In this document: piece after piece, positions 1 to 64,000 of the stretch
How positions within the stretch are numbered: the first letter of the stretch is position 1
How the letters are laid out: every line of letters starts with the position of its first letter
NCBI GenBank assembly: GCA_963665115.1
Contig: OY762007.1
Location: forward strand, 2,304,001-2,368,000
Direction of reading: 5' to 3'
Source of the DNA: an uncultured Rivularia sp.
Lineage (GTDB): Bacteria > Cyanobacteriota > Cyanobacteriia > Cyanobacteriales > Nostocaceae
Length of the DNA: 64,000 bases
Notes under the pieces: generated by a model
What the model was told of the DNA's origin: nothing
Seen by the model: only the letters and a program-made list of their open reading frames with translations
Databases searched by the model: none
Translations under genes and position numbers: made by a program

Positions 1-1
1 G

Positions 2-1417
2 GTAGCTGCGGGACTAAAAAACTTGAATGAAAATTTTTCGGCAGATGACAGCATTACTTACGATAAAGACTTAAAACCTTGGGTTGGTGGTGTCATGGTA
101 GCCGTATTACCTCCAAGTGCAGTTCAACCCGCACAGAATAAGCCTCAATCATCGCCAGAACCAAATATCCTCATGGTGGTAGGAATTAAAGACAAAGTAG
201 AAGCTTTAAATTTTACCAACAAACTCAAGCAGCAGAAAAACGTCAAGATTAAAGAAATTAAATATAAAGGTCAAACAATCCAAGAAACCAAAGGCAAAGG
301 AAGTCCTACATACAGCACCATATTAAACGATCGCGTATTATTTTCTCCTTCCCAGAATGCTGTAACCCAAGCAATCGACACTTCTCAAGGAGAACCTTCA
401 TTTTTAAGTAAAACAGGTGCTTCTCAAGTTATCGGAAATGATCTCAATTTGGAGAACACTTTAGCACAAGTTTACGTACCCGATTATTCGAGTATGGTAA
501 AGCAGTTAATTGCTACTAATCCCCAAGCGCAACAACTACCACCGCAAACCCTAGAACAGTTGAAGCAGATAAAATCCGTTGTTGCAGGGATCGGCGTTGA
601 CGACAATGGATTGCGAGTCAAAGCAAACACCAACCTAGACGCGCAAAGAGTAAAATTCAAATACGATAAAACACCCGGTAAAGTATTAACCCAAGTCCCC
701 CAAGATACAATCGCTCTAGTCAGTGGAGCAGGAATCAGTAAATGGTGGACGACTTTTGCAGAACAAGCAAAAGATACCCCCGAACTCAACGTAGTACTTC
801 AACAAACACGCGGACAATTAAAATTAGTCAATATTGATTTAGATAAAGACGTATTTAGCTGGATGGATGGAGAATTTGGTATAGCCGCAATTCCTATAAA
901 TGAAGGGCTATTAAAGCAAATTGGTTTCGGTGGTGCATTCCTATTTCACACCGGCGATCGCCAAACAGCGGAAGCCACATTTAGTAAATTAGATGCTATA
1001 GCCAAAGGGCAATCAATCAAAATAGCTCAGAAAGACATCGACGGCAAAAAAATTACCGAATGGCAAATTCCCGGACAAGGTGCATTACTAGCTCACGGTT
1101 GGCTAGATGACAAAACCGCACTACTAGCCCTCGGCGGTCCCATAGCTGAAACGCTTGTCAACAAAGAGTTTAAGCCTCTAAACGGCAGTCAAAGCTTCCA
1201 AGGAATAACGGAAACATTACCACAAGAAAACGGCGGTTACTTCTACCTCGATATGGAAAAAGCCCTACCATTCGTTACCCGTTTCTCCCCACAAACACCA
1301 GAAGCAACCGCTATCCTCAATTCCATTCGTGGAATCGGCGTTACCGCAACCAGCCCCAACAATTCCTTAACCCAAATGGAAATGTTGTTAGCGCTGAAGA
1401 AAAGCAGCGAACAGTAA
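2..1417 (+). CDS. DUF3352-like protein, 5' partial (frame open from window start)
   Basis: Long ORF resembling cyanobacterial DUF3352 proteins (KPWVG, SWMDGEF, GYFYLD segments). Confidence 0.75.
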   Translation, partial: VAAGLKNLNENFSADDSITYDKDLKPWVGGVMVAVLPPSAVQPAQNKPQSSPEPNILMVVGIKDKVEALNFTNKLKQQKNVKIKEIKYKGQTIQETKGKGSPTYSTILNDRVLFSPSQNAVTQAIDTSQGEPSFLSKTGASQVIGNDLNLENTLAQVYVPDYSSMVKQLIATNPQAQQLPPQTLEQLKQIKSVVAGIGVDDNGLRVKANTNLDAQRVKFKYDKTPGKVLTQVPQDTIALVSGAGISKWWTTFAEQAKDTPELNVVLQQTRGQLKLVNIDLDKDVFSWMDGEFGIAAIPINEGLLKQIGFGGAFLFHTGDRQTAEATFSKLDAIAKGQSIKIAQKDIDGKKITEWQIPGQGALLAHGWLDDKTALLALGGPIAETLVNKEFKPLNGSQSFQGITETLPQENGGYFYLDMEKALPFVTRFSPQTPEATAILNSIRGIGVTATSPNNSLTQMEMLLALKKSSEQ

Positions 1418-1732
1418 CCAGTTAAGAGTTAGGAGTTAGGAGTTGAAGAGAGCGGAGGAAGCGGAGGGAGTGGAGGGAACGGAGGAAGAAAATAAATAAT
1501 TAAAAGATAAAATTAATTGCTTCCTCTGCCTCCCCTGCTCTCTTCCCCTCTTCTCCCTCTTCCCCCTCTATCTCCTTATCCCATGCCCAATCCCCAATTC
1601 CCAATCCCCAATTCCCATCTTCTGTTAAATATTCTTTTCAAATTAAAACAAAATTCCCTCCAAGGCTTATTATTCTTACAGGCAAATTTTTTCCTAATTC
1701 CAAAATCAATAAATTAATTACTAATATTACTG

Positions 1733-2653
1733 ATGGTTATCGCTACAAAAAATACTATTCCGTTATCTACACGCTTGATAAATGGATTGCTGGGAATCAA
1801 GCCGCTGTACGGAATAGCTAAGCATCAAGCCCGTCAAATGATGATTAAGCGTGCGGAAAGAATTGGTGTTCCTTGGAAAAAGCAAGTAGAAGAAATGAAA
1901 ACCGTTGATTGGGAAAGTGAAATCAAGAAAGTAGAAAATCCCAATGTTTCTTATCCCGATTATTATCTTGATTCATTCCACGCTTATGAAGAAGGGAATT
2001 TAGGTTGGAAACCCGCTTTAGAATTAGAAGTAGCTGCTTTGACAGTTCACTCTACACTTTTTAATAAAGCTGGTGATAAGACAGGAGACGCAAAATTACG
2101 CGCTTCTTATCACAATGTAATCAAACCAGAAATTCCCGAGCCACAAGATATTTTAGATTTAGCTTGTGGTGTTGGTTTAAGTACCTTTGCTTTGCAAGAA
2201 ATTTATCCCCAAGCCAAAATCACAGGTTTAGATTTATCTCCCTATTTCCTGTCAGTAGCCAACCATAATTCGCAACAGCATCAAGCAAATATTGACTGGA
2301 TTCACGCAGCAGGAGAATCAACAGGTTTAGCAGATGATTCATTTGATTTGGTTTCAATTTTCCTAACTTGTCACGAATTACCCCAATCCGCGACTCGAAA
2401 AATATTTACAGAAGTAAAACGAGTATTACGTCCTAATGGTCATTTAGCAATTATGGACATGAATCCTCAGTCAGAAAATTATCAAAAAATGCCACCTTAC
2501 GTTTTTACTTTACTCAAGAGTACCGAACCCTGCTTGGATGAATATTTCACCTTAGACATCAAACAAGCCTTAATCGATGCCGGTTTCCAAGCTCCAACAA
2601 TCACTCCCAACAGCCCCCGTCATCGGACTGTGGTAGCGAGAGTTATGAAGTAA
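1733..2653 (+). CDS. Class I SAM-dependent methyltransferase
   Basis: ILDLACGVG motif I; TGLDLSP; DSFDLV; VLRPNG. Confidence 0.9.
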   Translation: MVIATKNTIPLSTRLINGLLGIKPLYGIAKHQARQMMIKRAERIGVPWKKQVEEMKTVDWESEIKKVENPNVSYPDYYLDSFHAYEEGNLGWKPALELEVAALTVHSTLFNKAGDKTGDAKLRASYHNVIKPEIPEPQDILDLACGVGLSTFALQEIYPQAKITGLDLSPYFLSVANHNSQQHQANIDWIHAAGESTGLADDSFDLVSIFLTCHELPQSATRKIFTEVKRVLRPNGHLAIMDMNPQSENYQKMPPYVFTLLKSTEPCLDEYFTLDIKQALIDAGFQAPTITPNSPRHRTVVARVMK

Positions 2654-2764
2654 GGGGATAGGGAGATGAGGAGACAAGGAGACATTAATCCAATATTTCC
2701 TAACTCCTAACTCCTAACTCTTTACTCCCTACTCCCTACTCCCTACTCCCTACTCCTAACTTTC

Positions 2765-3760
2765 CTACGCCCCATTTCCAATTAACAATTTACGTGCCAA
2801 TGGTTTGGGAATAAAGCTAATCAAGAATGCCGCGATAGTTCTTGGATTGAATTTTTGTTGAATCAAAGCACGCAAAAGTAAAGGTCTTGCTTCTGTTGTG
2901 TTATCATCCCGCAATAAAGCAATAGCTAAAGTAGTGTGTGCGTGTAACCATTGCTTGCGAAAGTAACTCTTGAATTCTTGTAATGCTTCGTCTTCCATGA
3001 ATTGATGAAAGCAGAAAATTGTAGCATTAGCACCTCGGATTTTAGCTTTGGTATTTTTACTACCAATATTTATGGTTTCAGATAGTGCATGGACGCGATA
3101 TTGACTCAATCTTTCTGGAGAATAATAAGCTCCACCACCATTATGACAAGCCATATAAGTTAAATATAAATCCCAGAAAGGTCCTGCTTGAGGGGGAAAC
3201 TTGTCCCAATCTATAGCATCTTTCCGAATCACTGCTGCGACAGAACTAGCTACGGCTTGATTGACTAATGCAATTTCATAAAAGGGTTGATAAACTCCTT
3301 CTTTTAATTCATTGCGCTTCCACATTTGAGTACATTCTTCTGTAGCTGCCTCATCGATATTACTATAATCATCTATTATGTAATGGTCGCAAAAAGCTAA
3401 AACCAAATCTTGATTATTCTCAAGCTGCGGAACCAGTTTTTCTAAAAAGTTTTCATTCCACGCATCATCATCGTTCAAACTGGCAATATATTTGCCTTGC
3501 GCTTCTTTAATAGTAGCAATAATATTGCCAGCTACTCCCAAATTAGTTGGATTACGACGAAATCGAACTCGTGGGTCATCAAAAGATTCTACTATCGCCT
3601 GTGGGCTTTCTGGGCTGCAATCGTCGGATACAATAATTTCAATATTTTTATAAGTTTGATTGAGAGCGCTTTGAATCGCTTGTTTCAGGTACATTGAGCG
3701 ATTGTAAACCGGCACGATCGCGCTAACTAAAGGCTGTTGAGAATCCATTTGTAAGGACAT
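2765..3760 (-). CDS. Family 2 glycosyltransferase
   Basis: VSAIVPVYNR, IIVSDDCS, LNDDD motifs. Confidence 0.9.
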   Translation of the reverse strand: MSLQMDSQQPLVSAIVPVYNRSMYLKQAIQSALNQTYKNIEIIVSDDCSPESPQAIVESFDDPRVRFRRNPTNLGVAGNIIATIKEAQGKYIASLNDDDAWNENFLEKLVPQLENNQDLVLAFCDHYIIDDYSNIDEAATEECTQMWKRNELKEGVYQPFYEIALVNQAVASSVAAVIRKDAIDWDKFPPQAGPFWDLYLTYMACHNGGGAYYSPERLSQYRVHALSETINIGSKNTKAKIRGANATIFCFHQFMEDEALQEFKSYFRKQWLHAHTTLAIALLRDDNTTEARPLLLRALIQQKFNPRTIAAFLISFIPKPLARKLLIGNGA

Positions 3761-4124
3761 AACTTTAATTGCTAATTTTCAATAAGTAGATATTGATAAT
3801 TGATAAAAGAGATGAAATAAAAATGTATATTCATCATTTGAAGAATATACACCTCCATCAACCTTTAATGAAAGCAGATTTAGTAAGAAACAGCCCTGAA
3901 ATAATCACGAATAAAATTACTTATACCGTTTTTGTTAAATTATAAATACTAAATTGAATAACTACCAACGTCTAAAGACATATATTTTGAATACAGTATA
4001 TTTTGGTTCTTCTGTACTTGTTGTTTGAATAAAATAGTCGTAAAAAAGGGTTGGGGTATTTAAAATCAAATTAACCCTAAGAATTTCTTAGGGTTCGACA
4101 TCAAAAATTTATGGTTTATGTAAC

Positions 4125-4998
4125 TTATAGCCGTATTAAAGCAGGTTCTTCTGTTTTCCCTGGACTATAGTTAGATTCTAGATTATTACAATAAATTTCA
4201 CAGGAGTTATTCGGACTTTCGATAAGTTTAACCTTGTAAAGATTTGCTCCTAATTTTGCGATCGGTTGACGCAATCTATTGTTGATGTAAAGTGCTATAT
4301 TTTCGGCAGTGGGAACTACCTCGGCAAAATAAGGAATATCTTTGTTGAGGAAAGTATGGTCGAATGGTTCAATTACATAATCGTCTATGACTTTATTCAA
4401 AGCGCCTAAATCGACTAACATACCAGTACGCTCGGCAACTTCACCTTTGACGGTAATTTCTAAATGGTAATTGTGTCCGTGTCCGTTAGGACGAGCGCAC
4501 TTACCGTAAATCTCCAAGTTTTCCTCTTTACTCAATTTAGGACTAGCTAATCTGTGAGCCGCGCTAAAGTGAGTACCTACAGTAAGATAAGCTTCCATTG
4601 AATTTCCCATATAATCAGCCCAAAGTTGAGGATGTTCAAATAACTGCACGCGAACTATAGGTAAATAAGACGATAATCGTTTGTAGATAACCCGTGCAAT
4701 ATTTTCAGTTGTCGGTAAAATTTGCTGAAACTCTTCCCAGACATCGTTGAGATAGGAAAAGTCTAATTGACTGGTGACTTCCCTTTTTATTACCTGTTTA
4801 ACGTCAGACAAGTTGAGTACCATCCCATATTCATTTAACTCCCCTTGAAGAGAGATAAATAAAACATAGTTGTGTCCGTGTCCCAGGAAAATTAGCACAA
4901 GCACCAAATTTTTCAATATTATCTGCTTCGCTTAGCTCGGGGAAAAAATACCGATGGCTTGCCGAAAACTGAGCGCGGCGATTTACAATGCATTGCAT
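4125..4998 (-). pseudogene. queD: Tandem-domain 6-carboxytetrahydropterin synthase, apparent +1 frameshift near 4882-4884 (may be an assembly error)
   Basis: ATG at 4998 reads MQCIVNRRAQFSASHRY...CANFPG; HGHNY continues in another frame; span is 874 nt (3n+1); second domain has FSAAHRL..C..HGHNY. Confidence 0.8.
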
Positions 4999-5138
4999 GA
5001 GTATCTAGAAAACAGAATTTAAGATTCTTAACGTTTCACTGCTTCCAGCATAAACTAAATCTTGTACCAAGTGCGTTTTAAGGAGTTAGGAGTTAGGAAT
5101 AATTAAGGTTAAAGGTTAAAATTCTCCTTGTCCCCTTG

Positions 5139-6365
5139 TCACGCAACTTTCACCGGAATCTGAATTACAAACTCCGTACCTTCACCTTCCGAAGAGAAAC
5201 ATTCTAAAGTTCCACCATGAGTTTCTGTAATAATCTGATAGCTAATCGAAAGCCCTAAACCAGTGCCTTTTCCTTCTGGTTTAGTAGTAAAAAAAGCATT
5301 AAATAAGTTATTTCGCACTTTCTCAGACATTCCATAACCATTATCAGCAATAATAATTTTTACGCTATTATCATTGATTAATTGTGTGGTAATACGAATT
5401 TGAGGAATAAAAAATTCTTTGTTTTTCGCTTTATCTTCAAATACATCAATAGCATTTGCAAGTAAATTCATGAATACTTGATTAAGTTGTCCCGGAAAGC
5501 ATTCAATTTCAGGTAGCTCGCCGTACTCTTTGATAACTTCAACTTTGGGATGAACTTCATTAGCTTTTAATCGATGACATAAAATCATTAAAGTTGTATC
5601 GATACCTTGATGAATATCGGCATTTTTTCGGTATGTTGCATCTTTACGTGAAAACTTACGTAGCGACTGCATAATATCGCTGATGCGCTCAATTCCCATA
5701 TTCATTGAAACAATCATTTTTGGTAAATCTTCTAATAAAAAATCTAAATCGATTGCATCAATTTTATTTGTAATTTCTTCTGGTGTATTTGGTAAATTTC
5801 TTTGATAAAGGTTTAATAAACTAATTAAGTCTTGTATGTAATTACCTGCATATTCTAAATTCCCGGCGATGAAGCCGACAGGATTTTTTACCTCATGGGC
5901 AACACCGGCGACTAATTGCCCCAAAGATGAGATTTTCTCAGCTTGCATTAATTTGAATTGGGATATTTGTAATTGACGATTCAAATTTCGTAATTTTAAC
6001 TGTACGTTGACTCGCGCAACTACTTCCTCCTGCTGAAATGGTTTAGTAATATAGTCTACCGCTCCAACTTTAAATCCTTTGATTTTATCTGCCGTATCTG
6101 TAAGAGCCGTCATGAAAATTACTGGAATATCCTTTGTTTTTTCATCCGCTTTCAACCGGATACAAGTTTCAAATCCATCCATTCCCGGCATCATAATATC
6201 TAGTAAGATTAAGTCGGGAGAGATATTTTCTAGTTGGTTCAACGCATTTTCACCATTACTAGCAACCGCCACGCAATGTCCGTGTACTTGCATGACATCA
6301 GATAAGATATTAAGGTTATTAATCTTATCATCAACAATTAAAATCAGGCTTTTTTGTATTTCCAT
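5139..6365 (-). CDS. Hybrid response regulator / histidine kinase
   Basis: Receiver (ILIVDD, DIMMP, KPF) plus HisKA (GVAHEVKNP) and HATPase (NLLANA, DNGYG, GTGLGL). Confidence 0.92.
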   Translation of the reverse strand: MEIQKSLILIVDDKINNLNILSDVMQVHGHCVAVASNGENALNQLENISPDLILLDIMMPGMDGFETCIRLKADEKTKDIPVIFMTALTDTADKIKGFKVGAVDYITKPFQQEEVVARVNVQLKLRNLNRQLQISQFKLMQAEKISSLGQLVAGVAHEVKNPVGFIAGNLEYAGNYIQDLISLLNLYQRNLPNTPEEITNKIDAIDLDFLLEDLPKMIVSMNMGIERISDIMQSLRKFSRKDATYRKNADIHQGIDTTLMILCHRLKANEVHPKVEVIKEYGELPEIECFPGQLNQVFMNLLANAIDVFEDKAKNKEFFIPQIRITTQLINDNSVKIIIADNGYGMSEKVRNNLFNAFFTTKPEGKGTGLGLSISYQIITETHGGTLECFSSEGEGTEFVIQIPVKVA

Positions 6366-6801
6366 TATCTGGGCGTTGAATAACTTGATGGCGCTTGCTT
6401 GAAAATGCCCCTTTTATCAAAGTCTTTACTTAGCTGTAATAACTTTATAATTAGTATAAAGTTTTCTATTCAACTGTAATACATTTATTTTAAATAATTC
6501 TAATTTAATCTCCTAATATCTCAATAATTAATAGATATTCTAATTAGTTAGTTTTCGTTACTGCAAACAATTACTGTTAGAGCGGTTCTATCTTTAATCG
6601 TTCGATAATTTTATAGTAATTAGAAAAAAAATGGTATTCTAATATGTAGCAAAAAAACAAGTGTATTACTGCAAAGAAAAGAATAATATCTTAATAATAA
6701 TATTTATATTAGACTGCCATCTAAATTAATTACTTTTATCTTTCAAAAAAGTTGCTTACTGTGTTTGCAAAATAAATCTCCGGCAAAAAAATAGTTGCTA
6801 T

Positions 6802-7500
6802 TTATTTGTAAGCACCCATAGAATCTTGTGTTTCATAATACAATTGAGTCGCAATGCGAAACATTTCTTGTCCTGCGTGCAAGTAACTTTCATCGAAATT
6901 TAGAGGAAAATATTTTAACTCTCCCAAACCATCACTAATTTGACTCAAAGTATAGTAAAGATGGGCCGCAGCTTGCGCTAAAGTAGGAGGATTAGGGAAA
7001 GAATGAAAAGTAGTTTGTGCTTGTTTAAGGTCTTCTGCACAATTTTGCAAATAGTCCCCAAACTCTTCTAACAGATCATCATCAAAGGGATCTGCTGCTA
7101 AGTTTTCAATTTGTTCGTCTAATGAATCAAGAATTCCGCATACAAACCGATTAACTGGCTGATATACAAAGCGCAGCCATTCCTCAACCTGCTCGTCGGC
7201 ATTCCGTCTCGTCTTGCGTTTCTTTTTGTATTGTTGTTGTGCTGTTTGAGTCCGTTGCTGTCTTTTGCTATTTCTTTTCTCAAAACTGTAATGAAGTTGC
7301 CTGTCATAAGACTCACGACTTTGAGTATCGCCCAAAACTTCATAAGCAGCATTTATACGAATAATTTTTTCCCTATCTGCTGCTTCTTGATTCACATCAG
7401 GATGAAATAACTTTACCAAGCGGCGATAAGCTTGCTTTATTTCCGCTTGGCTTGCATTTTGCTCTATATTAAGAGTTTGGTAGTGATTAGATTGTGGCAT
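6802..7500 (-). CDS. J-domain (DnaJ-class) protein
   Basis: N-terminal J domain with HPD motif. Confidence 0.88.
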   Translation of the reverse strand: MPQSNHYQTLNIEQNASQAEIKQAYRRLVKLFHPDVNQEAADREKIIRINAAYEVLGDTQSRESYDRQLHYSFEKRNSKRQQRTQTAQQQYKKKRKTRRNADEQVEEWLRFVYQPVNRFVCGILDSLDEQIENLAADPFDDDLLEEFGDYLQNCAEDLKQAQTTFHSFPNPPTLAQAAAHLYYTLSQISDGLGELKYFPLNFDESYLHAGQEMFRIATQLYYETQDSMGAYK

Positions 7501-7515
7501 TATTCCGATTTATCG

Positions 7516-8478
7516 TTAGCTGATGCTACTAACTGGCTTGACTTCCAAATCTTGGAACAGCGGCGTACTTAAATATCTTTCTCCGAAGCTGGGCTGAATT
7601 AATACAATTAAGCGTCCTTGGTTTTCCTTACGCTTGGCAACCCTAATTGCCGCACATAAAGCCGCTCCCGTTGAAATACCCGACAATAATCCTTCTTCTC
7701 TAGCCAATCGTCGCCCGTATGCGATCGCCTCACTATCGGTAACAGAAATTACTTCGTCAATTAATTCAACTTTCAGTATCTGAGGAACAAATCCCGCTCC
7801 AATTCCTTGGATTTTGTGAGGTCCTGGTCTTCCTCCCGACAACACGGGACTCGAAGCCGGTTCAACGGCGATCGCCTTAAAATCTGGTTTACGTGTTTTA
7901 ATGACTTCGGCGATACCCGTTATTGTTCCCCCCGTTCCTATCCCAGCTACAATCATATCCAGCTTACCATCTGTATCCTGCCATATTTCGACCGCAGTTG
8001 TATCTCTGTGTATTTTCGCATTCGCAGGGTTACGGAACTGTTGCAGCATATACGCATGAGGAGTAGTATCAACAATTTTTTGCGCTTGCATAATTGCTCC
8101 ACTCATGCCTTCAATTCCCGGTGTTAAATGTAGTTCCGCTCCATAAGCTCGCAACATTGCCCTTCTTTCGGAACTCATTGTATCTGGCATTGTTAACACC
8201 AAACGATAACCTTTTGCAGCAGCAACCATTGCTAAGGCTATTCCTGTATTTCCAGAAGTCGGTTCCACCAATAAGGTTTTTCCAGGAGTAATCAAACCTT
8301 CTTCTTCAGCGGCATTAATCATATTAGTGCCAATTCGATCTTTTACCGATGCTGCTGGATTCATACTTTCCAACTTCATCACAATGTTCGCCACACAACC
8401 GTACTCTTGCGGAATGCGATTAAGTTGCACTAAAGGAGTCCGACCAACAAGTTCTGTAATATTACGAGCAATACGCAT
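7516..8478 (-). CDS. cysK: Cysteine synthase A
   Basis: [12 protein letters not shown] lysine, PTSGNTG, GTGGT, HKIQGIG. Confidence 0.96.
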
Positions 8479-8810
8479 TTTCTATGTTCAATTTATTTAA
8501 AATTGGGTATTGGGCATTGGGTATTGGGAATTGAGAATTGGGAACAGAAAACATAAAAATGCCCCATCCAATTATGTATGTTCTAATTTTTGTTTTAATT
8601 CACCGCCATTAGAACAGGCTATCCCATCTATCCCACAAGAGTTATATTTTTGAATTGTATCCAAATCAAAGCTTAATATATATGCTATGGATAGCTTACA
8701 TTTTTATGAATCTATAATTAAACGGTAAATAATTAATTCAATGTAATCACTAATTTTTTATCATACCTTGCCCCACGTCCCATGCCCAATTTCCCATGCC
8801 CCATTTAAAA

Positions 8811-9251
8811 TCAAATGTAATACATAATATCTAAATGCTTTTGGGAGTCCCGCTTTTCACACAAATCTAGAAGCGTATATTTTTGTAATACCAAGTTAGC
8901 AGCTTGACGTGCTTCTTCCCAAACATCTTCTACAACAGCACTATCAGAAGTTTTGGGTTTACTGTCTTCTTCACAGTTTTGTAACTTGTCAAGCCCTTCC
9001 ACACATACAAAAACATCAAATAAAGTAATTTTCCAAGGTTCTCGTGTCAAAAAATAGCCGCCCTTAGAACCGCGTTGACTTTTAACAAGTCCACCACGTC
9101 TCAATGTTGCGAGCAACTGTTCTAAATAACGGTCGGGTATATTTTGTTTCGCTGCAATTTGTCGAATTTGCAATGGCTCCCCTTTTTGGTAATGAGTTGC
9201 TAATTCTAATAACGCCAAAATTGCATATTCTGATTTACACGATAGTTCCAC
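8811..9251 (-). CDS. Rrf2-family transcriptional regulator (CymR-like context)
   Basis: IPDRYLEQLLATL, SQRGSKGGY; C-terminal MYYI; upstream of cysK. Confidence 0.9.
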   Translation of the reverse strand: MELSCKSEYAILALLELATHYQKGEPLQIRQIAAKQNIPDRYLEQLLATLRRGGLVKSQRGSKGGYFLTREPWKITLFDVFVCVEGLDKLQNCEEDSKPKTSDSAVVEDVWEEARQAANLVLQKYTLLDLCEKRDSQKHLDIMYYI

Positions 9252-9525
9252 AAGCAGTTTTGATAAAAGTTAAGGATTGGGAGTTGGGAGTTGGGAGTTG
9301 GGAGTTAGGAATTACAATATCAAAGCTTTCAAAAATGATTCTTAATTTTTTATAGTTATAATCGTTTTTGCTGAGGAAACAGATGGTTGGGAGTAGGAGC
9401 GTCTCGCTCCCTAACGATTAAAAAAAGGCTTTAATTTTACTAATAACCAAGATAATGGCAATACTTATCAATATTTAATTCTAATTTACACAATTCCTAA
9501 CTCATCACTCCTAACTTTCTTTAGT

Positions 9526-9550
9526 ATACTCCGGTTCTCCACTGGGGTTT
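9526..9550 (-). promoter_or_regulatory. Imperfect palindrome overlapping a TATACT -10-like box; candidate Rrf2 operator
   Basis: ACTCCGGT-N5-ACTGGGGT upstream of the Rrf2 gene. Confidence 0.4.
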
Positions 9551-9573
9551 GCTGCTTTCCCTTTACAAATAAA

Positions 9574-9601
9574 TTGCTCCCCATTGATTAACGGGGAGCA
9601 A
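9574..9601 (-). terminator. Intrinsic terminator of the porin gene
   Basis: TTGCTCCCC/GGGGAGCAA stem, T-rich tail on the minus strand. Confidence 0.75.
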
Positions 9602-9634
9602 CTTATATCAAGCTGTCATATTTTCGTTAGTAAT

Positions 9635-11407
9635 CTAGAACGTAAAGGTTGTTCTGAGAGTACCGATGAATACATCGTCGCTATCTTCATTCTGCCCGGA
9701 AGAGGTCTGATAAACAACTCCAGGTGTGATAGAAACGTTATCGTTTACACGATACTTGTAGAATCCTTCGATGTGATAAGGAACATCACCATCTTCAGTA
9801 GAACGACCAGCTAAGTTTCTATTGATGGAATAGGGTTGAGCGCCTCCGAAGAAACCTAAAACGTTACCTCTTCCACCAAAGTCAGGTAAAGCTAAACCAG
9901 CACCCCAACTCCAAGCTTCAAAGTCATCACCAGCTCCAAATCCAGTCACATCATGATAAGAAACAAAGCCACTTACCGAGATCTTATCGCTAGGTCTGAT
10001 TGCAGCAGCCAAACCGTAGGAATTACTCGAAGATGGGTTTTCAAGCAAGTTTGCTTGTGCGGTACCAACAACAGGAACGTTTGCACCTCCGAATCCACCA
10101 GCATCAAACAAAGCACTACCCGCACCGTGATAGCCATGAACGTAAGTTGCAGCTAATGCAACGCGGCTATTTAGGTTAAAGTTCAACTGTCCGAGTGCAG
10201 CGTAGTTACCGTTGAATACACCAGAACCGATACCAGGGTTGCTAGGTTCAGAACCCAAGTAACCTACGGTTAAAGAGCTTCCACGAAGAGGACCGCCACC
10301 TTTACCAAACTTGAAATTCAACGCCGCACCGGCACCACCACCAATACGGTAGATGGGACTTTCGGAAGCGAAGGTAGACAAGGCACCATTACCACCGTCG
10401 TAATCCTCGAAGTAAGGATTAACTGTAGCAACATAGTCGCTATGAATACCGCCAGTAGCAGCTACATAAAGTTGTGCAGGGCCGAGCTTGGTGTAGTAAG
10501 CCAACCAGTCTAAGTAAACGTCATTGCTGTTAGTCGGATCGCCAGTTAAGTTAAAGGTTTGAAAGTTTTCACCACTAAAGGCATCGCCATTCGTATTCAA
10601 ACGTTGGGCATTACCAGTAGCCAAACGGGTGTGTAAAACATCTTTACCAGTGAAACTGGTCTGCAAATCCAAGCGAATTCTGTTTTGGAAGACGGTATTG
10701 TTGTTATCGTCTACGCTATCGCCAAAAGCATCGGTTAACGCGAAAATCGCTTCACCAGCTAACTTGGTTGTTGTAGAGAATTGATTAGATTCCAATTCAG
10801 CTGTACGAGCTTCTAAAGCATCTACTCTTCCGCGTAAAGTAGCTAGTTCAGCAGAAAATTCTTCCTGCAAACGCTGTAAAGTTGCCAAATCTTCTCTGGT
10901 AACAATATCAGCAGTAGCAGTTGCTATTAATTCGTTAACTCTGTCCAGACAAGCATTCAAACCTGCGGCAAATTCATAACGAGTTAAAGCACGGTTTCCA
11001 CGATAGGTACCGTTAGGATAACCAGCGATACAGCCATAACGCTCAACCAAGGATTGTAGAGCTTGGAAAGCCCAATCTGTTGGCTGTACGTCGGAAAACT
11101 GAGAAACGGAAGTTACCTGAGATTGACTTCCATTCTCTTGTCCTTCACTACTGTACTGATTTACTTCTTGTAAAACGTTGTCTTCAGTTTGTTGAGCCTG
11201 AGCCAGCGTTTGTGTTTGTTGAGACTCAAAAGAAGCTGAAAATACAGATGGAGCTTCAGTTCCTGACTTCTCGGTTTGAAAAACTTCAGCACTAACTGCT
11301 TCAGATTCGGTAGCACTGGGAGCCGCGATCGCAGTTGTTGAAACTAGCAATGAAGCTCCGAAAACCGCTTGACTTAACGCTAAGGATTTCCACAAAATAT
11401 TAGACAT
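9635..11407 (-). CDS. Cyanobacterial SLH-domain porin (Som/OprB type)
   Basis: QVTSVSQFSDVQPTDWAFQAL..ERYGCIAGYP SLH segment; C-terminal TLRTTFTF; ATG at 11407 with GAGGA SD. Confidence 0.95.
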   Translation of the reverse strand: MSNILWKSLALSQAVFGASLLVSTTAIAAPSATESEAVSAEVFQTEKSGTEAPSVFSASFESQQTQTLAQAQQTEDNVLQEVNQYSSEGQENGSQSQVTSVSQFSDVQPTDWAFQALQSLVERYGCIAGYPNGTYRGNRALTRYEFAAGLNACLDRVNELIATATADIVTREDLATLQRLQEEFSAELATLRGRVDALEARTAELESNQFSTTTKLAGEAIFALTDAFGDSVDDNNNTVFQNRIRLDLQTSFTGKDVLHTRLATGNAQRLNTNGDAFSGENFQTFNLTGDPTNSNDVYLDWLAYYTKLGPAQLYVAATGGIHSDYVATVNPYFEDYDGGNGALSTFASESPIYRIGGGAGAALNFKFGKGGGPLRGSSLTVGYLGSEPSNPGIGSGVFNGNYAALGQLNFNLNSRVALAATYVHGYHGAGSALFDAGGFGGANVPVVGTAQANLLENPSSSNSYGLAAAIRPSDKISVSGFVSYHDVTGFGAGDDFEAWSWGAGLALPDFGGRGNVLGFFGGAQPYSINRNLAGRSTEDGDVPYHIEGFYKYRVNDNVSITPGVVYQTSSGQNEDSDDVFIGTLRTTFTF

Positions 11408-11417
11408 TATTCCTCTT

Positions 11418-11427
11418 CTCCTCACAC
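11418..11427 (-). promoter_or_regulatory. Yfr1 sRNA target site (GUGUGAGGAG) in porin 5'UTR
   Basis: Complement of the Yfr1 motif ACUCCUCACAC next to the RBS; partial second site at 11508-11515. Confidence 0.7.
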
Positions 11428-12059
11428 CTTGCACGGATAATCTACTTTGCTGCAAATTCGATCGACAATCCACTTTGATAGTGAAACTTGTTTAGGAGGC
11501 ACAATCACCTCACACACAATTTTAGTTACTGCTAAGCTAAGAACCGACTAAATTTAGATAAAAATCGATGTAATTAACTTATGCAAAAACATATCCTTTA
11601 TAGCCTTTAATTATAAGACAAGTAAAACAGAACGCAATTATATGGTCAGATTGTCAACTGTCACACAATTAAGTTAAAAAAGTAAAAACTGATGATAAAC
11701 AAGTTCATCCTTTTACTTAAAATTTTACTTGACGTTTCACAGTAAGTTTGGTCGTAACCTCCGAGTCAATTCTAAAATTATTAAGAAGTTCAGATCAAAA
11801 TTAACTTAACTTATTCTTAACCACATCTTACTTTAGGATGGACAATTATCGACTTGGCAAAATAATTTCTTTCTTATTTAGGTCGAGAGAACGGTTGTAA
11901 AGAGTAAGGCTTAATTTGTCAATACCTTAAGTTAGTTAGACGCTTCTATAAGCGGAATATTTTAATAAAAGTATGGATAAAATGAATACCATCCGACACA
12001 TATTATTTTATACTTCTAAATGTTTATATCTTAAAAAAAATTAATATTTAGGTACCTGC

Positions 12060-12959
12060 ATGGGGTCACACAGACTAAGACGGTTGCGATTGGCTTTCCA
12101 ACTTAAAGGTACAGTTATCACCGCAATCTACTTCCGAATTATATTTTTTGGATTGTTTGGCGGTTTTGTTTCTTTACTTTACTATTTGGATTTACCTGTA
12201 TCTCAACCTATTTTAAGTAGCGTTATCCCCAGCATTGTCTTAGGTTTACTACTCGTGTTTCGGACAAATACAGCTTACGATCGTTTTTGGGAAGGTAGAA
12301 AAGCATGGGGAGATATTGTCAATAATGTCAGAAATTTGGCTCGATTAATTTTGGTATCCGTAGATGAAATATGTCCGGAAGATAGAAAAGAGAAAATAGC
12401 AGCCTTACGTTTACTGGTAGCTTTCGCAGTAGCAACTAAATTACACTTACGTTCTTTACCTATAAATAATGAATTAGAAGAGTTAATGCTCGAATCAAGG
12501 TATATAACATTGCTAACAATGAATCATCCTCCTCTAGAAATAGCTTTTTGGATAGGAGATTATTTGCAACAGCAATGTAACAATAATCAAATAAATAATT
12601 ATCAGTTAATCGCTATGCAGGAGTTAATCAATAGCATGGTAGATAATTTGGGAGCGTGCGAGCGTATTTTAAAAACCCCTATACCTTTTGCTTATACTAT
12701 TCATTTAAAACAATTATTGCTACTTTATTGCTTGCTGCTACCTTTTCAATTGGTAGAGAATCTCGGATGGGCAACTGGTGCGATTACTGCGGTTATTAGT
12801 TTTACTTTATTTGGTATAGAAGCAATAGGATTAGAAATAGAAAATCCCTTCGGTTTTGATGATAACGATTTACCGTTAAACGCGATTTGCAATACGATGA
12901 AGCGGAATATTGAAGATTTAATCAGTTTAAGACCTACATTTGATGCGAGCAAAATCTAA
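12060..12959 (+). CDS. Bestrophin-family channel
   Basis: FRTNTAYDRFWEGRKAWG, CERILKTPIP, IENPFGFDDNDLPL. Confidence 0.92.
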   Translation: MGSHRLRRLRLAFQLKGTVITAIYFRIIFFGLFGGFVSLLYYLDLPVSQPILSSVIPSIVLGLLLVFRTNTAYDRFWEGRKAWGDIVNNVRNLARLILVSVDEICPEDRKEKIAALRLLVAFAVATKLHLRSLPINNELEELMLESRYITLLTMNHPPLEIAFWIGDYLQQQCNNNQINNYQLIAMQELINSMVDNLGACERILKTPIPFAYTIHLKQLLLLYCLLLPFQLVENLGWATGAITAVISFTLFGIEAIGLEIENPFGFDDNDLPLNAICNTMKRNIEDLISLRPTFDASKI

Positions 12960-13254
12960 TAGATAATAGAAAAAGGAACAGGCAACAGGCAATAGGGAAC
13001 AGTGAAAAACTATCGGGTAAACTTAAAATTAACTATAAATAGAAGAGTTAGTTAATTATTCAGGTTCTTCTAATCAAAAATTATGGTTCTTCAGTTCCTA
13101 GCACTAAAAAAAATCTTGAAGTAAAAAGTTGAAACGCTTGCTATACAAAAATTCTCTTTCTCTACTTTAAGAATGTATTATTCACTAATACCGTCTTTTT
13201 CCCTGTTCCCCGTTTCCGGTTCCCTATTCAAAAAAAGTACCCATAAAAAACTAT

Positions 13255-13293
13255 CCGCTCTTAGTTAAGTCGGATAACTTAATCTAAGAGCGG
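13255..13293 (-). terminator. Hairpin with T-tail closing the small-ORF transcript
   Basis: CCGCTCTTAG..CTAAGAGCGG inverted repeat, followed by TTTTTT on the minus strand. Confidence 0.6.
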
Positions 13294-13394
13294 TCTAGTT
13301 GGGTCTTCAAGTTGCAACCTGACTGCCGGAAGGAACTCCAATTCAGCCTTGTCACTTAAGATAAATCAGCCTTTTAAAAAGACTAAGTTAACTC

Positions 13395-13466
13395 TTAGAG
13401 CACAGCTCCGGCACACAGCCGGTTATCTGCAACTTGACGACCCATGCGTATACTACTTTCTATCAT
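13395..13466 (-). CDS. Putative 23-aa microprotein MIESSIRMGRQVADNRLCAGAVL
   Basis: Extended SD AGGAGGTGAT (13471-13480); AGGAGG lies 8 nt before the ATG; own terminator downstream. Confidence 0.55.
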   Translation of the reverse strand: MIESSIRMGRQVADNRLCAGAVL

Positions 13467-13755
13467 GGGCATCACCTCCTTGTTGCCTAAGCGGCTTTTA
13501 ATCTCAAACAAGGCAGAGCAATTTGCTCTTTCTTTGTATGTTCCTACTATAGCATGGATTTGGGAGAAATATCGGGAAAAATCTCACAATTTTGGATTTT
13601 GCTTAGGGAGTAGGGTTGGGGGTAACAGTTAAATAAATATCGGCAGCAGTCACTATATTTTTTCAAAAAGCTAGTGTTACTAATAATTCCGACGGGTTTT
13701 AGAAACTGTCTTGGTTGCGTAAGTCCTATAGTTCAATCTAAAATCCAAAACAAAA

Positions 13756-13777
13756 ATCCCCGCCATTTGACGGGGAT
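13756..13777 (-). terminator. psbD terminator
   Basis: ATCCCCG..CGGGGAT stem with T-run on the minus strand. Confidence 0.7.
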
Positions 13778-13840
13778 GAAATCAGCTTATTTCTTATCTT
13801 TTAGCTGAGAATCGAAATTCTATTAAATCTAAAATCCAAA

Positions 13841-14899
13841 TTACAGTGCGTTACCACGAGGTAAAACTTCCTCTGGAAATACAAACTGTTCGTGAGGCTG
13901 ATCTTGAGGAGCCATCCATGCACGGATACCTTCGTTCAACAGAATATTCTTTGTATAGAAAGTTTCAAATTCTGGATCTTCTGCCGCTCTCAATTCTTGA
14001 GATACGAAGTCATAAGCACGTAGGTTCAGCGCTAAGCCAACTACACCTACTGAACTCATCCATAAACCAGTTACTGGTACGAACAACATGAAGAAGTGCA
14101 ACCAACGTTTGTTGGAGAATGCAATACCGAAAATCTGTGACCAGAAACGGTTTGCTGTCACCATTGAATAGGTTTCTTCTGCTTGGGTTGGTTCAAATGC
14201 ACGGAAGGTGTTAGAACCGTCACCGTCTTCAAACAAAGTGTTTTCTACAGTTGCACCGTGAATTGCACACAACAGCGCACCACCCAATACACCTGCTACT
14301 CCCATCATATGGAAGGGATTCAAAGTCCAGTTATGGAAACCTTGGAAAAATAGCAAGAAACGGAAGATTGCTGCTACTCCGAAACTAGGAGCGAAGAACC
14401 AAGAAGATTGACCCAAGGGATACATCAAAAATACGCTGACGAATACTGCGATCGGTGCAGAAAACGCAATGGCATTATAAGGACGAATTCCCACCAAGCG
14501 GGAAATTTCAAATTGACGCAACATGAAGCCAATCAAACCGAAAGCTCCGTGTAGCGCAACAAATGTCCACAATCCGCCTAGCTGACACCAACGGGTGAAG
14601 TCACCTTGAGCTTCAGGTCCCCACAAAAGCAATAGGGAATGTCCCATGCTGTCTGCGGGTGTGGATACTGCCACTGTAAGGAAGTTACAACCTTCTAAGT
14701 AAGAAGATGCTAAACCGTGGGTATACCAAGAAGATACAAAAGTTGTACCTGTTAGCCATCCACCTAGAGCCATGTAGGCACAGGGGAAAAGCAATAGACC
14801 CGACCAACCGATAAAAACGAATCTATCTCGCTTTAACCAGTCATCGAGTACGTCAAACCAGCCTCTACTACTAGGGGCGCGTCCAACTGCGATGGTCAT
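13841..14899 (-). CDS. psbD: Photosystem II D2 protein, monocistronic copy (no psbC follows)
   Basis: [27 protein letters not shown]...[10 protein letters not shown]. Confidence 0.99.
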
Positions 14900-15269
14900 G
14901 AGATTAAATCTCCAAATAGTTATAATTACAGCTTTATTCAACTTTGAGGTAAGCATTTGACTGCCGCCCTCATGCAGAAAAGCAACTAGATTGTCAATCT
15001 AGTTTACAAATTTTTACTGTCTCTAATTTTATTGTATAGAAAAATAGGTAATTTTTCCAGTCGGTTTTAAAAATAACTGATTTTTTTTTGCGACTCTACA
15101 TGAATGCTTGGGTATGCGAAGAGTCCTATATCAGGTAATGATTACAGGTTATGAATAGTTAATATTTTTTTTAGATTTAGTAATATTTCGTTCTCATTTT
15201 TGAGTTTGGGCTGTTAATGTAGTGCTGACGCTAAAATTAGACAAAACAGTTAATTTTAATTAAGGTTCC

Positions 15270-15542
15270 ATGTTTACTATCGATTTAACAGTAAGAAATA
15301 CAGCTTTCCCCGCATCTGTTGAACGCAAGACTCAAGAAGATGCTGAAGCTATCTATCAGCTAGTTTTATCAGCAATGCGTTCTGGTAATCCAGATATTAT
15401 CGAACTTGAGTCGGAAGGCAAAGTTGAGAAAAAAATCGCGATTCGTGCTACTGAAATTTCTGGTATTCAGATAACTCAGAAAGAAGGCACAGCTAGTGGA
15501 GGTGGTAAAACTCCTGGTTTCTTTGCTTTAACTTCGGAATGA
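15270..15542 (+). CDS. Small hypothetical protein (90 aa)
   Basis: Clean ORF 4 nt before the ABC ATPase gene. Confidence 0.8.
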   Translation: MFTIDLTVRNTAFPASVERKTQEDAEAIYQLVLSAMRSGNPDIIELESEGKVEKKIAIRATEISGIQITQKEGTASGGGKTPGFFALTSE

Positions 15543-15546
15543 AACA

Positions 15547-16242
15547 TTGGTGGAACACAAAACGAGTGAACCGGGAATCTCAGTAAAAGATTTAAACTTT
15601 GACTGGCCTTCAGGGACGCAGGTAATCAAATCTTGCTCTTTAGAAGTACCTAGAAGTGAATTTTGGATGCTCTTAGGTACAAATGGTAGTGGAAAATCAA
15701 CTTTACTTAGACTGCTTGCAGGGTTATTAACTCCCAAAAGTGGCGAAATAGGAGTTTTACACCCCGTTGGTTTTGTATTCCAAAATCCCGATCATCAATT
15801 AGTAATGCCTACTGTTGGTGCTGACGTGGCTTTTGGATTAGTACAAGAACAATTGCCGCAAAAGCAAGTTAGAGAAAGAGTAGAAGAAGCACTGAGCGCA
15901 GTTAACTTACTTTCACTACAACGTCGTCCTATTTATGCTTTAAGTGGGGGACAAAAACAAAGAGTAGCCATTGCCGGTGCGATCGCCCGTCGTTGCGCTT
16001 TGTTATTGTTAGACGAACCCACTGCCTTACTCGATCCAGATAGCCAATTAGAATTAGTGGCTGGTGTCCGTCGTTTGGTAAAAAGTCGAGGTATTACAGC
16101 ACTTTGGGTGACTCATCGTTTAGATGAATTGAACTATTGCGACGGTGCTTTCCTACTTGAGCAAGGGGTTTTAATCGATAAAGGAGAGCCTGCACGTCTC
16201 AAAAAAGTTTTAATGGAATTGCAGGGAGGAAATGAAAATTAA
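15547..16242 (+). CDS. ECF/CbiO-type ABC ATP-binding protein
   Basis: GTNGSGKST, FQNPDHQ, LSGGQKQR, DEPT. Confidence 0.9.
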   Translation: MVEHKTSEPGISVKDLNFDWPSGTQVIKSCSLEVPRSEFWMLLGTNGSGKSTLLRLLAGLLTPKSGEIGVLHPVGFVFQNPDHQLVMPTVGADVAFGLVQEQLPQKQVRERVEEALSAVNLLSLQRRPIYALSGGQKQRVAIAGAIARRCALLLLDEPTALLDPDSQLELVAGVRRLVKSRGITALWVTHRLDELNYCDGAFLLEQGVLIDKGEPARLKKVLMELQGGNEN

Positions 16243-16586
16243 TTTTCTTTCCTAAAGACTTCTATTTCAAGTAGTAATCATTTACTAATTATTCAGGATT
16301 TCAACGCGTCTACTAATAATAGGCGCGTTTATTTAATTTTTAATTTTTAATTTTTAATTTTTAATTTATTTTCTGGCTGAATTTTATCTTTTTTGCGAAA
16401 GTCACAAAAAGGGAAAACTCAAATAGTCTATCAAAAATATAAAATCGAATGACCTTTATTTGGTAAGGGTTTCATAGTATTGTCCGGATTTTATGCTTAT
16501 GTAACATAGTGTTACAAGTAATGATTGAATTAGTATAAGAGTTATGAATGAAAATTGTAAAATCTAGAATACTGTGATTCAGAACC

Positions 16587-17138
16587 ATGTCCCCTTCATT
16601 TACCCCAGCCGTTTTACTCGTAGACGGTTATAACATTATTGGCGCTTGGTCTTGTTTAAAAAAGACTTGCGATAACGTCGGATTAGAAACTGCACGTAAT
16701 GAGTTGCTTGAAGCCCTCGTCGGTTACAGTGCATTTACGGGTTATCAAACCCAAGTAGTGTTCGATGCCCATTTTCAAAAAAATGGCAGCAACGAAGAAG
16801 TTGTGACCAAACTTGTCACGGCTTTTTATACGGATTTTGGGCAAACAGCAGACACTTATATTGAAAAACGTTGCGCGTCACTGCGTCAAAAAGTACGAGA
16901 GCGTTTATTATCGCGAGTCGTTGTAGCCACCTCAGACCGGGCGCAACAGTTGACGGTACAGGGGTATGGAGCTGAGTGGATATCTGCACAACAACTTTGT
17001 TATGAAATAGAAGCCACTGTTTGTAGAACGCGACAAAAGTATAAATCGCACAAGAAAACCAATAGTAGATTCCTAGCTAACTCTATTGATGCTAAATCGC
17101 GTCAAAAGCTAGCTGAATTACGAATGGGTTTGAAATAG
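16587..17138 (+). CDS. NYN-domain (YacP/Rae1-like) nuclease
   Basis: LLVDGYNIIG, VVFDA, TADTYIE, VATSD. Confidence 0.88.
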   Translation: MSPSFTPAVLLVDGYNIIGAWSCLKKTCDNVGLETARNELLEALVGYSAFTGYQTQVVFDAHFQKNGSNEEVVTKLVTAFYTDFGQTADTYIEKRCASLRQKVRERLLSRVVVATSDRAQQLTVQGYGAEWISAQQLCYEIEATVCRTRQKYKSHKKTNSRFLANSIDAKSRQKLAELRMGLK

Positions 17139-17319
17139 ACATCTATGGCAAACTATCTGGGCATCTACTAAGTGTAAAGCTAATTATAAACCCGGTTGAC
17201 TTGGAGTCGGTCTTTATTAGTACAAAAGTATAGCTAAAGGCGCGATCAAAAATTTTTTTCTAAAAGTTTGTTAAAGTACTTGCCAAATTCTATTTTTAGC
17301 TTTATTATATTAATCGTAG

Positions 17320-17391
17320 TCCTCAGTAGCTCAGTGGTAGAGCGGTCGGCTGTTAACCGATTGGTCGCAAGTTCGAATCTTGCCTGGGGAG
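17320..17391 (+). tRNA. trnN: tRNA-Asn(GTT)
   Basis: Cloverleaf with TAGCTCAGTGGTAGAGC, anticodon loop CTGTTAA, GTTCGAATC. Confidence 0.97.
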
Positions 17392-17589
17392 TTTAAAATT
17401 TATTTTCTTCCTTAATGCTTGTAACTAGCGAGCATTGCAAGTGGTAGCTTTTCATGAGTTCTAAGTTGCTTTAAAGCTGCTATTTAGAATACTCGTTGAA
17501 ATGCAATCTTTTTATTTTGACATATTCCCACTCATCGAATGGGTAATATTTTGGGCTTAAACAGAGATTGCGAAATGAAAGTATCTATA

Positions 17590-17696
17590 TACAGCATATT
17601 TCATCTTTGTAAGGTACATTCGGACGGGCAGGGATGCCCATCCCACAAGAGTTTTGTAATATGAGGCTGTACCTCACTTATTTGCAAAGTGCTGTA
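17590..17696. mobile_element. TA-flanked MITE-like element with internal REP-like hairpin
   Basis: TA|TACAGCA...TGCTGTA|TA ends; internal AGGTACA/TGTACCT; core GGGCAGGGATGCCC. Confidence 0.65.
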
Positions 17697-18592
17697 TATA
17701 GATAAAACTGATGCGATCAACTATCAGCATCTATTGTTCTACTTCATTTGTTTTGGCGGGTAAGAAAGTTCGTAGTAGCGCATTGTTATTGCGTTTCACG
17801 TTCACGAAGTATGCCCGAAACGCTTAGTGTTCCCTTCTAGGGAATGGAACGAAGCAATCCCAATAGCTTGAAGTTTTCAGAATGTGAAATTAATTTTGCA
17901 CGATTACTTAGTCTTTCTTCGCATAATTTGACGAATTCGGAGGGACTGAAGTCGGCACGTAGAAGCTATCATATTCTATTGGACAGATCGGTAGCCCCTT
18001 AAGTAAAAACCGCGATATTTATCAAATTGAAGCGGTTAAATTATATCTACTATTGTAAATAGCATTTTGCAGAGAAGCTAGCAGTTACAGACATTGTATT
18101 CTGTCTCAAGACATTTATGTGTTTTTAGTTTTTGTTATTCAAGCAAAAATGTATACTCTTTTAATCTAATTTGAATATAATAAATACACGTTTCAAATAC
18201 ACTTAAAAATATTCAAGCAACTTAGTTTCATTCAATTGTATATATCATCTATGCCATTCATAGTTGCTTTAGTCAATCAATTTGCTTTTATATTTTATAA
18301 AAATGGGAGCATATTTATGGTAAATACTTTTGATGATTAAGTTCGCAATATTTGTGTTTGAAATAAAGAAATATGTCTGTTGTAAGGTAAGATTTGATTT
18401 GATCTTACCAATAAAATTTTGAACGTGATGGCGATATAAAGCCAAGCAGAATTAAGAAAAGATTGGTAAGGCGGGTTTTACTTGCGATCGAGCTTTGCCT
18501 GATGAAAAGGCGATTCGCAACTCATTGGGTAATGACTTTTAGCAAGCGCGAGAAAATATTTCTGAAGTGGTTATTAACAAGGATTTAAGGTT

Positions 18593-20257
18593 ATGGTGCA
18601 AAATTTAACACCTTCTTTGATTAAAGATATCAATCCTGGTAACGAGTCTTCTAATCCTGATTTTTTGGGTGCTGTCAATGGAAACTTACTTTTCAGTACT
18701 TTCAATACTAGTAGTTTAAATACGCAATTATGGAAAACAGATGGTAGCGAAGCAGGTACAGTTTTAATACAGGGTTTTGGCAATAATTCATTTCCACCTT
18801 CAGACGTAATTAATCTCAATGGGGCTGTATATTTTTTGCAGGTTTCGGGATTTTTTAATAAATCTTTGTATCGAAGTGATGGTACTGAATCAGGTACTTT
18901 TACAATAGATAGTGCCTCGTTGAGAGCGCCTGCTGATATAAGTAATTTAACTGGAGTTGATGATACTGTTTTTTATACGGCTTCCGACTCTTCAGACTTC
19001 TTTCAATCTAAGTTGTTCAAGATTGATAATAGTACTAATCAACCAGTTCAAGTACAGCAAAATATTAATTCTGGAGGTGCAAATCCTGAAGATTTAACGG
19101 CTGTTGATAATACGTTATTTTTTAGCGCAAATAGTAACGCGATTCAAGAAGGTTCAAATATAGAACTGTGGAAAAGTGACGGTACAGATGCGGGGACAGT
19201 TTTAGTTAAAGATATTAATCATGCCAATTCTTCTAACCCAAACCTTCTCGGTGATGTTAACGGTACGCTGTTTTTTACTGCTGATGACGGTAGCAACGGT
19301 AGAGAACTTTGGAAGAGCGATGGAACTGAGTTAGATATGGTTTTAATCAAAGATATAAATCCCGGTGAAGCTTCTTCTAATGCCAATAATTTAGGGAATA
19401 TTAACGGCACCGCTTTTTTCAGCGCAAATGACGGAACTAACGGTACTGAGTTGTGGAAGAGTGACGGTACTGAGTCGGGTACAAGTTTAGTTAAAGATAT
19501 TTTTGCAGGAAGTGGAAGTTCCAACCCAGATAATCTGACTAACGTGAACGGGACAGTATTTTTCACTGCTAACAATGGCAGCAATGGAACTGAATTATGG
19601 AAGAGTGACGGTACAGCAGAAGGTACGAGTTTAGTTAAAGATATTAATCCCGATGGAAATTCTAACCCAGCTAATCTGAGAAATTTTGACGGTATTCTGT
19701 ATTTTTCCGCAGACGATGGTAGTAATGGAAGCGAATTATGGAAAAGTGACGGTACAGCAGAAGGTACGGTTTTAGTTGATGACATCAATCCTGGAAGTGC
19801 TTCTTCATCTCCAGGTGATTTGACAATATTTAACAGTCAACTTTATTTCAACGCTGATGACGGTGTTAACGGTAGAGAATTGTGGGGTTTAACTGAAACG
19901 AACAAAGATGTAATTCTGGGTGGAAGTTTAAACGATGTTCTATCTGGTAACGAACAAGATAATATCATCGACGGTTTAAAAGGTGAGGATACTTTGACTG
20001 GTGGAAGTGGTAAAGATAAGTTCGTTTTGTCTGGCGATTTTGATAATGACGTAATTACCGATTTCACTTTGGGTGAAGATGAAATTATCAATGCTACAGA
20101 TAGGATTGTATTAACAGTAGGTTCCTTTGGTGATACTTTAAAAGTCGCTTTCAGCAATACTGGTGATGTTTTACAGGTAAATCTCAACGGTAACGATCAA
20201 GCTGGATTGGAAAATTACTTGTTGAGTATCGGTAGCGATCGAGCTTTGCCTTACTAA
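18593..20257 (+). CDS. ELWxxDGT-repeat protein with C-terminal RTX-like repeats
   Basis: Multiple ELWKSDGT repeats; GEDTLTGGSGKDKF. Confidence 0.92.
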   Translation: MVQNLTPSLIKDINPGNESSNPDFLGAVNGNLLFSTFNTSSLNTQLWKTDGSEAGTVLIQGFGNNSFPPSDVINLNGAVYFLQVSGFFNKSLYRSDGTESGTFTIDSASLRAPADISNLTGVDDTVFYTASDSSDFFQSKLFKIDNSTNQPVQVQQNINSGGANPEDLTAVDNTLFFSANSNAIQEGSNIELWKSDGTDAGTVLVKDINHANSSNPNLLGDVNGTLFFTADDGSNGRELWKSDGTELDMVLIKDINPGEASSNANNLGNINGTAFFSANDGTNGTELWKSDGTESGTSLVKDIFAGSGSSNPDNLTNVNGTVFFTANNGSNGTELWKSDGTAEGTSLVKDINPDGNSNPANLRNFDGILYFSADDGSNGSELWKSDGTAEGTVLVDDINPGSASSSPGDLTIFNSQLYFNADDGVNGRELWGLTETNKDVILGGSLNDVLSGNEQDNIIDGLKGEDTLTGGSGKDKFVLSGDFDNDVITDFTLGEDEIINATDRIVLTVGSFGDTLKVAFSNTGDVLQVNLNGNDQAGLENYLLSIGSDRALPY

Positions 20258-20446
20258 CGGAGCTTACCCAACCGTAAACTAAGAATAGCTATTTAGGAAA
20301 ATTTGTTGAATATTTGCGATAAAATTTCAGTTTGTAGTAGGGCTAAAGCCCTATTTTTTTTCGCAGTTAATCTACAACCGTCTTTTTAAAGATAATTCCA
20401 TTAAACTAATTCGGTTTAATATTTCCTAAAATAGCAAAAAGCACTT

Positions 20447-23002
20447 ATGAAGAGATTCAAACATTTAATTTTAATACTTTTAATATCATTATTTTTAACT
20501 GTACTATCTCCTGTTTTAGCAACTTCGCAATTTGTTAGCTCTTCCAAAATAGAAAAATTAATCGAACAAGGTAAAATATATTACGATACAGGAAGATTTT
20601 CCGAAGCAATAAGTTTATTAAAACAGGTAGTTTTAAAATATCAAGCTGATGGAGATAAATTAAATCAAGCTATGAGTTTAAGCAATATTTCTTTAGCTTA
20701 TCAAAAATTAGGAAAATGGCAAGAAGCTGAAAAAACGATAAATCTTTCATTTAATTTATTGCAGCATTTACCAAAAAATAAAGTTTACGCTCAATCATTA
20801 GATATAAAAGGAAATTTGCAGTTCGCGAGGGGGCAATTTCAGAACGCGATCGCAACTTGGCAAAATGCAGAAAGGATTTACTCGCAACTGGATTTACAAC
20901 CGGCATTAATTCAATCGCGTATAAATCAAGCTCAAGCGATGCAGGCTTTGGGGCTATTTCTGAAAGCACAAAAGACTTTGATTTCGGTTCGGGAAAGTTT
21001 AAATAAACAACCAAATTCTATTTTAAAATCTATTGGCTTGCGTAGTCTAGGAGATGTTTTCCGAATTATTGGCAATGTGGATGAATCTCAACAAGTTTTG
21101 CTGCAAAGCTTGAATGTAGCATCTTCGATAAAAGCGAATCAACAAATAAGCGAAACTTTAGTCAGTCTGGGAAATACAGTTCGCATTCAACAAGAAGAGG
21201 ACTCTCAAACTTCAGCAATTAAATATTATCGGCAAGCAGCTAATACAGCACCTTCAAATTCTGTTCTACACTTACAAGCTCGATTAAATATTTTGAATTT
21301 GCTTGTAGAAACAGAAAATTTAAATCCTGCGAAACAATTAATTCCTCAAATCGATACTGAATTGCAAAATTTGATTCCCAGCCGTCAATCTATTTACACA
21401 AGGATAAACTTTGCGAAAACTCTGCAAAAATTTCAAGATCAAACTACTATAAAAAAATCTTCGCAGTTGAATATTGCTCGAATATTATCTACAGCAATTC
21501 AACAGGCGAAAACGATTCAAGATAAACGAGCCTTGGCATATGCACTAGGGAATCTTGGCGAAGTTTACGAACAAACCAAACAATACAAAGAAGCCGAGCA
21601 ACTGACTCAAAAAGCCTTAAATATGTCCAATTCTATTAGGGCTGAAGATATTACCTATCAATTACAATGGCAAATGGGAAGATTGTACAAAGAGCAGGGA
21701 GATATTAATAATGCGCTTGAATCTTATCATGCAGCGTGGCAAATTCTCAAATCTTTGCGTAGCGATTTGGTTGCGATAGATTCTAACGTACAATTTTCCT
21801 TCCGCGAGAGTATAGAACCAGTATACAGACAGTACGTCGATCTAATTTTAAAATCCTCCGAAAATAACAAACAAGATCAAAAACAACTTATCGTTGCTCG
21901 TGAAGTCATTGAATCTCTTCAGTTAGCGGAAATCGATAATTTTTTTAATTCTGCTTGTTTTAATACCAAAGTTGTGCTTGATAATATAATTGATAAAGAT
22001 AATTTGAAAGCAGCTATAATTTACCCGATCATTTTACCAGACCGATTGGAAGTTATTATAAAATTACCTCACTCTTCTCTTATAAGCTACTCTACTTCTA
22101 TATCAAAAAATCAGGTAGAAGAAACTATTAAAAAATTACGAAATGATATCGAGGAACGCAAGATTGGTAACGACGATCGAGCGCAGTTTCACAAGTTGTA
22201 TACTTGGTTGCTTCAACCCGCAGAAAAATATTTAGAAAACAATAAAATTGATAGTTTAATTTTTGTACTTGATGGTTATTTACGTAATATCCCTCCTGCG
22301 GCTCTTTACGATGGCAAACAATATTTGATAGAAAAATATAGTATCGCTCTAAGTCCTGGTTTACAACTATACGAATTAAAACCATTGCAAAAAACAAGTT
22401 TGAATGTATTGACGGGTGGATTGAGCGAGGAGCGCTCGAATTTTCCTAAACTTGATTATGTTGAACAAGAATTGCAGCAAATTAAGTCGCACGTATCGGA
22501 TGCCAAAATACTTCTCAACCAAGAATTTACTAGTGATGCTGTTGAAAAACAGGTGAACAAAAAATCATATTCTGTAGTTCACTTAGCAACTCATGGGCAA
22601 TTCAGTTCTAACTTCGATGAAACATTTCTTTTAGCATACGACGAGCGCATTAAAGTCACAAAACTCAGTCAATGGCTCCGTAATCGGGAAGAAAATCGTG
22701 CCAAAGCGATAGAGTTACTAGTTTTAAGTGCTTGCGAAACAGCGACTGGAGATAATGAGGCGGCATTGGGGCTTGCTGGTGTGGCTATTCAAGCAGGTGC
22801 GAGGAGTACAGTTGCATCTTTATGGGCTTTAAATGATGCTTCCACAGCCGAACTAATGGGAAAGTTTTATCAAGAATTAACGAAACCTAATATTACTAAA
22901 GCACAAGCTTTACGCAATGCCCAATTAACTTTATTGAAGCAAGAAGCATATAGTATTCCTTATTTTTGGGCACCTCATATTTTGATCGGAAATTGGCTTT
23001 AG
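20447..23002 (+). CDS. Exported TPR + CHAT (caspase-like) protease
   Basis: Signal peptide, TPR helices, HLATHGQF and VLSACETA catalytic His/Cys motifs. Confidence 0.92.
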   Translation: MKRFKHLILILLISLFLTVLSPVLATSQFVSSSKIEKLIEQGKIYYDTGRFSEAISLLKQVVLKYQADGDKLNQAMSLSNISLAYQKLGKWQEAEKTINLSFNLLQHLPKNKVYAQSLDIKGNLQFARGQFQNAIATWQNAERIYSQLDLQPALIQSRINQAQAMQALGLFLKAQKTLISVRESLNKQPNSILKSIGLRSLGDVFRIIGNVDESQQVLLQSLNVASSIKANQQISETLVSLGNTVRIQQEEDSQTSAIKYYRQAANTAPSNSVLHLQARLNILNLLVETENLNPAKQLIPQIDTELQNLIPSRQSIYTRINFAKTLQKFQDQTTIKKSSQLNIARILSTAIQQAKTIQDKRALAYALGNLGEVYEQTKQYKEAEQLTQKALNMSNSIRAEDITYQLQWQMGRLYKEQGDINNALESYHAAWQILKSLRSDLVAIDSNVQFSFRESIEPVYRQYVDLILKSSENNKQDQKQLIVAREVIESLQLAEIDNFFNSACFNTKVVLDNIIDKDNLKAAIIYPIILPDRLEVIIKLPHSSLISYSTSISKNQVEETIKKLRNDIEERKIGNDDRAQFHKLYTWLLQPAEKYLENNKIDSLIFVLDGYLRNIPPAALYDGKQYLIEKYSIALSPGLQLYELKPLQKTSLNVLTGGLSEERSNFPKLDYVEQELQQIKSHVSDAKILLNQEFTSDAVEKQVNKKSYSVVHLATHGQFSSNFDETFLLAYDERIKVTKLSQWLRNREENRAKAIELLVLSACETATGDNEAALGLAGVAIQAGARSTVASLWALNDASTAELMGKFYQELTKPNITKAQALRNAQLTLLKQEAYSIPYFWAPHILIGNWL

Positions 23003-25683
23003 AGAAAGTGGGGAATAGGGAGTAGGGAGTAGGGAGTAAGGAGTGGGAAGTAAGGAACAAAAAAGGAGAAGGACATAATATGTTGTCAATTATTAGAAGT
23101 CAAAGTTTTTACAATCGATTGGGTTGGATAATGCTGACGGGTATGCTTTTTATTTCACAAAAAGAGCCTGTATTTGCTCAAGTTAAACCAGACAGTAGTT
23201 TGCCATCGAATTCCCAGATAAATCAACAAGGAAATATTTACAATATCACTGGTGGAACTCGATCGGGAAACAATCTTTTTCACAGCTTTGAAAAGTTTGG
23301 AATTCCGTCGGGTGGTGAAGCTTATTTCAATAATCCAGTTGAGATTCAAAATATTATTAATCGAGTTACGGGTAAGTCAATATCAGAGATTAATGGTTTA
23401 ATTCGTGCTAACGGTACTGCTAATTTATTTTTAATTAATCCTAACGGCATTGTATTGGGTGAAAATGCCAAACTTGATATTGGTGGTTCTTTTATAGGCA
23501 GTACGGCTGATAGTTTTAAATTTAAGAATGGTAAGGAATTTAGTGCAATAAATCCTGAAGATAAGCCGCTGTTGAGCGTAAATGTGCCTTTGGGTTTGCA
23601 GTATGGGAAGAATCCTGGAAATATTGAAATTAAAGGTAAAGGTGATACGCAAAGAAACACACGAGAAGTATTTGAGCCAAAATCCGGCTTGCAAGTTCCT
23701 GTTAATAATACGCTAGCTTTGCTCGGTGGTGATGTTTTACTTGAAGGTGCGACGTTAAAAGCTAGTGGCGGAAGAATTGAATTAACTAGCCTCACAGGAG
23801 AAGGTTTAGTTAGTGTTTTACCTGTGGAAAAAGGTTTCAAATTCGGTTTTGAGAAATTGGATAATTTTGGGAAAATTGAACTATCTCGAAATACGGCAGT
23901 TGATGCTAATGGAAATGGCGCAGGTGATGTGTGGGTGACGGGTAAAAATGTCACTCTTGCAGATAGTTTCTGTAATTTCATCAACTCAAACTGGTACTGA
24001 AAAAGGTATGGGTATCGTAGTTAATGCCACCGAAAAGTTATATATCAATGGTATAAATGATACTTTCATGACTAGCGGTTTATACGCTAATAACGTTAGT
24101 GGAAATGCAATAATAGAAACGGGCAATATAGCGGTTAATACTCAGCAGTTAATAGTCCGAGATGGAGCTACCATTGCTACTAATACTTACAGTGATGGTA
24201 AAGGCGGAAATATCAATATTAAAGCGTCGAATTTGAGAATTGAAAATGGGGCTGTTGTTAGCGCGATCGTCAAGAGTTCTGGTAATGGCGGAAATATAGA
24301 TATTAATTCAGCACAGGTGCAAGTTATTGGAGTTGGAAATAATAATAATTTTAGTGAATTAAGTGTTTCTGCAAAGGAAAATTCAACAGGAAATACAGGA
24401 AATTTGAAGATTAACACTAATAATTTGCAGGTTGAAGATGGCGCATCTATCATAACTGCTACATTTGGTGAAGGCAATGGTGGAGATATGACAATTAATG
24501 CTACTTCTAAAATAGAATTGACTGGTCAAGGTGGCAACGAAAATGAATTTCCTAGTGCCTTATTTATTGTTGCAGAAAAACCTTCAACGGGAGATTCTGG
24601 TTCTTTAACTATTAATACAAAACAAATGCTTGTACAGAATGGAGCATTTGTTAGTGTTAGTAATAATGCTTCAGGCGGTGCAGGAGATTTGAAGATTACT
24701 ACTGATAATTTAATAATAAAAGATAATGCTCGTTTTTTTACAGGTAGAGTTAGTGAGGGTAAAGCAATCGGAGACTTAAGTATTAAAACTAATCATTTGC
24801 TTGTTGCAGGTGGCTCAACTGTAAAAGCTGGTACATCTGGTGAAGGTGGAAATTTGAATATTGATGCTCAATATGTACAAGTTATTGGTACGGGCAACGA
24901 TGGTAATACTCCTAGCTCTTTAACCTTATCGGCATCGCTAGGAAATAAGGGGAGTATAAATCTTAACGCTAAACGATTGCTAATTAAAGACGGAGCATCA
25001 GTGTCTGCTGGTACATCTAATGCAGGTGATGGAGGAAATTTGATTATCAATGCTCAGGATGTGCAAATCGTTGGAAAAGGCGGTAACGATCCTAAAAATA
25101 AAAATTTGCCATATCCGAGTGGTATATTTGTTCCAACAGAAGAGTTTGCAACCGGGGATGCAGGCAATTTGATTATTAATGCTAAACGAATGCTCGTACA
25201 AGATGGAGCATTTGTTAGTAGTGCTAGTAATGGTAGAGGCAATGGAGGAGATTTAATTATTAATGCCTCTCGCTTACAAGTGCAAGATGAGTCATCTGTA
25301 ATTTCTGGAACAAAGCGTAAAGGTACGGGTGGAAATTTAAAGATTACTGCTAATAGCGTGCTAGTTGAAGATGGAGCAAAAGTTAATGCTGGTACATCTG
25401 GTACGGGTAATGCAGGAAATTTGAATATTAATTCCGATACTATACGAGTTATAGATAAAGCTCAAGTTGCTGTAGAAAGTACGGGAACGGGAAATGCAGG
25501 TATCTTAACATTAGATGCTCGTTCTATCAGTTTAGATCGCAAAGCTTCACTTAATGCTAGTACGCAAAGTGCAGATTCTAATAATGAACAGGCAACAATT
25601 ATTATTAATAACGCACGGGATTTAATTCGTATCCGCTCAAAAAAATGGGGTAAAGGTACACCTTGCGTCGTAGAATATGAAGC

Positions 25684-27372
25684 ATGACGCAAAAACGATC
25701 ATCTAAAAAATTAGTCACAGCATTATTGCAATCAATCGACCCAAAACAGATTGCAGACGAGGACGTGCGTCAAACGGTAGAAGTATTACTCAACTTAATA
25801 GAACAGCTAAATGTAAAAATCAAAGAATTAGAAGAAGAAAATCAAAAACTACGTGATGAAAACAACCGCTTAAAAGGTGAACAAGGTAAACCAGACATCA
25901 AAGCGAATAAAAACAAAGGGTTTAAGAAAAACTATTCATCAGAAAAAGAACGAAAAATAGCAAAAGAACACAGTAAAGCAAGTAAAAACGAGTCTATCAA
26001 GATAAACCGAGAAGAGATTGTAGTTTACCCACAAGAACAATTACCAGCAGACGCACAGTTCAAGGGTTATGAGGAAGTAGTAGTCCAAGACATTTTACTT
26101 AAGCCAGATAACATACTGTTCCGCAAGCAAAAATACTACTCACCAGAAACAGGAAAAACTTATTTAGCGGAACTACCAACAGGTTACGAAGGTGAATTTG
26201 GTCCAGGAGTAAAAGCTTTGGTCATGAGTCTATATTATGGTGGAAACATGACCCAAGGGAAGTTATTAGAATTTTTAGAAGATATTGGTATCTCGATTAG
26301 TGCAGGAACAATATCAAATTTATTAATTAAAAACCAAGAATATTTTGAAGCTGAATACGAAGAAGTATACAAGGAAGGGTTAGCCAGCAGTCCTTGGCAA
26401 CACTTTGACCAAACAGGTGCGCGTGTTGCAGGAGTGAACCATACAACAAATGTGATTTGTAACCCCTTGTACACAATTTACCAAACAACGCGATACAAAG
26501 ACCGTTTGACTGTATTAAAAGTATTTCAAAACACAACCGAACTCTCCTTTGTTCTCAACGAGATGACCTATGAACTTTTGGAGACTTTTAAAGTTCCAAT
26601 TAAGTGGGTTAATAAACTAAAATTACTATCTCAACAGAAGGCTTTTACCGAAACTGAGTTTAATTTTTTGATTGGTGAGTACTTAAGTAGACTTGGTTCT
26701 CAACACCGTTCTCGCATATATGAATCGGCAGCAATTGCTTTTTATCATCAGCAATCAACTGTACCAGTAATTACAACTCTAGTATGCGATGATGCTCCGC
26801 AGTTCAAGTTAATAACATCGGATTTGGCTCTTTGTTGGGTGCATGAAGGACGACATTATAAGAAATTAAGTCCGCTTATACCTTGCCATCAAAAACTTTT
26901 AGATAATTTTCTAGAAAGATTCTGGGAATATTACAGAAAATTATTATCTTATCGAGATTCTCCAAGTTGGGATAAAGCTCACGAACTAGAAATGGAATTT
27001 TGGACACTTTTTACAGAAAAAAGTGGTTATCAACAGTTAGATGAGCGAAAACGATTAACTACTTTGAAAGTAAACGAGTTGCTTCTCGTGTTGGAGCATC
27101 CAGAATTACTATTGCATAACAACCCTGCCGAATTAGCTGCTAGGACTATGGTACAACGACGTAACATCAGTTACGCAACCCAGACAAAACAAGGCACAAA
27201 AGCGTGGGATGTTTTTATGTCCCTTGTTGACACTACTCGTAAGTTGGGTATCAGTTTTTATGAGTATATGCGTGACCGCATTTCTCAAGTTGAAAATATT
27301 CCATCTTTGGGGACAATTATTCGGAAGAAATCTTCTTCTAATTCCTATGGTTGGTCATGGATGCCTCAATAA
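25684..27372 (+). CDS. IS66-family DDE transposase
   Basis: N-terminal coiled coil; HFDQTG, VCDDA, CWVHEGRH, HNNPAELAAR. Confidence 0.88.
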   Translation: MTQKRSSKKLVTALLQSIDPKQIADEDVRQTVEVLLNLIEQLNVKIKELEEENQKLRDENNRLKGEQGKPDIKANKNKGFKKNYSSEKERKIAKEHSKASKNESIKINREEIVVYPQEQLPADAQFKGYEEVVVQDILLKPDNILFRKQKYYSPETGKTYLAELPTGYEGEFGPGVKALVMSLYYGGNMTQGKLLEFLEDIGISISAGTISNLLIKNQEYFEAEYEEVYKEGLASSPWQHFDQTGARVAGVNHTTNVICNPLYTIYQTTRYKDRLTVLKVFQNTTELSFVLNEMTYELLETFKVPIKWVNKLKLLSQQKAFTETEFNFLIGEYLSRLGSQHRSRIYESAAIAFYHQQSTVPVITTLVCDDAPQFKLITSDLALCWVHEGRHYKKLSPLIPCHQKLLDNFLERFWEYYRKLLSYRDSPSWDKAHELEMEFWTLFTEKSGYQQLDERKRLTTLKVNELLLVLEHPELLLHNNPAELAARTMVQRRNISYATQTKQGTKAWDVFMSLVDTTRKLGISFYEYMRDRISQVENIPSLGTIIRKKSSSNSYGWSWMPQ

Positions 27373-27583
27373 CACCCCTGTATATTAAGACTGTGCTAAA
27401 CCCTCATATCCTTGGTTGTAGAATACTGTAAAGTGCATGGATTAACCACATCTATTTCTTCATAGTTTTTATAAGCGATTGAAACTTTTTTAGTTACTTT
27501 GATAGCATATTTACAATTTACCTTATTTGCAACTTCCGCTATTAATCAATTTCTTGATTTTGATTATTTTTATTTATTTGTTG

Positions 27584-27743
27584 CTCTCACGAGAGATCCA
27601 GCAACTGGGGAAGATTTGGCGGCGACAGCGGAGTGCCAGGTGGGGGCACGATTATTTTCTGTGCCTATGTAAAATCTATCTGCCCCTACCTGGTACCGTC
27701 AAATCAGCGTAGCGGTTCCCCAGTTGCGCCGCTGCTTTTTTTT
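27584..27743 (+). ncRNA. Candidate structured RNA in IS right end
   Basis: Three nested helices (12, 10 and 15 bp) with G-U pairs only on the + strand, followed by T8. Confidence 0.5.
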
Positions 27744-28563
27744 ATCGTAGTTGACATTCAAGACAGCCGATACCCCGAAATTTTGAGGGGATACTTTAAT
27801 TCTACGTCGTGGTAGCAATATAACAACCAACGCCAAAGGTGAAAATGTCCGAGGTGGAAATATTAATATTGATAGCGAGATCGTAGCTGCCATTCCCGAT
27901 GAAAATAGCGATATTAGCGCTAATTCTGAAAACTTCCGTGGTGGTAATATTAAAATAGAAGCTCAAGGTATCTTTGGCACACAATTTAGAGAAAAACCCA
28001 CTTCCGAAAGCCATATTACAGCCACAGGTGCAAGTCAAGATTTAAGCGGTACCGTAGAAATTGAGACTCCCGATATCAATTCTACTAATGAATTATCAGA
28101 TTTACCCTCCATACCTATAAATAATAAGTTAGCCCAAGGCTGCTATAGTCCTGGTTATGCTCAAAATCAATTTTTTATAGTTGGGCGTGGTGGTTTACCA
28201 CCTTTACCGGAAGATTTCCTAACACCTTCAGCAGTGCGAGTTGACTGGGTAAGCCCTGATAAAAATGGCGAAACCAGTTTATTAAATAGAAATATTGAAG
28301 TCAAAACAACTATAGAAAAACCCAGACGTATTGTAGAAGCTACAGGTTGGATAAAAAACGATAAAGGTGAAATCATATTTACAGCAGATGCACCTGTAGC
28401 TACATCTAATAACTTTATAGAGAAAACGAAAAATTGTGAATTGGGAAGTAGGGAGTAGTGAAAAAACGTGTATGTTTCCCCTAAAAGTCTTGTTTAATTA
28501 ACATTTTGCACCATTGGTGTTAAATCCGAATTCCCGCCTTGAAATCAATTAAGGGAGCATAAT

Positions 28564-31500
28564 ATGCTAATGAATATTAAAAAACCAAGCCGCAATCGAT
28601 TGGGTTGGATAATGCTGACGCTGAGTATGCTTTTTATTTCACACAAAGAAGCAGCTTTTGCTCAAGTTAAACCAGACAGTAGTTTGCCATCGAATTCTCA
28701 AGTCAATCGACAAGGAAATATTTACAATATCACTGGTGGAACTCAATCGGGAAACAATCTTTTTCACAGTTTTGAAAAATTTGGAGTTCCGAATGGTGGT
28801 GAAGCTTATTTTAATAATGCAGTTGAGATTCAAAATATTATTAATCGAGTTACAGGTAAGTCAATATCAGAGATTAATGGTTTAATTCGTGCTAACGGTA
28901 CGGCTAATTTATTTTTGATAAATCCCAACGGTATTGTATTTGGTGAAAATGCCAAGCTTGATATTGGTGGTTCTTTTATAGGCAGTACGGCTGATAGTTT
29001 TAAATTTAATAATGGTAAGGAATTTAGTGCAATAAATCCTCAAGATAAGCCGTTGTTAAGCATAAATGTTCCTTTGGGTTTGCAGTATGGGAAGAATCAA
29101 ACAGGTAATATTACTAATTCAGGTAATCTGAGCGTTAATAATGGTAAAAGTATTACTCTTATTGGCAATAGTTTTGAAAATATAGGAAAAATAAAAACTG
29201 ATGGAGGACAAATATCTATAGCTGCGATCGGAAATGAAGGTTTTGCAACTTTAGGAGAATCTGGAGAATTATTAAATCTGGAATTTCAATCTGAAGATAC
29301 TGTTAATGGCAATGCAAATAATTTTGGAACCGTTATCAATAAAGGTAATATTGATGCTTCAATACAAGCGGGAATAGGTGGTAAAATAATTGTAGTGGGA
29401 GAAAGAATTGGTTTATTAGATAACTCGTTATTCGACGTTTCAGGAAGTGTGGGGGGCGGTGAAGTAAAAGTTGGAAATAATAATACAATTGCAGCTTATA
29501 TTGACCCAAAAGCATCTATAAAAGCTGATGCATTAATTGCAGGAAACGGCGGTAAAATTACGGTTTCGGCTACAGAATTAACTCGCGTGCATGGAAGTTT
29601 CAGCGCCAAAGGTGGTTTAAACAACGGGAATGGTGGTTTGGTTGAAAATAGGGGAAATGATTTTTTAGATATTACGGGTATATCTGTTGATACCAATGCG
29701 AATAATGGCTTGAATGGTAACTGGTTGCTTAACTCAGGTAATATATTCTTTGGTTCGCGAAACAATATTAATCCTACATTTAACAATAATAATTCTGCAA
29801 TTTTTCAACCAGCTAAAGCGGAGACAGTATTAGATGTTTCCACTATAGAGAAGCAGTTAAGTGCGGGAAATAATATCACAATTACAGCGAGTGAGACAGG
29901 AAGTGAAGTAGGAAATATTACAGCAGATAGAATTGATATTGCAGCACTAAATAATACTCCAGTCAGATTAACGCTTCAAGCCGATAACAATATTACTTTG
30001 TCAAAAGGTAATATCCAATCTACGAATAATCGCTTGGGTATGGTGTTGCAGGCAGATAGCGATAAAAACGGTTCAGGTAATATTAACCTTGGTAACGGAA
30101 GCCCACGAAGTTTTGAAATTGATACAAGTGGTGAAAAATTCACTGCATCCGCATCTGGTTCTATTTCATTTTCTGGTGCTGAGATTAAAAGTAGTAATAC
30201 GGAGGCAAAAGATTCAGAAACAATCGCGATCGCCACAGCAGGTTCTGTTATAGTTGAAAATAGCGGTATTATAAAAAAAGTATTTGCTTCGGGCAACAAT
30301 GGCGATATTTATATCGATGCAGACGCACTTTATCTACAGGGCGGAATTGAAAACAATACCAAAGTTAAGAGTAATGGGAATGCTGGAAGAATAAATATTA
30401 ATGTCAAATCTTTATCGATAACAAAGGGCGCTATAAATAATGTTACTGAAGGTAATGGTAATAGTGGTTCGACAATCATTGAAACAGAAAATTTTTTATT
30501 AAAAGAAGGTATAATTAGAAGCATTACAAAAGGTATTGGAAATGCTGGAGAAATTATTGTAAATTCTAATTCAGTTTCATTAGAAAACGGTAGTTTGTTC
30601 GCGAGAACTGAAGGTAATAGCGACGGTGGGAGTATCTCTGTGAATGCAAAACAGAAGATATTTATTGGAAATCGTGGTGGTTTAAATAGCAACTCTAATG
30701 GGCAAGGTAATGCTGGTAATATAACTGTAAATAGTGGTTCCTTAGTATTAAAAGATGATTCGACAATTACTTCTAATGCAAAAGAATTAAGCTCTCAAGG
30801 AAATGCAGGAAATATAAAAATTAATGCCGATTCTATTTTTTTGCTAGATAGTACGATCGAAGCAATCGCAAATCGTGGAGATGCAGGAGAAGTAATTCTT
30901 AAAGCCGATAACATTACTTTAAAAAATAGTTCTAATATTTCCACAAGTACCATAGATAATTCTATAAGTAATGCTGGGAAGATTGAAGTTATAGCTAAAT
31001 CTATTTTATTCGAGAACGAACCTGAATTTAAAAACAAAGATAACGAACCTAAAATAATTAATAGTTTGGGCAGTGTCACTAATGGCAAAGGTGATGCTGG
31101 GGAAATAACAATAGAAGCAGAAGAGATTATTTTGAAAAATAGAGGAGGAATTGGAATTGATACAAAAAATGAAGGCAATGCCGGTAAACTTACTATTAAT
31201 ACCTCTTTATTACAATTAGAAAACTCGCGAGTGCAAGATAACGCAGGGATAAATAGTAGTTCGAGTGGTTCTGGTAAGGCTGGGGAACTTACTATCAATG
31301 CGGACAGAATATTATTAGATAAAAGCGATATTGAAGCTCAAACTGAATCGGGAGATGGCGGTAATATTATCCTTAACTTGAAAGAACTTCTTCTATTACG
31401 TAATGGTAGCCGAATTTCTACTACGGCAGGCACGGCAGGTGGAGGGGGAAATGGCGGTAATATTGAAATTAATGCCCCTGATGGTTTCGTAGTTGCTATC

Positions 31501-32052
31501 CCGAATGAAAACAGCGATATTACCGCGAATGCTTTTGAAGGTGAAGGTGGTAATATTAAAATCACCGCTTCTGGTATATTCGGTATTCAAATTCGAGAAA
31601 ATCTAACTAAAAAAATTAGCGATATCAGTGCGAGTTCCGAGTTAGGTATAGACGGTACCGTTGAAATTAATACTCCCGATCTAAACCCTAATAATGAATT
31701 AGCCGAGTTACCATCTATACCTATTTACAGTCAATTAGCCCAAGGCTGCTATAGTCCAGGTTATGCTCAAAATCAATTTTTTGTAGTTGGGCGCGGTGGT
31801 TTACCGCCTTTACCTGAAGATTATCTTACACCTTCGGCAGTGCGAGTTGACTGGATAAATCCTCAACAAAATAGCAAAAACAATTTGCCTAATACAGATA
31901 TTGAAGTCAAAACAACTACAGAAAAACCCAAACGTATTGTAGAAGCTACGGGATGGATAACCAACGATAAAGGTGAAATTATATTCACAGCAAATGCACC
32001 TGTAGCTACAGCAGATAGTTCTATGCAGCAAGCTCAAAACTGTGAATTTTAA
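28564..32052 (+). CDS. Filamentous-haemagglutinin (TpsA-like) protein 2, intact
   Basis: Signal peptide, TPS domain, GNAGxIxI beta-helix-type repeats, C-terminal GRGGLP..EATGW domain. Confidence 0.92.
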
Positions 32053-32198
32053 AGAAAGTGCTGGCGTTAAATCAACAACACCTGTTCGCAAAATCTCCGA
32101 ATCGAAACTTCCAAAAAATAATTTATCCTGCCGTAGAAAGTATCTTGCTCCCTGGATGCCTCAAGCTAGCTTTCCGCGCTCGCACTATCCAATCTGCG

Positions 32199-32321
32199 AC
32201 TTCACCACATAAGTTATGCGGGGGATAAGTAGTGGGAGCCGGAAAACTCGCTCGTCATCTCCAGGGAGCGAGACGCTCCCACTACAAATGTATTACCCAG
32301 CCTTCATTAATGTGGTGAAGT
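32199..32321. mobile_element. MITE-like element containing a REP pair
   Basis: 12-bp IR ACTTCACCACAT/ATGTGGTGAAGT around GTAGTGGGAGC..GCTCCCACTAC; right half recurs at ~59437-59526. Confidence 0.65.
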
Positions 32322-32322
32322 A

Positions 32323-32433
32323 CTAGTACCGCTTCGCGGAAGTAAGAAGTAAGAAGTAAGAAGTAATAAGTTTGATTTTCTAGTCTTTTCAGCCATTTTT
32401 AATGGTTGCCTTATTTACGCCGATTTGTACTAG
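32323..32433. mobile_element. CTAG-ended MITE-like element with internal heptamer repeats
   Basis: CTAGTAC...GTACTAG ends; (GAAGTAA)n inside. Confidence 0.5.
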
Positions 32434-32462
32434 ATTGAATATTTTGTAATTTGGAAGTCTCT

Positions 32463-32921
32463 TCATGCTTGCGATTTGTTTTGATTTCTGGTGGAAAGCC
32501 CCATCGACTTAAGCAAACGAGTAATGTGGTAGTTACTAAAACTGATGCCTAATTCTTTTGCAAGATGTTTGTTTAACCATTGTGCCGTCCAACGTTCAAA
32601 CGCATAACCGTACTCTCGCGGACTATTAGTTACAAGTTCTTTCAAACGTTGAGTATACTGTTCGTTGACGACTTTTGGTCTTCCAATCGGGGAATCATTC
32701 CACTTATAAAACTGACCTGTTTTTACGATACAAATCCAGCATCGTGCAGCTTCTTGAGAGCAGCCTAATTTTTTGCATATTTGTGCCTGTGATTCACCAG
32801 CGTCTGCAAGTAACATGATGTGAATACGACGACGAAATTCTGGACGTAAATCATGCTCAAGATTTTTTTGCAATAACTGACGTTGGCAAGATGTTAAGAA
32901 TAAACTTTGAGCGACTTTCAT
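32463..32921 (-). CDS. Stand-alone IS630-like HTH protein (no DDE domain)
   Basis: RRRIHIMLLADAG..GRPK..SPREYGY..RWTAQWL; stops before any catalytic domain. Confidence 0.8.
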   Translation of the reverse strand: MKVAQSLFLTSCQRQLLQKNLEHDLRPEFRRRIHIMLLADAGESQAQICKKLGCSQEAARCWICIVKTGQFYKWNDSPIGRPKVVNEQYTQRLKELVTNSPREYGYAFERWTAQWLNKHLAKELGISFSNYHITRLLKSMGLSTRNQNKSQA

Positions 32922-33060
32922 TGTTTCTCCCTGGAATACTTCGATCCAATAACTGATTTAGGACTTTTGTTTATATAAAAAGGTAATTAATGTTGAATAC
33001 AGATATGTACCCAACCTTAAGTAATACGAAAGTTCTATTCTCGTTATCAGATGTGATTAC

Positions 33061-33093
33061 TTAGTTACTGCGTCGCTCAAACAAGTTTTTCGC
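33061..33093 (-). promoter_or_regulatory. Bipartite motif GCGAAAAAC-N12-CGCAGTAACTAA upstream of the HTH gene
   Basis: Matches the copy at 35006-35038 at 20 of 21 arm positions, same spacing. Confidence 0.6.
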
Positions 33094-33197
33094 TAATTAC
33101 AGCCTAAAAATCTTTTTCTCTTTAAAAGGAGAGGCTTGTATCCTTGGCTAAGGTTCGCAGTAAGCGATACATCATCTACTACGAACCTGTTAATTTT

Positions 33198-34127
33198 TTA
33201 AATCACAAAATATTCGCTGAGGCTTGCTTCTCCTAAAGCTATTTTGAGACTAAACCGCTCTCCAGGTTCGCCACTTAAATCTAACTTAATATGCTGATTC
33301 GATTGTTCTGTAGTTGTATTTATTATTGCTTGTTCGTACTCGTCAAACAGGATTATTTGCAAGTTTGCAGGTAAATAGTTTTGACTTAAGCTAGGTTTGA
33401 GTTCTATAAGAATATTAGTATTTGACTTTGATTCTGTGGTGATGGTAACAATCAAAGCTATTAATTCTTTGTGAGTTCCCAATTCTAAAAGTTTGCAGCG
33501 CTTCAAATTAGCTGCTTTAGATTTGCCTCTGAAAGCTAAAGCTGGCTGAGCGGCTCGTTCACCCAAAATTTCTACAGACTCCCAACCTGTTTCAAAAATA
33601 TTATTAAACCATTGACTGAGGTTCGCTAATGGTCTAAGTTTATGCAAATATGAGGGTAAAGCAAAAAGTGATTCTAGATCGTTTAGACTTAAATCGACTA
33701 TTGCTGCTGTATTTGGCTTAAATCCTCGTAATATAGCTTCTTTTTGCTTCTCATCAATTTCTACAACTACATAGCCAATCCTTTCCAGACCAACTGAAGG
33801 CGGAATCTCACAACTTAAAGCTCCCTTTTTAACAGGACGACATTCTAAAATACCTTTACCAGTAATCCATAAATCGGCTACGTCTTCAGTTAATCGTATC
33901 GAAGAGTTCCAACTATCTCCGGCTGTAATATTAGTGGAAATACCGATAATACGCAAATAATTATTAACAGCGCATACAGCAAGGGTATTTAGATAAACTT
34001 GTTGTGCCTTATTCGAGATTGGGTTAGGTTGCTCGTTAGCAAATTGCCGCGCGATGTGTAATATTTCTGTTGTTAAGGGTATCGGAATCGACCAATCCTC
34101 ATTTGAAAATTGGTTATTTGTATTCAT
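33198..34127 (-). CDS. DUF1822-family protein
   Basis: AQQVYLNTLAVCAVNNYL, LECRPV, RIGYVVV, LSQWFNNIFETGW, GERFSLKI. Confidence 0.85.
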   Translation of the reverse strand: MNTNNQFSNEDWSIPIPLTTEILHIARQFANEQPNPISNKAQQVYLNTLAVCAVNNYLRIIGISTNITAGDSWNSSIRLTEDVADLWITGKGILECRPVKKGALSCEIPPSVGLERIGYVVVEIDEKQKEAILRGFKPNTAAIVDLSLNDLESLFALPSYLHKLRPLANLSQWFNNIFETGWESVEILGERAAQPALAFRGKSKAANLKRCKLLELGTHKELIALIVTITTESKSNTNILIELKPSLSQNYLPANLQIILFDEYEQAIINTTTEQSNQHIKLDLSGEPGERFSLKIALGEASLSEYFVI

Positions 34128-34139
34128 GGTGCTTGTTTT

Positions 34140-34820
34140 TTAAGTATGTTTAGCGCTGCTAGGAAGAGTAGTTGAACCTTCAATATAACCTTGGGAAAAA
34201 CCGAATTCCCGCAGCAAAGGCAAGCATCTACGGTTGTAAAATTTGGGTAAATCTTTTGCTTCCTGTGGATTTAGGTTAAATTCTGCCGCAATAGTTTTCC
34301 AGGAAAGCGTATCTGGAGGAAGCCGCCTTAGAATTAAAGCTTGAGCGTTAATTTCCGGGCGTTTTCGGAAGCAAATACTGCTTAGTCGGTTGTCTGAATC
34401 TTTTTGCACCCATAGGATAGTTTTTTCCCAGATTTCCATAGCTGGTTGAATATCTGGAGAGGCAACTATATCATCTATCGGGTTATTTACTCCTTGTTCT
34501 GTTTGTTTTGCGATAAGAAATCGTCGTTGTTGTCTATATTTACCATCTCGCATTCTCCTCAATCGCTTTTTAAGTTCATCATCAAGCCAAACAATCGGAC
34601 CTTTGATATCCGGATTGTATTCTTCTAGATGTTCGCAACAATACTCCCACATTTCTTGGAGAGCATCATTATAGTACGATGTATGTTCTTTCCAAAGCTT
34701 GCCAGATTTCATTACTAACAGATGCACCTTAGCCAACACTTGCTGACGCTCCAAGCTTTGGGGTGGATATTCACAGGCAGTAGTAATAAGTTGGCGGAGT
34801 TTTAAATCTAGCTCGTTCAT
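34140..34820 (-). CDS. Divergent sigma-70/ECF-like factor
   Basis: Resembles cyanobacterial sigma-like proteins found next to DUF1822 (YYNDALQEMW..YNP..W; SWKTIAAEF HTH; FYNRRCLPLLR). Confidence 0.65.
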   Translation of the reverse strand: MNELDLKLRQLITTACEYPPQSLERQQVLAKVHLLVMKSGKLWKEHTSYYNDALQEMWEYCCEHLEEYNPDIKGPIVWLDDELKKRLRRMRDGKYRQQRRFLIAKQTEQGVNNPIDDIVASPDIQPAMEIWEKTILWVQKDSDNRLSSICFRKRPEINAQALILRRLPPDTLSWKTIAAEFNLNPQEAKDLPKFYNRRCLPLLREFGFSQGYIEGSTTLPSSAKHT

Positions 34821-35005
34821 AGAATTATATACGAAAATGTTTTACATTACCCTTAAAAAGTGACGTATTAAAAAATACAGAAACTGCCAATTCAGAGTTT
34901 GTAATGACACTTATTGAAAATACACTTTCGTATATTATTATTCCGCGCTAGCTTAAAGAACGATATCTATAATGGACTCTTTTTTATCCTCACTACTACC
35001 TTTGT

Positions 35006-35038
35006 TTAGTTACTACGATTAACATAGAGGTTTTTCGC
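35006..35038 (-). promoter_or_regulatory. Bipartite motif GCGAAAAAC-N12-CGTAGTAACTAA upstream of the sigma-like gene
   Basis: Second copy of the motif at 33061-33093. Confidence 0.6.
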
Positions 35039-35183
35039 AGATTTTTGTTAATTATTTTTTAATTGGGGATTGGTGTTTGGATAATTATTTCAGTGGTAAG
35101 TATGCTCAAGTCTCGATAAAAATCACTGAAATAGTTAGCATATAGGGATTTCTACACTCAATGGTTAAGATTATTAATTACTT

Positions 35184-35463
35184 CCTTCCCGCTCTATAAT
35201 TACCTATCTCTCTTGTCTTGAAAAGTTGTTCTCGAAGAGATTGCCTCCGGCTCACATGGGGGAAACCACGCCACTTCTCTCAACGCGCTTATCCCGCGCA
35301 CGAGAGTGGCTCCCCAAAACGGACACCTTATGTCCAATAGCCCTATGTCCTCCGGACAGGCTAAGCTAACAGGCATAGCCTTCGGCAACGGACACGCACC
35401 GCTAACGCTGCGCTCTCTGCGTCTAGTAAAGTTTTATTATACGTAATCATAAAGCCCGGAAAG
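35184..35463. mobile_element. Degenerate MITE-like element with GC-rich nested repeat fragments
   Basis: Imperfect IR CCTTCCCGCTCTATAATTAC / GTAATCATAAAGCCCGGAAAGG. Confidence 0.45.
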
Positions 35464-35636
35464 GAGTAGTATCAATATTAAAGAAAGTTTCAAAGTCGAA
35501 AATAGACGTTGTTTGATGGATAAGATGTAGTAGTGTTTATGCGTTCACCGCAAGCTGTTCTGCAAGGCAATGTGGGGCAGGGATTATATTTACCAGATTC
35601 TTTATAATTCATGCTGTAAAATATTTTTTTAAGATA

Positions 35637-36845
35637 ATGAGACTTAAAGCATTTAATCATATAACAGGCTTTTTTCAGGAGAAAACTGTTGACTTTGAAG
35701 AAGAAAATCTATCTAAATGTCTTATTGGGAGACATCCAAATTGTGATTTTATTATTAATAGTCCTGAAGTAAGTCGGGTACATGGTATTATTTTGTATCA
35801 ACATGAAAATTATTATTATATTGACCTTGCCAGTACCGATGCCTCTCGCATTAATAATCAAACTATTTTCGTAAATCAAAGTTCTCTTTTGCAATTAGAT
35901 GACGTAATTCGGATTGGGAATTTTGTTGTTTTCCTGGAATTTGATAACACAAATTTGGATTTCGACAGCGATATTTTTTTCAATTCAGAAACACCGATCG
36001 CTCAAACTCCAATTCAACAGCAGCCTCAGCAGGGAGAATTTATAGTTAGATGCTCTAATATTATTCAAGAAACAGATAATGTCAAAACATTTTGTTTGAT
36101 TGCAGAACCGCCTATTTTATTTAACGGTATATCATTTAACTATAAACCGGGGCAGTTTACGATGTTAGACTTAGAAATTGGGGATAAACGAATAAAACGT
36201 CCTTACTTTATTTCTTCAAGTCCTTCACGGCCTTATAACTTAGAAATAACTGTTAAGCGCTTTTCTCCATCAACTTTTCAACCAGATTTAACTTTAGGCT
36301 TAGTTGCTAATTGGTTGTACGATTATTTAAAAGTTGGAGATAAGCTTAAAATAAGTCCGCCAATGGGCGATTTCAATTATTTTGAAAATTCTTATAAGAA
36401 ACTTTTATTTATCTGTTCTGATATCGGGATTACACCTTTGATGTCTATGTCTCGTTGGCTTTGCGATACTAATACCGATTTTTCGGTAATTCTTATATAC
36501 AGTGCCCGCACGCAAAAAGACATTATCTTCCGAGAAGAGTTAGAATTGATGGCTTTAAGATATCCTAATTTCAAGTTAGCGATTAATTTAACTAGTCAAG
36601 ACTTTGATTTAAGTTGGTCTGGATATAGGGGCAGATTGAATGAGACAATGCTATCAGAAATCGCTCCCGACTTGAAAGAACGTGTTGCCTATGTTTGCGG
36701 ATCTGAAAGTTTTATTGAAAGCGTTAAAATGACGTTAGAAGAGCTACAATTCCCAATGCATAATTATTATCCAGAAAGTTTTATATCGAAAGGTACTAAA
36801 CCCGCTTTAACAATAAAGGTAAAGGGTAATAAGTTTATATTTTGA
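35637..36845 (+). CDS. FHA domain + FAD/NAD-binding (ferredoxin-reductase-like) protein
   Basis: IGRHP..VSRVHG FHA; YKPGQF, RPYFISS, IGITP, YVCG. Confidence 0.85.
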   Translation: MRLKAFNHITGFFQEKTVDFEEENLSKCLIGRHPNCDFIINSPEVSRVHGIILYQHENYYYIDLASTDASRINNQTIFVNQSSLLQLDDVIRIGNFVVFLEFDNTNLDFDSDIFFNSETPIAQTPIQQQPQQGEFIVRCSNIIQETDNVKTFCLIAEPPILFNGISFNYKPGQFTMLDLEIGDKRIKRPYFISSSPSRPYNLEITVKRFSPSTFQPDLTLGLVANWLYDYLKVGDKLKISPPMGDFNYFENSYKKLLFICSDIGITPLMSMSRWLCDTNTDFSVILIYSARTQKDIIFREELELMALRYPNFKLAINLTSQDFDLSWSGYRGRLNETMLSEIAPDLKERVAYVCGSESFIESVKMTLEELQFPMHNYYPESFISKGTKPALTIKVKGNKFIF

Positions 36846-37046
36846 AGGTAATAAATGAACATATATTGAATTCAAAATAAAAAATGCAAAATAAAAAATC
36901 AATTATATCTCAATTTTTAATTGTTCAATTAAGGATACAAGTTTCTTCTTTTAAGGAGAAAAAGATAAAAACGTATTATGACGCTTCAAGCCTCAGACTT
37001 TAGGTAATGGTAATTTCTAATTCTAAAATCCAAAATTGAATGGCTG

Positions 37047-39350
37047 ATGAGAAAATTAGTAGTGTTGAAACTTGATGGTGATTTGCGATCGCAAGTGCGA
37101 GTCACGTTAGAAATTGGTTACGAAGGGGCACGTCCAATTACGGAGGTTGCTTGTACCTTACCTGCCATGCCGCAGATGGTAAAAGCAATTGATGAATGGT
37201 ACTCGCTAAGCGGTAGTTTAAGTCAATTTACCCGTATTAAGGTTAATAAAATCGTTTATGGCTCTCTGTCCGAAAATAGGCGAGATTGCTATAAAAAAGC
37301 CTGCGAGTTACGTAATTATCTGAATGAATGGCTGATGTGCGATTCGTTTCGTCCGATTCGTGAAAAGTGGCTGAAATATTTGATGCCATCGGATGAAATA
37401 CGAGTATTAATTAGCACGAATAATCTACAGCTTAAAAAACTTCCCTGGCATTTATGGGATTTGGTCGATCGCGATTATCCCAAAGCTGAAATTACTTTGA
37501 GTGCTTATAATTCAGATCGAATACAGGTGCCGCAGACATCTATCTATGGAAAGAAAATTAAGATTTTAGCTATTTTAGGTAACAGCGATGGAATTGATGT
37601 CAGACAAGATAGAGAGTTGTTAGAAAATTTAAAAAATGCGGAAACAACTTTTTTAGTACAACCTCAACGACAAGAAATAAACGAACAGCTATGGAATCAA
37701 AATTGGAATATTTTATTTTTTGCCGGTCATAGTCAGACTGAAGACAATACGGGTAGAATCTATATTAATCAAGAAGATAGCCTGACAATTGCAGAACTTA
37801 GGTATGCTTTAAAAAATGCTGTTAATAACGGTTTGCAGTTAGCAATTTTTAATTCTTGCGATGGATTGGGATTGGTGAGCGAGCTACAAGATTTGTGTAT
37901 TGGGCAAATTATTGTCATGAAGGAACCAGTACCGGATTTTGTTGCTCAACAATTCTTAAAGTATTTTCTGACAACTTTTTCTGCTGGAGAGTCTATATAT
38001 ATTGCGGCTCGTAAAGCTAGAGAAAAATTACAAGGTTTAGAAGCAGAATATCCTGGTGCTAGCTGGCTGCCGATAATATGCGAACATTCCACAATTAAAC
38101 CGATGCAGTGGAAGCTAAGGGTTAATTCTCTAAAGAATTGCTTTAAAACATTGGTTTTAGCCAGTTTGTTAATGACAAGTTTAGTCGTGGGAGTACGGCG
38201 ACTGGGATTTCTGGAAAAATGGGAGCTACAGAATTACGATTTATTAATGCGATCGCGTCCCGATGAAGGACCTTCGGAAAGGTTATTGGTGGTGGGAATT
38301 AGAGAAACAGATTTTCAGCTACCCGAACAAAAAGATAGAAAAGGGTCTTTAGCTGATGGTGCATTACACAAGTTGTTACAAAAGCTTGAACCTCATCAAC
38401 CCAGAGCGATCGGGTTGGATATCTTTCGCGATTTTCCGGTAGACTCCGAACAACAACAATTAAAAACTCAATTAATAAAGAGCGATCGTTTTTTTGCAAT
38501 ATGTCATGTAGGGGAACCGAACGGAGAATCTCAGGGAATAGCACCTCCTCCAGAAATACCGGAACAGCGTCTTGGTTTCAGTAACGTTCTGCTTGATGAT
38601 GATGGTATTTTACGTCGTTACATTCTATCAATGGATGTAAGGAGTAGCTCGAATTGTCCTACTACCTGGTCTTTTGGTTTTCAATTGGCACTACATTATT
38701 TAAAAGATGAAGGAATTGCACCAAAATTTAACCAGGGAAATTGGCAATTAGGTGATGTTGTTTTTACACGTTTAAAACAACTTAATGGTGGCTATCAAAC
38801 AGCAGATACTTGGGGAAATCAGATATTACTTAATTATCGTTCCTATCGTTCTCCCAACCAAATTACCGATATAGTCTCTCTCGAAGATGTCTTAGCGGGT
38901 AGGCTGGCACCGGAACAAATCAAAGATAAGATTATTATTATTGGTGTAATGACTTCAACTTCCAGCGACCATTTTCGCACTCCTTACAGCGAGAAATTAC
39001 CACCATCTCAACAATACACTCCAGGAGCAATAGTACACGCTCAAATAGCTAGCCAGATACTGAATTCAGTGTTAGATAAACGTCCTTTGTTATCGGCAAT
39101 ATCACTTTGGGGAGAAATATTGTGGATTGGGACTTGGAGTTTTATTGGAGGAATTTTAGCTTTGCGGATTCGTTCGTTACGTTTATTAGTAGGTGCTAAT
39201 TTAATTGCTATTATAATTATATACGGAGCCTGCCTTGTTCTATTTATCAAAGGTGTTTGGTTGCCACTAATTCCGTCAAAATTAACACTGTTGTCAACTA
39301 CAGGATGTTTGGTAATTGTTTATAAATATAAACCACAACTGCGACTTTAA
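37047..39350 (+). CDS. CHAT-like protease + CHASE2 transmembrane receptor
   Basis: LPWHLWD, FFAGHS, IFNSCDG; one TM, CHASE2 (IGLDIFRD, DDDGILRR, PGAIVHAQ), three C-terminal TMs. Confidence 0.9.
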   Translation: MRKLVVLKLDGDLRSQVRVTLEIGYEGARPITEVACTLPAMPQMVKAIDEWYSLSGSLSQFTRIKVNKIVYGSLSENRRDCYKKACELRNYLNEWLMCDSFRPIREKWLKYLMPSDEIRVLISTNNLQLKKLPWHLWDLVDRDYPKAEITLSAYNSDRIQVPQTSIYGKKIKILAILGNSDGIDVRQDRELLENLKNAETTFLVQPQRQEINEQLWNQNWNILFFAGHSQTEDNTGRIYINQEDSLTIAELRYALKNAVNNGLQLAIFNSCDGLGLVSELQDLCIGQIIVMKEPVPDFVAQQFLKYFLTTFSAGESIYIAARKAREKLQGLEAEYPGASWLPIICEHSTIKPMQWKLRVNSLKNCFKTLVLASLLMTSLVVGVRRLGFLEKWELQNYDLLMRSRPDEGPSERLLVVGIRETDFQLPEQKDRKGSLADGALHKLLQKLEPHQPRAIGLDIFRDFPVDSEQQQLKTQLIKSDRFFAICHVGEPNGESQGIAPPPEIPEQRLGFSNVLLDDDGILRRYILSMDVRSSSNCPTTWSFGFQLALHYLKDEGIAPKFNQGNWQLGDVVFTRLKQLNGGYQTADTWGNQILLNYRSYRSPNQITDIVSLEDVLAGRLAPEQIKDKIIIIGVMTSTSSDHFRTPYSEKLPPSQQYTPGAIVHAQIASQILNSVLDKRPLLSAISLWGEILWIGTWSFIGGILALRIRSLRLLVGANLIAIIIIYGACLVLFIKGVWLPLIPSKLTLLSTTGCLVIVYKYKPQLRL

Positions 39351-39494
39351 GATAGTTCCAACTTACGGTTGATATCGCTCGGAGTAAAATTTTTATACAA
39401 TGTGCAGGGAATAGAGATGTACGCTTATTTTTTTGAAGCGTAGAACGCATACTATACCTTTCAGAATATGCACAATAGCCCTATGTAATTGATT

Positions 39495-40361
39495 ATGCTT
39501 AAAAACCAATACTATCAGCAATTATTAAAGTTTTTATTTGTAACAAATTTAATATTTATAAATTCCATACCCGTTACTGCTCAAAAAACAAATCCATCTA
39601 CAAATAGAAAAACAAATAATACATCCCAACCAAATAAAAAGAAACCAGAAAATAGAAATAACTTTAATCGAAAGCGTCATCAAGAAACACCCCCACGCAG
39701 TAGAGTCCGTGGGAACTCTGTATACTTTAGACAACCCCAAAGGCAAGGAACACCACAAGGTACGAGAGCAGCAGGAAGTCGTAATAGTTGTCCAATAGCA
39801 GAAGAAATGCCACTGAGCGCTTTAGTACCGATTACGAAAAAAGCAGATGGAAGAGAATTACGTTGGGGGTTAACAACGAAAGAAAATCCAACATTTTGGT
39901 TTTACGTTCCCCATAAATTAAAATCTATAAAAAATGCTAAATTTTCTTTACGAAATCGGCGAAACAACACGATTTACGAAAAAGAATTACAGCTGGCTGA
40001 TACACCGGGATTAATTAGCGTTTCCCTTCCAGCTAATGCACTATCTTTAAAAGTTGGTGAATGGTATCAATATTATTTATTTATGGATATTGACTGTAAT
40101 TTAAACAGATCTCGTAAAGAATTCGCTCAAGCATGGGTGAAAAGAGAAGCAATTGCTTCTGGTTTTGAATCTAAATTGGAAAGAATATCTCCACGTCAGC
40201 GAGGATTATTCTACGCAAAAAATGGTATTTGGTATGATGCGATGGTATCTTTTGCCAAACTTAAATATGCATCTGGAACAAACTCAGAGTGGATGCAAAT
40301 GTTAGACTCGATCGGTTTAAGTGAATTTTCTCAGATACCAGTAATTGATTGCTGTAAGTAA
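39495..40361 (+). CDS. DUF928-domain exported protein
   Basis: Signal peptide; AGSRNSC..LSALVP, PTFWFYVP, NGIWYDA. Confidence 0.88.
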   Translation: MLKNQYYQQLLKFLFVTNLIFINSIPVTAQKTNPSTNRKTNNTSQPNKKKPENRNNFNRKRHQETPPRSRVRGNSVYFRQPQRQGTPQGTRAAGSRNSCPIAEEMPLSALVPITKKADGRELRWGLTTKENPTFWFYVPHKLKSIKNAKFSLRNRRNNTIYEKELQLADTPGLISVSLPANALSLKVGEWYQYYLFMDIDCNLNRSRKEFAQAWVKREAIASGFESKLERISPRQRGLFYAKNGIWYDAMVSFAKLKYASGTNSEWMQMLDSIGLSEFSQIPVIDCCK

Positions 40362-40983
40362 GTCGGCGTGAATCGAGGTATTCGGTTGCATGAGGGCGTT
40401 CACCGGAGGTGCTGCTCAGAGAAAGGCTCATCGCAACCGTTTCAAGCTTTTTACATTTCGTAATATAGTTAGTTTATGTTAGGTACGGCAACTAATGTTT
40501 TACCCGAAGAAGCAGGAATTCCTTTTGCTGTTGAAGATAATTTACTGATAGTTATTGATGATAATTATTTAAAACTTTCGCAGCCGTAAAATTCCCCCAA
40601 CTCCTTTATAAAAGCTATTTATTACCCGAATTTTTCTCAACAAAACTATAAATGATATTAAATCCGGTTACGCCGGAATGATAAAAAGCCTTATTATATG
40701 CAGAGAGCGCAGAAGAAGAAAAAAGAGAGGAATTTTAAATAATTCCTTAAATAATTGCGATACAAACGGAAAAGAAGTTACTTAAAACAATAGCGAAACT
40801 CTTGATAGAGATAGAAGATTTTAGATTAGTAGGTTACACAATTTTAATCCTTCTCTTAAAAAATAATTTAATTATCTAAGCCGAATTACTAGATTCGTGT
40901 TTTAATAACAACATTCGCGGAACCTCGGTAACGCTAAAACACTCATAAAGTACACATAAAATAAAAGAATTACCGCTACTCGA

Positions 40984-42519
40984 ATGTCTAAAAAGTCTTC
41001 TCTAAGTCTACTATTACTATTCTTCGGCGTTCAAATTGGCGTTAACCAGCAAGCAGCTATAGCACAAACAAATCCGGGGATTGTAATACCAACAACTCCA
41101 AAAAATATTCCCACTACTCCCAGGAATATACCTAAAACTCCCGCAAACACTCCCGCACCTTCAGGAAATAGATTTTGCGCTTCTCGATTAAATTCTGCGG
41201 TAGGTACAGTAACAAATCGCGCCCAGTTTAACAGAACTCATTGGGGTATTTTGGTTCAAAATCTGGGTTCGCCACAAACGCTTTACAGCCAGAATGCAGC
41301 TAAATACTTCACTCCCGCATCCGTCACCAAATTAATGACAACGGCGGCAGCATTACAGGCACTTAGTCCTAATTATCGCATTCGCACTTCTGTATACGGT
41401 GGCAGTAATGGTGTGGTACAAGTTGTAGGTAGAGGAGATCCGAGTTTAAAAAACGAACAGCTTGAAGTCTTAGCAAAACAGTTACGTCAAAAAGGTATTC
41501 GTCGAGTTAATAAATTAATTGCCAATGACGGTTACTTTAAAGGTGAAGCTGTCGAACCAAGTTGGATGTGGGAAGACGTACAGTTTTATTACGGCGCACC
41601 AGTCAACAGTTTAATGTTAAATGAAAACGCTGCTGTATTTAGATTATTTCCTCAAAGAGTTGGTACACCTTTATTATTAAAGTGGGATAATCCTTTAGAT
41701 GCATCTGGGTGGAAAGTTGTTAACCAAACAGTAACAGCCCGTAAAGGAACAAAAGGTTATATTGGAATTCAGCGCGATTTAAAAGGACAAATCTTATATT
41801 TAAAAGGACAACTAGCTGAAGATTCTCGTCCAGATGTAACCGCGATCGCAGTATTCAACCCCATACAAAATTTCTTGACGCATTTCCGTCAAAGTCTGGG
41901 AAAACAAGGTATTTCGGTTGCCGGAGCTTACCGTGGAACAAGCAAAACCAGCGGCAGGGAATTAGCAGCAGTACAATCTCCACCGCTATCGGAATTAATT
42001 GCAGAGACAAATATTAATAGTAATAACTTGTATGCAGAAGCTTTATTGAAAGCATTAGCGACTAAAAAACCGTTGGAAAGAAACGAAACTACCGTTAATG
42101 CCGGTTTAGAAGTAATGAAATCAACTTTAACAGGGATAGGAGTTGACTCCAGCACTTATAGACTAGTAGATGGTTCAGGTTTATCTCGCAAAGATTTAGT
42201 TAGTCCCCAAGCGTTAGTGCAGACATTACAGGGAATGGCGAAATCTCCTTATGCTTCTGTTTTCCGTGCTTCTCTACCAGTTGCGGGTAAAAATGGGACT
42301 TTAAAAAATCGTTTTAAAGATATAGCTCCCGAAGGTTTAGTGCAAGCAAAAACTGGAACAATGACTGGTGTGATAACCCTTGCAGGATATGTTAACGCAC
42401 CTAATTATGGCCCCGTAGTATTTAGTATTATGGTGAATCAAACCGAACAACCAATTAGAACCGTTAGAAATGCAATTGATGAAATTGTGGTGCATTTGAG
42501 TAAGATGCAAAGGTGTTGA
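40984..42519 (+). CDS. dacB: D-Ala-D-Ala carboxypeptidase/endopeptidase (PBP4)
   Basis: PASVTK, SNN, DGSGLSR, KTG. Confidence 0.92.
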   Translation: MSKKSSLSLLLLFFGVQIGVNQQAAIAQTNPGIVIPTTPKNIPTTPRNIPKTPANTPAPSGNRFCASRLNSAVGTVTNRAQFNRTHWGILVQNLGSPQTLYSQNAAKYFTPASVTKLMTTAAALQALSPNYRIRTSVYGGSNGVVQVVGRGDPSLKNEQLEVLAKQLRQKGIRRVNKLIANDGYFKGEAVEPSWMWEDVQFYYGAPVNSLMLNENAAVFRLFPQRVGTPLLLKWDNPLDASGWKVVNQTVTARKGTKGYIGIQRDLKGQILYLKGQLAEDSRPDVTAIAVFNPIQNFLTHFRQSLGKQGISVAGAYRGTSKTSGRELAAVQSPPLSELIAETNINSNNLYAEALLKALATKKPLERNETTVNAGLEVMKSTLTGIGVDSSTYRLVDGSGLSRKDLVSPQALVQTLQGMAKSPYASVFRASLPVAGKNGTLKNRFKDIAPEGLVQAKTGTMTGVITLAGYVNAPNYGPVVFSIMVNQTEQPIRTVRNAIDEIVVHLSKMQRC

Positions 42520-42690
42520 GGATTGGGAATGGGGGATAGGGGATTGGGCATAGGATTAATTTGTTAATTGGACTGTCTTTCTTCATTCCTATATGGCAAC
42601 TCAAACTACCTAGATAAAAAAGAATAAGCCCGGTTTTTGTTTATATAAACCGGGTTTTTCAACATATTTAGTTATTACAGCTTTGATTGC

Positions 42691-43293
42691 TTATATATAT
42701 AGAAATACTTTCAGCTTTATCTTTTGTAAAGACTCATCAAACTCTATCGCTTCGATCGCATAGCTGCGATCTAACATAAGTTGTTGGGAATTAGTAAGTA
42801 TAGAGTTAGTGAGTTTCAGTTTAGCCTGATCGACTCGATCTTTTCGCAACTGAAAATCTTTTGTAGGAACTCCTACCCAAGTTTCTTGCTTGGCTTCAGA
42901 TAATTCTTTTTCGTTCCTCACTAAAATGTTAGGGGAAGAGTATGGTGCTTTCTCTATAGCAAACTTTAGCTTTTTTATGTCCTTGAAATTTATTACCTGA
43001 GAATTACCATTCAAAGTAATTTGGATTTCTTTTTTCGCAGAATTAAATTTGGTTAACCATCCAAACTTTGGCTTTCCTTCTTTTAACTCTACAATTGCCT
43101 GCGGTAACAAAAGTGTTATTGACTCATCAACGGGCACTTTTTCGATGATCGGAGATAAATTTGAAGGTTTTGTATCTTCATTAGATAACAAAATTTGATT
43201 GTATCCTACTATCCCAACAACCGAAGCTACTAGTGTAATTAGGAACACTTTGGGTAATACTTTCATGTATCCTAATAAAGTGTTAATTTCCAC
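42691..43293 (-). CDS. Hypothetical protein with N-terminal TM/signal
   Basis: 200-aa ORF with hydrophobic N-terminus. Confidence 0.6.
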   Translation of the reverse strand: MEINTLLGYMKVLPKVFLITLVASVVGIVGYNQILLSNEDTKPSNLSPIIEKVPVDESITLLLPQAIVELKEGKPKFGWLTKFNSAKKEIQITLNGNSQVINFKDIKKLKFAIEKAPYSSPNILVRNEKELSEAKQETWVGVPTKDFQLRKDRVDQAKLKLTNSILTNSQQLMLDRSYAIEAIEFDESLQKIKLKVFLYI

Positions 43294-43397
43294 TAATAAT
43301 ACTTGGTTGTTTTTTGAGAATAAAGTATAAATAATACTATTGTTTATAATTCCAGATGATTTTTTTATTCAAAACACTTATAAAACAAATCCGGAAC

Positions 43398-43811
43398 TTA
43401 ATTGATAAAAGGATTGTTTTCTTCTTCTTGGATACATTTCCAAGCAATATACAAAGCAATCGCAATATCATAACCAATACAAACTGTTGGATACCATTGA
43501 GGAACAAAAATGGTTAAGCTATGGTTATCAATAAGTAAATCCCAAACTGGATGAATTAGCCATCCCATCGCTAAAAACCAAGGTGAAAGTTTTATTCCCA
43601 TAAAAGCAATTATGCTGAATAAAATTATTCCAATAATTTCAGTTAATATCCATATAGTATTTTGACTAACAAAAGAAAAGCCGACATATATTGAAGCAGC
43701 GATAATTAAAGCAACAGCGTAAATTTTATAATGGATGTTGGAAGGAAAAGCTTGAATTACTAAAATAGTTAATCCAGCACAAGTAATTCCAACGGCTAAT
43801 TCTAGCAACAT
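43398..43811 (-). CDS. Small membrane protein (DUF6010-like)
   Basis: IYVGF, GWLIHPVWD, VPQWYP..CIGYD. Confidence 0.7.
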   Translation of the reverse strand: MLLELAVGITCAGLTILVIQAFPSNIHYKIYAVALIIAASIYVGFSFVSQNTIWILTEIIGIILFSIIAFMGIKLSPWFLAMGWLIHPVWDLLIDNHSLTIFVPQWYPTVCIGYDIAIALYIAWKCIQEEENNPFIN

Positions 43812-43915
43812 ATAGATATAAGAATATAATTACTTATTTAAATTTGTAGCTCCCTCGGACTAGGGAGCAAGATGCTCCCACTACAGAAATTAATTGGAAT
43901 CCCTATAGTCTATTT

Positions 43916-44332
43916 TTACTTGTTAAATAGCTGTTTCCATTCTTGTAAAAATAATCCAGACCAAATTGTGAAACTAAGCATCAAAGTTCCGATAATAAAA
44001 TCCAACCAGATAAAAATATGCATCTTAAAAGAAAAGCTTTCGGTTGTCTGAAAAAGGTAATGTCCCGGACTTAACATACCAGTTAATGAATAAATACTCA
44101 GACATATATAGGCAAGCCATATAACATTTTTGAGATAAAAAATATAGCCAACGATTCCAATACCAGTTAGTATAAACCAAGATTGATAAACGCTTTGGGG
44201 AGTCATCCATTCGGGACTGGGATAGCTGAGAAAGTTGATAAAATTATCTGTGTAGTGAAAAGCTGTAATTAATACACTAACAATTAATAGTGCTAGAAGT
44301 AATATCTTATGGGATTTTTTTGTATTCATCAT
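43916..44332 (-). CDS. Hypothetical membrane protein
   Basis: Four hydrophobic segments; HYTDN..YPSP. Confidence 0.65.
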   Translation of the reverse strand: MMNTKKSHKILLLALLIVSVLITAFHYTDNFINFLSYPSPEWMTPQSVYQSWFILTGIGIVGYIFYLKNVIWLAYICLSIYSLTGMLSPGHYLFQTTESFSFKMHIFIWLDFIIGTLMLSFTIWSGLFLQEWKQLFNK

Positions 44333-44423
44333 GTTTCTGTAATTACGAACATAATTAGAATACAAAGCTTTCTTTAACAAAATATTGGCAATAATAATCA
44401 AATATTGTCAATTATTATCAAAA

Positions 44424-45317
44424 TTACAAACTATTCCGATATCTTTTAGGTGTGATTCCCATACGTTTGCGAAATGTGTTGGTAAAACGGCTTTGATCGT
44501 AAAATCCTAATTGCTGAGATATTTCTGCTAAAGTCAATTTATGGTCTTTTAATAATTCTTTTGCTTTATTAATTCGGCAATTAAGCACATATTGATAAGG
44601 TGTTACTCCGGTGGATTGCTTGAATAAACGAACGAAGTAATTTGGACTCATCTGCACTAATTCAGCAAGTTGAATCAAGCTCAAGTTACGATCTAAATTT
44701 TCTTTAATATATTCAATGACAAATTTTAATTGACAGCGAGGTATTCCACCTGCAAAATTTTTAATTATCGGTTTTTGTATGGCATAATTTCGCAAAATGT
44801 GAACCGCTAACATAGTTGCTGCGGATTCAGCATACAGAAGACTATTATTATCTGATTCAACTTCTTTTTTTAATGCTAACCCGAGACTATAAATTACCGG
44901 ATCTTCAATGGCAAACTGAGGCAAGATTTCAATTTTATTGCTATCAATGGATCGATCGACACAATTTACTAAAAATTTGGGTTCTAGAGAAAGATTAATA
45001 AACTCTATTTCCTTATCCCAGTTCATGCTCTGAGTCATATATGCGGGATAAATTGCAATCTTACCATTCGTATAAGTTTCCTTAACTACACGCCCTTCAA
45101 TTAATCTTTCTCCTTTAATCGAGTATTTATCAACATGAACCGCAATAATATGTTGTAAAAAACTGATTTCCGGAGTTTCATTTGCAGGTAAGGAATAATA
45201 CCCAATGCCAATATTATCCCATCCTTTACCAGCACTAGAAATTATCGGGGAAAGGGTAATTGGCGAGCTAATTTCTTGGGAATTAAAATTAATAGCTTTG
45301 CTTTTATCTACTGACAT
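44424..45317 (-). CDS. AraC-family transcriptional regulator
   Basis: MSPNYFVRLFKQSTG, LGFYDQSRFTNTFRK..TPKRYR. Confidence 0.93.
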   Translation of the reverse strand: MSVDKSKAINFNSQEISSPITLSPIISSAGKGWDNIGIGYYSLPANETPEISFLQHIIAVHVDKYSIKGERLIEGRVVKETYTNGKIAIYPAYMTQSMNWDKEIEFINLSLEPKFLVNCVDRSIDSNKIEILPQFAIEDPVIYSLGLALKKEVESDNNSLLYAESAATMLAVHILRNYAIQKPIIKNFAGGIPRCQLKFVIEYIKENLDRNLSLIQLAELVQMSPNYFVRLFKQSTGVTPYQYVLNCRINKAKELLKDHKLTLAEISQQLGFYDQSRFTNTFRKRMGITPKRYRNSL

Positions 45318-45407
45318 TGCAGTTACTAATCAACAGTTATATATAACTCTTAACTCCCAACTCCCAACTCCCAACTCCCAACTCCCTACTCCCTACTCCT
45401 AACTTTT

Positions 45408-45842
45408 TTACCCTTTCCTACGACTTAACCAACTATCAACAGAAATCAAATTAAAACTACAGCCAGCTAGCAAGATAAACAAAACGAGATTATAAATTAA
45501 CTGCGAACCTGCTGTATCCCATTTTTGTAACAAACAAACGCCAAACATTAAAGTCATCATTAGCAGAAAATTAGCTATCAATGCTTTGCGGGTTTGTAGC
45601 CCTAAAATTAATAGCAAACCTACAGCAAATTCTACAATGGGAATTAGATAAGCGGGGCCAGCGATTAATAATGGAGGAATGGCAATCTCTTTGTAAAGTC
45701 CTACTTGAGAATCGACAAAACCAGATATATTAGGAAGTCTAACTAAGCCATGCACAAACATATTGATACCGAAAACTAGCCGTAAAAACGTGTAAGCTAA
45801 AACGATATCTATATTACGCAATTGGACTTTAGAATTAAACAT
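45408..45842 (-). CDS. DoxX-family membrane protein
   Basis: LRLVFGINMFVHG, EFAVGLLLILGLQTR, ISVD. Confidence 0.85.
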   Translation of the reverse strand: MFNSKVQLRNIDIVLAYTFLRLVFGINMFVHGLVRLPNISGFVDSQVGLYKEIAIPPLLIAGPAYLIPIVEFAVGLLLILGLQTRKALIANFLLMMTLMFGVCLLQKWDTAGSQLIYNLVLFILLAGCSFNLISVDSWLSRRKG

Positions 45843-46272
45843 TTGTTCTATTAGACTCCGTGATGTAGGTGTCATCATAGTCGTTAGTTGATGATGCTGC
45901 ATCCAAGCTAACTGGACCAGTTCCGTAGTAATATATCAGCAACATTGCACCCACTAAACCAAAGTTTTTCAGAAAAGCATTTAATTCGTCGGGGTTAGTA
46001 AAAGCATTGTGAAAAACGAATGTTGTCGGAACTAAAAAGATAATTAATAAAATTGCTCCGATACGTGCTTTAAAACCGAACAGAATCGAAAGTCCACCGA
46101 CTAAAGTACAGAAAATATTACCTGCAAGTAATAAAGGTGGAAAAGGTAAACCTCTGTTAGTCATCATTTCTACAATTCCTGGAAAACCAAGAGTATTTGC
46201 AACCGCAGCCTTAAGAAAAATCGCTGCAAGAAAAGCTCTACCAATTAACGGAATATATTTTTTGAAGCCCAT
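45835..46272 (-). CDS. DoxX-family membrane protein
   Basis: LIGRAFLAAIF, FLKNFGLVG, GPVSLD. Confidence 0.85.
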   Translation of the reverse strand: MGFKKYIPLIGRAFLAAIFLKAAVANTLGFPGIVEMMTNRGLPFPPLLLAGNIFCTLVGGLSILFGFKARIGAILLIIFLVPTTFVFHNAFTNPDELNAFLKNFGLVGAMLLIYYYGTGPVSLDAASSTNDYDDTYITESNRTNV

Positions 46273-46395
46273 GATTAATTTTAGATTTTGGATTTAATTT
46301 AGTTATGAATTAAGAATTGAGAGTTAGAGGTTAGGAGTTAAGAGTTAGGAATTATATTCCTCATCCCCTTGTCCCCTCATCTCCCCATCTCCCCA

Positions 46396-47649
46396 TCACT
46401 TGTTGCCTGTAGATATAATAATCCTCGATGCACCTTCACCGAATAAATAGTATTTTAGCCAGTTGAAAAGTACTCCTAAACGATTGCGAATTCCGGGGAG
46501 GTATAGCAAATGAACTTCTAACCACAGAAACCAAGCAATAAATCCTTTGATTGGGAATTTACCAATTTTCCCGATTCCTGCGTGTTTTCCAATTATTGCT
46601 AAACGTCCTTTGTTGAAGTAATCGAAGGGTTGGAGCGATCGCCCTTTCATTTGTCGGAGAATGTTATCTGCTGCTGTTTTTCCTTGTTGAATTGCTTCTT
46701 GTGCTACTCCATTGAATTTTTCTTCGGAATCGACGTAAGAAACGTCTCCTATACCATATACATTTTTATGTCCGCAAAGTTGTAAGGTTTGCTCAACTAT
46801 AACTTGATCTTTTGCAGCGGTTTTTACCGATCGATTTGTTTTAGGTGTCGCGGCTAATACTCCCGCAGTCCAAATTACTGTATCTGTAAATATAGCTGTA
46901 TTATCTTCTAAATAAACGGCTTCTGAAGTGACTTTACTTACTTTGGAATTGAGATGTACCTTGACTCCCTGACGACGCAGGTATTTTTCGGTATAGTTTC
47001 CTAATTGTTGGGAATAGCTGGGAAATAATTGTTCTCCCGATTGTAAAAGTATGACTCGCGCTAGTTCGGAATTTAAGCTGGGAAAATCTTTTTTAAAAGC
47101 CTTATGAATCAATTCGTTTAAACTACCGGCTAACTCTACACCAGTTGCACCACCACCAACTATGACGAAGGTTAACAACCGTATTCTTTCTTGCTCGTCG
47201 GTAACTTTGGCAGCCTTCTCAAAATTACTTAAAACTTGATTGCGGATGGCGATCGCATCTGTCAGAGTCCTCATTGGCAAACTGTTTTCTGGCGCTCCGG
47301 TGACTCCAAGGAATTGCGATTGGCTACCCGTAGCAATTACTAAATAATCGTAATTAATTGCTACATCGGCGCTATAAATTATTTGATTATCAAAATCAAC
47401 TTTGTCAACGTTTGCTTGCAAAAAATTTACTGTCGGAAAACCCCTGAATAAACTACGCAAAGGATAAATGACTTGATGCGGATAAAGTACAGCAGTGGCT
47501 ACTTGGTAGAGCATCGGGATAAAAGTGTGATAATTATGACGGTCAATTAATAAAACATTGACTCCATGCTTACCCAGTTTTTTGGCAGCTTCTACACCCG
47601 CGAAACCAGCACCGATGATTACGACTTTTGGCTTATGAGAGGGCTTCAT
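46396..47649 (-). CDS. Type II NAD(P)H dehydrogenase
   Basis: GAGFAG, FIPMLYQVAT, GGGATGVELAG, WTAGV. Confidence 0.9.
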   Translation of the reverse strand: MKPSHKPKVVIIGAGFAGVEAAKKLGKHGVNVLLIDRHNYHTFIPMLYQVATAVLYPHQVIYPLRSLFRGFPTVNFLQANVDKVDFDNQIIYSADVAINYDYLVIATGSQSQFLGVTGAPENSLPMRTLTDAIAIRNQVLSNFEKAAKVTDEQERIRLLTFVIVGGGATGVELAGSLNELIHKAFKKDFPSLNSELARVILLQSGEQLFPSYSQQLGNYTEKYLRRQGVKVHLNSKVSKVTSEAVYLEDNTAIFTDTVIWTAGVLAATPKTNRSVKTAAKDQVIVEQTLQLCGHKNVYGIGDVSYVDSEEKFNGVAQEAIQQGKTAADNILRQMKGRSLQPFDYFNKGRLAIIGKHAGIGKIGKFPIKGFIAWFLWLEVHLLYLPGIRNRLGVLFNWLKYYLFGEGASRIIISTGNK

Positions 47650-48233
47650 CTCTCTTTCCTCAAGTGGTTTGATATAGCTTGCATTTTTTGCAGTATACTG
47701 ATATGCGATTTATCTTGAACAGATATCTATTTTAAAGAATATATTAACTAGGTTTTTGAGTAAACTTAAAGACAATTCTCAAAATATAACTTTAGACCTA
47801 CTTCTTCAGGACTAATTCCTTAATCGTAGTATCTTGAGAAGATTTAGAAAATTAGATTTTCTCCTATAAAATACTGTGATGATTGTGATAGCGCTAACTT
47901 CTCTTCGATTTGCATACGGTTTACCTAGTAGATATTGGTAATTATGTGCATAAAGTTTGTGTAAAGACTGCAATATTATTCATAAAAGTGGTCTGACTAG
48001 CGAGAGAATAATGCAGGGATTATCTTCTACACAGATTTTTTGTGCTGATAGCGAAGTTTAAAAATATACAGTATTACTCAGCAAAATGTTTTGATGTTTT
48101 TGCCGGTATTTTCATGCTGTAATCGTACAAATAACAGGACTTCGCTTTCTTAATAATCAGCAAGAAATAAAGTTTAAAAATCTAGAAACAATAATATCCC
48201 TTTCAAAGCATCAATAAACCAGGGAGAGTTACT

Positions 48234-49397
48234 ATGGCTGAACAAGAAATGACTACAATACCCGTTAATCGGATAGATGAACCAATAAAACAACCGATTC
48301 CTGTCGAATCTGATTTTCCCATTGGAGGACCTTCTCCTGAAGCAACAATTATAGTAGGAGACGGCATACAAGCAGGTGAATCACAATTAAGCACTGACTC
48401 CATACTTCCTGCACCAAACCGTATTGAAGGAACCGATCGACCAGAGATACTTTACAGTACACCTGGAGACGATCTTGTTTTAGCGAAGGGTGGTGACGAT
48501 ACTATCTTTGGTAGTTTAGGAGATGATTTCTATAACGGTGGTAAAGGATTTGATACTTTAGACTACACTCTTTTAGGACAAAAGATTACCCTACTTCCGC
48601 GAGGTTTTATTGGTAATGGAAGTAGTCAAGGAAGTAATATTCAAGAAATAGAGAGAATTGTCGGCGCAGCTGGGAAAGATAATACTATCGACGGTTCCGG
48701 TGGTGGTAAAACTCCTGTATTTTTCACTATCGATTTATCCAAAAATAAATTAATAGTAGAAAATACTCCCACCTTTGGTTCTGTTGAATTTGTAGTTGAA
48801 AACTTTGTCAACGTTGAAGGAACAGAAAATTCCGATTTTATTGTCGGCGATAATAAAAACAATAAATTATCAGGAAATGGTGGAAATGATACTTTAATTG
48901 GTCTTTTCGGTAATGACACCTTGAGTGGTGGTTCTGGGAATGATACTTTAACAGGTGCAGATCCAGATGTAGAAAATACTGTAAAAAGAGAAAAAGATGT
49001 CTTAACAGGTGGAACGGGAACAGATACATATATTTTAGGTAATGAATTTGGTTCCTTCTATGATGATTTCGGCAATAAAGATTTTGCTAAAATTACCGAT
49101 TTTTCATTTGGAGAAATAATTCAATTAGGTGATGGGGAAACCTATAACGTCGAGCAAAAAAATAATGGGTTTAATATATTCGTAGTTGAAGATTTTGGTA
49201 GAGATTTGATTGGTAAAGTAAGGCTTTCCTCTGGAATTACCAGTGCAAAGAGTACAAATAGTTCATTTATGGCAGCATCATCAACATTAGATGCTAGTGC
49301 ATTAACGGGAACTAATTCTGATTCTTTAACAAGTGAAGTCACTGGAATGTTTACGAGTATAACTTTGAACGAACAAGGAAATATTTCCTTCGCGTAA
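48234..49397 (+). CDS. RTX-type calcium-binding secreted protein
   Basis: GGNDTL/GNDTL nonapeptide repeats, AKITDF. Confidence 0.85.
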   Translation: MAEQEMTTIPVNRIDEPIKQPIPVESDFPIGGPSPEATIIVGDGIQAGESQLSTDSILPAPNRIEGTDRPEILYSTPGDDLVLAKGGDDTIFGSLGDDFYNGGKGFDTLDYTLLGQKITLLPRGFIGNGSSQGSNIQEIERIVGAAGKDNTIDGSGGGKTPVFFTIDLSKNKLIVENTPTFGSVEFVVENFVNVEGTENSDFIVGDNKNNKLSGNGGNDTLIGLFGNDTLSGGSGNDTLTGADPDVENTVKREKDVLTGGTGTDTYILGNEFGSFYDDFGNKDFAKITDFSFGEIIQLGDGETYNVEQKNNGFNIFVVEDFGRDLIGKVRLSSGITSAKSTNSSFMAASSTLDASALTGTNSDSLTSEVTGMFTSITLNEQGNISFA

Positions 49398-49559
49398 TTG
49401 TTAGAAACAAAAACCCGGCTTAAAAAAAACCGGGTTCTTTAATTATTAGTTTCTTAATTACGATCAATGATTTAGAAGTTTTAGATCTCAACGGCTTTAA
49501 TTACGGATGCTGAGGAGATTAAGGGGATGGGAGATGGGGAGTTATAGATTTGATAATTG

Positions 49560-50141
49560 TTAATTGTTAATTGATTCAAACACGATTCCTTCATACAGCA
49601 ACTCGATGGGAAACTCAAATTCAATGCTTGATAAAGTAACAATATCTCCTGCTGTATAGGGATAATAAAGCCACATTCTTCCTTCTCCTCTACAGTAACG
49701 CTCGACGGAGATTTTTTCCGAATCAATCAAGATATATTCTTGCAAAGAAGGCATTTTTAAATAATAAGTGAATTTTTCGCCCCTATCTTTAGAACTTGTA
49801 CCGGGAGAAAGCACTTCAGCAATTAACTTGGGATTTTTATAAAATTTACGAGCATTCAAATCTTCAGAATCACAACTGACGATAACATCAGGATAGTAAT
49901 AAGGACTTTGAGGTGTTACCTGCACTTTCACATCCGACACGTTAGCCTTACAACCTCTAGAACGTAAATGTGGGTACAAGTTTCTGTAAAAGTTCAGAGC
50001 AATATCATTATGAGGGATTGTACTACCCGTCATTGCAAAAACTTCGCCGTTAAGATACTCATAGCGAATTTCTTGCTGGGGTTCCCATTCAAGATATTCC
50101 TCGATTGTCATTTTTTGCGGTTGTTCGGGTATAGCTACCAT
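49560..50141 (-). CDS. Uma2-family endonuclease-like protein
   Basis: EYLEWE..RYEY, YPDVIV, AEVLSPGT..DRGEK. Confidence 0.92.
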   Translation of the reverse strand: MVAIPEQPQKMTIEEYLEWEPQQEIRYEYLNGEVFAMTGSTIPHNDIALNFYRNLYPHLRSRGCKANVSDVKVQVTPQSPYYYPDVIVSCDSEDLNARKFYKNPKLIAEVLSPGTSSKDRGEKFTYYLKMPSLQEYILIDSEKISVERYCRGEGRMWLYYPYTAGDIVTLSSIEFEFPIELLYEGIVFESINN

Positions 50142-50351
50142 ATCAAGATTTTTGTTAAAGAGCTTTATTAGATTTTAGCTATTTGGAGAAGGGGGAGACA
50201 TTATTAAAGTAGTAAGTAGTGAGTAGTGAGTAGTGAGTAATAAGTAAAAATAGACGTAATACGGCAGCAACATTTATGACAATAAGAATAAAAAGTGATT
50301 TACTTGCTACTTTCTACTTGCTACTTGTTACTCGCTACTCCTAACTGTTCC

Positions 50352-51146
50352 CTATTCCCTATTCCCTATTCCCTCTTTTATTGAATTCAAACCATAACCA
50401 AAAACTTTCCCATTTCTAAATAGTTGGTATCCAACAAATATCAAGCTAGCTGATATAAGGAGAGCTAAAAAGTTAAATGAGGTAAATAGTCTACCGGAAA
50501 ACAAAAGTAACGCAGTTCCAACTCCGATCAAACCCCATCCCCAACTACGGTTGATTTCCCTTTTAACAAGAATAAAGACTCCCCCAATCCATAATAAAAC
50601 GGTTGGAAAACCAACACTCAAGCCAATTCGAGTATTTGCTGCGAAAATTAATATTCCTGCAACCATTGATGCTAAACCAACGAACTTACTTTTACGGTCT
50701 ACAACTTGTACTTGTTGCTCGTTATTGATAGCTTGAGGTTGGATAGTGGTGGTTTGATTTGTTGCGATCGCAGTTTGCTGACTTTGCTGTTTGTATTGAA
50801 ATATAAAAGTCACTTTATTTTCGTTCCCGAGGTCAATTCTATCCCCTAAATTAAGTAGATAGCGTGTATGATTTTCTAACTTATTTCCGTTTAAATAAGT
50901 ACCGTTAGAACTACCGATATCTATTAAATAGTAAGTATTATGTTCTACAATAATTTCTGCGTGGACTCGCGAAACAATGTCGGCAGAAGGTAAATCTAAA
51001 ACATTAATATCTATAGGAACTTGTTCGTTAGGTTTCCCGATACGAATAATAGGATAATTTGGCAGAATTTCAAACGAAGTATTGGTTTGAGTATGGAGCA
51101 GTTCTAAACCCAGCCCTGTTGTTTGTAAAGTGCCTAAGTTTTGCAT
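50352..51146 (-). CDS. FHA-domain membrane protein
   Basis: IGK..VSRVHA..GSSNGTYLNG; four C-terminal TMs. Confidence 0.88.
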   Translation of the reverse strand: MQNLGTLQTTGLGLELLHTQTNTSFEILPNYPIIRIGKPNEQVPIDINVLDLPSADIVSRVHAEIIVEHNTYYLIDIGSSNGTYLNGNKLENHTRYLLNLGDRIDLGNENKVTFIFQYKQQSQQTAIATNQTTTIQPQAINNEQQVQVVDRKSKFVGLASMVAGILIFAANTRIGLSVGFPTVLLWIGGVFILVKREINRSWGWGLIGVGTALLLFSGRLFTSFNFLALLISASLIFVGYQLFRNGKVFGYGLNSIKEGIGNRE

Positions 51147-51196
51147 TTTCAGGGATGATACTTGTATTTATTAATCTTGATTGTAGCGAGAAAATA

Positions 51197-51385
51197 GGGA
51201 GTAGGGAGTTGGGAGTAGGGAGTAGAGAGTAGGGAGTTGGGAGTAGGGAGTTGGGAGTAGGGAGTTGGGAGTAGGGAGTTGGGAGTAGGGAGTTGGGAGT
51301 TGGGAGTTGGGAGTAGGGAGTTGGGAGTTGGGAGTTGGGAGTAGGGAGTTGGGAGTTGGGAGTAGGGAGTTGGGAGTTGGGAGTA
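51197..51385. repeat. STRR heptamer array (GGGAGTW) x ~27
   Basis: Direct inspection; shorter related arrays at ~1425, 2700, 9288, 23010, 45350, 55435, 62500. Confidence 0.95.
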
Positions 51386-51446
51386 GAGAACAGTTATGAT
51401 TATCAACTAGAATTTTTTTTAACTCCTAATTCCTAACTCATAACTC

Positions 51447-53204
51447 CTAATTCCTAACTCCTAACTCTACTTTTTCTCCTTGTCCCCCTATCTCCCTATT
51501 TCCCACTCTCTTCTGATGTAGGGGAATTTCAATGATAAATTCGGTTCCTTTACCGGGTTCTGATTGGCAACTTAGTTTACCTTGATGTTTTTCAACGATT
51601 ATTTGATAGGTAATTGATAAACCCAATCCGGTTCCTTTTCCTACAGGTTTTGTAGTGAAAAACGGATCGAATAGTTTGTTTTTCACTTTTTCTGTCATTC
51701 CCATTCCGTTATCTGCTATTCGGACTGCTATAGTTTTATTATTGATTAGTTCCGTATGAATGATGATTTGGGGATTTTGCATATCGAGTTTATCTCTTCC
51801 CTCTTCCAATACATCTATTGCATTGTTAATAATGTTCATAAATGTTTGATTTAATTGTCCGGGATAGCACTCGACTTTAGGGAGTTGATGATAATTTTTA
51901 ATAATTTCAATTCCGGTTCGATTCGGTTTAGATTTAAGACGATTTTGTAAGATTAATAAAGTACTTTCTATCCCTTCGTGGATATCAACTTCTTTCATGT
52001 CAGCTTCATCAAGACGAGAAAAGTTACGTAAAGATAAAACTATTTCACGAATGCGAGTTGCTCCTATTTTCATTGAAGCTAATATCTTGGGTAAATCTTC
52101 TTTTACAAAGTCCAATTCCATATCTTCACGTTTTTCTTCTATATCGTCTCCGGGATTGGGAAATTCTTGTTGATAAAGTACTAGTAATTCTAAAATATCT
52201 TCTATATATTGATTTACATGGTTGATATTACCGTAAACGAAACTAACAGGATTATTGATTTCGTGGGCAACTCCAGCTACCATTTGCCCTAAGCTAGACA
52301 TTTTTTCGGTTTGAATAAGTTGGGCTTGGGTGCTTTTGAGTTCATCTAGGGTTTGTTCTAATTCAGCTTGTGCTTGAGTGCGATCGCCAATTTCATGTTT
52401 GAGATTTTGGTTGAGTTTGATTAATGCTTGACTGCCTTCGATAATTTCGGTGTATGATTCGGTTAATTTTTCCGTCATCCGGTTGAATTCGTTAGCAAGT
52501 TGCTCTAATTCATCTTTTGTCCGAATATTAAAGCGATAATCAAGTTTACCCGCAGCAATTGCAGATGCTCCCTTTTGTAATTTGTCTAATGAATTAATAA
52601 GTGGAAGCATAATTAAGAAGAATTGACTGATAAAAACCAGCAGGATGGTAATTATAATTGCATAGGTTACTCGTTCTGAAATGCGCTGCATTTGTTCAAG
52701 TTCATCTTCAACAGTAATAATATTTTCGCGAGCGCTATCTATCAAATCGTTTAGAAATAATTCAATATCTTTAGCAAAAGAGTTGATTGCTCTAAAATCT
52801 TGTTGAGAATCAGCTAAATATGCATCGGATGAAGTTTTATCGTTTTTTTTGACTTCCTCACTCAAGCGTACTAAAAAAGTGTGGCGACGACGAATATCAT
52901 TTATTTGTTTAGCATCTGGTCTTAAAGTTTCTAGTCTGAGGAGCTTAGCTTTAAACTTATTTTGATATTTTTCTACATCTGACTTTTTATTGTTAAGTAA
53001 TACATCATCTTTAAGGGCATCGATTTCATTTTTTAAATCAACTTCTAATTGTAAAGCTATTTCAATTTCTTTACTGTATTTTTCAAATTTGCGGCTAATA
53101 TTTGCTAAAGCTCGATTTTTCCATAAAGAATTCCCAGTTAAAACAACAGCTATCAATCCTGCGAAGCAAGCAGAAGAAAGGGTAAATTTTGTGAAAATTT
53201 TCAT
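51447..53204 (-). CDS. Membrane sensor histidine kinase with HAMP
   Basis: Two TMs, HAMP (DELEQLANEFN), GVAHEINNP, GTGLGL. Confidence 0.93.
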   Translation of the reverse strand: MKIFTKFTLSSACFAGLIAVVLTGNSLWKNRALANISRKFEKYSKEIEIALQLEVDLKNEIDALKDDVLLNNKKSDVEKYQNKFKAKLLRLETLRPDAKQINDIRRRHTFLVRLSEEVKKNDKTSSDAYLADSQQDFRAINSFAKDIELFLNDLIDSARENIITVEDELEQMQRISERVTYAIIITILLVFISQFFLIMLPLINSLDKLQKGASAIAAGKLDYRFNIRTKDELEQLANEFNRMTEKLTESYTEIIEGSQALIKLNQNLKHEIGDRTQAQAELEQTLDELKSTQAQLIQTEKMSSLGQMVAGVAHEINNPVSFVYGNINHVNQYIEDILELLVLYQQEFPNPGDDIEEKREDMELDFVKEDLPKILASMKIGATRIREIVLSLRNFSRLDEADMKEVDIHEGIESTLLILQNRLKSKPNRTGIEIIKNYHQLPKVECYPGQLNQTFMNIINNAIDVLEEGRDKLDMQNPQIIIHTELINNKTIAVRIADNGMGMTEKVKNKLFDPFFTTKPVGKGTGLGLSITYQIIVEKHQGKLSCQSEPGKGTEFIIEIPLHQKRVGNREIGGQGEKVELGVRN

Positions 53205-53545
53205 TGCACCCTCTCCGATTTCAAGCTTAACTTGGCTTGAAGTTTACGAGTTGGTGTATAGTCAGCATCTTGAACAGAAGTATAACCGGCTGATTGTGTT
53301 TTTAAAGATTCTTCTAAATACCTCTCCAAACGATCAACCATCCGCTGTTGCTCTTCAAGGCTTTTAGTCGGTAGCACCCCAATTATTAAAGGCTGAATAT
53401 TGTCATTGCTGCTCGGAGCCACTGGAGGTATTAACAAATTACCCGTAATAGAAATTTTGCTCGAACAGCTTGCATTAAGAAACGCAAGTATAGCAACTAA
53501 TAAAAAAGCTGCCGATTTACTCAGAGAACGATTATTTTTTTGCAT
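53201..53545 (-). pseudogene. Internally deleted PhnD-like substrate-binding lipoprotein
   Basis: Lipobox NASC; N-terminal LIIGVLP..LERYLEESL joined directly to C-terminal GYTSVQDADY..RKL. Confidence 0.6.
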
Positions 53546-53728
53546 GGCACCCAAACATGATTAAAATCTTTTGCCAACCCTAGATGCATAACTAGAAGAA
53601 TTATTTAGCCCAGTCTATGCCTAAGCTTAGTTTTCCCAAAAGGGTGACGAAGATAACAAATTTTGCTAAAAATCATGTTTGGGGATTGGGGATTGGGGAT
53701 TGGAAGTTAGGAGTTGAAACATTAAACC

Positions 53729-54056
53729 GTAGTGGGAGCGTCTCGCTCCCTCGTGGAATTATCGCGCAGCATCTCGTCACGTCTCGTTGCTACTTGGTGG
53801 AATTATCGCGCAGCATCTCGTCACGTCCCCCGTTGCTACTTGGTGGAATCATCGCGCAGCGTCTCGTCTCGTCGCTCCCTCGTGGAATCATCGCGCAGCG
53901 TGCCGTCGCGTCGCTACTTGGTGGAATCATCGCGCAGCATCTCGTCGCGTCGCTACTTGGTGGAATCATCGCGCAGCGTGCCGTCGCGTCGCAAATCATC
54001 GCCCTTTGTCTTGCTTCCTATTCGCAAGCAGCTAGCGAGCAAGATGCTCGCACTAC
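53729..54056. repeat. Inverted REP pair enclosing six tandem 39-46-bp GC-rich units
   Basis: GTAGTGGGAGCGTCTCGCTCCC ... GCGAGCAAGATGCTCGCACTAC; units GTGGAATYATCGCGCAGC at 53753, 53797, 53843, 53882, 53921, 53960. Confidence 0.85.
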
Positions 54057-54136
54057 TAAAGGGCGTATTATTCCTAACTAATAACTCTTAGCTCCTAAAT
54101 ACTCCCAATGCCCAATGCCCAATGCCCAATCCCCAT

Positions 54137-55399
54137 TCATGCAATACTTCCTCTCTTACGTGCTTCTTTGTAAGAAGTTCCCACATTTTTTAAGCCAGCT
54201 TTAATCATTTGTCGCTCTAATAAACCGAAGAAACGAGAGCGATCGCCACCTCTAACAACTGCTTGGTTGTGGGATTCTGCTAATGCTACTGGATAACCAT
54301 ATCCTTTATGAACTTGTGCCAGCATTAACCCCAAGGATTCTTCAAACATTTCAGTATCTTCTACTACCCATTGTGGAAATTCTACCCGTGCTATTTCTGT
54401 ACCCACATGAACGTAACAAAAGTAAATTTGCTGATCTTCATATAAATCTAAAATTCGTGAATTACTCTTCCATAAAGGACTCCGCTGTCCCGGTTTGAGT
54501 TGAGTACTCCACAAAGTACTATCTCGCAATCCCTCAAACAGTTTGCAAGGAATCTTCTCCATTTGATTGGGACAAAAACTCATACAGTCAGGTGCTTTAT
54601 GCGGACAAGCTGACAACCGGAAAAAGTTCATCCCTTCAATACTCCGAGAAGCACTCAAATAACCCATTACAGGAATACCTGCTTCCCGTAAATCCTTCCA
54701 AGATTCTAAAATCGGCGGTAAAATATGTTCTCTCGCATCGTAAGGTAATTGTTCCAAGAACCAGTAGATTAGCGAACCATCTACCATTGCTAATCTAGGT
54801 ATTCTTTCTGAGGTGGTGGTAGAGGGGGTAGAATTTTCTTCTGCTTTATCCCCTTGTTCCCTTGTCTCCTTGTCTCCTTGTCCCCCCATCCCCGCCGTGG
54901 CAGCAATAGCCAATTCTGACAACACTACTGCTTCACTCGCGGTGCGTCGGTAGCTCATCCATTCTTCGGTTCTAATGCCCCACTGACGAGACATATATAA
55001 ATCTTCGGGACGATAGAATATCTCCGGTAAACTATCTAGGATAGGGTGTTTATTTTGTCCATAATGTAATACTACTCTACCGATATTGAGTAGATAACAA
55101 TAAGCAATTTCGTGGTGATTGGGAGCAATTTGAGAACCGTCTGTGGCGATGACAGTATGAGTTTTGGGAGGAACCATGATATCAATACAGGTGTGTAATG
55201 GTTCCACCGGAGTTGCATTCGCAAACAAAATGCGATCGCGCCATTTTTGTTGGGTTTGAACTAGCTCATTTTGGTTATCAAAAGCATATTCAAGATGTTT
55301 CATCCCCAATTGCAAACGTTGACGATTCGCTTCAGCTTCAGTCGTCAAATGTTGACTCAAACCACGCATTTGTCCGGCAAGTTTACTAAGATCCAGCAT
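54137..55399 (-). CDS. NurA-domain nuclease
   Basis: IATDGSQI, AMVDGSL, GYGYPVALAESHNQA. Confidence 0.88.
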   Translation of the reverse strand: MLDLSKLAGQMRGLSQHLTTEAEANRQRLQLGMKHLEYAFDNQNELVQTQQKWRDRILFANATPVEPLHTCIDIMVPPKTHTVIATDGSQIAPNHHEIAYCYLLNIGRVVLHYGQNKHPILDSLPEIFYRPEDLYMSRQWGIRTEEWMSYRRTASEAVVLSELAIAATAGMGGQGDKETREQGDKAEENSTPSTTTSERIPRLAMVDGSLIYWFLEQLPYDAREHILPPILESWKDLREAGIPVMGYLSASRSIEGMNFFRLSACPHKAPDCMSFCPNQMEKIPCKLFEGLRDSTLWSTQLKPGQRSPLWKSNSRILDLYEDQQIYFCYVHVGTEIARVEFPQWVVEDTEMFEESLGLMLAQVHKGYGYPVALAESHNQAVVRGGDRSRFFGLLERQMIKAGLKNVGTSYKEARKRGSIA

Positions 55400-55605
55400 A
55401 ATCAGTTATCAGTGAACAGTGAACAGTTATAAGTTTTAGATTTTAGATTTTAGATTTTAGATTTTGGATTTTAGATTGAAGATAAGGAGTTATCAGTTAA
55501 GAATGAATTAGTAATTAATTTTTTATTTCTACCCCCTCTTCCCCCTCTACCCTCTCTACCCCCTTTCTGTTTTCCAATCCCCAATCCCCAATTCCCAATG
55601 CCCAA

Positions 55606-56394
55606 TTATTGTTGCCATTCACCGAAGTCTTGAGTAAATTGAGCCAGCGATATTAAGCTGATTCGCATATCTTTTTGGGCATTTTCTCTTTCTGTGGGTG
55701 TATTATAACCCCAGTCGCAGAGAAACAATTCTACGTCTTCTAAATCTTCTTGTTGTTTAACTTTTTGTAATGTTTTGATTCTATCTTCTACAAACCATAG
55801 ACTAACTGATAAGTCGTTCGATTCTTGCTTTAATTCTCGCAATATTTCGTATTTAGGACGCTTTTCTTCTTTACCAAAAATTGCTTCTCTAGGTAAATCA
55901 AAGCCTGCTTTTTGTAATAGCTCTTTGACAAAACGCCCTTCTTTAGTTGTAACTATATATAGTGCAGTTTGAGTATTATAGATATTTTGAATTCTTTCAA
56001 CTACTCCTGGATAAAATTTATGCATATTTAGCCAACCATCCAAATCATTGGCAATCCATTCATCGCGCTGTTTATCTAAGGTATCAGCAATTTCCTGGGA
56101 TGAAAAATCATTTTGACGAAGAATTTTTTGAGAAATATCGCTCCATTCTTGCAATATTTTATCTTCTTCAAATCCTTCTAATAATGCTTTAACTAAAACG
56201 GGCATTTCCCAGCCAGTTTCAATTACTGGACGAAGGCGATAAAATTTATTAGCTAATTCTTCTGATTGATTTTGGTTAGCACAAGGCCAAAATTTGCAGT
56301 GAGTACGCCAAGCTACCTGAAAGTATTCTATCAAGCCGTTACAGATTACACCATCGAAGTCAAGAGCTAAAATTGTGGGGCTAATTGCTGTCAT
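55606..56394 (-). CDS. HAD-family hydrolase
   Basis: ALDFDGVI, IVTTK, FVEDR, WGYN. Confidence 0.9.
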   Translation of the reverse strand: MTAISPTILALDFDGVICNGLIEYFQVAWRTHCKFWPCANQNQSEELANKFYRLRPVIETGWEMPVLVKALLEGFEEDKILQEWSDISQKILRQNDFSSQEIADTLDKQRDEWIANDLDGWLNMHKFYPGVVERIQNIYNTQTALYIVTTKEGRFVKELLQKAGFDLPREAIFGKEEKRPKYEILRELKQESNDLSVSLWFVEDRIKTLQKVKQQEDLEDVELFLCDWGYNTPTERENAQKDMRISLISLAQFTQDFGEWQQ

Positions 56395-56524
56395 TTTCTG
56401 AGTGCGCGAAACTGCTTTTGTTAGCTTATCTAATTTGCGGGGATTCTGTACCTTTTTTCTTTAAATATTACTATCAGGAAAGTAGTTAGAATTAAGATAA
56501 ATTCGTCTGATATAACAACAAGTT

Positions 56525-57383
56525 ATGAATAACCCCTTTCCAGGAATTAACCCATATTTGGAACAGCCAGAATTATGGCATCAAGTTCATAACCGCTTGA
56601 TTGTAGCAATTGCCGATCAAATAACTCCACAAGTAGTTCCTCAATATCACGTTGCTATCGAAGAACGAGTTTATAGCAGTATTTCAGATAATTTGCTGGT
56701 AGGAATTGCAGATGTAGCGGTTTCCCGAGGTAATGATTCTAGTAAGGCTGTAGCTGTGATGACACAGGAACTAGTTCAACCTAAAAAAGTATCGGTACCC
56801 GTACCTGAAGAAACAACAGAAAGATTTTTAGAAGTTCGTTCGACGCAATCTGGAGAAGTAATTTCAGTAATTGAGATACTTTCACCTAAAAATATAGCGC
56901 TTCCCGGTCTATCAAGGTACATATCAAAACCTCACCCCTAACCCCTCTCCTTATTAAGGAGAGGGGGAGATAAAGAAAGCTGTACTTCACCAGATTGAGA
57001 AACGCTATAAACGTTCTAAACAAGGTAGAGAAGCTTACGAAAATAAACGCAATAAAATATTAGCATCACAAACCAGCTTCATTGAAATTGATTTATTACG
57101 CGCTGGCGAACCAATGCTTATCTTAGGAGCATCTATTACAGATTATTATATTTTAGTTAGTAGAGGATACCAAAGACCGGAAGCAGATTTATATGGGTTT
57201 AATTTAAAAGAATCTATTCCTATTTTTCCCGTTCCTTTAAAACAATCCGAGAAAGAACCTTTAATAGATTTACAAGAGTTATTGAATGAAGTTTATCAAA
57301 AAGCTAGGTTTGATTTAGTGATTGATTATTCACAATCGGTAAAACCTGCTTTGTCTGTAGAAGATAAAAGTTGGGTGGAATAA
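56525..57383 (+). pseudogene. DUF4058-family gene interrupted by a MITE
   Basis: NPFPGINPYLE start; excising 115 bp restores IEILSPKNKRSKQGREAYENKR..IEIDLLRAG. Confidence 0.9.
56895..57007. mobile_element. 113-bp MITE with TA target duplication
   Basis: TA|TAGCG...CGCTA|TA; internal AGGTACA/TGTACTT; core hairpin CCCCTCTCCTT..AAGGAGAGGGG. Confidence 0.85.
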
Positions 57384-57492
57384 ATTTTGAAGTAATAAAT
57401 CCAAATTTTGGAGAAGCGATAAATCGCTTACTACGAACCAGGAATAAGTTATTTGTTTAGCCCCCTCCAACAAGGGGGGTTGGGGGGATATT

Positions 57493-59301
57493 CTACAACT
57501 CTTCAGAAATTGTCACCTCTTTAGAAAGATGTTTAAACCAGGTAAAGTACAAGGCTATTGAAAGCACAATAAATACTGCTAAGAGAGTACCAAAAATATC
57601 CCAGCGCTTCATCATGAAGGTAATTCCTAACATAAACAAAGTCAATTGCCAGGGAATTGCAATCAATGTAGAAAGAATATCGCGACGGTTTTCGTTTTGA
57701 ATTTTCTGCTGAATATTCGCTGGAAGGTTTTTCCGCACGATTCCCCAAAAACCAAATGGTCTGGTAACTTTATAGAAGTTATCTATTACCTGTAAATCGG
57801 TTGCTTCTGTTGTAAATGTGCCGATGATGCAGCCTAATAATGAGGAAATACTAGGAATGAGAAACGAAGCATATTCTTGAAACTGTGAATCTATATTTTT
57901 GACGATCAATGCTTTAGTAACTATTGCTGCTAACATTCCTGCTGCGGTACCAACAGCAAATCCATAACCGTTAAATCGCCACCAATACCACCTTAAGACT
58001 AAAGGAATTGACAATCCCGCACCCAATCCCAAAGTAAGCCATCCCCAAATTTCGTTTATATTTTTAATTTGGTAGCTAAACAGCATTCCTACAACTACAA
58101 TTACCACCGATGCTAAACGACTTTGGGTAATTAATTGTTGGTTCGATGCTTGAGGTTTTAGATATGCTTGATAAATATCTTTCACCCAGTAAGCAGCGCT
58201 GGAATTAATTATAGAATCAAAAGTAGACATCGCCGCCGCAATAAAACAAGCTATCAACAATCCTTTAATTCCTACCGGCACGTATTCCCCAATTACCGTG
58301 GGTAAAATCAATTCTGGATCTGCTATAACTTCTTGAGTTGCGCCGTAATGAATCCCCAACATAGCAAAAGCAGTAACAAGTGGCCATCGAAATGAAAGTA
58401 AAAGAATCCAAAACAAGGAAAGTAAACCCGCTTCTCTATCGCTTTTCGCAGCAAAGTAACGTTGAATCATATAGCCACCACCACCCCCAATACCTGCCAT
58501 ACATTCTTTTAAGAAATAAAAGAAAATTACCCCACCAAATAAGTTAAATGCAGAATAGTCCCCAGGTAAATCTAACGTTAAAGATGGTGAAATACTGCTC
58601 CAGTCAAGAAAATTCCACTGCTGTAATTCAAAACCATCGCCAGAAGGAATCGAAACTGAAAATGTTTCGGGGATAGTTGCAGTTTGCAGGGCTAATATAC
58701 AAACGTAAATTATCGCGACAAAAATCAAAATGCCTTGAAAAACATCAGTCCAAACGACACCGTAAAAACCACTAGCAGCCGTATATACCAAAGCCAGAGA
58801 AACTAGGGCAATAGAAGCAAGTTCATCGTTAATACCAAGGAATTGACCTAAAAATTTACCACCCGCAAGAGTAAAATAGCTCATCGCACCCACCGCAAAC
58901 ATTAGATTTGCGATCGCGCTAATAATCCGAGCCGTATTTCCTTCCTTTCCTTCCCCAAAACGCAACCGCATCCACTCAGCTAACGTCATCACCTGAGCGC
59001 GACGATTCCATTTACCCATGAAAATCATCAAAATCGCCATGATTAACACTACACCACCGCGAATTTCGATAAAAAATCCTTTGGCTCCCACCGCGTAAAT
59101 CAAAGCGCTGATAATCATCGTACCCGCCAAATCGGTATTCGATGCCATTCCCGAAGCACCCAAAACCCACCAAGGCATACTGCGGTTTCCTAAGAAATAG
59201 GAATCAATACCCAAGCGAGCTTTGCGCTCCAGATAAATCCCAAAGATTACTATAGAAATTAAGTAAACAGCAATAATAAGATAGTCAACTAGCTGTAGCA
59301 T
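57493..59301 (-). CDS. Sodium:solute symporter family protein
   Basis: YFLGNRSMPWW, VVWTDVFQ, IQRYFAAKS, AAAMSTFDS. Confidence 0.92.
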   Translation of the reverse strand: MLQLVDYLIIAVYLISIVIFGIYLERKARLGIDSYFLGNRSMPWWVLGASGMASNTDLAGTMIISALIYAVGAKGFFIEIRGGVVLIMAILMIFMGKWNRRAQVMTLAEWMRLRFGEGKEGNTARIISAIANLMFAVGAMSYFTLAGGKFLGQFLGINDELASIALVSLALVYTAASGFYGVVWTDVFQGILIFVAIIYVCILALQTATIPETFSVSIPSGDGFELQQWNFLDWSSISPSLTLDLPGDYSAFNLFGGVIFFYFLKECMAGIGGGGGYMIQRYFAAKSDREAGLLSLFWILLLSFRWPLVTAFAMLGIHYGATQEVIADPELILPTVIGEYVPVGIKGLLIACFIAAAMSTFDSIINSSAAYWVKDIYQAYLKPQASNQQLITQSRLASVVIVVVGMLFSYQIKNINEIWGWLTLGLGAGLSIPLVLRWYWWRFNGYGFAVGTAAGMLAAIVTKALIVKNIDSQFQEYASFLIPSISSLLGCIIGTFTTEATDLQVIDNFYKVTRPFGFWGIVRKNLPANIQQKIQNENRRDILSTLIAIPWQLTLFMLGITFMMKRWDIFGTLLAVFIVLSIALYFTWFKHLSKEVTISEEL

Positions 59302-59534
59302 GAATTTTTTAGCCGTAAGTAATAACAGGGAAGATACAGCAAACCCCTGTTTGCATCAAGTCTGTTATTTGACGGTTTGGGTTTCCGTGGTTAATTCATG
59401 CTTCTGTTTTAAAAGATGGGGGATAAGAAGAGAGGGAGTGCGAGCCGGAAAGCTCGCTGGTTGTAACGAGGGAGCGAGACGCTCCCACTACAAATGCATT
59501 ACCCCGCAAAATTAATGTGGTGAAGTAATAGTTA

Positions 59535-59707
59535 GTAGGTTGGGTTAGGTGCATGGAAAATTGTAATATCTCAACAAAAAATTAATTTCAGCACCGTAAC
59601 CCAAGATTAAATTGCGGACAGTTCAAAATGGTGATGTTGGGTTACGACAAGATAATCATATTTTGCATCAAAAACGAAATTCCCGAATCGTGTCTAACCC
59701 AACCTAC
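59535..59707. repeat. REPIN-like nested inverted repeat (second REP class)
   Basis: GTAGGTTGGGTTAG / CTAACCCAACCTAC perfect 14-bp IR with inner CGTAACCCAA/TTGGGTTACG. Confidence 0.75.
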
Positions 59708-59724
59708 GAGGTGAATAATTTTAT

Positions 59725-60567
59725 CTAATTCTTCTTTATATTTGTCAAAACACCATGAGCGGGACTAAATAACAATGACAGTACAAACAATCCCGATACA
59801 ACTAGCACAATAGCAGGGCCGGAAGGTAAATTATAAAAGTAGCTCAAATACATCCCGCTGATACTGGAAATTACTCCAATTATTGCGCCCAATATCATCA
59901 CTTCATGCAGGCGTTTTACTAATAAATAAGCCGTTGCTCCCGGCGTTATCAATAATGATAAAACTAATATTACGCCAACGGCTTTGAGACTAGCAACAAT
60001 TGTCAAAGCTATAATTACCATCAACCCAAAATTAAGCCGATTTACTGGCAAACCAGCAGCTTGCGCTCCTAATGGATCGAAAGTGTAAAATAATAATTCT
60101 TTGTATAGTAGAAATACTACTATTAGTACAACAGCCGCAATTACAGCAATATCTCGCATATCTGAAACGGTAACGCCGAGAATATTACCAAAAAGAAAGT
60201 GATTTAAATCGATTTTATTATCCTTCTGAACAATAGTAATTAACGTCACCCCCAACGCAAAAAACGCCGAGAATACAATTCCCATCGCTGCATCTTCCTT
60301 AATCGGCGATCGCGTTCTAATCCAGGTAATCACCATCGTGCTGAGAACCCCCGCAATAAAGGCTCCTACAAAAATATTCATCCCCAAAATAAAGGCGATC
60401 GCCAACCCCGGCAGCACCGAATGACTAATCGCATCACCCAGCAAAGCCAACCGCTGCACCATCAAATAACTACCAACAACCGCACACAGCAAACCCACCA
60501 AAACAGCAACAATCAGCGAACGTTGCATAAAGCTGTATTTTAACGGTTCAATTAACGATTCAAACAT
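59725..60567 (-). CDS. mntB: Mn/Zn ABC transporter permease
   Basis: LLGDAISHSVLPG, KEDAAMG, LFGNILGV; symbol rests on the ManR-type boxes. Confidence 0.85.
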   Translation of the reverse strand: MFESLIEPLKYSFMQRSLIVAVLVGLLCAVVGSYLMVQRLALLGDAISHSVLPGLAIAFILGMNIFVGAFIAGVLSTMVITWIRTRSPIKEDAAMGIVFSAFFALGVTLITIVQKDNKIDLNHFLFGNILGVTVSDMRDIAVIAAVVLIVVFLLYKELLFYTFDPLGAQAAGLPVNRLNFGLMVIIALTIVASLKAVGVILVLSLLITPGATAYLLVKRLHEVMILGAIIGVISSISGMYLSYFYNLPSGPAIVLVVSGLFVLSLLFSPAHGVLTNIKKN

Positions 60568-60648
60568 TTTCAGTTATCAATTATCAATTATCAGTTATCA
60601 GTTATCAGCTACCAATTGTTCATTGTTCATTGATAATTGTTCATTGAC

Positions 60649-61458
60649 TCACGCTGCATCTGAAAAGTACATCACTTTTCCACCGTAGGCGCGGTATAAA
60701 TTGTCTTCTGTCAAAACTTGTCTTCTGGAACCCGTACTTACTATTTCGCGATTCAATAAAATTATGTCGTGGAAGTGGGTGGTTGTTTCGCCTAAGTCGT
60801 GGTTAACTACTAATACGGTTTTTCCGGCGGTTGCTAGTTCTTGAAAGACTTCAAACAATACCGTTTGAGTTTTTTGATCGATTCCTACGAAGGGTTCGTC
60901 AAAACAAAATATTTCTGCTTCTTGGGCTAATGCTCTGGCTAAAAATACTCGTTGCTGCTGTCCCCCGGAAAGTTGTCCGATGGCTCTGCTGCGGTATTCA
61001 CTCATGCCGACTCTTTCTAAGGCACTTTTTGCTACCCGACGACTCACCCCCGAAAAACTCCGCAGCCATCCGGTTTTCTTGACTCTTCCCATCATCACCA
61101 CATCCCATACGGTGGCGGGATATGTCCAGTCTATTTGACTGCGTTGGGGTACGTAAGCGACTTTTTCTAACTGTTGCGTTAAGGGTTTACCTTGATATAA
61201 AACTGTTCCGCTACTGTCAACTAATCCCAACATCGCTTTCATCAAAGTACTTTTGCCAGCACCGTTAGGACCATAAATACCCGTCAATCGTCCCGGTTTG
61301 ATAACACAATTAACGTCTCTGAGGGCTTCAAGACTGCGATAGCGTACTCCTACATGGGCAATGTTAATACTTGCCTTATGTAGCTTTGTCGCATCTTGGA
61401 TGTTGTAGACGCGCTTTTTAATTGGGTTATCGTCTGGCGAAAAGTTTACACTTTGCAT
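60649..61458 (-). CDS. mntA: Mn/Zn ABC transporter ATPase
   Basis: GPNGAGKST, YVPQR, LSGGQQQR, DEPF. Confidence 0.85.
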   Translation of the reverse strand: MQSVNFSPDDNPIKKRVYNIQDATKLHKASINIAHVGVRYRSLEALRDVNCVIKPGRLTGIYGPNGAGKSTLMKAMLGLVDSSGTVLYQGKPLTQQLEKVAYVPQRSQIDWTYPATVWDVVMMGRVKKTGWLRSFSGVSRRVAKSALERVGMSEYRSRAIGQLSGGQQQRVFLARALAQEAEIFCFDEPFVGIDQKTQTVLFEVFQELATAGKTVLVVNHDLGETTTHFHDIILLNREIVSTGSRRQVLTEDNLYRAYGGKVMYFSDAA

Positions 61459-61484
61459 GAGATTATTAACCGAAGCAAATGAAA

Positions 61485-61537
61485 AATGAAAAGATTATGA
61501 GAATACTGTAACTTAAAAAATGAAAGAATTATGAGAA
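61485..61537. promoter_or_regulatory. Two ManR-type boxes in the divergent mnt promoter
   Basis: AATGAAAAGATTATGAGAA (61485-61503) and AATGAAAGAATTATGAGAA (61519-61537). Confidence 0.7.
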
Positions 61538-61552
61538 CCTTTGATATATATT

Positions 61553-62494
61553 ATGCGAGCGTTTACTCATTCCCAGGGCAGATATTTTTTAGGTACGTTA
61601 TTAGGGATACTTTTAGGATTATCAGTAAATGCGTGCAGTCAAGTCAATTCTGATTCGGCAGATGATGGAAAACCCGATGTGGTTGCAACCAGTACGATAA
61701 TCGCCGATTTAGCCAAAAATATAGGTGGAGACGAGATTGATTTAACCAGTATTTTAACGCCGGGAACCGATCCTCACGTATACGAACCGGTACCTAGAGA
61801 TACGATTTATTTGGAAGAAGCAGAACTAATTTTATACAACGGTTTTAATCTCGAACCGGGGCTAATTAAATTGATCGAAGCAGCAGGTGTGAAAGCCGAT
61901 AAATTAGCCGTCGGGGAAGTAGTCGAACCCTTACAACTAGATAAAGGAGGAAAAGCTACAGTACCCGATCCTCATATTTGGGGTGATGTAGAAAACGCGA
62001 TTAAAATGTCAACTGCCATTCGCGATGCTTTAATTAAATTGTCGCCAGAAGACAAAGAGAAATTTACCGATAATGCAGAAGAATTAGTTAAGCAATTGAA
62101 GCAGTTAGATGATTCGATAACTCAACAAATTGCAACCATTCCCAAAGAAAAGCGAAAATTAATTACAACCCACGATGCATTTCAATATTACGGACGCGCT
62201 TATGATATACCAGTTGCAGGTACATTGATTGGTATCAGCACCGAAGAACAACCAAGCGCCCAAACCGTGAAAAAATTAGTGGAAGAAGTCAAAAGAACGG
62301 GTGTTAAAGCAATATTTGCCGAAACAACAATCAATCCAGCTTTAATCAAAACAGTTGCTCAAGAAGCAAACATCAAACTAGCACCCAACGAATTATATTC
62401 AGATTCCATCGGCGCACCCGGCAGTAAAGGGGATTCTTATATTAAAATGATGAGAGCGAACACTAGTACTATTGTGGAAGCCTTGCGGGAATGA
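61553..62494 (+). CDS. mntC: Mn/Zn ABC substrate-binding lipoprotein
   Basis: Lipobox VNAC; DPHVYEP, DPHIW, THDAF, LYSDS. Confidence 0.85.
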   Translation: MRAFTHSQGRYFLGTLLGILLGLSVNACSQVNSDSADDGKPDVVATSTIIADLAKNIGGDEIDLTSILTPGTDPHVYEPVPRDTIYLEEAELILYNGFNLEPGLIKLIEAAGVKADKLAVGEVVEPLQLDKGGKATVPDPHIWGDVENAIKMSTAIRDALIKLSPEDKEKFTDNAEELVKQLKQLDDSITQQIATIPKEKRKLITTHDAFQYYGRAYDIPVAGTLIGISTEEQPSAQTVKKLVEEVKRTGVKAIFAETTINPALIKTVAQEANIKLAPNELYSDSIGAPGSKGDSYIKMMRANTSTIVEALRE

Positions 62495-62694
62495 TGGGAG
62501 AGGGGGAGACAAGGGGACAAGGAGAGGGGGAGAGGGGGAGATGGGGTAGAGGGGGTAGAGGGGGTAGAGGGGGAGATAATTTCTAACTCCTGACTCCTAA
62601 CTGTACAGACGTAGCACTGCTACGTCTCTACACTCCTAACTCCTAACTCCTAACTCCTAACTGTTCACTGTTTACTGTTCACTGTTCACTGAAA

Positions 62695-63990
62695 ATGCGT
62701 CCTATTGCTGTAGATTTGTTTGCGGGTGCGGGGGGAATGACTTTGGGTTTTGAACAAGCTGGTTTTGATGTGCTTGCTGCTGTAGAATTAGATCCGATTC
62801 ACTGTGCTATTCATGAATTTAATTTTCCGTTTTGGTCTACTTTGTGTGCGAGTGTAGATAAGATTTCGGGTAAGAAAATTAGAAGACTTTCAAAAATTAA
62901 AAAGAAAGAAATTGATGTTGTATTTGGTGGTTCTCCTTGTCAGGGTTTTTCGATGATGGGAAAACGGGCTTTAGATGACCCCAGAAACGCTTTGGTATTT
63001 CATTTTTTGCGATTAATTTTAGAGCTACAGCCAAAATATTTTGTATTTGAGAATGTACCGGGTTTAACTGTCGGAGAACATCGAAAGTTTTTATTAGAAG
63101 TAATTGAAGAGTTTGAAAAAAACGGTTATCGAGTAGAAGCTAATTACCAAGTTCTCAACGCCGCAAATTACGGAGTTCCTCAAGATAGAGCAAGATTATT
63201 TATTTTAGGATGCCGTCAAAATTTAAAGTTACCAAAATATCCCCAGCCACTGACAACACCTAAAATATCTAAGAAATCAAAATATATTGTAAATAAACCA
63301 GATTTACCAGCAACACCTACAGTGTGGGATGCTATTGCCGATTTACCAGAAGTTGAAAATTACGCCGAATTGATGGAGCGAGATTGGGCGATCGCTAAAT
63401 ATGGAAAACCTAGCGATTACAGCAGTAAGTTGCGCGGTATTTCATCAATTGAAAATGATTATTCTTACGAACGATTATTTGATAATTATTTTCTAACTTG
63501 CAGTACTCGTACAAAACATAGCTCGCAATCTATCGAAAGATTTAAAAAAACCGAACCAGGAAAAACCGAACCTGTAAGCCACTTTCATAAATTAGCAGCA
63601 AACGGCATTTGCAAAACCTTAAGGGCTGGAACACCGAGAAATCGTGGTGCTTTCACCTCTCCTCGTCCAATTCATCCCAAAACACCAAGATGTATTACCG
63701 TTAGAGAAGCAGCACGTTTGCATTCCTACCCCGACTGGTTTCGCTTTCACCTGACAAAATGGCATGGATTCCGACAAATAGGAAACTCAGTTCCACCTTT
63801 ATTAGCAAAGGCGATCGCTACAGAAATTATTCACGCTTTAGAAATAATTCCAGTTAAACCAGAGCAGAGACAGCCATTGGGTGATGATAGTTTATTGCAA
63901 TTAAATATGTCTCAAGCTGCTGAAAAATTCGGTGTTAATGAAAATATTATTGAGCGGAGGAAAAGGAAGAAGGTTAGTAAAGAAGTTTGA
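62695..63990 (+). CDS. DNA (cytosine-5)-methyltransferase
   Basis: DLFAGAGG, GGSPCQGFS, FENV, QDRAR, QIGNSVPP. Confidence 0.95.
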   Translation: MRPIAVDLFAGAGGMTLGFEQAGFDVLAAVELDPIHCAIHEFNFPFWSTLCASVDKISGKKIRRLSKIKKKEIDVVFGGSPCQGFSMMGKRALDDPRNALVFHFLRLILELQPKYFVFENVPGLTVGEHRKFLLEVIEEFEKNGYRVEANYQVLNAANYGVPQDRARLFILGCRQNLKLPKYPQPLTTPKISKKSKYIVNKPDLPATPTVWDAIADLPEVENYAELMERDWAIAKYGKPSDYSSKLRGISSIENDYSYERLFDNYFLTCSTRTKHSSQSIERFKKTEPGKTEPVSHFHKLAANGICKTLRAGTPRNRGAFTSPRPIHPKTPRCITVREAARLHSYPDWFRFHLTKWHGFRQIGNSVPPLLAKAIATEIIHALEIIPVKPEQRQPLGDDSLLQLNMSQAAEKFGVNENIIERRKRKKVSKEV

Positions 63991-64000
63991 TTATCGCGTT

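Follow-up and report, generated by a model that had tools for sequence, protein, structure and literature searches.

Could a caspase-like protease held in a cyanobacterial membrane control transcription by cutting the partner of a sigma factor? This question is raised by a locus at positions 20447 to 40361 of the window, the stretch of 64,000 nucleotides from an uncultured Rivularia sp. that we analyzed. The initial annotation had read the locus as a pathway in which exported proteins activate a CHASE2 receptor, whose protease then cleaves DUF1822, acting as an anti-sigma factor. Our analysis partly supports that reading. Indirect evidence favors the cytoplasmic half (receptor protease, DUF1822 substrate, ECF sigma output), and the support for the envelope half, in which TpsA, TPR-CHAT and DUF928 would lead to CHASE2 activation, is co-occurrence. 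We give an even chance to a model in which the receptor caspase cuts DUF1822, freeing an ECF sigma factor that reads its own promoter and that of a neighboring HTH gene.

The receptor-protease and its conserved neighbors

The genes of the locus form three blocks rather than one operon. The membrane receptor-protease (37047..39350, forward strand) consists, in order, of an N-terminal EACC2-like domain and a CHAT caspase (Pfam E 1.4e-11), a transmembrane helix, CHASE2 (E 8.5e-58), and C-terminal helices, with hydropathy peaks at residues 365-381, 718-734, and 742-758. The AGHS and NSCDG motifs annotated in its CHAT domain are confirmed by Pfam and sequence, and they supply H228 and C271, a dyad that is invariant in 64/64 sequences; D297 is kept in 63/64. 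D297, and D797 of the exported TPR-CHAT protease, may be the counterparts of separase D2151. In hhalign comparisons the protease module matches HetF (99.5%, E 4.8e-23, 288 columns) more closely than it does the exported TPR-CHAT (73%), and with 35.5 bits against the HetF family model NF045509 (cut-off 1200) the receptor is not a HetF orthologue. A PDB sequence search with the receptor profile returned one CHAT protein, 8tl0, only at E 0.087. A profile of the first 160 residues, seeded from the window's receptor and not from the original authors' EACC2 definition, found 13 open reading frames in the genome, each continuing into CHAT. The C-termini of EACC2-like proteins include CHASE2, nSTAND1, and a periplasmic binding domain (phosphonate-binding in locus L065), and the receptor's architecture and neighbors agree with rows in the available supplement of Kaur et al. 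(PMC8195603).

The co-occurrence of these genes is far beyond chance, both in genome placements and in 80 loci, the best 80 of 576. In 79/80 loci the gene directly after sigma is DUF1822, the exception being a 1.1-kb contig. Of the 42 loci that extend 8 kb in either direction, 38 contain an EACC2-like CHAT gene; since the 80 loci are related, such counts overstate independence. DUF1822 occurs in 43 of the 61 genomes searched of the class and in 12 copies in this one, where 9/12 lie within 6 kb of an EACC2-like CHAT gene; a placement null that ignores island clustering gave a mean of 0.28, and none of 2000 placements reached 9. Mirror-distance correlations between partners (0.60-0.85 on 21 shared loci) did not separate the pairs and are explained by kinship.

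DUF1822 and the sigma factor

The DUF1822 protein (33198..34127, reverse strand, 309 aa, Pfam E 3.5e-58) is predicted to consist of a PD-(D/E)xK-like N-domain, a disordered linker, and an Ig-like C-domain. Its AF2 model has a pLDDT of 85.4 overall and below 50 at residues 191-202. The N-domain best matches the folds of Holliday-junction resolvases and homing endonucleases (Z 8.8, 8.7, and 7.9; for Hjc, Z 8.8, rmsd 2.9, 101 aligned) and the C-domain matches an Ig-like fold at Z 7.7, values near 8 being only modest according to the fold-comparison tool's own note. TRADD-N, TPR, and Csx30 folds were not among the matches listed for the model, Foldseek returned nothing at E <= 0.001, and a PDB sequence search with the DUF1822 profile gave 0 matches.

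These folds invite the reading that the cut frees a DUF1822 nuclease that damages DNA or RNA in an abortive response, with the sigma factor as an accessory arm. It would account for the resolvase-like N-domain and for D85, E95, and R97, which are conserved at 0.96-0.99 in the subtype; a plain anti-sigma factor does not need these residues, and they count against the anti-sigma model. The counter-invader framing of such systems in the available text of PMC8195603 is also in its favor. We nevertheless regard the nuclease reading as improbable: D85 and E95 are present but Arg97 replaces the motif Lys (residue register by eye), the triad occurs in at most 5/12 of the genome's paralogues (again by eye), the Z-scores are modest, and the targets predicted in relatives belong to the envelope rather than to defense.

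A single linker residue, R200 (codon 33528-33530), stands out as the likely protease cut site. This predicted-disordered position is Arg in 73/79 DUF1822 sequences, compared to 58/79 for the next-best linker column. It is kept in 63/66 loci with an EACC2 gene vs 9/12 with no EACC2 gene in view, a weak contrast, and the conserved Arg could be a binding residue instead. The Arg is not confined to one column across this genome's 12 paralogues, two of which have Lys there. The C-terminal module of DUF1822 is also attached to N-termini of unrelated type: in locus L148 such a gene immediately precedes an EACC2-CHAT gene, and in L149 the W..W..R linker is retained. Rows of the PMC8195603 supplement likewise place the module on other N-termini. 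This distribution fits a protease-recognition tag.

The sigma-like open reading frame (34140..34820, reverse strand, 226 aa) is separated from DUF1822 by 12 bp, as annotated, and is predicted to fold as a divergent ECF sigma factor. It has no Pfam or NCBIfam match of its own, and many of its relatives carry the name sigma-70 family. The top 8 VIA matches of its AF2 model (pLDDT 84.7) are all ECF sigma factors (Z 8.1-9.8): residues 1-91 match region 2 of SigC (Z 9.8, rmsd 2.0, 81 aligned), and residues 115-216 match sigma-4 domains at Z 5.4-7.0. Foldseek returned nothing at E <= 0.001 for this model, though its top matches were nearly all sigma factors, and PDB sequence searches gave nothing useful.

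In the model we prefer, DUF1822 would bind and inhibit the sigma factor until the receptor's caspase-like protease cuts it after Arg200. The cut would relieve inhibition, probably with further degradation, and the freed sigma factor would amplify its own operon and induce the HTH regulator; in relatives, it would also induce the receptor operon and cell-surface genes. We consider it somewhat probable that DUF1822 is the receptor's substrate, and its role as an anti-sigma factor seems to us evenly poised. Co-transcribed partners of ECF sigma factors are usually inhibitors. The 12-bp spacing behind one promoter fits an obligate partner of either sign, and DUF1822 shows no known anti-sigma fold. 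It is conceivable, but in our view unlikely, that DUF1822 is the sigma factor's adaptor or chaperone rather than its inhibitor, and that the receptor caspase either cuts itself, as section 9 of PMC8195603 proposes in outlining autopeptidase activation, or converts DUF1822 into an activator. Against this reading stand the behavior of HetF, the receptor's closest characterized relative, which cuts a separate protein in trans, and the position of the conserved Arg in the loose linker of DUF1822. PatU3, likewise the partner of a neighboring sigma factor, is an inhibitor according to the available text of PMC13342950.

Predicted promoter sites and targets

A bipartite promoter-like motif precedes both the sigma and the HTH genes, and the genome has no other strong site. 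The predicted autoregulated promoter of the sigma-DUF1822 operon (35008..35041, reverse strand) reads GCGAAAAA-N13-CGTAGTAACT and scores 46.1, and the predicted sigma-dependent promoter of the HTH gene (33063..33096, reverse strand) reads GCGAAAAA-N13-CGCAGTAACT and scores 45.6. The next score is 26.0, at G000:854668; this site, with 613 bp between it and the next gene, was not counted as a target. No motif in two shuffled genomes scored over 20. The motif forms a conserved island in alignment A4, was found in 23/37 non-redundant sigma upstream regions in a leave-one-out scan (0.05 expected from shuffled sequence), and lies before the HTH gene in 9/9 clade loci. A regular expression gave 63 matches vs 0.6 in shuffled sequence, a count that is partly circular because the expression was shaped on the same loci. 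A relaxed form gave 29 genome matches vs 10-17 shuffled and revealed no further clear target. We judge it very probable that the sigma factor reads this motif. The predicted targets in relatives are genes of the envelope, encoding exosortase O with a PEP-CTERM protein, a TPS-CHAT protein, and Asp-rich repeat proteins.

The HTH gene (32463..32921, reverse strand, 152 aa; HTH_23/28/33) and the FHA-reductase gene were both correctly annotated, as Pfam confirms. The HTH protein is of the IS630-ORF-A type, and only positions 1-114 of 299 of the IS630 model match. It contains no DDE domain, and no DDE open reading frame is adjacent. With a dN/dS of about 0.07-0.10 against 7 relatives, the gene is under purifying selection. 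We rejected its interpretation as transposon debris given this selection, the lack of an adjacent DDE frame, and its own copy of the motif; it is likely a domesticated regulator and sigma target. The FHA and FAD/NAD reductase (35637..36845, forward strand, 402 aa; Pfam) is clade-specific, occurring in 5 of the 42 loci that extend 8 kb in either direction, and does not have the 2Fe-2S domain found in relative L022. It is shorter than most of its relatives; lengths are 396-409 aa in L017-L019 and 470-527 aa in L021-L027.

The exported proteins and the CHASE2 signal

Three kinds of predicted exported proteins accompany this cassette, their export signals having been assessed by hydropathy and by eye only. 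The TPR-CHAT protease (20447..23002, forward strand, 851 aa) has a predicted Sec signal peptide with a hydrophobic stretch at residues 7-25, TPRs, and a CHAT domain (Pfam E 2.7e-58). Its annotated His/Cys pair is intact: the catalytic H716 and C763, as well as D797, are present in 27/27 sequences. A PDB sequence search found generic TPRs only. A conserved element lies upstream of this gene and could be the terminator region of the gene before it. The DUF928 protein (39489..40361, forward strand, 290 aa, Pfam E 1.8e-46), also as annotated, carries a conserved Gly/Ser-Arg motif (R98, at 0.91 of 43 sequences) before C101; the Atlas gave no named relative (best 0.85).

The locus had been credited with two TpsA-like proteins, and TPS domains indeed begin at 23080 and 28564, but only TpsA2 (28564..32052, forward strand, 1162 aa, TPS E 1.2e-53) is intact. 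TpsA1 (23080..28459, forward strand, TPS E 7.4e-68), which is of the filamentous-haemagglutinin type, is a pseudogene. An extra base near 23967 shifts its frame, and an IS66-type element (25629..27794, forward strand, 2166 bp, Pfam DDE_Tnp_IS66; transposase at 25684-27372, absent from the initial annotation) with terminal inverted repeats and an 8-bp target duplication interrupts it; the tail resumes after 27794. Head and tail are 60% and 64% identical to TpsA2. The element has 10 identical copies in the genome, its insertion in TpsA1 is recent, and it is not part of the signaling system. Run X4 has neither lesion, its IS site being empty, X3 lacks the extra base, and X1 has both; we rejected a pure assembly error because both the extra base and the IS junctions are found in contigs of X1. 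The TPS domain is preceded by a signal peptide (by eye). The C-terminal domain of TpsA2 contains Cys and is conserved over 52 sequences, and no toxin domain was found in it. This conservation, together with the lack of a visible immunity gene, led us to reject a CDI-type toxin.

DUF928 occurs in 25/34 long loci with a fused CHASE2 vs 0/8 without CHASE2, and TPR-CHAT or TpsA in 25/34 vs 2/8. In this genome, DUF928 lies within 1 kb of CHASE2 in 8/13 cases and within 12 kb of TpsA in 11/13. Since the three follow CHASE2 and not the sigma factor, they point to a shared input pathway, likely a separable module that accompanies CHASE2 receptors with varied outputs. The 11 other CHASE2 genes scanned have adenylate cyclase (1), histidine kinase (2), Ser/Thr kinase (2), GGDEF or GGDEF-EAL (2), AAA_35 (2), or no recognized output (2). 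A functional link between the exported module and CHASE2 is probable in our view, with DUF928 as a candidate partner, and DUF928, the exported TPR-CHAT, and TpsA would likely supply or shape the CHASE2 signal.

Alternatively, TPR-CHAT and TpsA might constitute a secretion and maturation unit, the exported protease processing the TpsA fiber, that shares the island and sends no signal to the sigma cassette. The other CHASE2 genes have varied outputs, which speaks against a tie between the exported genes and sigma; only 5/12 DUF1822 genes in this genome have TpsA within 12 kb, and TPS-CHAT fusions occur in 4/80 loci. A fixed-length motif model, which also misses the clade form, found the motif upstream of TPR-CHAT in 0/12 cases, the receptor gene itself in 0/37, DUF928 in 0/24, and TpsA in 1/13, and the regular expression and clade scans added none before these genes; these absences count against the main model as well. 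Against mere juxtaposition speaks the association of all three genes with the CHASE2 domain rather than with sigma, and we consider it rather unlikely. A similarly small probability attaches to a relay of two proteases across the envelope, in which TPR-CHAT, switched by the TpsA C-terminal domain, would cut DUF928 at its Gly/Ser-Arg motif to produce a CHASE2 ligand, upon which the receptor's HetF-like caspase would cut DUF1822 at Arg200 and free sigma. If true, CHASE2 receptors would have DUF928 as a ligand regardless of their output domain. The CHASE2-DUF928 link is also a lead to what CHASE2 domains sense.

Comparison with known systems

The initial annotation knew of no mechanistic description of such a pathway, yet a computational one with a proposed proteolytic mechanism exists. 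Kaur, Iyer, Burroughs and Aravind (2021, eLife, PMC8195603) cataloged EACC2-caspase/ECF sigma/DUF1822 neighborhoods in silico, and the gene set and proteolytic hypothesis have been in print since. Their systems share with ours a constant N-terminal module and caspase, a variable C-terminus that can be CHASE2, and ECF sigma and DUF1822 as neighbors. Supplement rows list EACC2+CASPASE+CHASE2+TM+TM followed by a 'TM+beta_rich+TPRs' gene and a TPRs+CASPASE gene, and we infer that the 'beta_rich' gene is DUF928, a name that does not occur in the text or the supplement files searched. TpsA is absent from their description as available, which describes DUF1822 as a TPR protein, whereas we predict a nuclease-like plus Ig-like fold, and which gives no cut site, promoter, or regulon. 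The core gene set was already known; a predicted cut site and predicted promoter sites are added here. Our literature search found no experimental study of these cassettes, and the available portions of PMC3482391 and PMC9679502 contain nothing on them.

The parallel drawn earlier with type III-E CRISPR systems is weaker than a precedent within cyanobacteria. In Csx29/Csx30/CASP-sigma a CHAT protease cuts a two-domain protein that retains an ECF sigma factor, as is predicted here, and CASP-sigma has sites inside its own locus, as does the motif here (PMC10028731, PMC9729208, as far as available). However, Csx29 is RNA-activated through Cas7-11 according to the accessible text, whereas here TPR-CHAT is a predicted exported protein and cutting likely falls to the membrane receptor. 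In Csx29, a Lys is described as replacing separase's Arg-binding Asp. Csx30 did not match DUF1822 by profile or among the fold matches listed, no Cas family was found among 14 open reading frames scanned at the locus, and the 20 largest of the 24 repeat families between 15000 and 45000 include none that is CRISPR-like. With two-partner secretion the locus shares the TPS domain of TpsA, but it has no TpsB; 5 ShlB matches occur in the genome, the nearest 209 kb away. CHASE2 receptor clusters with FecR-domain and TPR proteins (PMC9239204, in the part available) likewise pair an exported partner with a TPR protein, and have a cyclase output where ours has protease and sigma.

The closest precedent is HetF/PatU3/HetZ. 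In Anabaena PCC 7120, HetF cuts PatU3 after Arg117 (PMC9457339, available text), an Arg that is invariant in 47/47 PatU sequences, and PatU3 inhibits the ECF sigma factor HetZ (PMC13342950, available text); further degradation after the cut has been proposed for PatU3 and Csx30 in the sources as available. Both systems have a CHAT protease within a membrane protein, and what is known there, a partner encoded beside an ECF-type sigma factor that inhibits it and is cut after Arg, is predicted here. In place of the periplasmic TPRs of HetF, our receptor has CHASE2, and the sigma promoter motif differs from the DIF1 motif TCCGGA. The locus genes are not orthologues, as this genome's own HetF (1361.7 bits), HetZ (641.9 bits), and PatU lie elsewhere, with the HetZ model NF037963 matching three other places in the genome and none in the window. 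BLASTP of DUF1822 against PatU found no match, and hhalign with shallow profiles gave 1.1% for the whole protein, 5.9% for the C-domain, and 0.3% for the N-domain, with the Arg sites falling in register; sigma vs HetZ gave 0.7%. As homology was undetected for both pairs, the analogy rests on the protease side and the architecture.

The locus is small and complete enough for testing, with two catalytic cysteines, a predicted cut at R200, and two exact predicted promoter sites, and reconstitution in E. coli has already been used for HetZ, as the accessible source describes. If the two-protease relay is true, caspase-gated sigma switches would form a large class rich in paralogues, with HetF/PatU3/HetZ as a single fixed instance. 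If the main model is true, cyanobacteria would generally free ECF sigma factors by means of caspase-like receptor proteases, and the HetF/PatU3/HetZ circuit of heterocysts would be a special case.

Gene layout and the break in TpsA1

The interval consists of three gene blocks in the ORF map of the window, and lies in a genome of one 8.69-Mb contig. A plus-strand block holds a predicted exported TPR-CHAT (20447-23002), TpsA1 (23080-28459) and TpsA2 (28564-32052); a minus-strand block holds a sigma-like ORF (34140-34820), DUF1822 (33198-34127) and HTH (32463-32921); and a second plus-strand block holds an FHA-reductase (35637-36845), a predicted receptor with EACC2-like, CHAT and CHASE2 domains (37047-39350), and DUF928 (39489-40361). 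A domain search of the window ORFs recovered every domain named in the initial annotation, and both CHAT proteins have the intact His/Cys pair described there (H716/C763 in TPR-CHAT, H228/C271 in the receptor), as sigma and DUF1822 have the 12-bp gap. Among the best 80 of 576 related loci, the closest are from Calothrix, Rivularia and Richelia.

The two TpsA-like proteins reported earlier do carry TPS domains, but TpsA1 is not intact. Its frame is split by an extra base near 23967 and by an IS66-type element of 2166 bp (25629-27794), which lies within the gene with an 8-bp target duplication and of which the genome holds ten identical copies. Four public runs were compared over 22500-29500: X1 carries both lesions, X3 is without the extra base, X4 has neither lesion and an empty insertion site, and X5 covers the region too thinly. 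Since X1 has both lesions and X4 has neither, the break is real but recent, and the empty site in X4 indicates that the element moved recently. The five closest loci showing both neighbours (L017-L019, L021, L023) have a single TpsA at the equivalent place.

Directly upstream of TPR-CHAT is an ELWxxDGT-repeat protein with an RTX-type tail (18593-20257, plus strand). Because similar repeat genes occupy this position in L017, L019 and L021, it may be part of the exported block. The genes to either side are ordinary, one being photosystem II D2-like by eye (13841-14956, minus strand) and the other a D-Ala-D-Ala carboxypeptidase S13 (40984-42519, plus strand).

The putative sigma factor and its predicted targets

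The domain and family search gave ORF 34140-34820 no family match of its own; many of its 175 relatives are named sigma-70 family. Its AF2 model (84-sequence alignment, pLDDT 84.7) resembles region 2 of the ECF sigma SigC (Z 9.8, rmsd 2.0, 81 aligned) and region 4 (Z 5.4-7.0), and the best eight rows of the structure comparison are all ECF sigmas, so that the sigma fold suggested by the initial annotation is now also predicted by modelling. All 12 DUF1822 genes in the genome have a co-oriented gene directly upstream. Of the 11 such genes outside the window, five match sigma70-ECF at E < 1e-5, two match sigma models weakly and four match none, one of these four being a clear relative of the window sigma.

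A motif, TGCGAAAA..CGTnTAACT, precedes 23 of 37 non-redundant sigma genes (pruned from 76) in leave-one-out scoring, versus 0.05 in shuffles. In the local clade the motif is longer by one base, and this form was found before sigma in 11/12 loci and before HTH in 9/9. With a model trained on 29 sites of related loci, some very close, the genome yields two strong sites, both inside the window and on its minus strand, at 35008-35041 before sigma (46.1) and at 33063-33096 before HTH (45.6); the next best scores 26.0. In 8/12 clade loci there is a third, divergent copy, which faces the FHA-reductase and receptor genes and, in loci that retain it, a gene for a 4Fe-4S membrane protein. Neither this copy nor the membrane-protein gene is present in the window, and the FHA-reductase there has no 2Fe-2S domain. 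HTH resembles the start of IS630 transposases and is under purifying selection (dN/dS ~0.07-0.10), and is for this reason likely to be a second-tier regulator.

Outside sigma upstream regions there are 28 motif copies, none of them before a TPR-CHAT gene. Predicted targets include genes for exosortase O together with a PEP-CTERM protein (L036), for a TPS-CHAT protein (L072), for proteins with Asp-rich repeats (L041-L043, L050, L054, L062) and for unnamed products (L064, L073). One copy in each of L034, L058 and L065 has no downstream gene in its orientation.

Several further arrangements were seen. Back-to-back copies lie at L065 14050-14116 and L034 9905-10007; one faces an exosortase-like gene in L065, the other faces back to the receptor gene 3' end. 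The third-best genomic site (26.0; contig position 854668, plus strand) lies 613 bp before a split gene resembling, by eye, a FIST-domain protein. HTH relatives adjoin HlyB/HlyD-like type I secretion genes, also by eye, in L126 (552-5786), L084 (3440-9276) and L091 (3508-9397), the cluster being divergent from the sigma gene in the latter two. In the clade relatives L022 (11805-16014) and L025-L027, DUF1822 and HTH are separated by an RTX-repeat gene, a gene of 536-566 aa that by eye resembles vanadium haloperoxidase, and one small gene. A second FHA-reductase gene stands elsewhere on the contig (35063-38182) with a 559-aa membrane-protein gene resembling one lost from the window locus; neither a sigma gene nor the motif was found beside it.

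The receptor protease and DUF1822

All 64 receptor sequences (>330 aa) have H228 and C271, and all 27 TPR-CHAT sequences (>700 aa) have H716 and C763. By profile alignment, the receptor's cytoplasmic part matches HetF at 99.5% over 288 columns, making the two protease modules akin, and the exported TPR-CHAT at 73% only; hetF, hetZ and patU are all present in the genome. An Asp following the catalytic Cys is common to all (D297 in 63/64 receptors, 15/15 HetF and 27/27 TPR-CHAT), at what is probably the equivalent of separase D2151, the residue binding the P1 Arg. Three papers report that D2151 is Lys in Csx29 (PMC9729208), that HetF cleaves PatU3 between R117 and S118 (PMC9457339), and that PatU3 inhibits the ECF sigma HetZ (PMC13342950).

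AF2 models DUF1822 (pLDDT 85.4) as two domains joined by a linker at 191-202 where pLDDT is <50. R200 is kept in 73 of 79 sequences, the window counted and one 175-aa fragment and a contig lacking the gene set aside; of the six others, three carry an Arg a few residues away. The matching PatU Arg is invariant (47/47), but profile comparison did not establish homology of the two proteins (1.1-5.9%). In structure comparison the N-domain looks like a PD-(D/E)xK nuclease (Hjc at Z 8.8 and rmsd 2.9, with 101 aligned) and the C-domain like an Ig-like sandwich (Z 7.7), both at modest Z-scores. A nuclease effector, to which the N-domain fold might point, seems to us very improbable. In L148 and L149, two of eight additional regions, the C-terminal module is joined to an N-terminus of unrelated sequence; we infer that linker and sandwich form a protease-recognition tag, with the N-domain as cargo. 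A point against this reading is that the Arg persists in 9/12 loci where no EACC2 gene is in view, and it is also less regular across the 12 DUF1822 paralogues of the genome.

In the proposed signalling model, CHASE2 would receive a signal and switch on the receptor's cytoplasmic caspase, which is predicted to cleave DUF1822 after R200; this would release sigma, predicted to transcribe its own operon and HTH. We give the model as a whole about an even chance. That the receptor caspase instead acts by autoproteolysis or co-activation is unlikely in our view; Kaur et al. 2021 (PMC8195603) proposed autopeptidase activation for such proteins, and the conserved R200 in the loose DUF1822 linker counts against this.

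The 12 genomic DUF1822 proteins (L001-L011 and the window) fall into two subtypes. Five keep an ADL..ECR-like motif, four of them after short sigma genes (215-232 aa) and one after a gene of 375 aa. The other seven are without the motif, and the genes before them are mostly long (395-523 aa). Very distant matches in L150, L151 and L152 each follow a 480-570-aa gene, near a gene resembling methylthioribose-1-phosphate isomerase by eye in the first two and preceding a degenerate CHAT-CHASE2 gene in the third.

Two modules and their relation to known systems

Conservation was assessed in the 80 best loci out of 576, annotated with profiles seeded from the Rivularia genome; the loci are related to one another, so the counts are not independent. 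DUF1822 follows sigma in 79 of the 80. Of the 42 loci that show 8 kb either way, 38 contain an EACC2-like CHAT gene, 34 the CHASE2 fusion, 8 HTH and 5 FHA-reductase. DUF928 is found in 25/34 loci with the fusion versus 0/8 without, and TPR-CHAT or TpsA in 25/34 versus 2/8. Within the genome, DUF1822 is near EACC2-CHAT in 9/12 cases, DUF928 near CHASE2 in 8/13 and near TpsA in 11/13, and TPR-CHAT near TpsA in 10/16. The genes thus co-occur beyond chance, none of 2000 placements reaching the observed values under a null (means 0.12-0.94) that ignores island clustering. The output domains of eleven other CHASE2 proteins in the genome are cyclase, kinase, GGDEF/EAL or AAA_35, or are not recognised. 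These outputs and the locus counts divide the locus into two modules, one a core of sigma, DUF1822 and the caspase of the receptor, the other an input set that goes with CHASE2. The exact window layout is confined to L017-L027. About 100 kb away, L012 (contig 2436000-2453000) is a paralogous EACC2-CHAT-CHASE2/DUF928/TpsA/TPR-CHAT cluster with CHASE2 split over two ORFs and DUF1822 absent.

The DUF928 N-terminal part has a conserved Arg motif (R98 at 0.91 of 43 sequences) and the TpsA C-terminal domain is conserved (n=52); from their sequences, both are candidate targets of the exported protease. That the exported arm is instead an independent module is unlikely, given the association of its genes with the CHASE2 fusion.

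The initial annotation's parallel to type III-E CRISPR (PMC10028731) stands as logic only, with no Cas family among the 14 ORFs scanned and no CRISPR-like array among the 20 largest of 24 repeat families in 15000-45000. A literature search, mostly of open-access papers, found no experimental study of DUF1822, DUF928, CHASE2-CHAT or EACC2 cassettes. Kaur et al. 2021 (PMC8195603) report EACC2+caspase proteins that carry CHASE2, with ECF sigma and DUF1822 genes as neighbours, and propose sigma as output; their rows labelled DUF1822 include 'TRADD-N+TPRs' architectures, a module swap like that in L148 and L149. The locus is real and conserved, and adds a member to a class that has been described computationally. 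Our analysis contributes the HetF relationship, a model of DUF1822 as two domains with R200 as candidate cut site, the exact positions of two predicted promoters, HTH as a predicted target, the division of the genes into two modules, and the finding that TpsA1 was broken recently.

Follow-up and report, generated by a model that had tools for sequence, protein, structure and literature searches.

In rolling-circle plasmids the rep coding strand is the leading, displaced strand. Insertion sequences (ISs) of the DDE and IS110 types are thought of as double-strand elements; the IS110/IS1111 elements use bridge or seek RNAs, and guide RNAs of the IS1111 type sit downstream of the transposase. Single-strand origins (sso) are functional only on the leading strand (PMC5703833, extract). 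The ssiA/ssiB of RSF1010 are a 40-nt site used by the plasmid primase RepB'. Mini-hairpins of the GCGNAGC type are found at the G4 origin and in RSF1010 ssiA, and GCGNAGC/GCGNNAGC hairpins have a far higher stability as DNA than as RNA and bind SSB poorly (PMC13037366, extract). For conjugative transfer, the relaxase gene is usually located in the region that is transferred last (PMC11541004, extract), and for structured plasmid motifs it has been pointed out that covariation alone hardly separates RNA from single-stranded DNA (ssDNA) (PMC5737381, extract).

The locus compared here with these systems lies in a window of 64,000 nt (the whole stretch of DNA that was analysed) from an uncultured Rivularia sp. 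It harbors a 2166-bp IS66-family element (25629-27794, + strand), present in 10 identical copies in the genome, whose single open reading frame encodes a 562-aa transposase (25684-27372, +) matching PF03050, the DDE_Tnp_IS66 domain of the IS66 family; separate accessory ORFs of at least 80 aa are absent. An imperfect left terminal inverted repeat of about 24 bp (25629-25652), a right one (27771-27794) and an 8-bp target duplication (25621-25628 and 27795-27802) delimit the element, and such a duplication flanks all 10 identical copies in the 8.69-Mb genome. Domain, terminal repeats and duplication place the element within IS66, as had been proposed from the sequence alone. It interrupts a host gene for a Gly/Asn-rich repeat protein, a paralogue of the ORF at 28564, whose 5' part spans 23948-25628 (+) and whose 3' part spans 27795-28458 (+; the frame is open over the 100 codons translated and the stop was read from the sequence); the gene has no Pfam match, and we take its product to be haemagglutinin-like. 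Tandem paralogous Gly/Asn-rich repeat genes occupy 23080-24000 and 28564-32052 of the window, their 5' ends being 92% identical over 300 nt, and the first of them is split near 23950-24000 and then again by the IS66. The sole Rfam match of the window is a tRNA gene at 17320-17391.

Behind the transposase stop the element continues for 422 bp (about 420 bp in the sequence-only reading), an AT-rich stretch followed by a GC-rich fold as that reading had it, with a GC content of 0.29 before the fold and 0.57 within. The structure in the window is a real hairpin: a rod with two three-way junctions, 134 nt long (27598-27731, +), and likely a single-strand origin. Its three helices pair at the positions first proposed. 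They are P1 (27601-27612 with 27716-27727), P2 (27613-27621 with 27697-27705; first given as 27613-27622 with 27696-27705) and an upper helix P3, which is present as described (27634-27648 with 27681-27695) and is better drawn with the boundaries 27633-27647 and 27682-27696. Exactly three positions are non-Watson-Crick, every one of them a G-T on the + strand, again as first read, and P3 contains a G-T pair that is near-invariant among homologues (76/82). The two linkers do contain AGCGG, but they are not unpaired as had been supposed; they form side arm 1 (27622-27629, a GC-GACA-GC mini-hairpin) and side arm 2 (27707-27713, a GC-GTA-GC mini-hairpin). The apical region (27649-27680) is AT-rich and varies in sequence at similar length, a weakly conserved pyrimidine-rich leader precedes the rod on its 5' side (27578-27597, from column counts in 124 homologues), and the CCGCT and T run reported downstream of the rod are present in the window. 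Folded as RNA, the + strand reaches -70.6 kcal/mol (z -5.20), with none of 200 shuffles as good, and the reverse strand gives a z of -3.35.

A sister IS66 in the same genome (G000:1000004-1001778), 86% identical, runs from its stop codon directly into the terminal repeat and lacks both the module and the tail that surrounds it here (27373-27770, +). The acquired tail ends in a relic of an IS110-family right end (27751-27770, +) and begins with a stretch (27373-27390, +) that, over about 12 nt judged by eye, weakly resembles the junction at the left of the L053 IS110. Cyanobacterial IS110s with this right end carry the same module 80-250 nt past the transposase. We infer that the tail is what is left of an IS110 at the inner edge of the IS66 right repeat; in the simplest history the IS110 would have inserted there first and then lost its interior. 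The earlier caveat that the structure might be an unrelated nested element was thus partly true, given that the tail ends in the IS110 relic. Absence from related ISs, a further check put forward at the time, holds for the sister IS66, while the IS66 relatives of the window type keep the module at 92-95% identity. Elsewhere in this genome, a damaged module without arm 1 (G000:C1:8679313-8679441) is followed by an IS110 right end, and two half modules (G000:C1 7274103-7274158 and 7213667-7213721) each have an IS110 right end directly after them.

The module belongs to a conserved family that filamentous cyanobacteria carry on plasmids and in the ends of several kinds of IS. By blastn the region was present in 15 of 61 relatives, and a covariance model built from 17 seed sequences matched in 55 of 151 genomes from the family. 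In the phylum sample, where 22 candidates were scored in each genome, it matched in none of 133 genomes of other families. With a strict pattern there were 18 GTDB matches, all cyanobacterial (with titles naming Nostoc, Calothrix, Aulosira, Scytonema and other cyanobacteria), 19 metagenome matches and no exact match in IMG/VR; the INPHARED phage collection yielded merely two 32-nt chance matches. The Rfam/Infernal search that had been suggested was run in gathering and E-value modes and produced chance miRNA and CRISPR matches, none above the gathering threshold, so that no Rfam family matches the module. Compensated changes were seen at 18 of the 40 pairs in the 17-sequence seed and at 37 of 40 in a 95-row alignment that was fitted to the model and leans toward it, 13 of its rows being reverse-strand echoes; its score was 0.489 as against 0.117 at most for slid controls. 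These counts agree with the earlier reading of a highly structured module within the IS, which proves to be conserved, strand-specific and covarying. Its invariant features are the two side arms, the one G-T pair and the base of P3. Several copies have suffered damage: P2 is impaired in L003, L004 and L007, a decayed module (L028:3136-3272, at about 6129140 of G000:C1) lies within an apparent integrated element carrying an AAA_24 gene. In L022, L228 and L236 short palindromic repeats have been inserted exactly at side arm 1, with a GNA arm restored beside the insertion.

Loops and terminators were counted in 124 distinct homologues, 70 of them at less than 90% similarity. The 248 side arms comprise 186 GNA triloops, with any base in the middle (GAA, GCA, GTA and GGA are all seen), 30 tetraloops and 32 arms with neither, and the outer pair of the arm swaps from G-C to A-T in some homologues. 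Based on this loop pattern and on the published chemistry of such hairpins, the module probably folds as single-stranded DNA, its side arms being GNA/GNNA mini-hairpins. We favor ssDNA over RNA because of the loop spectrum and because of a strand rule observed on plasmids.

For this rule, 107 matches, drawn from the 150 model matches listed out of 169 together with six blastn matches, were tabulated against the relaxases of 46 genomes; G000 and G098 were excluded, as were several sets of multi-copy ISs. Among the matches listed, 40 modules lie within 200 kb of a MOBP or MOBV relaxase and 38 of these are on the strand opposite to it, or 36 of 38 once two IS-borne modules (G009:C30 and G105:C4) are removed. 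In a second set of 64 further loci, 12 have relaxase-fusion or coupling-protein matches and 11 of the 12 modules are again opposite, where several of these match the C-terminal toprim part alone and L266/L268 resemble L012. The exceptions are both on G064:C309 in the first set, plus L129. The distance between module and relaxase ranges from 54 nt to 105 kb on either side of the gene; nine plasmids have the module beginning 8-17 nt beyond the stop of the relaxase gene, and in a Calothrix plasmid it is located between mobC and the relaxase. A naive p of 1.5e-9 overstates the rule, and we trust no p-value for it because the plasmids are kin. Since the relaxase usually enters last, the strand opposite to it would be the transferred strand, and the module would thus lie on the transferred strand of MOBP/MOBV plasmids, with transferred and displaced strands assigned from general rules. 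A pMV158-like nick hairpin was recognized by eye on the module strand in six of eight MOBV loci; pMV158 itself may nick its coding strand. A MOBP nick motif was inconsistent in strand across loci, and in tests for MOBF and MOBQ none of the matches listed shared a contig with the 15 TrwC or six MobA/MobL places.

On rolling-circle plasmids the module is on the rep coding strand in all four Rep_1 contexts. Two of the carriers are complete circles, L275 (4272 bp, with a 123-bp terminal repeat) and L163 (4551 bp, with a 141-bp repeat), each having one module 5' of rep and carrying Rep_1 and two to four small genes, with no relaxase or primase match. Three other small Rep_1 contigs are without the module, and L097 alone shows a dso motif, which is on the module strand. 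A full-length Rep_1 gene that is seemingly chromosomal is also present in many genomes of the family, about one each (L166-L184). The strand placement on plasmids is the behavior of a single-strand origin (sso/ssi). We conclude that the module is likely such an origin, standing in the window IS66 alongside the right-end relic of an IS110.

The ISs that carry the module do so in one orientation. In every IS lineage checked it lies inside the terminal repeats with its 3' side toward the nearer end, that is, outward. Right-end carriers are IS110, the IS66 group of the window, a second IS66 group and an IS50-like IS4; left-end carriers are an IS4 group, ISAs1 (22 matches in G098), ISL3 and IS1634, and in G000 two copies each of ISL3 and IS1634 hold a diverged version. 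The captures are nested and not independent, because ISAs1, IS1634 and the window IS66 hold relics of other IS ends beside the module: ISAs1 captured it twice, in one case with an IS110 end and in the other with an IS66 end, and IS1634 captured it with an ISL3 end. Transposase fragments converge on plasmid-type modules at L055, L094 and L150. A gene-less element of about 290 bp with IS66-type repeats and the module (L209:3890-4165) is a candidate MITE.

This nesting also feeds the most viable alternative, according to which the module is a single-strand origin on plasmids, yet a passenger in the window IS66, an IS110 derivative that is copied along without benefit. The relic at 27751-27770 with its possible left tip fits this explanation, nested captures could hand down one orientation, and the 10 identical IS66 copies reveal a recent burst and nothing more. 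The module is moreover dispensable, being missing from the sister IS66, from the IS110 copies L112 and L114 and from a distant ISL3 (L255). Against a passenger, the module is 92-95% identical in the IS66 relatives of the window type, as compared with 82-86% for the element. Within IS110, 11 compensated pairs occur in 23 copies and stem identity is 85% versus 55% in the spacer; ISL3 likewise shows compensated pairs, with 85% versus 58%. Taken together, these comparisons suggest that the module is under selection inside ISs. The outward orientation in each lineage checked also speaks against a passenger, as do three ISL3 loci whose right end has gained a further outward copy, in the form of an added inverted left end. 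In the ISL3 elements L093:4199-6097, L228 and L246 an added inverted left end lies beyond the original right repeat, and in L093 and L228 this gives outward modules on both strands. Finally, one IS110 right end (L106:2600-2830, G067:C329) fills the same slot with an unrelated rod of about 150 nt bearing the same GC-GTA-GC side arm, which is possibly a second sso family and has no match among the compiled loci or in G000. On balance we find the passenger explanation a real but doubtful one.

If the module is a single-strand origin, its strand would fold into the rod with two three-way junctions once single-stranded, and the rod would be where an enzyme of the host primes the missing strand. The enzyme is taken to be host-encoded because the two complete carrier plasmids show just Rep_1 and two to four small genes; the primer might be made by DnaG with a primosome or by RNA polymerase. 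Synthesis would proceed toward the 5' end of the template, which in every IS means inward across the transposase gene. Were the + strand to enter a cell in single-stranded form, whether through conjugation or transformation, the primer would be extended leftward over the transposase gene, and the IS would be made double-stranded early, which would explain why the module is retained. That the IS benefits from the module after conjugation or transformation is a reading to which we give a little short of an even chance. G000 has dprA and priA matches; those for priA fall in two reading frames (G000:C1:2511148-2512775), which implies either a frameshift or an error of assembly. Priming from the rod would leave about 65 outer nt uncopied, the right repeat included. 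GC skew is flat.

Priming could also be a by-product of a single-stranded promoter resembling Frpo, at which RNA polymerase would give early transcription of the gene on the 5' side, which is the transposase at IS left ends and the relaxase in some plasmids. Frpo itself performs both the promoter and the priming jobs (PMC7690428, extract), and the adjacent gene has the module strand as its template at the left ends of IS4, ISAs1, ISL3 and IS1634 as well as between mobC and the relaxase. At IS66 and IS110 right ends, however, such transcription would be antisense, and a suitably stranded 5' neighbor exists in just 16 of 36 plasmid cases. The consensus shows no conserved -35/-10, hexamer matches being equal on both strands, and on plasmids the majority of copies are 3' of the relaxase, within what would be the last-transferred region. 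We therefore regard a promoter of this kind as unlikely.

The sequence-only reading had proposed a structured RNA of the IS, whether regulatory, a guide or bridge-type RNA, a switch or a ribozyme. Such an RNA would agree with the strong covariation, with the G-U wobbles and with the position of the module downstream of IS110 transposases, as in IS1111-type guide RNAs, and a metatranscriptome contig of a relative spans the module (of five runs, whose contigs were examined, one is recorded as RNA, with a share of 0.06). That contig extends into flanking sequence and so cannot demonstrate a discrete transcript, and the wobbles, being G-T pairs, do not discriminate RNA from ssDNA. GNA triloops predominate and GNRA accounts for just four of the 30 tetraloops, a conserved terminator is absent, Rfam is without a match, and the CCGCT partner of the pseudoknot suggested with AGCGG is kept in only 8 of the 124 distinct homologues. 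Placement also speaks against an RNA: at right ends the module has the sense of the transposase, at left ends it is upstream and in antisense, and in nine plasmids, where it begins 8-17 nt past the relaxase stop, it is on the non-coding strand. An RNA specific to IS66, be it a guide, a switch or a ribozyme, finds no support, the sister IS66 being without the module and most occurrences lying outside IS66. Some IS110s share the same end without the module, and at their left they have a conserved non-coding region that is separate from it; such a region of about 200 nt precedes the IS110 transposases in L034, L035, L038, L039 and L053 and is likely a bridge RNA. These IS110s use short palindromic repeats as targets, inserting at a CT core. 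Altogether we consider an RNA improbable, and covarying 'RNAs' at IS ends may more generally be ssDNA signals. A terminator or alternative terminator insulating the IS end, which the T run after the rod in the window would suit, is highly improbable, as a T5+ run occurs in 27 and CCGCT in 8 of the 124 homologues, a terminator scan calls none at the T run of the window, and termination requires no side arms and no strand rule across the replicon.

With the single-strand origin as the preferred reading, the more surprising part is that at least seven IS lineages carry it in a set orientation and apparently under selection. We tentatively propose, with the balance of probability somewhat against it, that ISs of the DDE and IS110 types repeatedly capture and keep a plasmid single-strand origin at one end or sometimes both, directed outward, so that copies arriving as ssDNA are primed, become double-stranded first and can jump before the incoming DNA is lost. 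If true, this would be a general and unrecognized cis device for the horizontal spread of ISs, as well as the first sso family to be defined in heterocystous cyanobacteria, and it becomes a testable question whether an IS that has entered horizontally gains from priming the second strand itself. For Nostocaceae-type cyanobacteria, a single-strand origin could be useful in shuttle vectors and conjugation, and would give a direct handle on the priming of transferred ssDNA in these organisms. Judging from listings of the open-access literature, there is no description of the motif or of an sso in IS ends, and an sso family carried by insertion sequences is apparently previously undescribed.

Among known systems, the IS110/IS1111 bridge and seek RNAs share with the module a non-coding structure in the IS110 right end. 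The module differs in that it is dispensable in IS110 (L112 and L114 are without it, and L106 has another rod in its place), is common without IS110, and coexists with a separate conserved left non-coding region, and on these grounds we rejected its assignment to them. The ARRPOF, GEBRO and PAGEV motifs, which may act as ssDNA, are likewise covarying plasmid motifs, for which RNA could not be distinguished from ssDNA (PMC5737381, extract); the module, for which Rfam has no match, occurs in other taxa, and its strand relative to rep or relaxase is informative. Like Frpo of F, it is a hairpin on what would be the transferred strand (PMC11541004 and PMC7690428, extracts), but it lacks -35/-10 in its stems, has no consistent gene ahead and lies mostly in the lagging and not the leading region; a stem-formed -35/-10 ahead of a leading-region gene was not found, and it was not assigned to Frpo. 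With the origins of phages G4, St-1 and alpha3, the ssi of phiX174 and the ssiA/ssiB of RSF1010 it shares strand-specific GNA/GNNA mini-hairpins in ssDNA (PMC13037366, PMC5714925 and PMC8567376), although it is far longer than the 40-nt ssiA and no cognate plasmid primase accompanies it on L275 or L163. Membership in the ssoA/ssoU class was rejected, as blastn against 72,556 plasmid records gave one match, a Calothrix plasmid, and no similarity to any classical sso, those of Firmicutes included. In architecture the module is nonetheless similar in size to ssoA, ssoU, ssoT and ssoW as well as ssoL (134 nt as compared with about 160 for ssoA; PMC5703833, extract), and it resembles the sso of rolling-circle plasmids in being a long imperfect palindrome on a single strand, with a flexible position relative to rep, a narrow host range and occurrence on Rep_1 (pC194-family) plasmids (PMC5703833, extract). 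Unlike the classical sso, it has two mini-hairpin side arms, is cyanobacterial, and is common on mobilizable plasmids and at IS ends.

Follow-up and report, generated by a model that had tools for sequence, protein, structure and literature searches.

The bipartite motif found upstream of a sigma-like gene and of an HTH gene in this stretch of Rivularia DNA is, with considerable confidence, a -35/-10 promoter of the form GCGAAAA-N14-CGYAGTAAC, predicted to be read by the adjacent, presumably protease-gated 226-aa sigma factor of the ECF type. The initial annotation had already ascribed the motif to a -35/-10 promoter of an alternative sigma factor, and this predicted promoter is supported by the fixed spacing of the two elements, by their asymmetry and orientation, by the co-occurrence of the motif with one clade of sigma factors, and by the fold of the protein.

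The motif and its occurrence in the genome

The window, i.e., the entire 64-kb stretch of DNA under study, contains two copies of the motif; as the initial annotation had stated, both lie on the minus strand, and each points toward its gene. The copy at positions 33061-33093 reads GCGAAAAAC-TTGTTTGAGCGA-CGCAGTAACTAA and is located 5' of the HTH gene, its first base lying 172 nt before the ATG of that gene; the copy at positions 35006-35038 reads GCGAAAAAC-CTCTATGTTAAT-CGTAGTAACTAA and is located 5' of the sigma gene, 218 nt separating its first base from the ATG. The reported identity of 20 of the 21 arm bases and the common spacing of 12 nt were recovered in both copies. The arms, however, had been drawn too long: a third, non-orthologous class of sites in relatives reads GCGAAATTT..N..CGTAGTAAATAC, and the arms were therefore trimmed to a shared core, GCGAAA(A)-N14/15-CGYAGTAA(C), which was refined with the sequences of relatives to GCGAAAA-N14-CGY(A)GTAAC. 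The spacers, originally described as unrelated, do differ for the most part, yet four of their 12 bases match, and T/G spacer positions are enriched across 42 distinct sites.

When up to three mismatches are allowed, the window holds two matches, in comparison with a mean of 0.01 in shuffled sequences, none of 100 of which reached two. In the whole genome, the next-best matches at a spacing of 12 carry three and four mismatches, and the core GCGAAA-N15-CGYAGTAA, searched at spacings 13-17, is present in exactly two copies in 8.69 Mb, both of them in the window. The predicted promoter of the sigma gene itself consists of the -35 element GCGAAAA (35032..35038, minus strand), identical in all 15 same-genus upstream regions that were aligned, and of the -10 region CGTAGTAAC (35009..35017, minus strand), nearly invariant in the same 15 regions and variable by clade in distant relatives; transcription is predicted to start near position 35002 on the minus strand. 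The predicted promoter of the HTH gene comprises the -35 element GCGAAAA (33087..33093, minus strand) and the -10 region CGCAGTAAC (33064..33072, minus strand), both assigned by alignment and by conservation in the close HTH orthologs, with a predicted minus-strand start near position 33057. A scan for sigma70-type promoters returned seven sites, as compared to 10.3 in shuffles, none of them overlapping the motif, and an Rfam search of window positions 32000-36000 produced no match.

The hope, expressed in the initial annotation, that the motif would disclose a genome-wide regulon was not borne out, since no sites other than these two exceed background in this genome. Beyond them, genome-wide scans with the exact pattern, with one mismatch, with a PWM and with relaxed patterns yielded nothing above the reversed and other-spacing controls; the motif is also missing upstream of the CHAT operon of this genome and of its eight other DUF1822 genes and their cassettes. 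The direct regulon in this genome is thus likely to consist of two promoters and to be small and local. Having just two sites in 8.7 Mb, such a sigma factor might be suited as an orthogonal part in the engineering of cyanobacteria.

The predicted sigma factor and its partners

The 226-aa protein (34140..34820, minus strand) was classified as a divergent ECF-type sigma factor, with a sigma2 domain at residues ~1-100 and a sigma4-like domain at residues ~120-214, on the basis of a fold match and of homolog profile matches. Searched against Pfam and NCBIfam, it matches no sigma HMM; 19 of 73 homologs match Sigma70_r2 weakly (E ≤ 0.1), and a genomic paralog (identified by tblastn; 25% identical) matches TIGR02937 at E 1.6e-9. 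The model of the protein (pLDDT 83.7, pTM 0.45) exhibits two helical domains connected by a loose linker. In a structural search of 48,161 chains, the top eight matches are all ECF sigma2 domains, the best of them with a Z of 10.1 and an rmsd of 2.0 over 82 aligned residues; the sigma4 domain of SigL aligns to residues 116-214 of the whole-protein model (Z 6.0, rmsd 3.9), and E. coli sigmaE aligns over residues 1-214 with a Z of 11.5 but an rmsd of 11.8, because the placement of the domains differs. A Foldseek search with the sigma model gave no match at E ≤ 0.001, though 16 of the first 17 rows are sigma-factor entries, and when the sigma profile was run against PDB sequences, only spurious helical and integrase matches were returned. 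Five residues are invariant in the family (D52, Q55, W58, Y68, W78), a pattern that we take to resemble ECF regions 2.2-2.4. Together, the models predict that the 226-aa protein possesses the sigma2 plus sigma4 fold of the ECF type.

The gene next to that for the sigma factor (33198..34127, minus strand) encodes a 309-aa DUF1822 protein (Pfam E 3.6e-58), which we predict to be an anti-sigma factor. Its model is composed of an N-terminal PD-(D/E)xK-like domain, a disordered linker (residues 190-203) and a C-terminal beta-sandwich; the linker contains the aromatic-Arg pair F199-R200, and of 56 aligned sequences 50 have an aromatic residue (F/W) at position 199 and 45 have R200. The prediction of a complex between the sigma factor and DUF1822 scored 0.80, while the best control scored 0.00; 116 of 157 solved pairs and 2 of 215 mismatched pairs attain the mark used for such complexes, a calibration roughly valid for our own alignments. 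Individual runs agree in at least 79% of the contacts, with a partner pLDDT of at least 79. In the predicted interface, DUF1822 residues 11-162 cover residues 48-63 (region 2.2) and 192-210 (the sigma4 helix) of the sigma factor, and these are predicted to be the very faces expected to bind the polymerase and the -35 DNA. DUF1822 is therefore likely an anti-sigma factor, with the proviso that the model speaks for binding and not for inhibition.

On the plus strand, a 767-aa protein with a caspase-like CHAT domain, a transmembrane segment and a CHASE2 domain (37047..39350; CHAT E 1.4e-11, CHASE2 E 8.5e-58) is the predicted activating protease. A conserved region of ~120 aa precedes its CHAT match, its GH and SC catalytic motifs lie near residues 227 and 270, and its transmembrane segment spans residues 365-383; the His and Cys motifs are kept in each of the 32 CHAT partners retained after filtering. 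Clustering of the proteins encoded at 68 family loci gave 68 sigma factors, 66 DUF1822 proteins and 60 CHAT proteins, as well as a 22-member cluster of DUF928 proteins, a recurrent component of the cassette that is represented here by the gene at 39489..40361 (plus strand; Pfam E 1.8e-46). An FHA-FAD/NAD oxidoreductase gene (35637..36845, plus strand) is the remnant of a divergent operon that in many relatives, but not here, bears a third copy of the motif. The HTH gene (32463..32921, minus strand) encodes a 152-aa protein that resembles the N-terminus of IS630 transposases (HTH_23/28/33 matches and a partial IS630 match) and has no DDE domain; orthologs with 81-96% identity are found in 18 other genomes of the genus. 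The genome harbors eight further DUF1822 genes (nine in all), most of them beside sigma-like and CHAT genes, and its paralogous cassettes carry CHASE2, periplasmic-binding or nSTAND1 domains.

In the circuit that we envision, the sigma factor would transcribe its own sigma-DUF1822 operon plus the downstream HTH gene, and DUF1822 would keep the sigma factor inactive. A periplasmic signal sensed by CHASE2 would activate the cytoplasmic CHAT protease, which in turn would cut DUF1822, possibly after R200, and would thereby lead to its removal. The freed sigma factor would then fire these promoters and create a positive loop in which the inhibitor is remade as well. R200 is a candidate cleavage site by analogy; it lies outside the predicted interface, so that a cut there would not itself break the interface.

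This position of R200 is also compatible with a different reading, in which the promoter and the sigma factor are as described above, DUF1822 is a partner or effector rather than a cleaved anti-sigma factor, and the CHAT domain acts on itself or on another substrate. Such a role would fit the nuclease-like N-terminal fold of DUF1822, whose residues 37-165 match I-Ssp6803I (Z 8.8, rmsd 3.1, 112 aligned residues) and Hjc (Z 8.1) and include the conserved residues D85, E95, C96 and R97; it would also fit the activation by an autopeptidase that is proposed by Kaur et al. (PMC8195603), as opposed to the cleavage of DUF1822 suggested here. The Z-scores, however, are close to those obtained for common arrangements, Foldseek retrieved nothing for the DUF1822 model at E ≤ 0.001, and the predicted interface buries precisely those parts of sigma region 2.2 and of the sigma4 helix that an inhibitor would block. 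Hence, we regard an effector role of DUF1822 as unlikely, albeit as deserving serious attention. The reading of the motif itself is left unchanged by this alternative.

Conservation of the motif in the genus, the family and the order

Within the genus, the site is present upstream of the sigma-like gene at 16 of 17 loci, and upstream of the HTH gene at all 19 loci with close orthologs (17 exact, one with a single mismatch and one with two). Alignments of both sets of upstream regions show invariant arms and drifting flanks. A third class of sites, in divergent orientation and with the sequence GCGAAATTT...CGTAGTAAATAC, is often present in same-genus relatives in front of an operon for a 4Fe-4S membrane protein, the FHA oxidoreductase, the CHAT/CHASE2 protein and DUF928; this divergent site is absent from the genome studied here, in which the gene for the membrane protein has been lost except for a relic of its 5'-end near positions 35461-35523. 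A search of 27 genomes of the genus with the exact core gave 47 matches in 20 genomes, in comparison with four for the reversed control. Of the seven genomes without matches, two are incomplete (68% and 84%); a homolog search that covered six of the seven recovered distant paralogs only. The site accompanies its gene even where inserted genes separate the HTH gene from the sigma gene, and in one genome (G021) it is still attached to a divergent operon that lies ~25 kb away. Exceptions are a genome that has no self site upstream of the sigma gene (G008) and another in which the one match is inside an ORF (G004).

The presence of a copy directly upstream of the HTH gene in all 19 close orthologs would also be expected if the motif were the operator of a conventional transcription factor, most simply of the 152-aa HTH protein, which would then autoregulate its own gene and control the sigma operon. 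Moreover, back-to-back copies, spaced 32-37 nt apart, have an inverted arrangement in nine of the ten pairs counted, and these could be bound by a dimer. Against such an operator stand the asymmetry and the strand orientation of the motif, the fact that most copies are solitary, and the distribution of the two partners: the motif is absent from all 11 loci of more distant HTH homologs, and an HTH-query search in five genomes, three of which had homologs of 56-66% identity, found no match in two genomes that carry the motif (G185, with five strict matches, and G073, with two). An HTH operator is consequently improbable in our view, and the HTH gene is more likely a predicted target of the sigma factor, with the HTH protein as a second-tier regulator.

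For the wider family, the best 80 of 574 GTDB relatives (44-89% identity) were used, two of which were dropped because of short flanks, leaving 78. A relaxed pattern, GCGAAA[AT]-N17-19-RTRA, is present in the 600 nt preceding the sigma gene at 58 of these 78 loci, as compared to 0 of 78 for the reversed pattern and 46 of 6290 background ORFs, a descriptive count since the relaxed patterns were derived from the same loci on which they were counted and the loci are related by kinship. The autoregulation postulated in the initial annotation, a habit usual among ECF sigma factors (PMC7826278), is in line with this predicted self site and with that at the genus loci. The 20 loci that lack the relaxed site include an entire subclade. 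Across the intergenic GCGAAA words of the family, CG occurs at one fixed offset in 74 of 223 cases and at any other offset in at most 18, and of the 70 intergenic sites followed by an ORF, 66 point into a gene on the same strand (baseline 60%).

The -35 element GCGAAAA is constant across the family, whereas the -10 element varies by clade; the genome studied here has CGTAGTAAC, several genera have CGTGTAAC, Lyngbya-like loci have C(G/C)TATAAC and Nostoc has TTGATAAC. The clades are named from a quick version of the family tree, which serves only this purpose; among the filamentous cyanobacteria with named relatives of the 226-aa protein are Rivularia, Calothrix, Moorena, Lyngbya and Nostoc. 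The segment of the sigma factor expected to read the -35 element, KDLPKFYNRxC, shows strong conservation in most family members and is different in the Nostoc clade; because this clade keeps the same -35 element despite its different segment, a residue code for the -35 element is not established. The -10 variants were set against the sigma residues solely by eye: differences exist between the clades, and also between the self and target sites of a single genome.

In the order as a whole, 89 of 201 genomes match the sigma profile at E ≤ 1e-30, and 13 of them fall into the close clade (E < 1e-99). The strict pattern has 22 matches in nine of these 13 carriers, 15 of which, in seven genomes, are within 12 kb of the sigma gene, and only seven single matches in the 188 other genomes; the reversed strict control gives 20 matches in 16 of the 201 genomes, four of them with two, and several of the carrier genomes share site sequences with the family loci. 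Among ten distal strict matches that were examined, seven are inside ORFs and probably represent chance occurrences; the other three, in G185, are intergenic and precede GGDEF, TPR and RTX-repeat genes by 52-179 nt. Presumed targets in other lineages comprise exosortase-VIT operons, LuxR-type and AraC-type regulators, and RTX-repeat, GGDEF and TPR proteins, and at two Nostoc loci an HTH homolog is the target. Among these genes, those for secreted or surface proteins are encountered repeatedly, as are second regulators. The direct regulon would accordingly be small, local and lineage-specific in each case, and the HTH protein may relay the signal further.

One genome of the genus (G024) has lost most of its sigma gene by deletion and nevertheless keeps two perfect sites, as would be expected if another, more widespread cyanobacterial sigma factor read the promoter and switched on the whole cassette; the GTAAC core, presumably, also resembles the -10 elements of group-3 sigma factors. 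But the HTH site of the same genome has decayed, with two mismatches at otherwise conserved positions, and a general sigma factor should have many sites, while this genome has two. Furthermore, the 188 non-carrier genomes are at background level only, and none of the eight further DUF1822 cassettes in this genome has such a site. There is hence little chance that another sigma factor is the principal reader, the same small chance that we would grant to the HTH operator, and the 226-aa protein remains the preferred one. That the two copies are functionless relics left by a duplication or a dispersed repeat, as their 71% likeness over 38 nt and the multi-copy dispersed repeats close by in both intergenic regions might suggest, is largely refuted by the conservation of the arms in three site classes and many genera while flanks and spacer drift, and by the presence of only two copies genome-wide, so that this possibility is practically negligible.

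Relation to known systems

Gene neighborhoods of this kind were catalogued by Kaur et al. in 2021 (PMC8195603); that article describes EACC2-caspase proteins, in which a constant N-terminal domain is followed by a caspase (CHAT) and by CHASE2/TM, beside genes for an ECF sigma factor and DUF1822. The same gene set is present here, with a CHAT protein that has CHASE2 and transmembrane segments and with a neighboring ECF sigma factor and DUF1822. The article refers to DUF1822 as a TPR protein, whereas it models here as an alpha/beta plus beta-sandwich protein and as a predicted sigma binder. The word 'promoter' has no occurrence in its main text, and GCGAAA has none in 12 of the 13 supplements searched. 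Searches of the literature, mainly outside subscription journals, found no report of this promoter motif, and the part of the ECF classification supplement that was searched contains neither DUF1822 nor GCGAAA. The cassette has thus been known since 2021 without a promoter, and the promoter motif is likely new. If the motif is indeed the promoter read by this sigma factor, a putative protease-controlled signaling module gains its first DNA target. The cassette is common in filamentous cyanobacteria, and the promoter sequence makes a reporter assay simple; the reporter could also screen for the signal of CHASE2.

A comparable arrangement is that of sigmaHetZ, PatU3 and HetF. SigmaHetZ of Anabaena PCC 7120 is a divergent ECF sigma factor that is missed by Pfam and co-transcribed with its inhibitor PatU3 (PMC13342950), which the membrane CHAT protease HetF cuts after Arg117 in TNYR/S (PMC9457339). 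Here, too, genes and models point to a divergent sigma factor with an adjacent predicted inhibitor and a membrane CHAT protease. The bipartite promoter of sigmaHetZ, TCCGGA-N16/17-TGnA, is present at 546 sites (PMC13342950), and many sites of the family studied here have a similar geometry, GCGAAA-N17-TGTA. The differences are considerable: HetZ has ~400 aa with three insertions, whereas this sigma factor has 226 aa and 2-5 sites, and the TCCGGA (DIF1) -35 element is absent, the conserved element being GCGAAAA. Membership of the 226-aa protein in the HetZ group is not supported, as no NCBIfam match (NF037963/4/5) was obtained and an hhalign comparison of the sigma factor with HetZ gave P 0.09; the genome has its own hetZ elsewhere, and three other loci in it are matched by NF037963. 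HetZ has no PDB sequence match. The comparison of the DUF1822 and PatU profiles is not significant (P 0.012 over 52 columns), a lead in the ESM Atlas from DUF1822 to PatU at 0.83 is weak, and the CHAT-CHASE2 protein matches the HetF model at E 3.5e-9, which is below the cut-off.

It is conceivable, though in our estimation rather doubtful, that filamentous cyanobacteria possess a whole family of orthogonal caspase-gated sigma switches, represented in this genome by nine DUF1822 cassettes, each with a private promoter, and that the motif is the code of one clade. DUF1822, with its nuclease-like fold, would then be a new type of anti-sigma factor that is destroyed once it has been cleaved at the conserved aromatic-Arg, and the sigmaHetZ-PatU-HetF system would be a specialized, very distant offshoot.

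The CASP-sigma/Csx30/Csx29 system of type III-E CRISPR (PMC10028731) also includes a CHAT protease that cleaves an inhibitor outside of its N-terminal sigma-binding domain; the candidate cut in DUF1822 likewise lies outside the interface, and further degradation has been proposed for Csx30. As in that system, the copies of the motif are mostly within the locus. Csx29 is triggered by RNA through Cas7-11, unlike the protease considered here, for which the CHASE2 domain would be the sensor. The module could show whether the release of sigma factors by proteases, so far tied to type III-E CRISPR and to the fate of heterocysts, serves filamentous cyanobacteria as a general means of signaling.

Finally, promoters of sigmaI consist of an A-tract and CGWA (PMC10575876) and resemble the present motif in having an A-tract in the -35 element followed by CGTA or CGCA (AAAA-N14-CGTA in this genus). 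The sites of the Nostoc clade (TTGATAAC) deviate from sigmaI promoters in that they lack CG, while they keep RTAA, and there is no RsgI-type partner. SigI6 is among the fold matches of the 226-aa protein with a Z of 7.3, and ECF sigma2 domains score higher.

Paired predicted promoters and candidate targets in relatives

Back-to-back copies of the motif are common among the relatives (loci L093-L141, e.g., positions 9647 and 9684 of L093; also positions 8802 and 8835 of L071), and the -35 elements are spaced 32-37 nt apart in nine of ten such pairs. Judged from sequence, these pairs represent a conserved geometry of divergent, predicted promoters. At one locus (L143, 7565-9349), a variant site is directed into a phage-tail-sheath gene cluster adjoining the sigma gene; this cluster is possibly a contractile injection system under the control of the sigma factor. 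Outside the cassette, on a separate contig, an exact core site is also present 5' of a small VanZ-like gene in a genome of the same genus (L062, 5594-6192; G006:C109).

The sigma leader and the DUF1822 protein

The 5' leader of the sigma gene carries an inverted pair with the arms TACGAAAGTGT (window 34919-34939) and ACATTTTCGTA (34823-34843), the latter directly preceding the ATG start codon. The pair is conserved in all 15 genus sequences, among which the distance between the arms varies and no compensatory changes were found; its folding z-score is -1.38, and a search of window 32000-36000 yielded no Rfam match for it. The pair could form an RNA helix covering the start region, or could serve as two operator half-sites.

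According to modelling, the N-terminal domain of the DUF1822 protein (window 33198-34127) adopts a restriction-endonuclease-like fold, in which D85 and E95-C96-R97 replace the usual ExK. While Kaur et al. (2021; PMC8195603) label DUF1822 as a TPR protein, no TPRs are predicted here.

Operon decay, further cassettes and repeats

The divergent operon is eroded (window 35461-36845): all that is left of its 4Fe-4S membrane protein gene is a 5' relic. The FHA oxidoreductase comprises 402 amino acids, lacking the C-terminal 2Fe-2S domain of its 471-amino-acid orthologs. A paralogous pair, devoid of the motif, is located elsewhere in the genome (G000:C1:35066-38182).

Further DUF1822 cassettes lie on the same contig (G000:C1) near positions 329750, 1208400, 1244900, 1275700, 1513200, 1531100, 2879700, 8060300 and 8093900. 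Their sigma-like genes encode 215-520 amino acids, and the CHAT partners that were scanned possess CHASE2, periplasmic-binding or nSTAND1 domains. Upstream of the paralog near 2880300 lies a sequence of its own that is conserved in seven relatives.

Two related intergenic elements situated 600 nt apart (G000:C1 6169514-6169560 and 6170110-6170160) both begin with TAGCGAAAAAC; their right arm differs from that of the motif, and they probably constitute a repeat rather than copies of the motif. A TPS (filamentous haemagglutinin-like) gene region is in two parts, with an IS66-family transposase gene (window 25684-27372) between them. Both intergenic regions with a motif copy contain mosaic, multi-copy dispersed repeats (window about 35170-35450 and 33110-33190), partial copies of which occur by the dozens across the genome.
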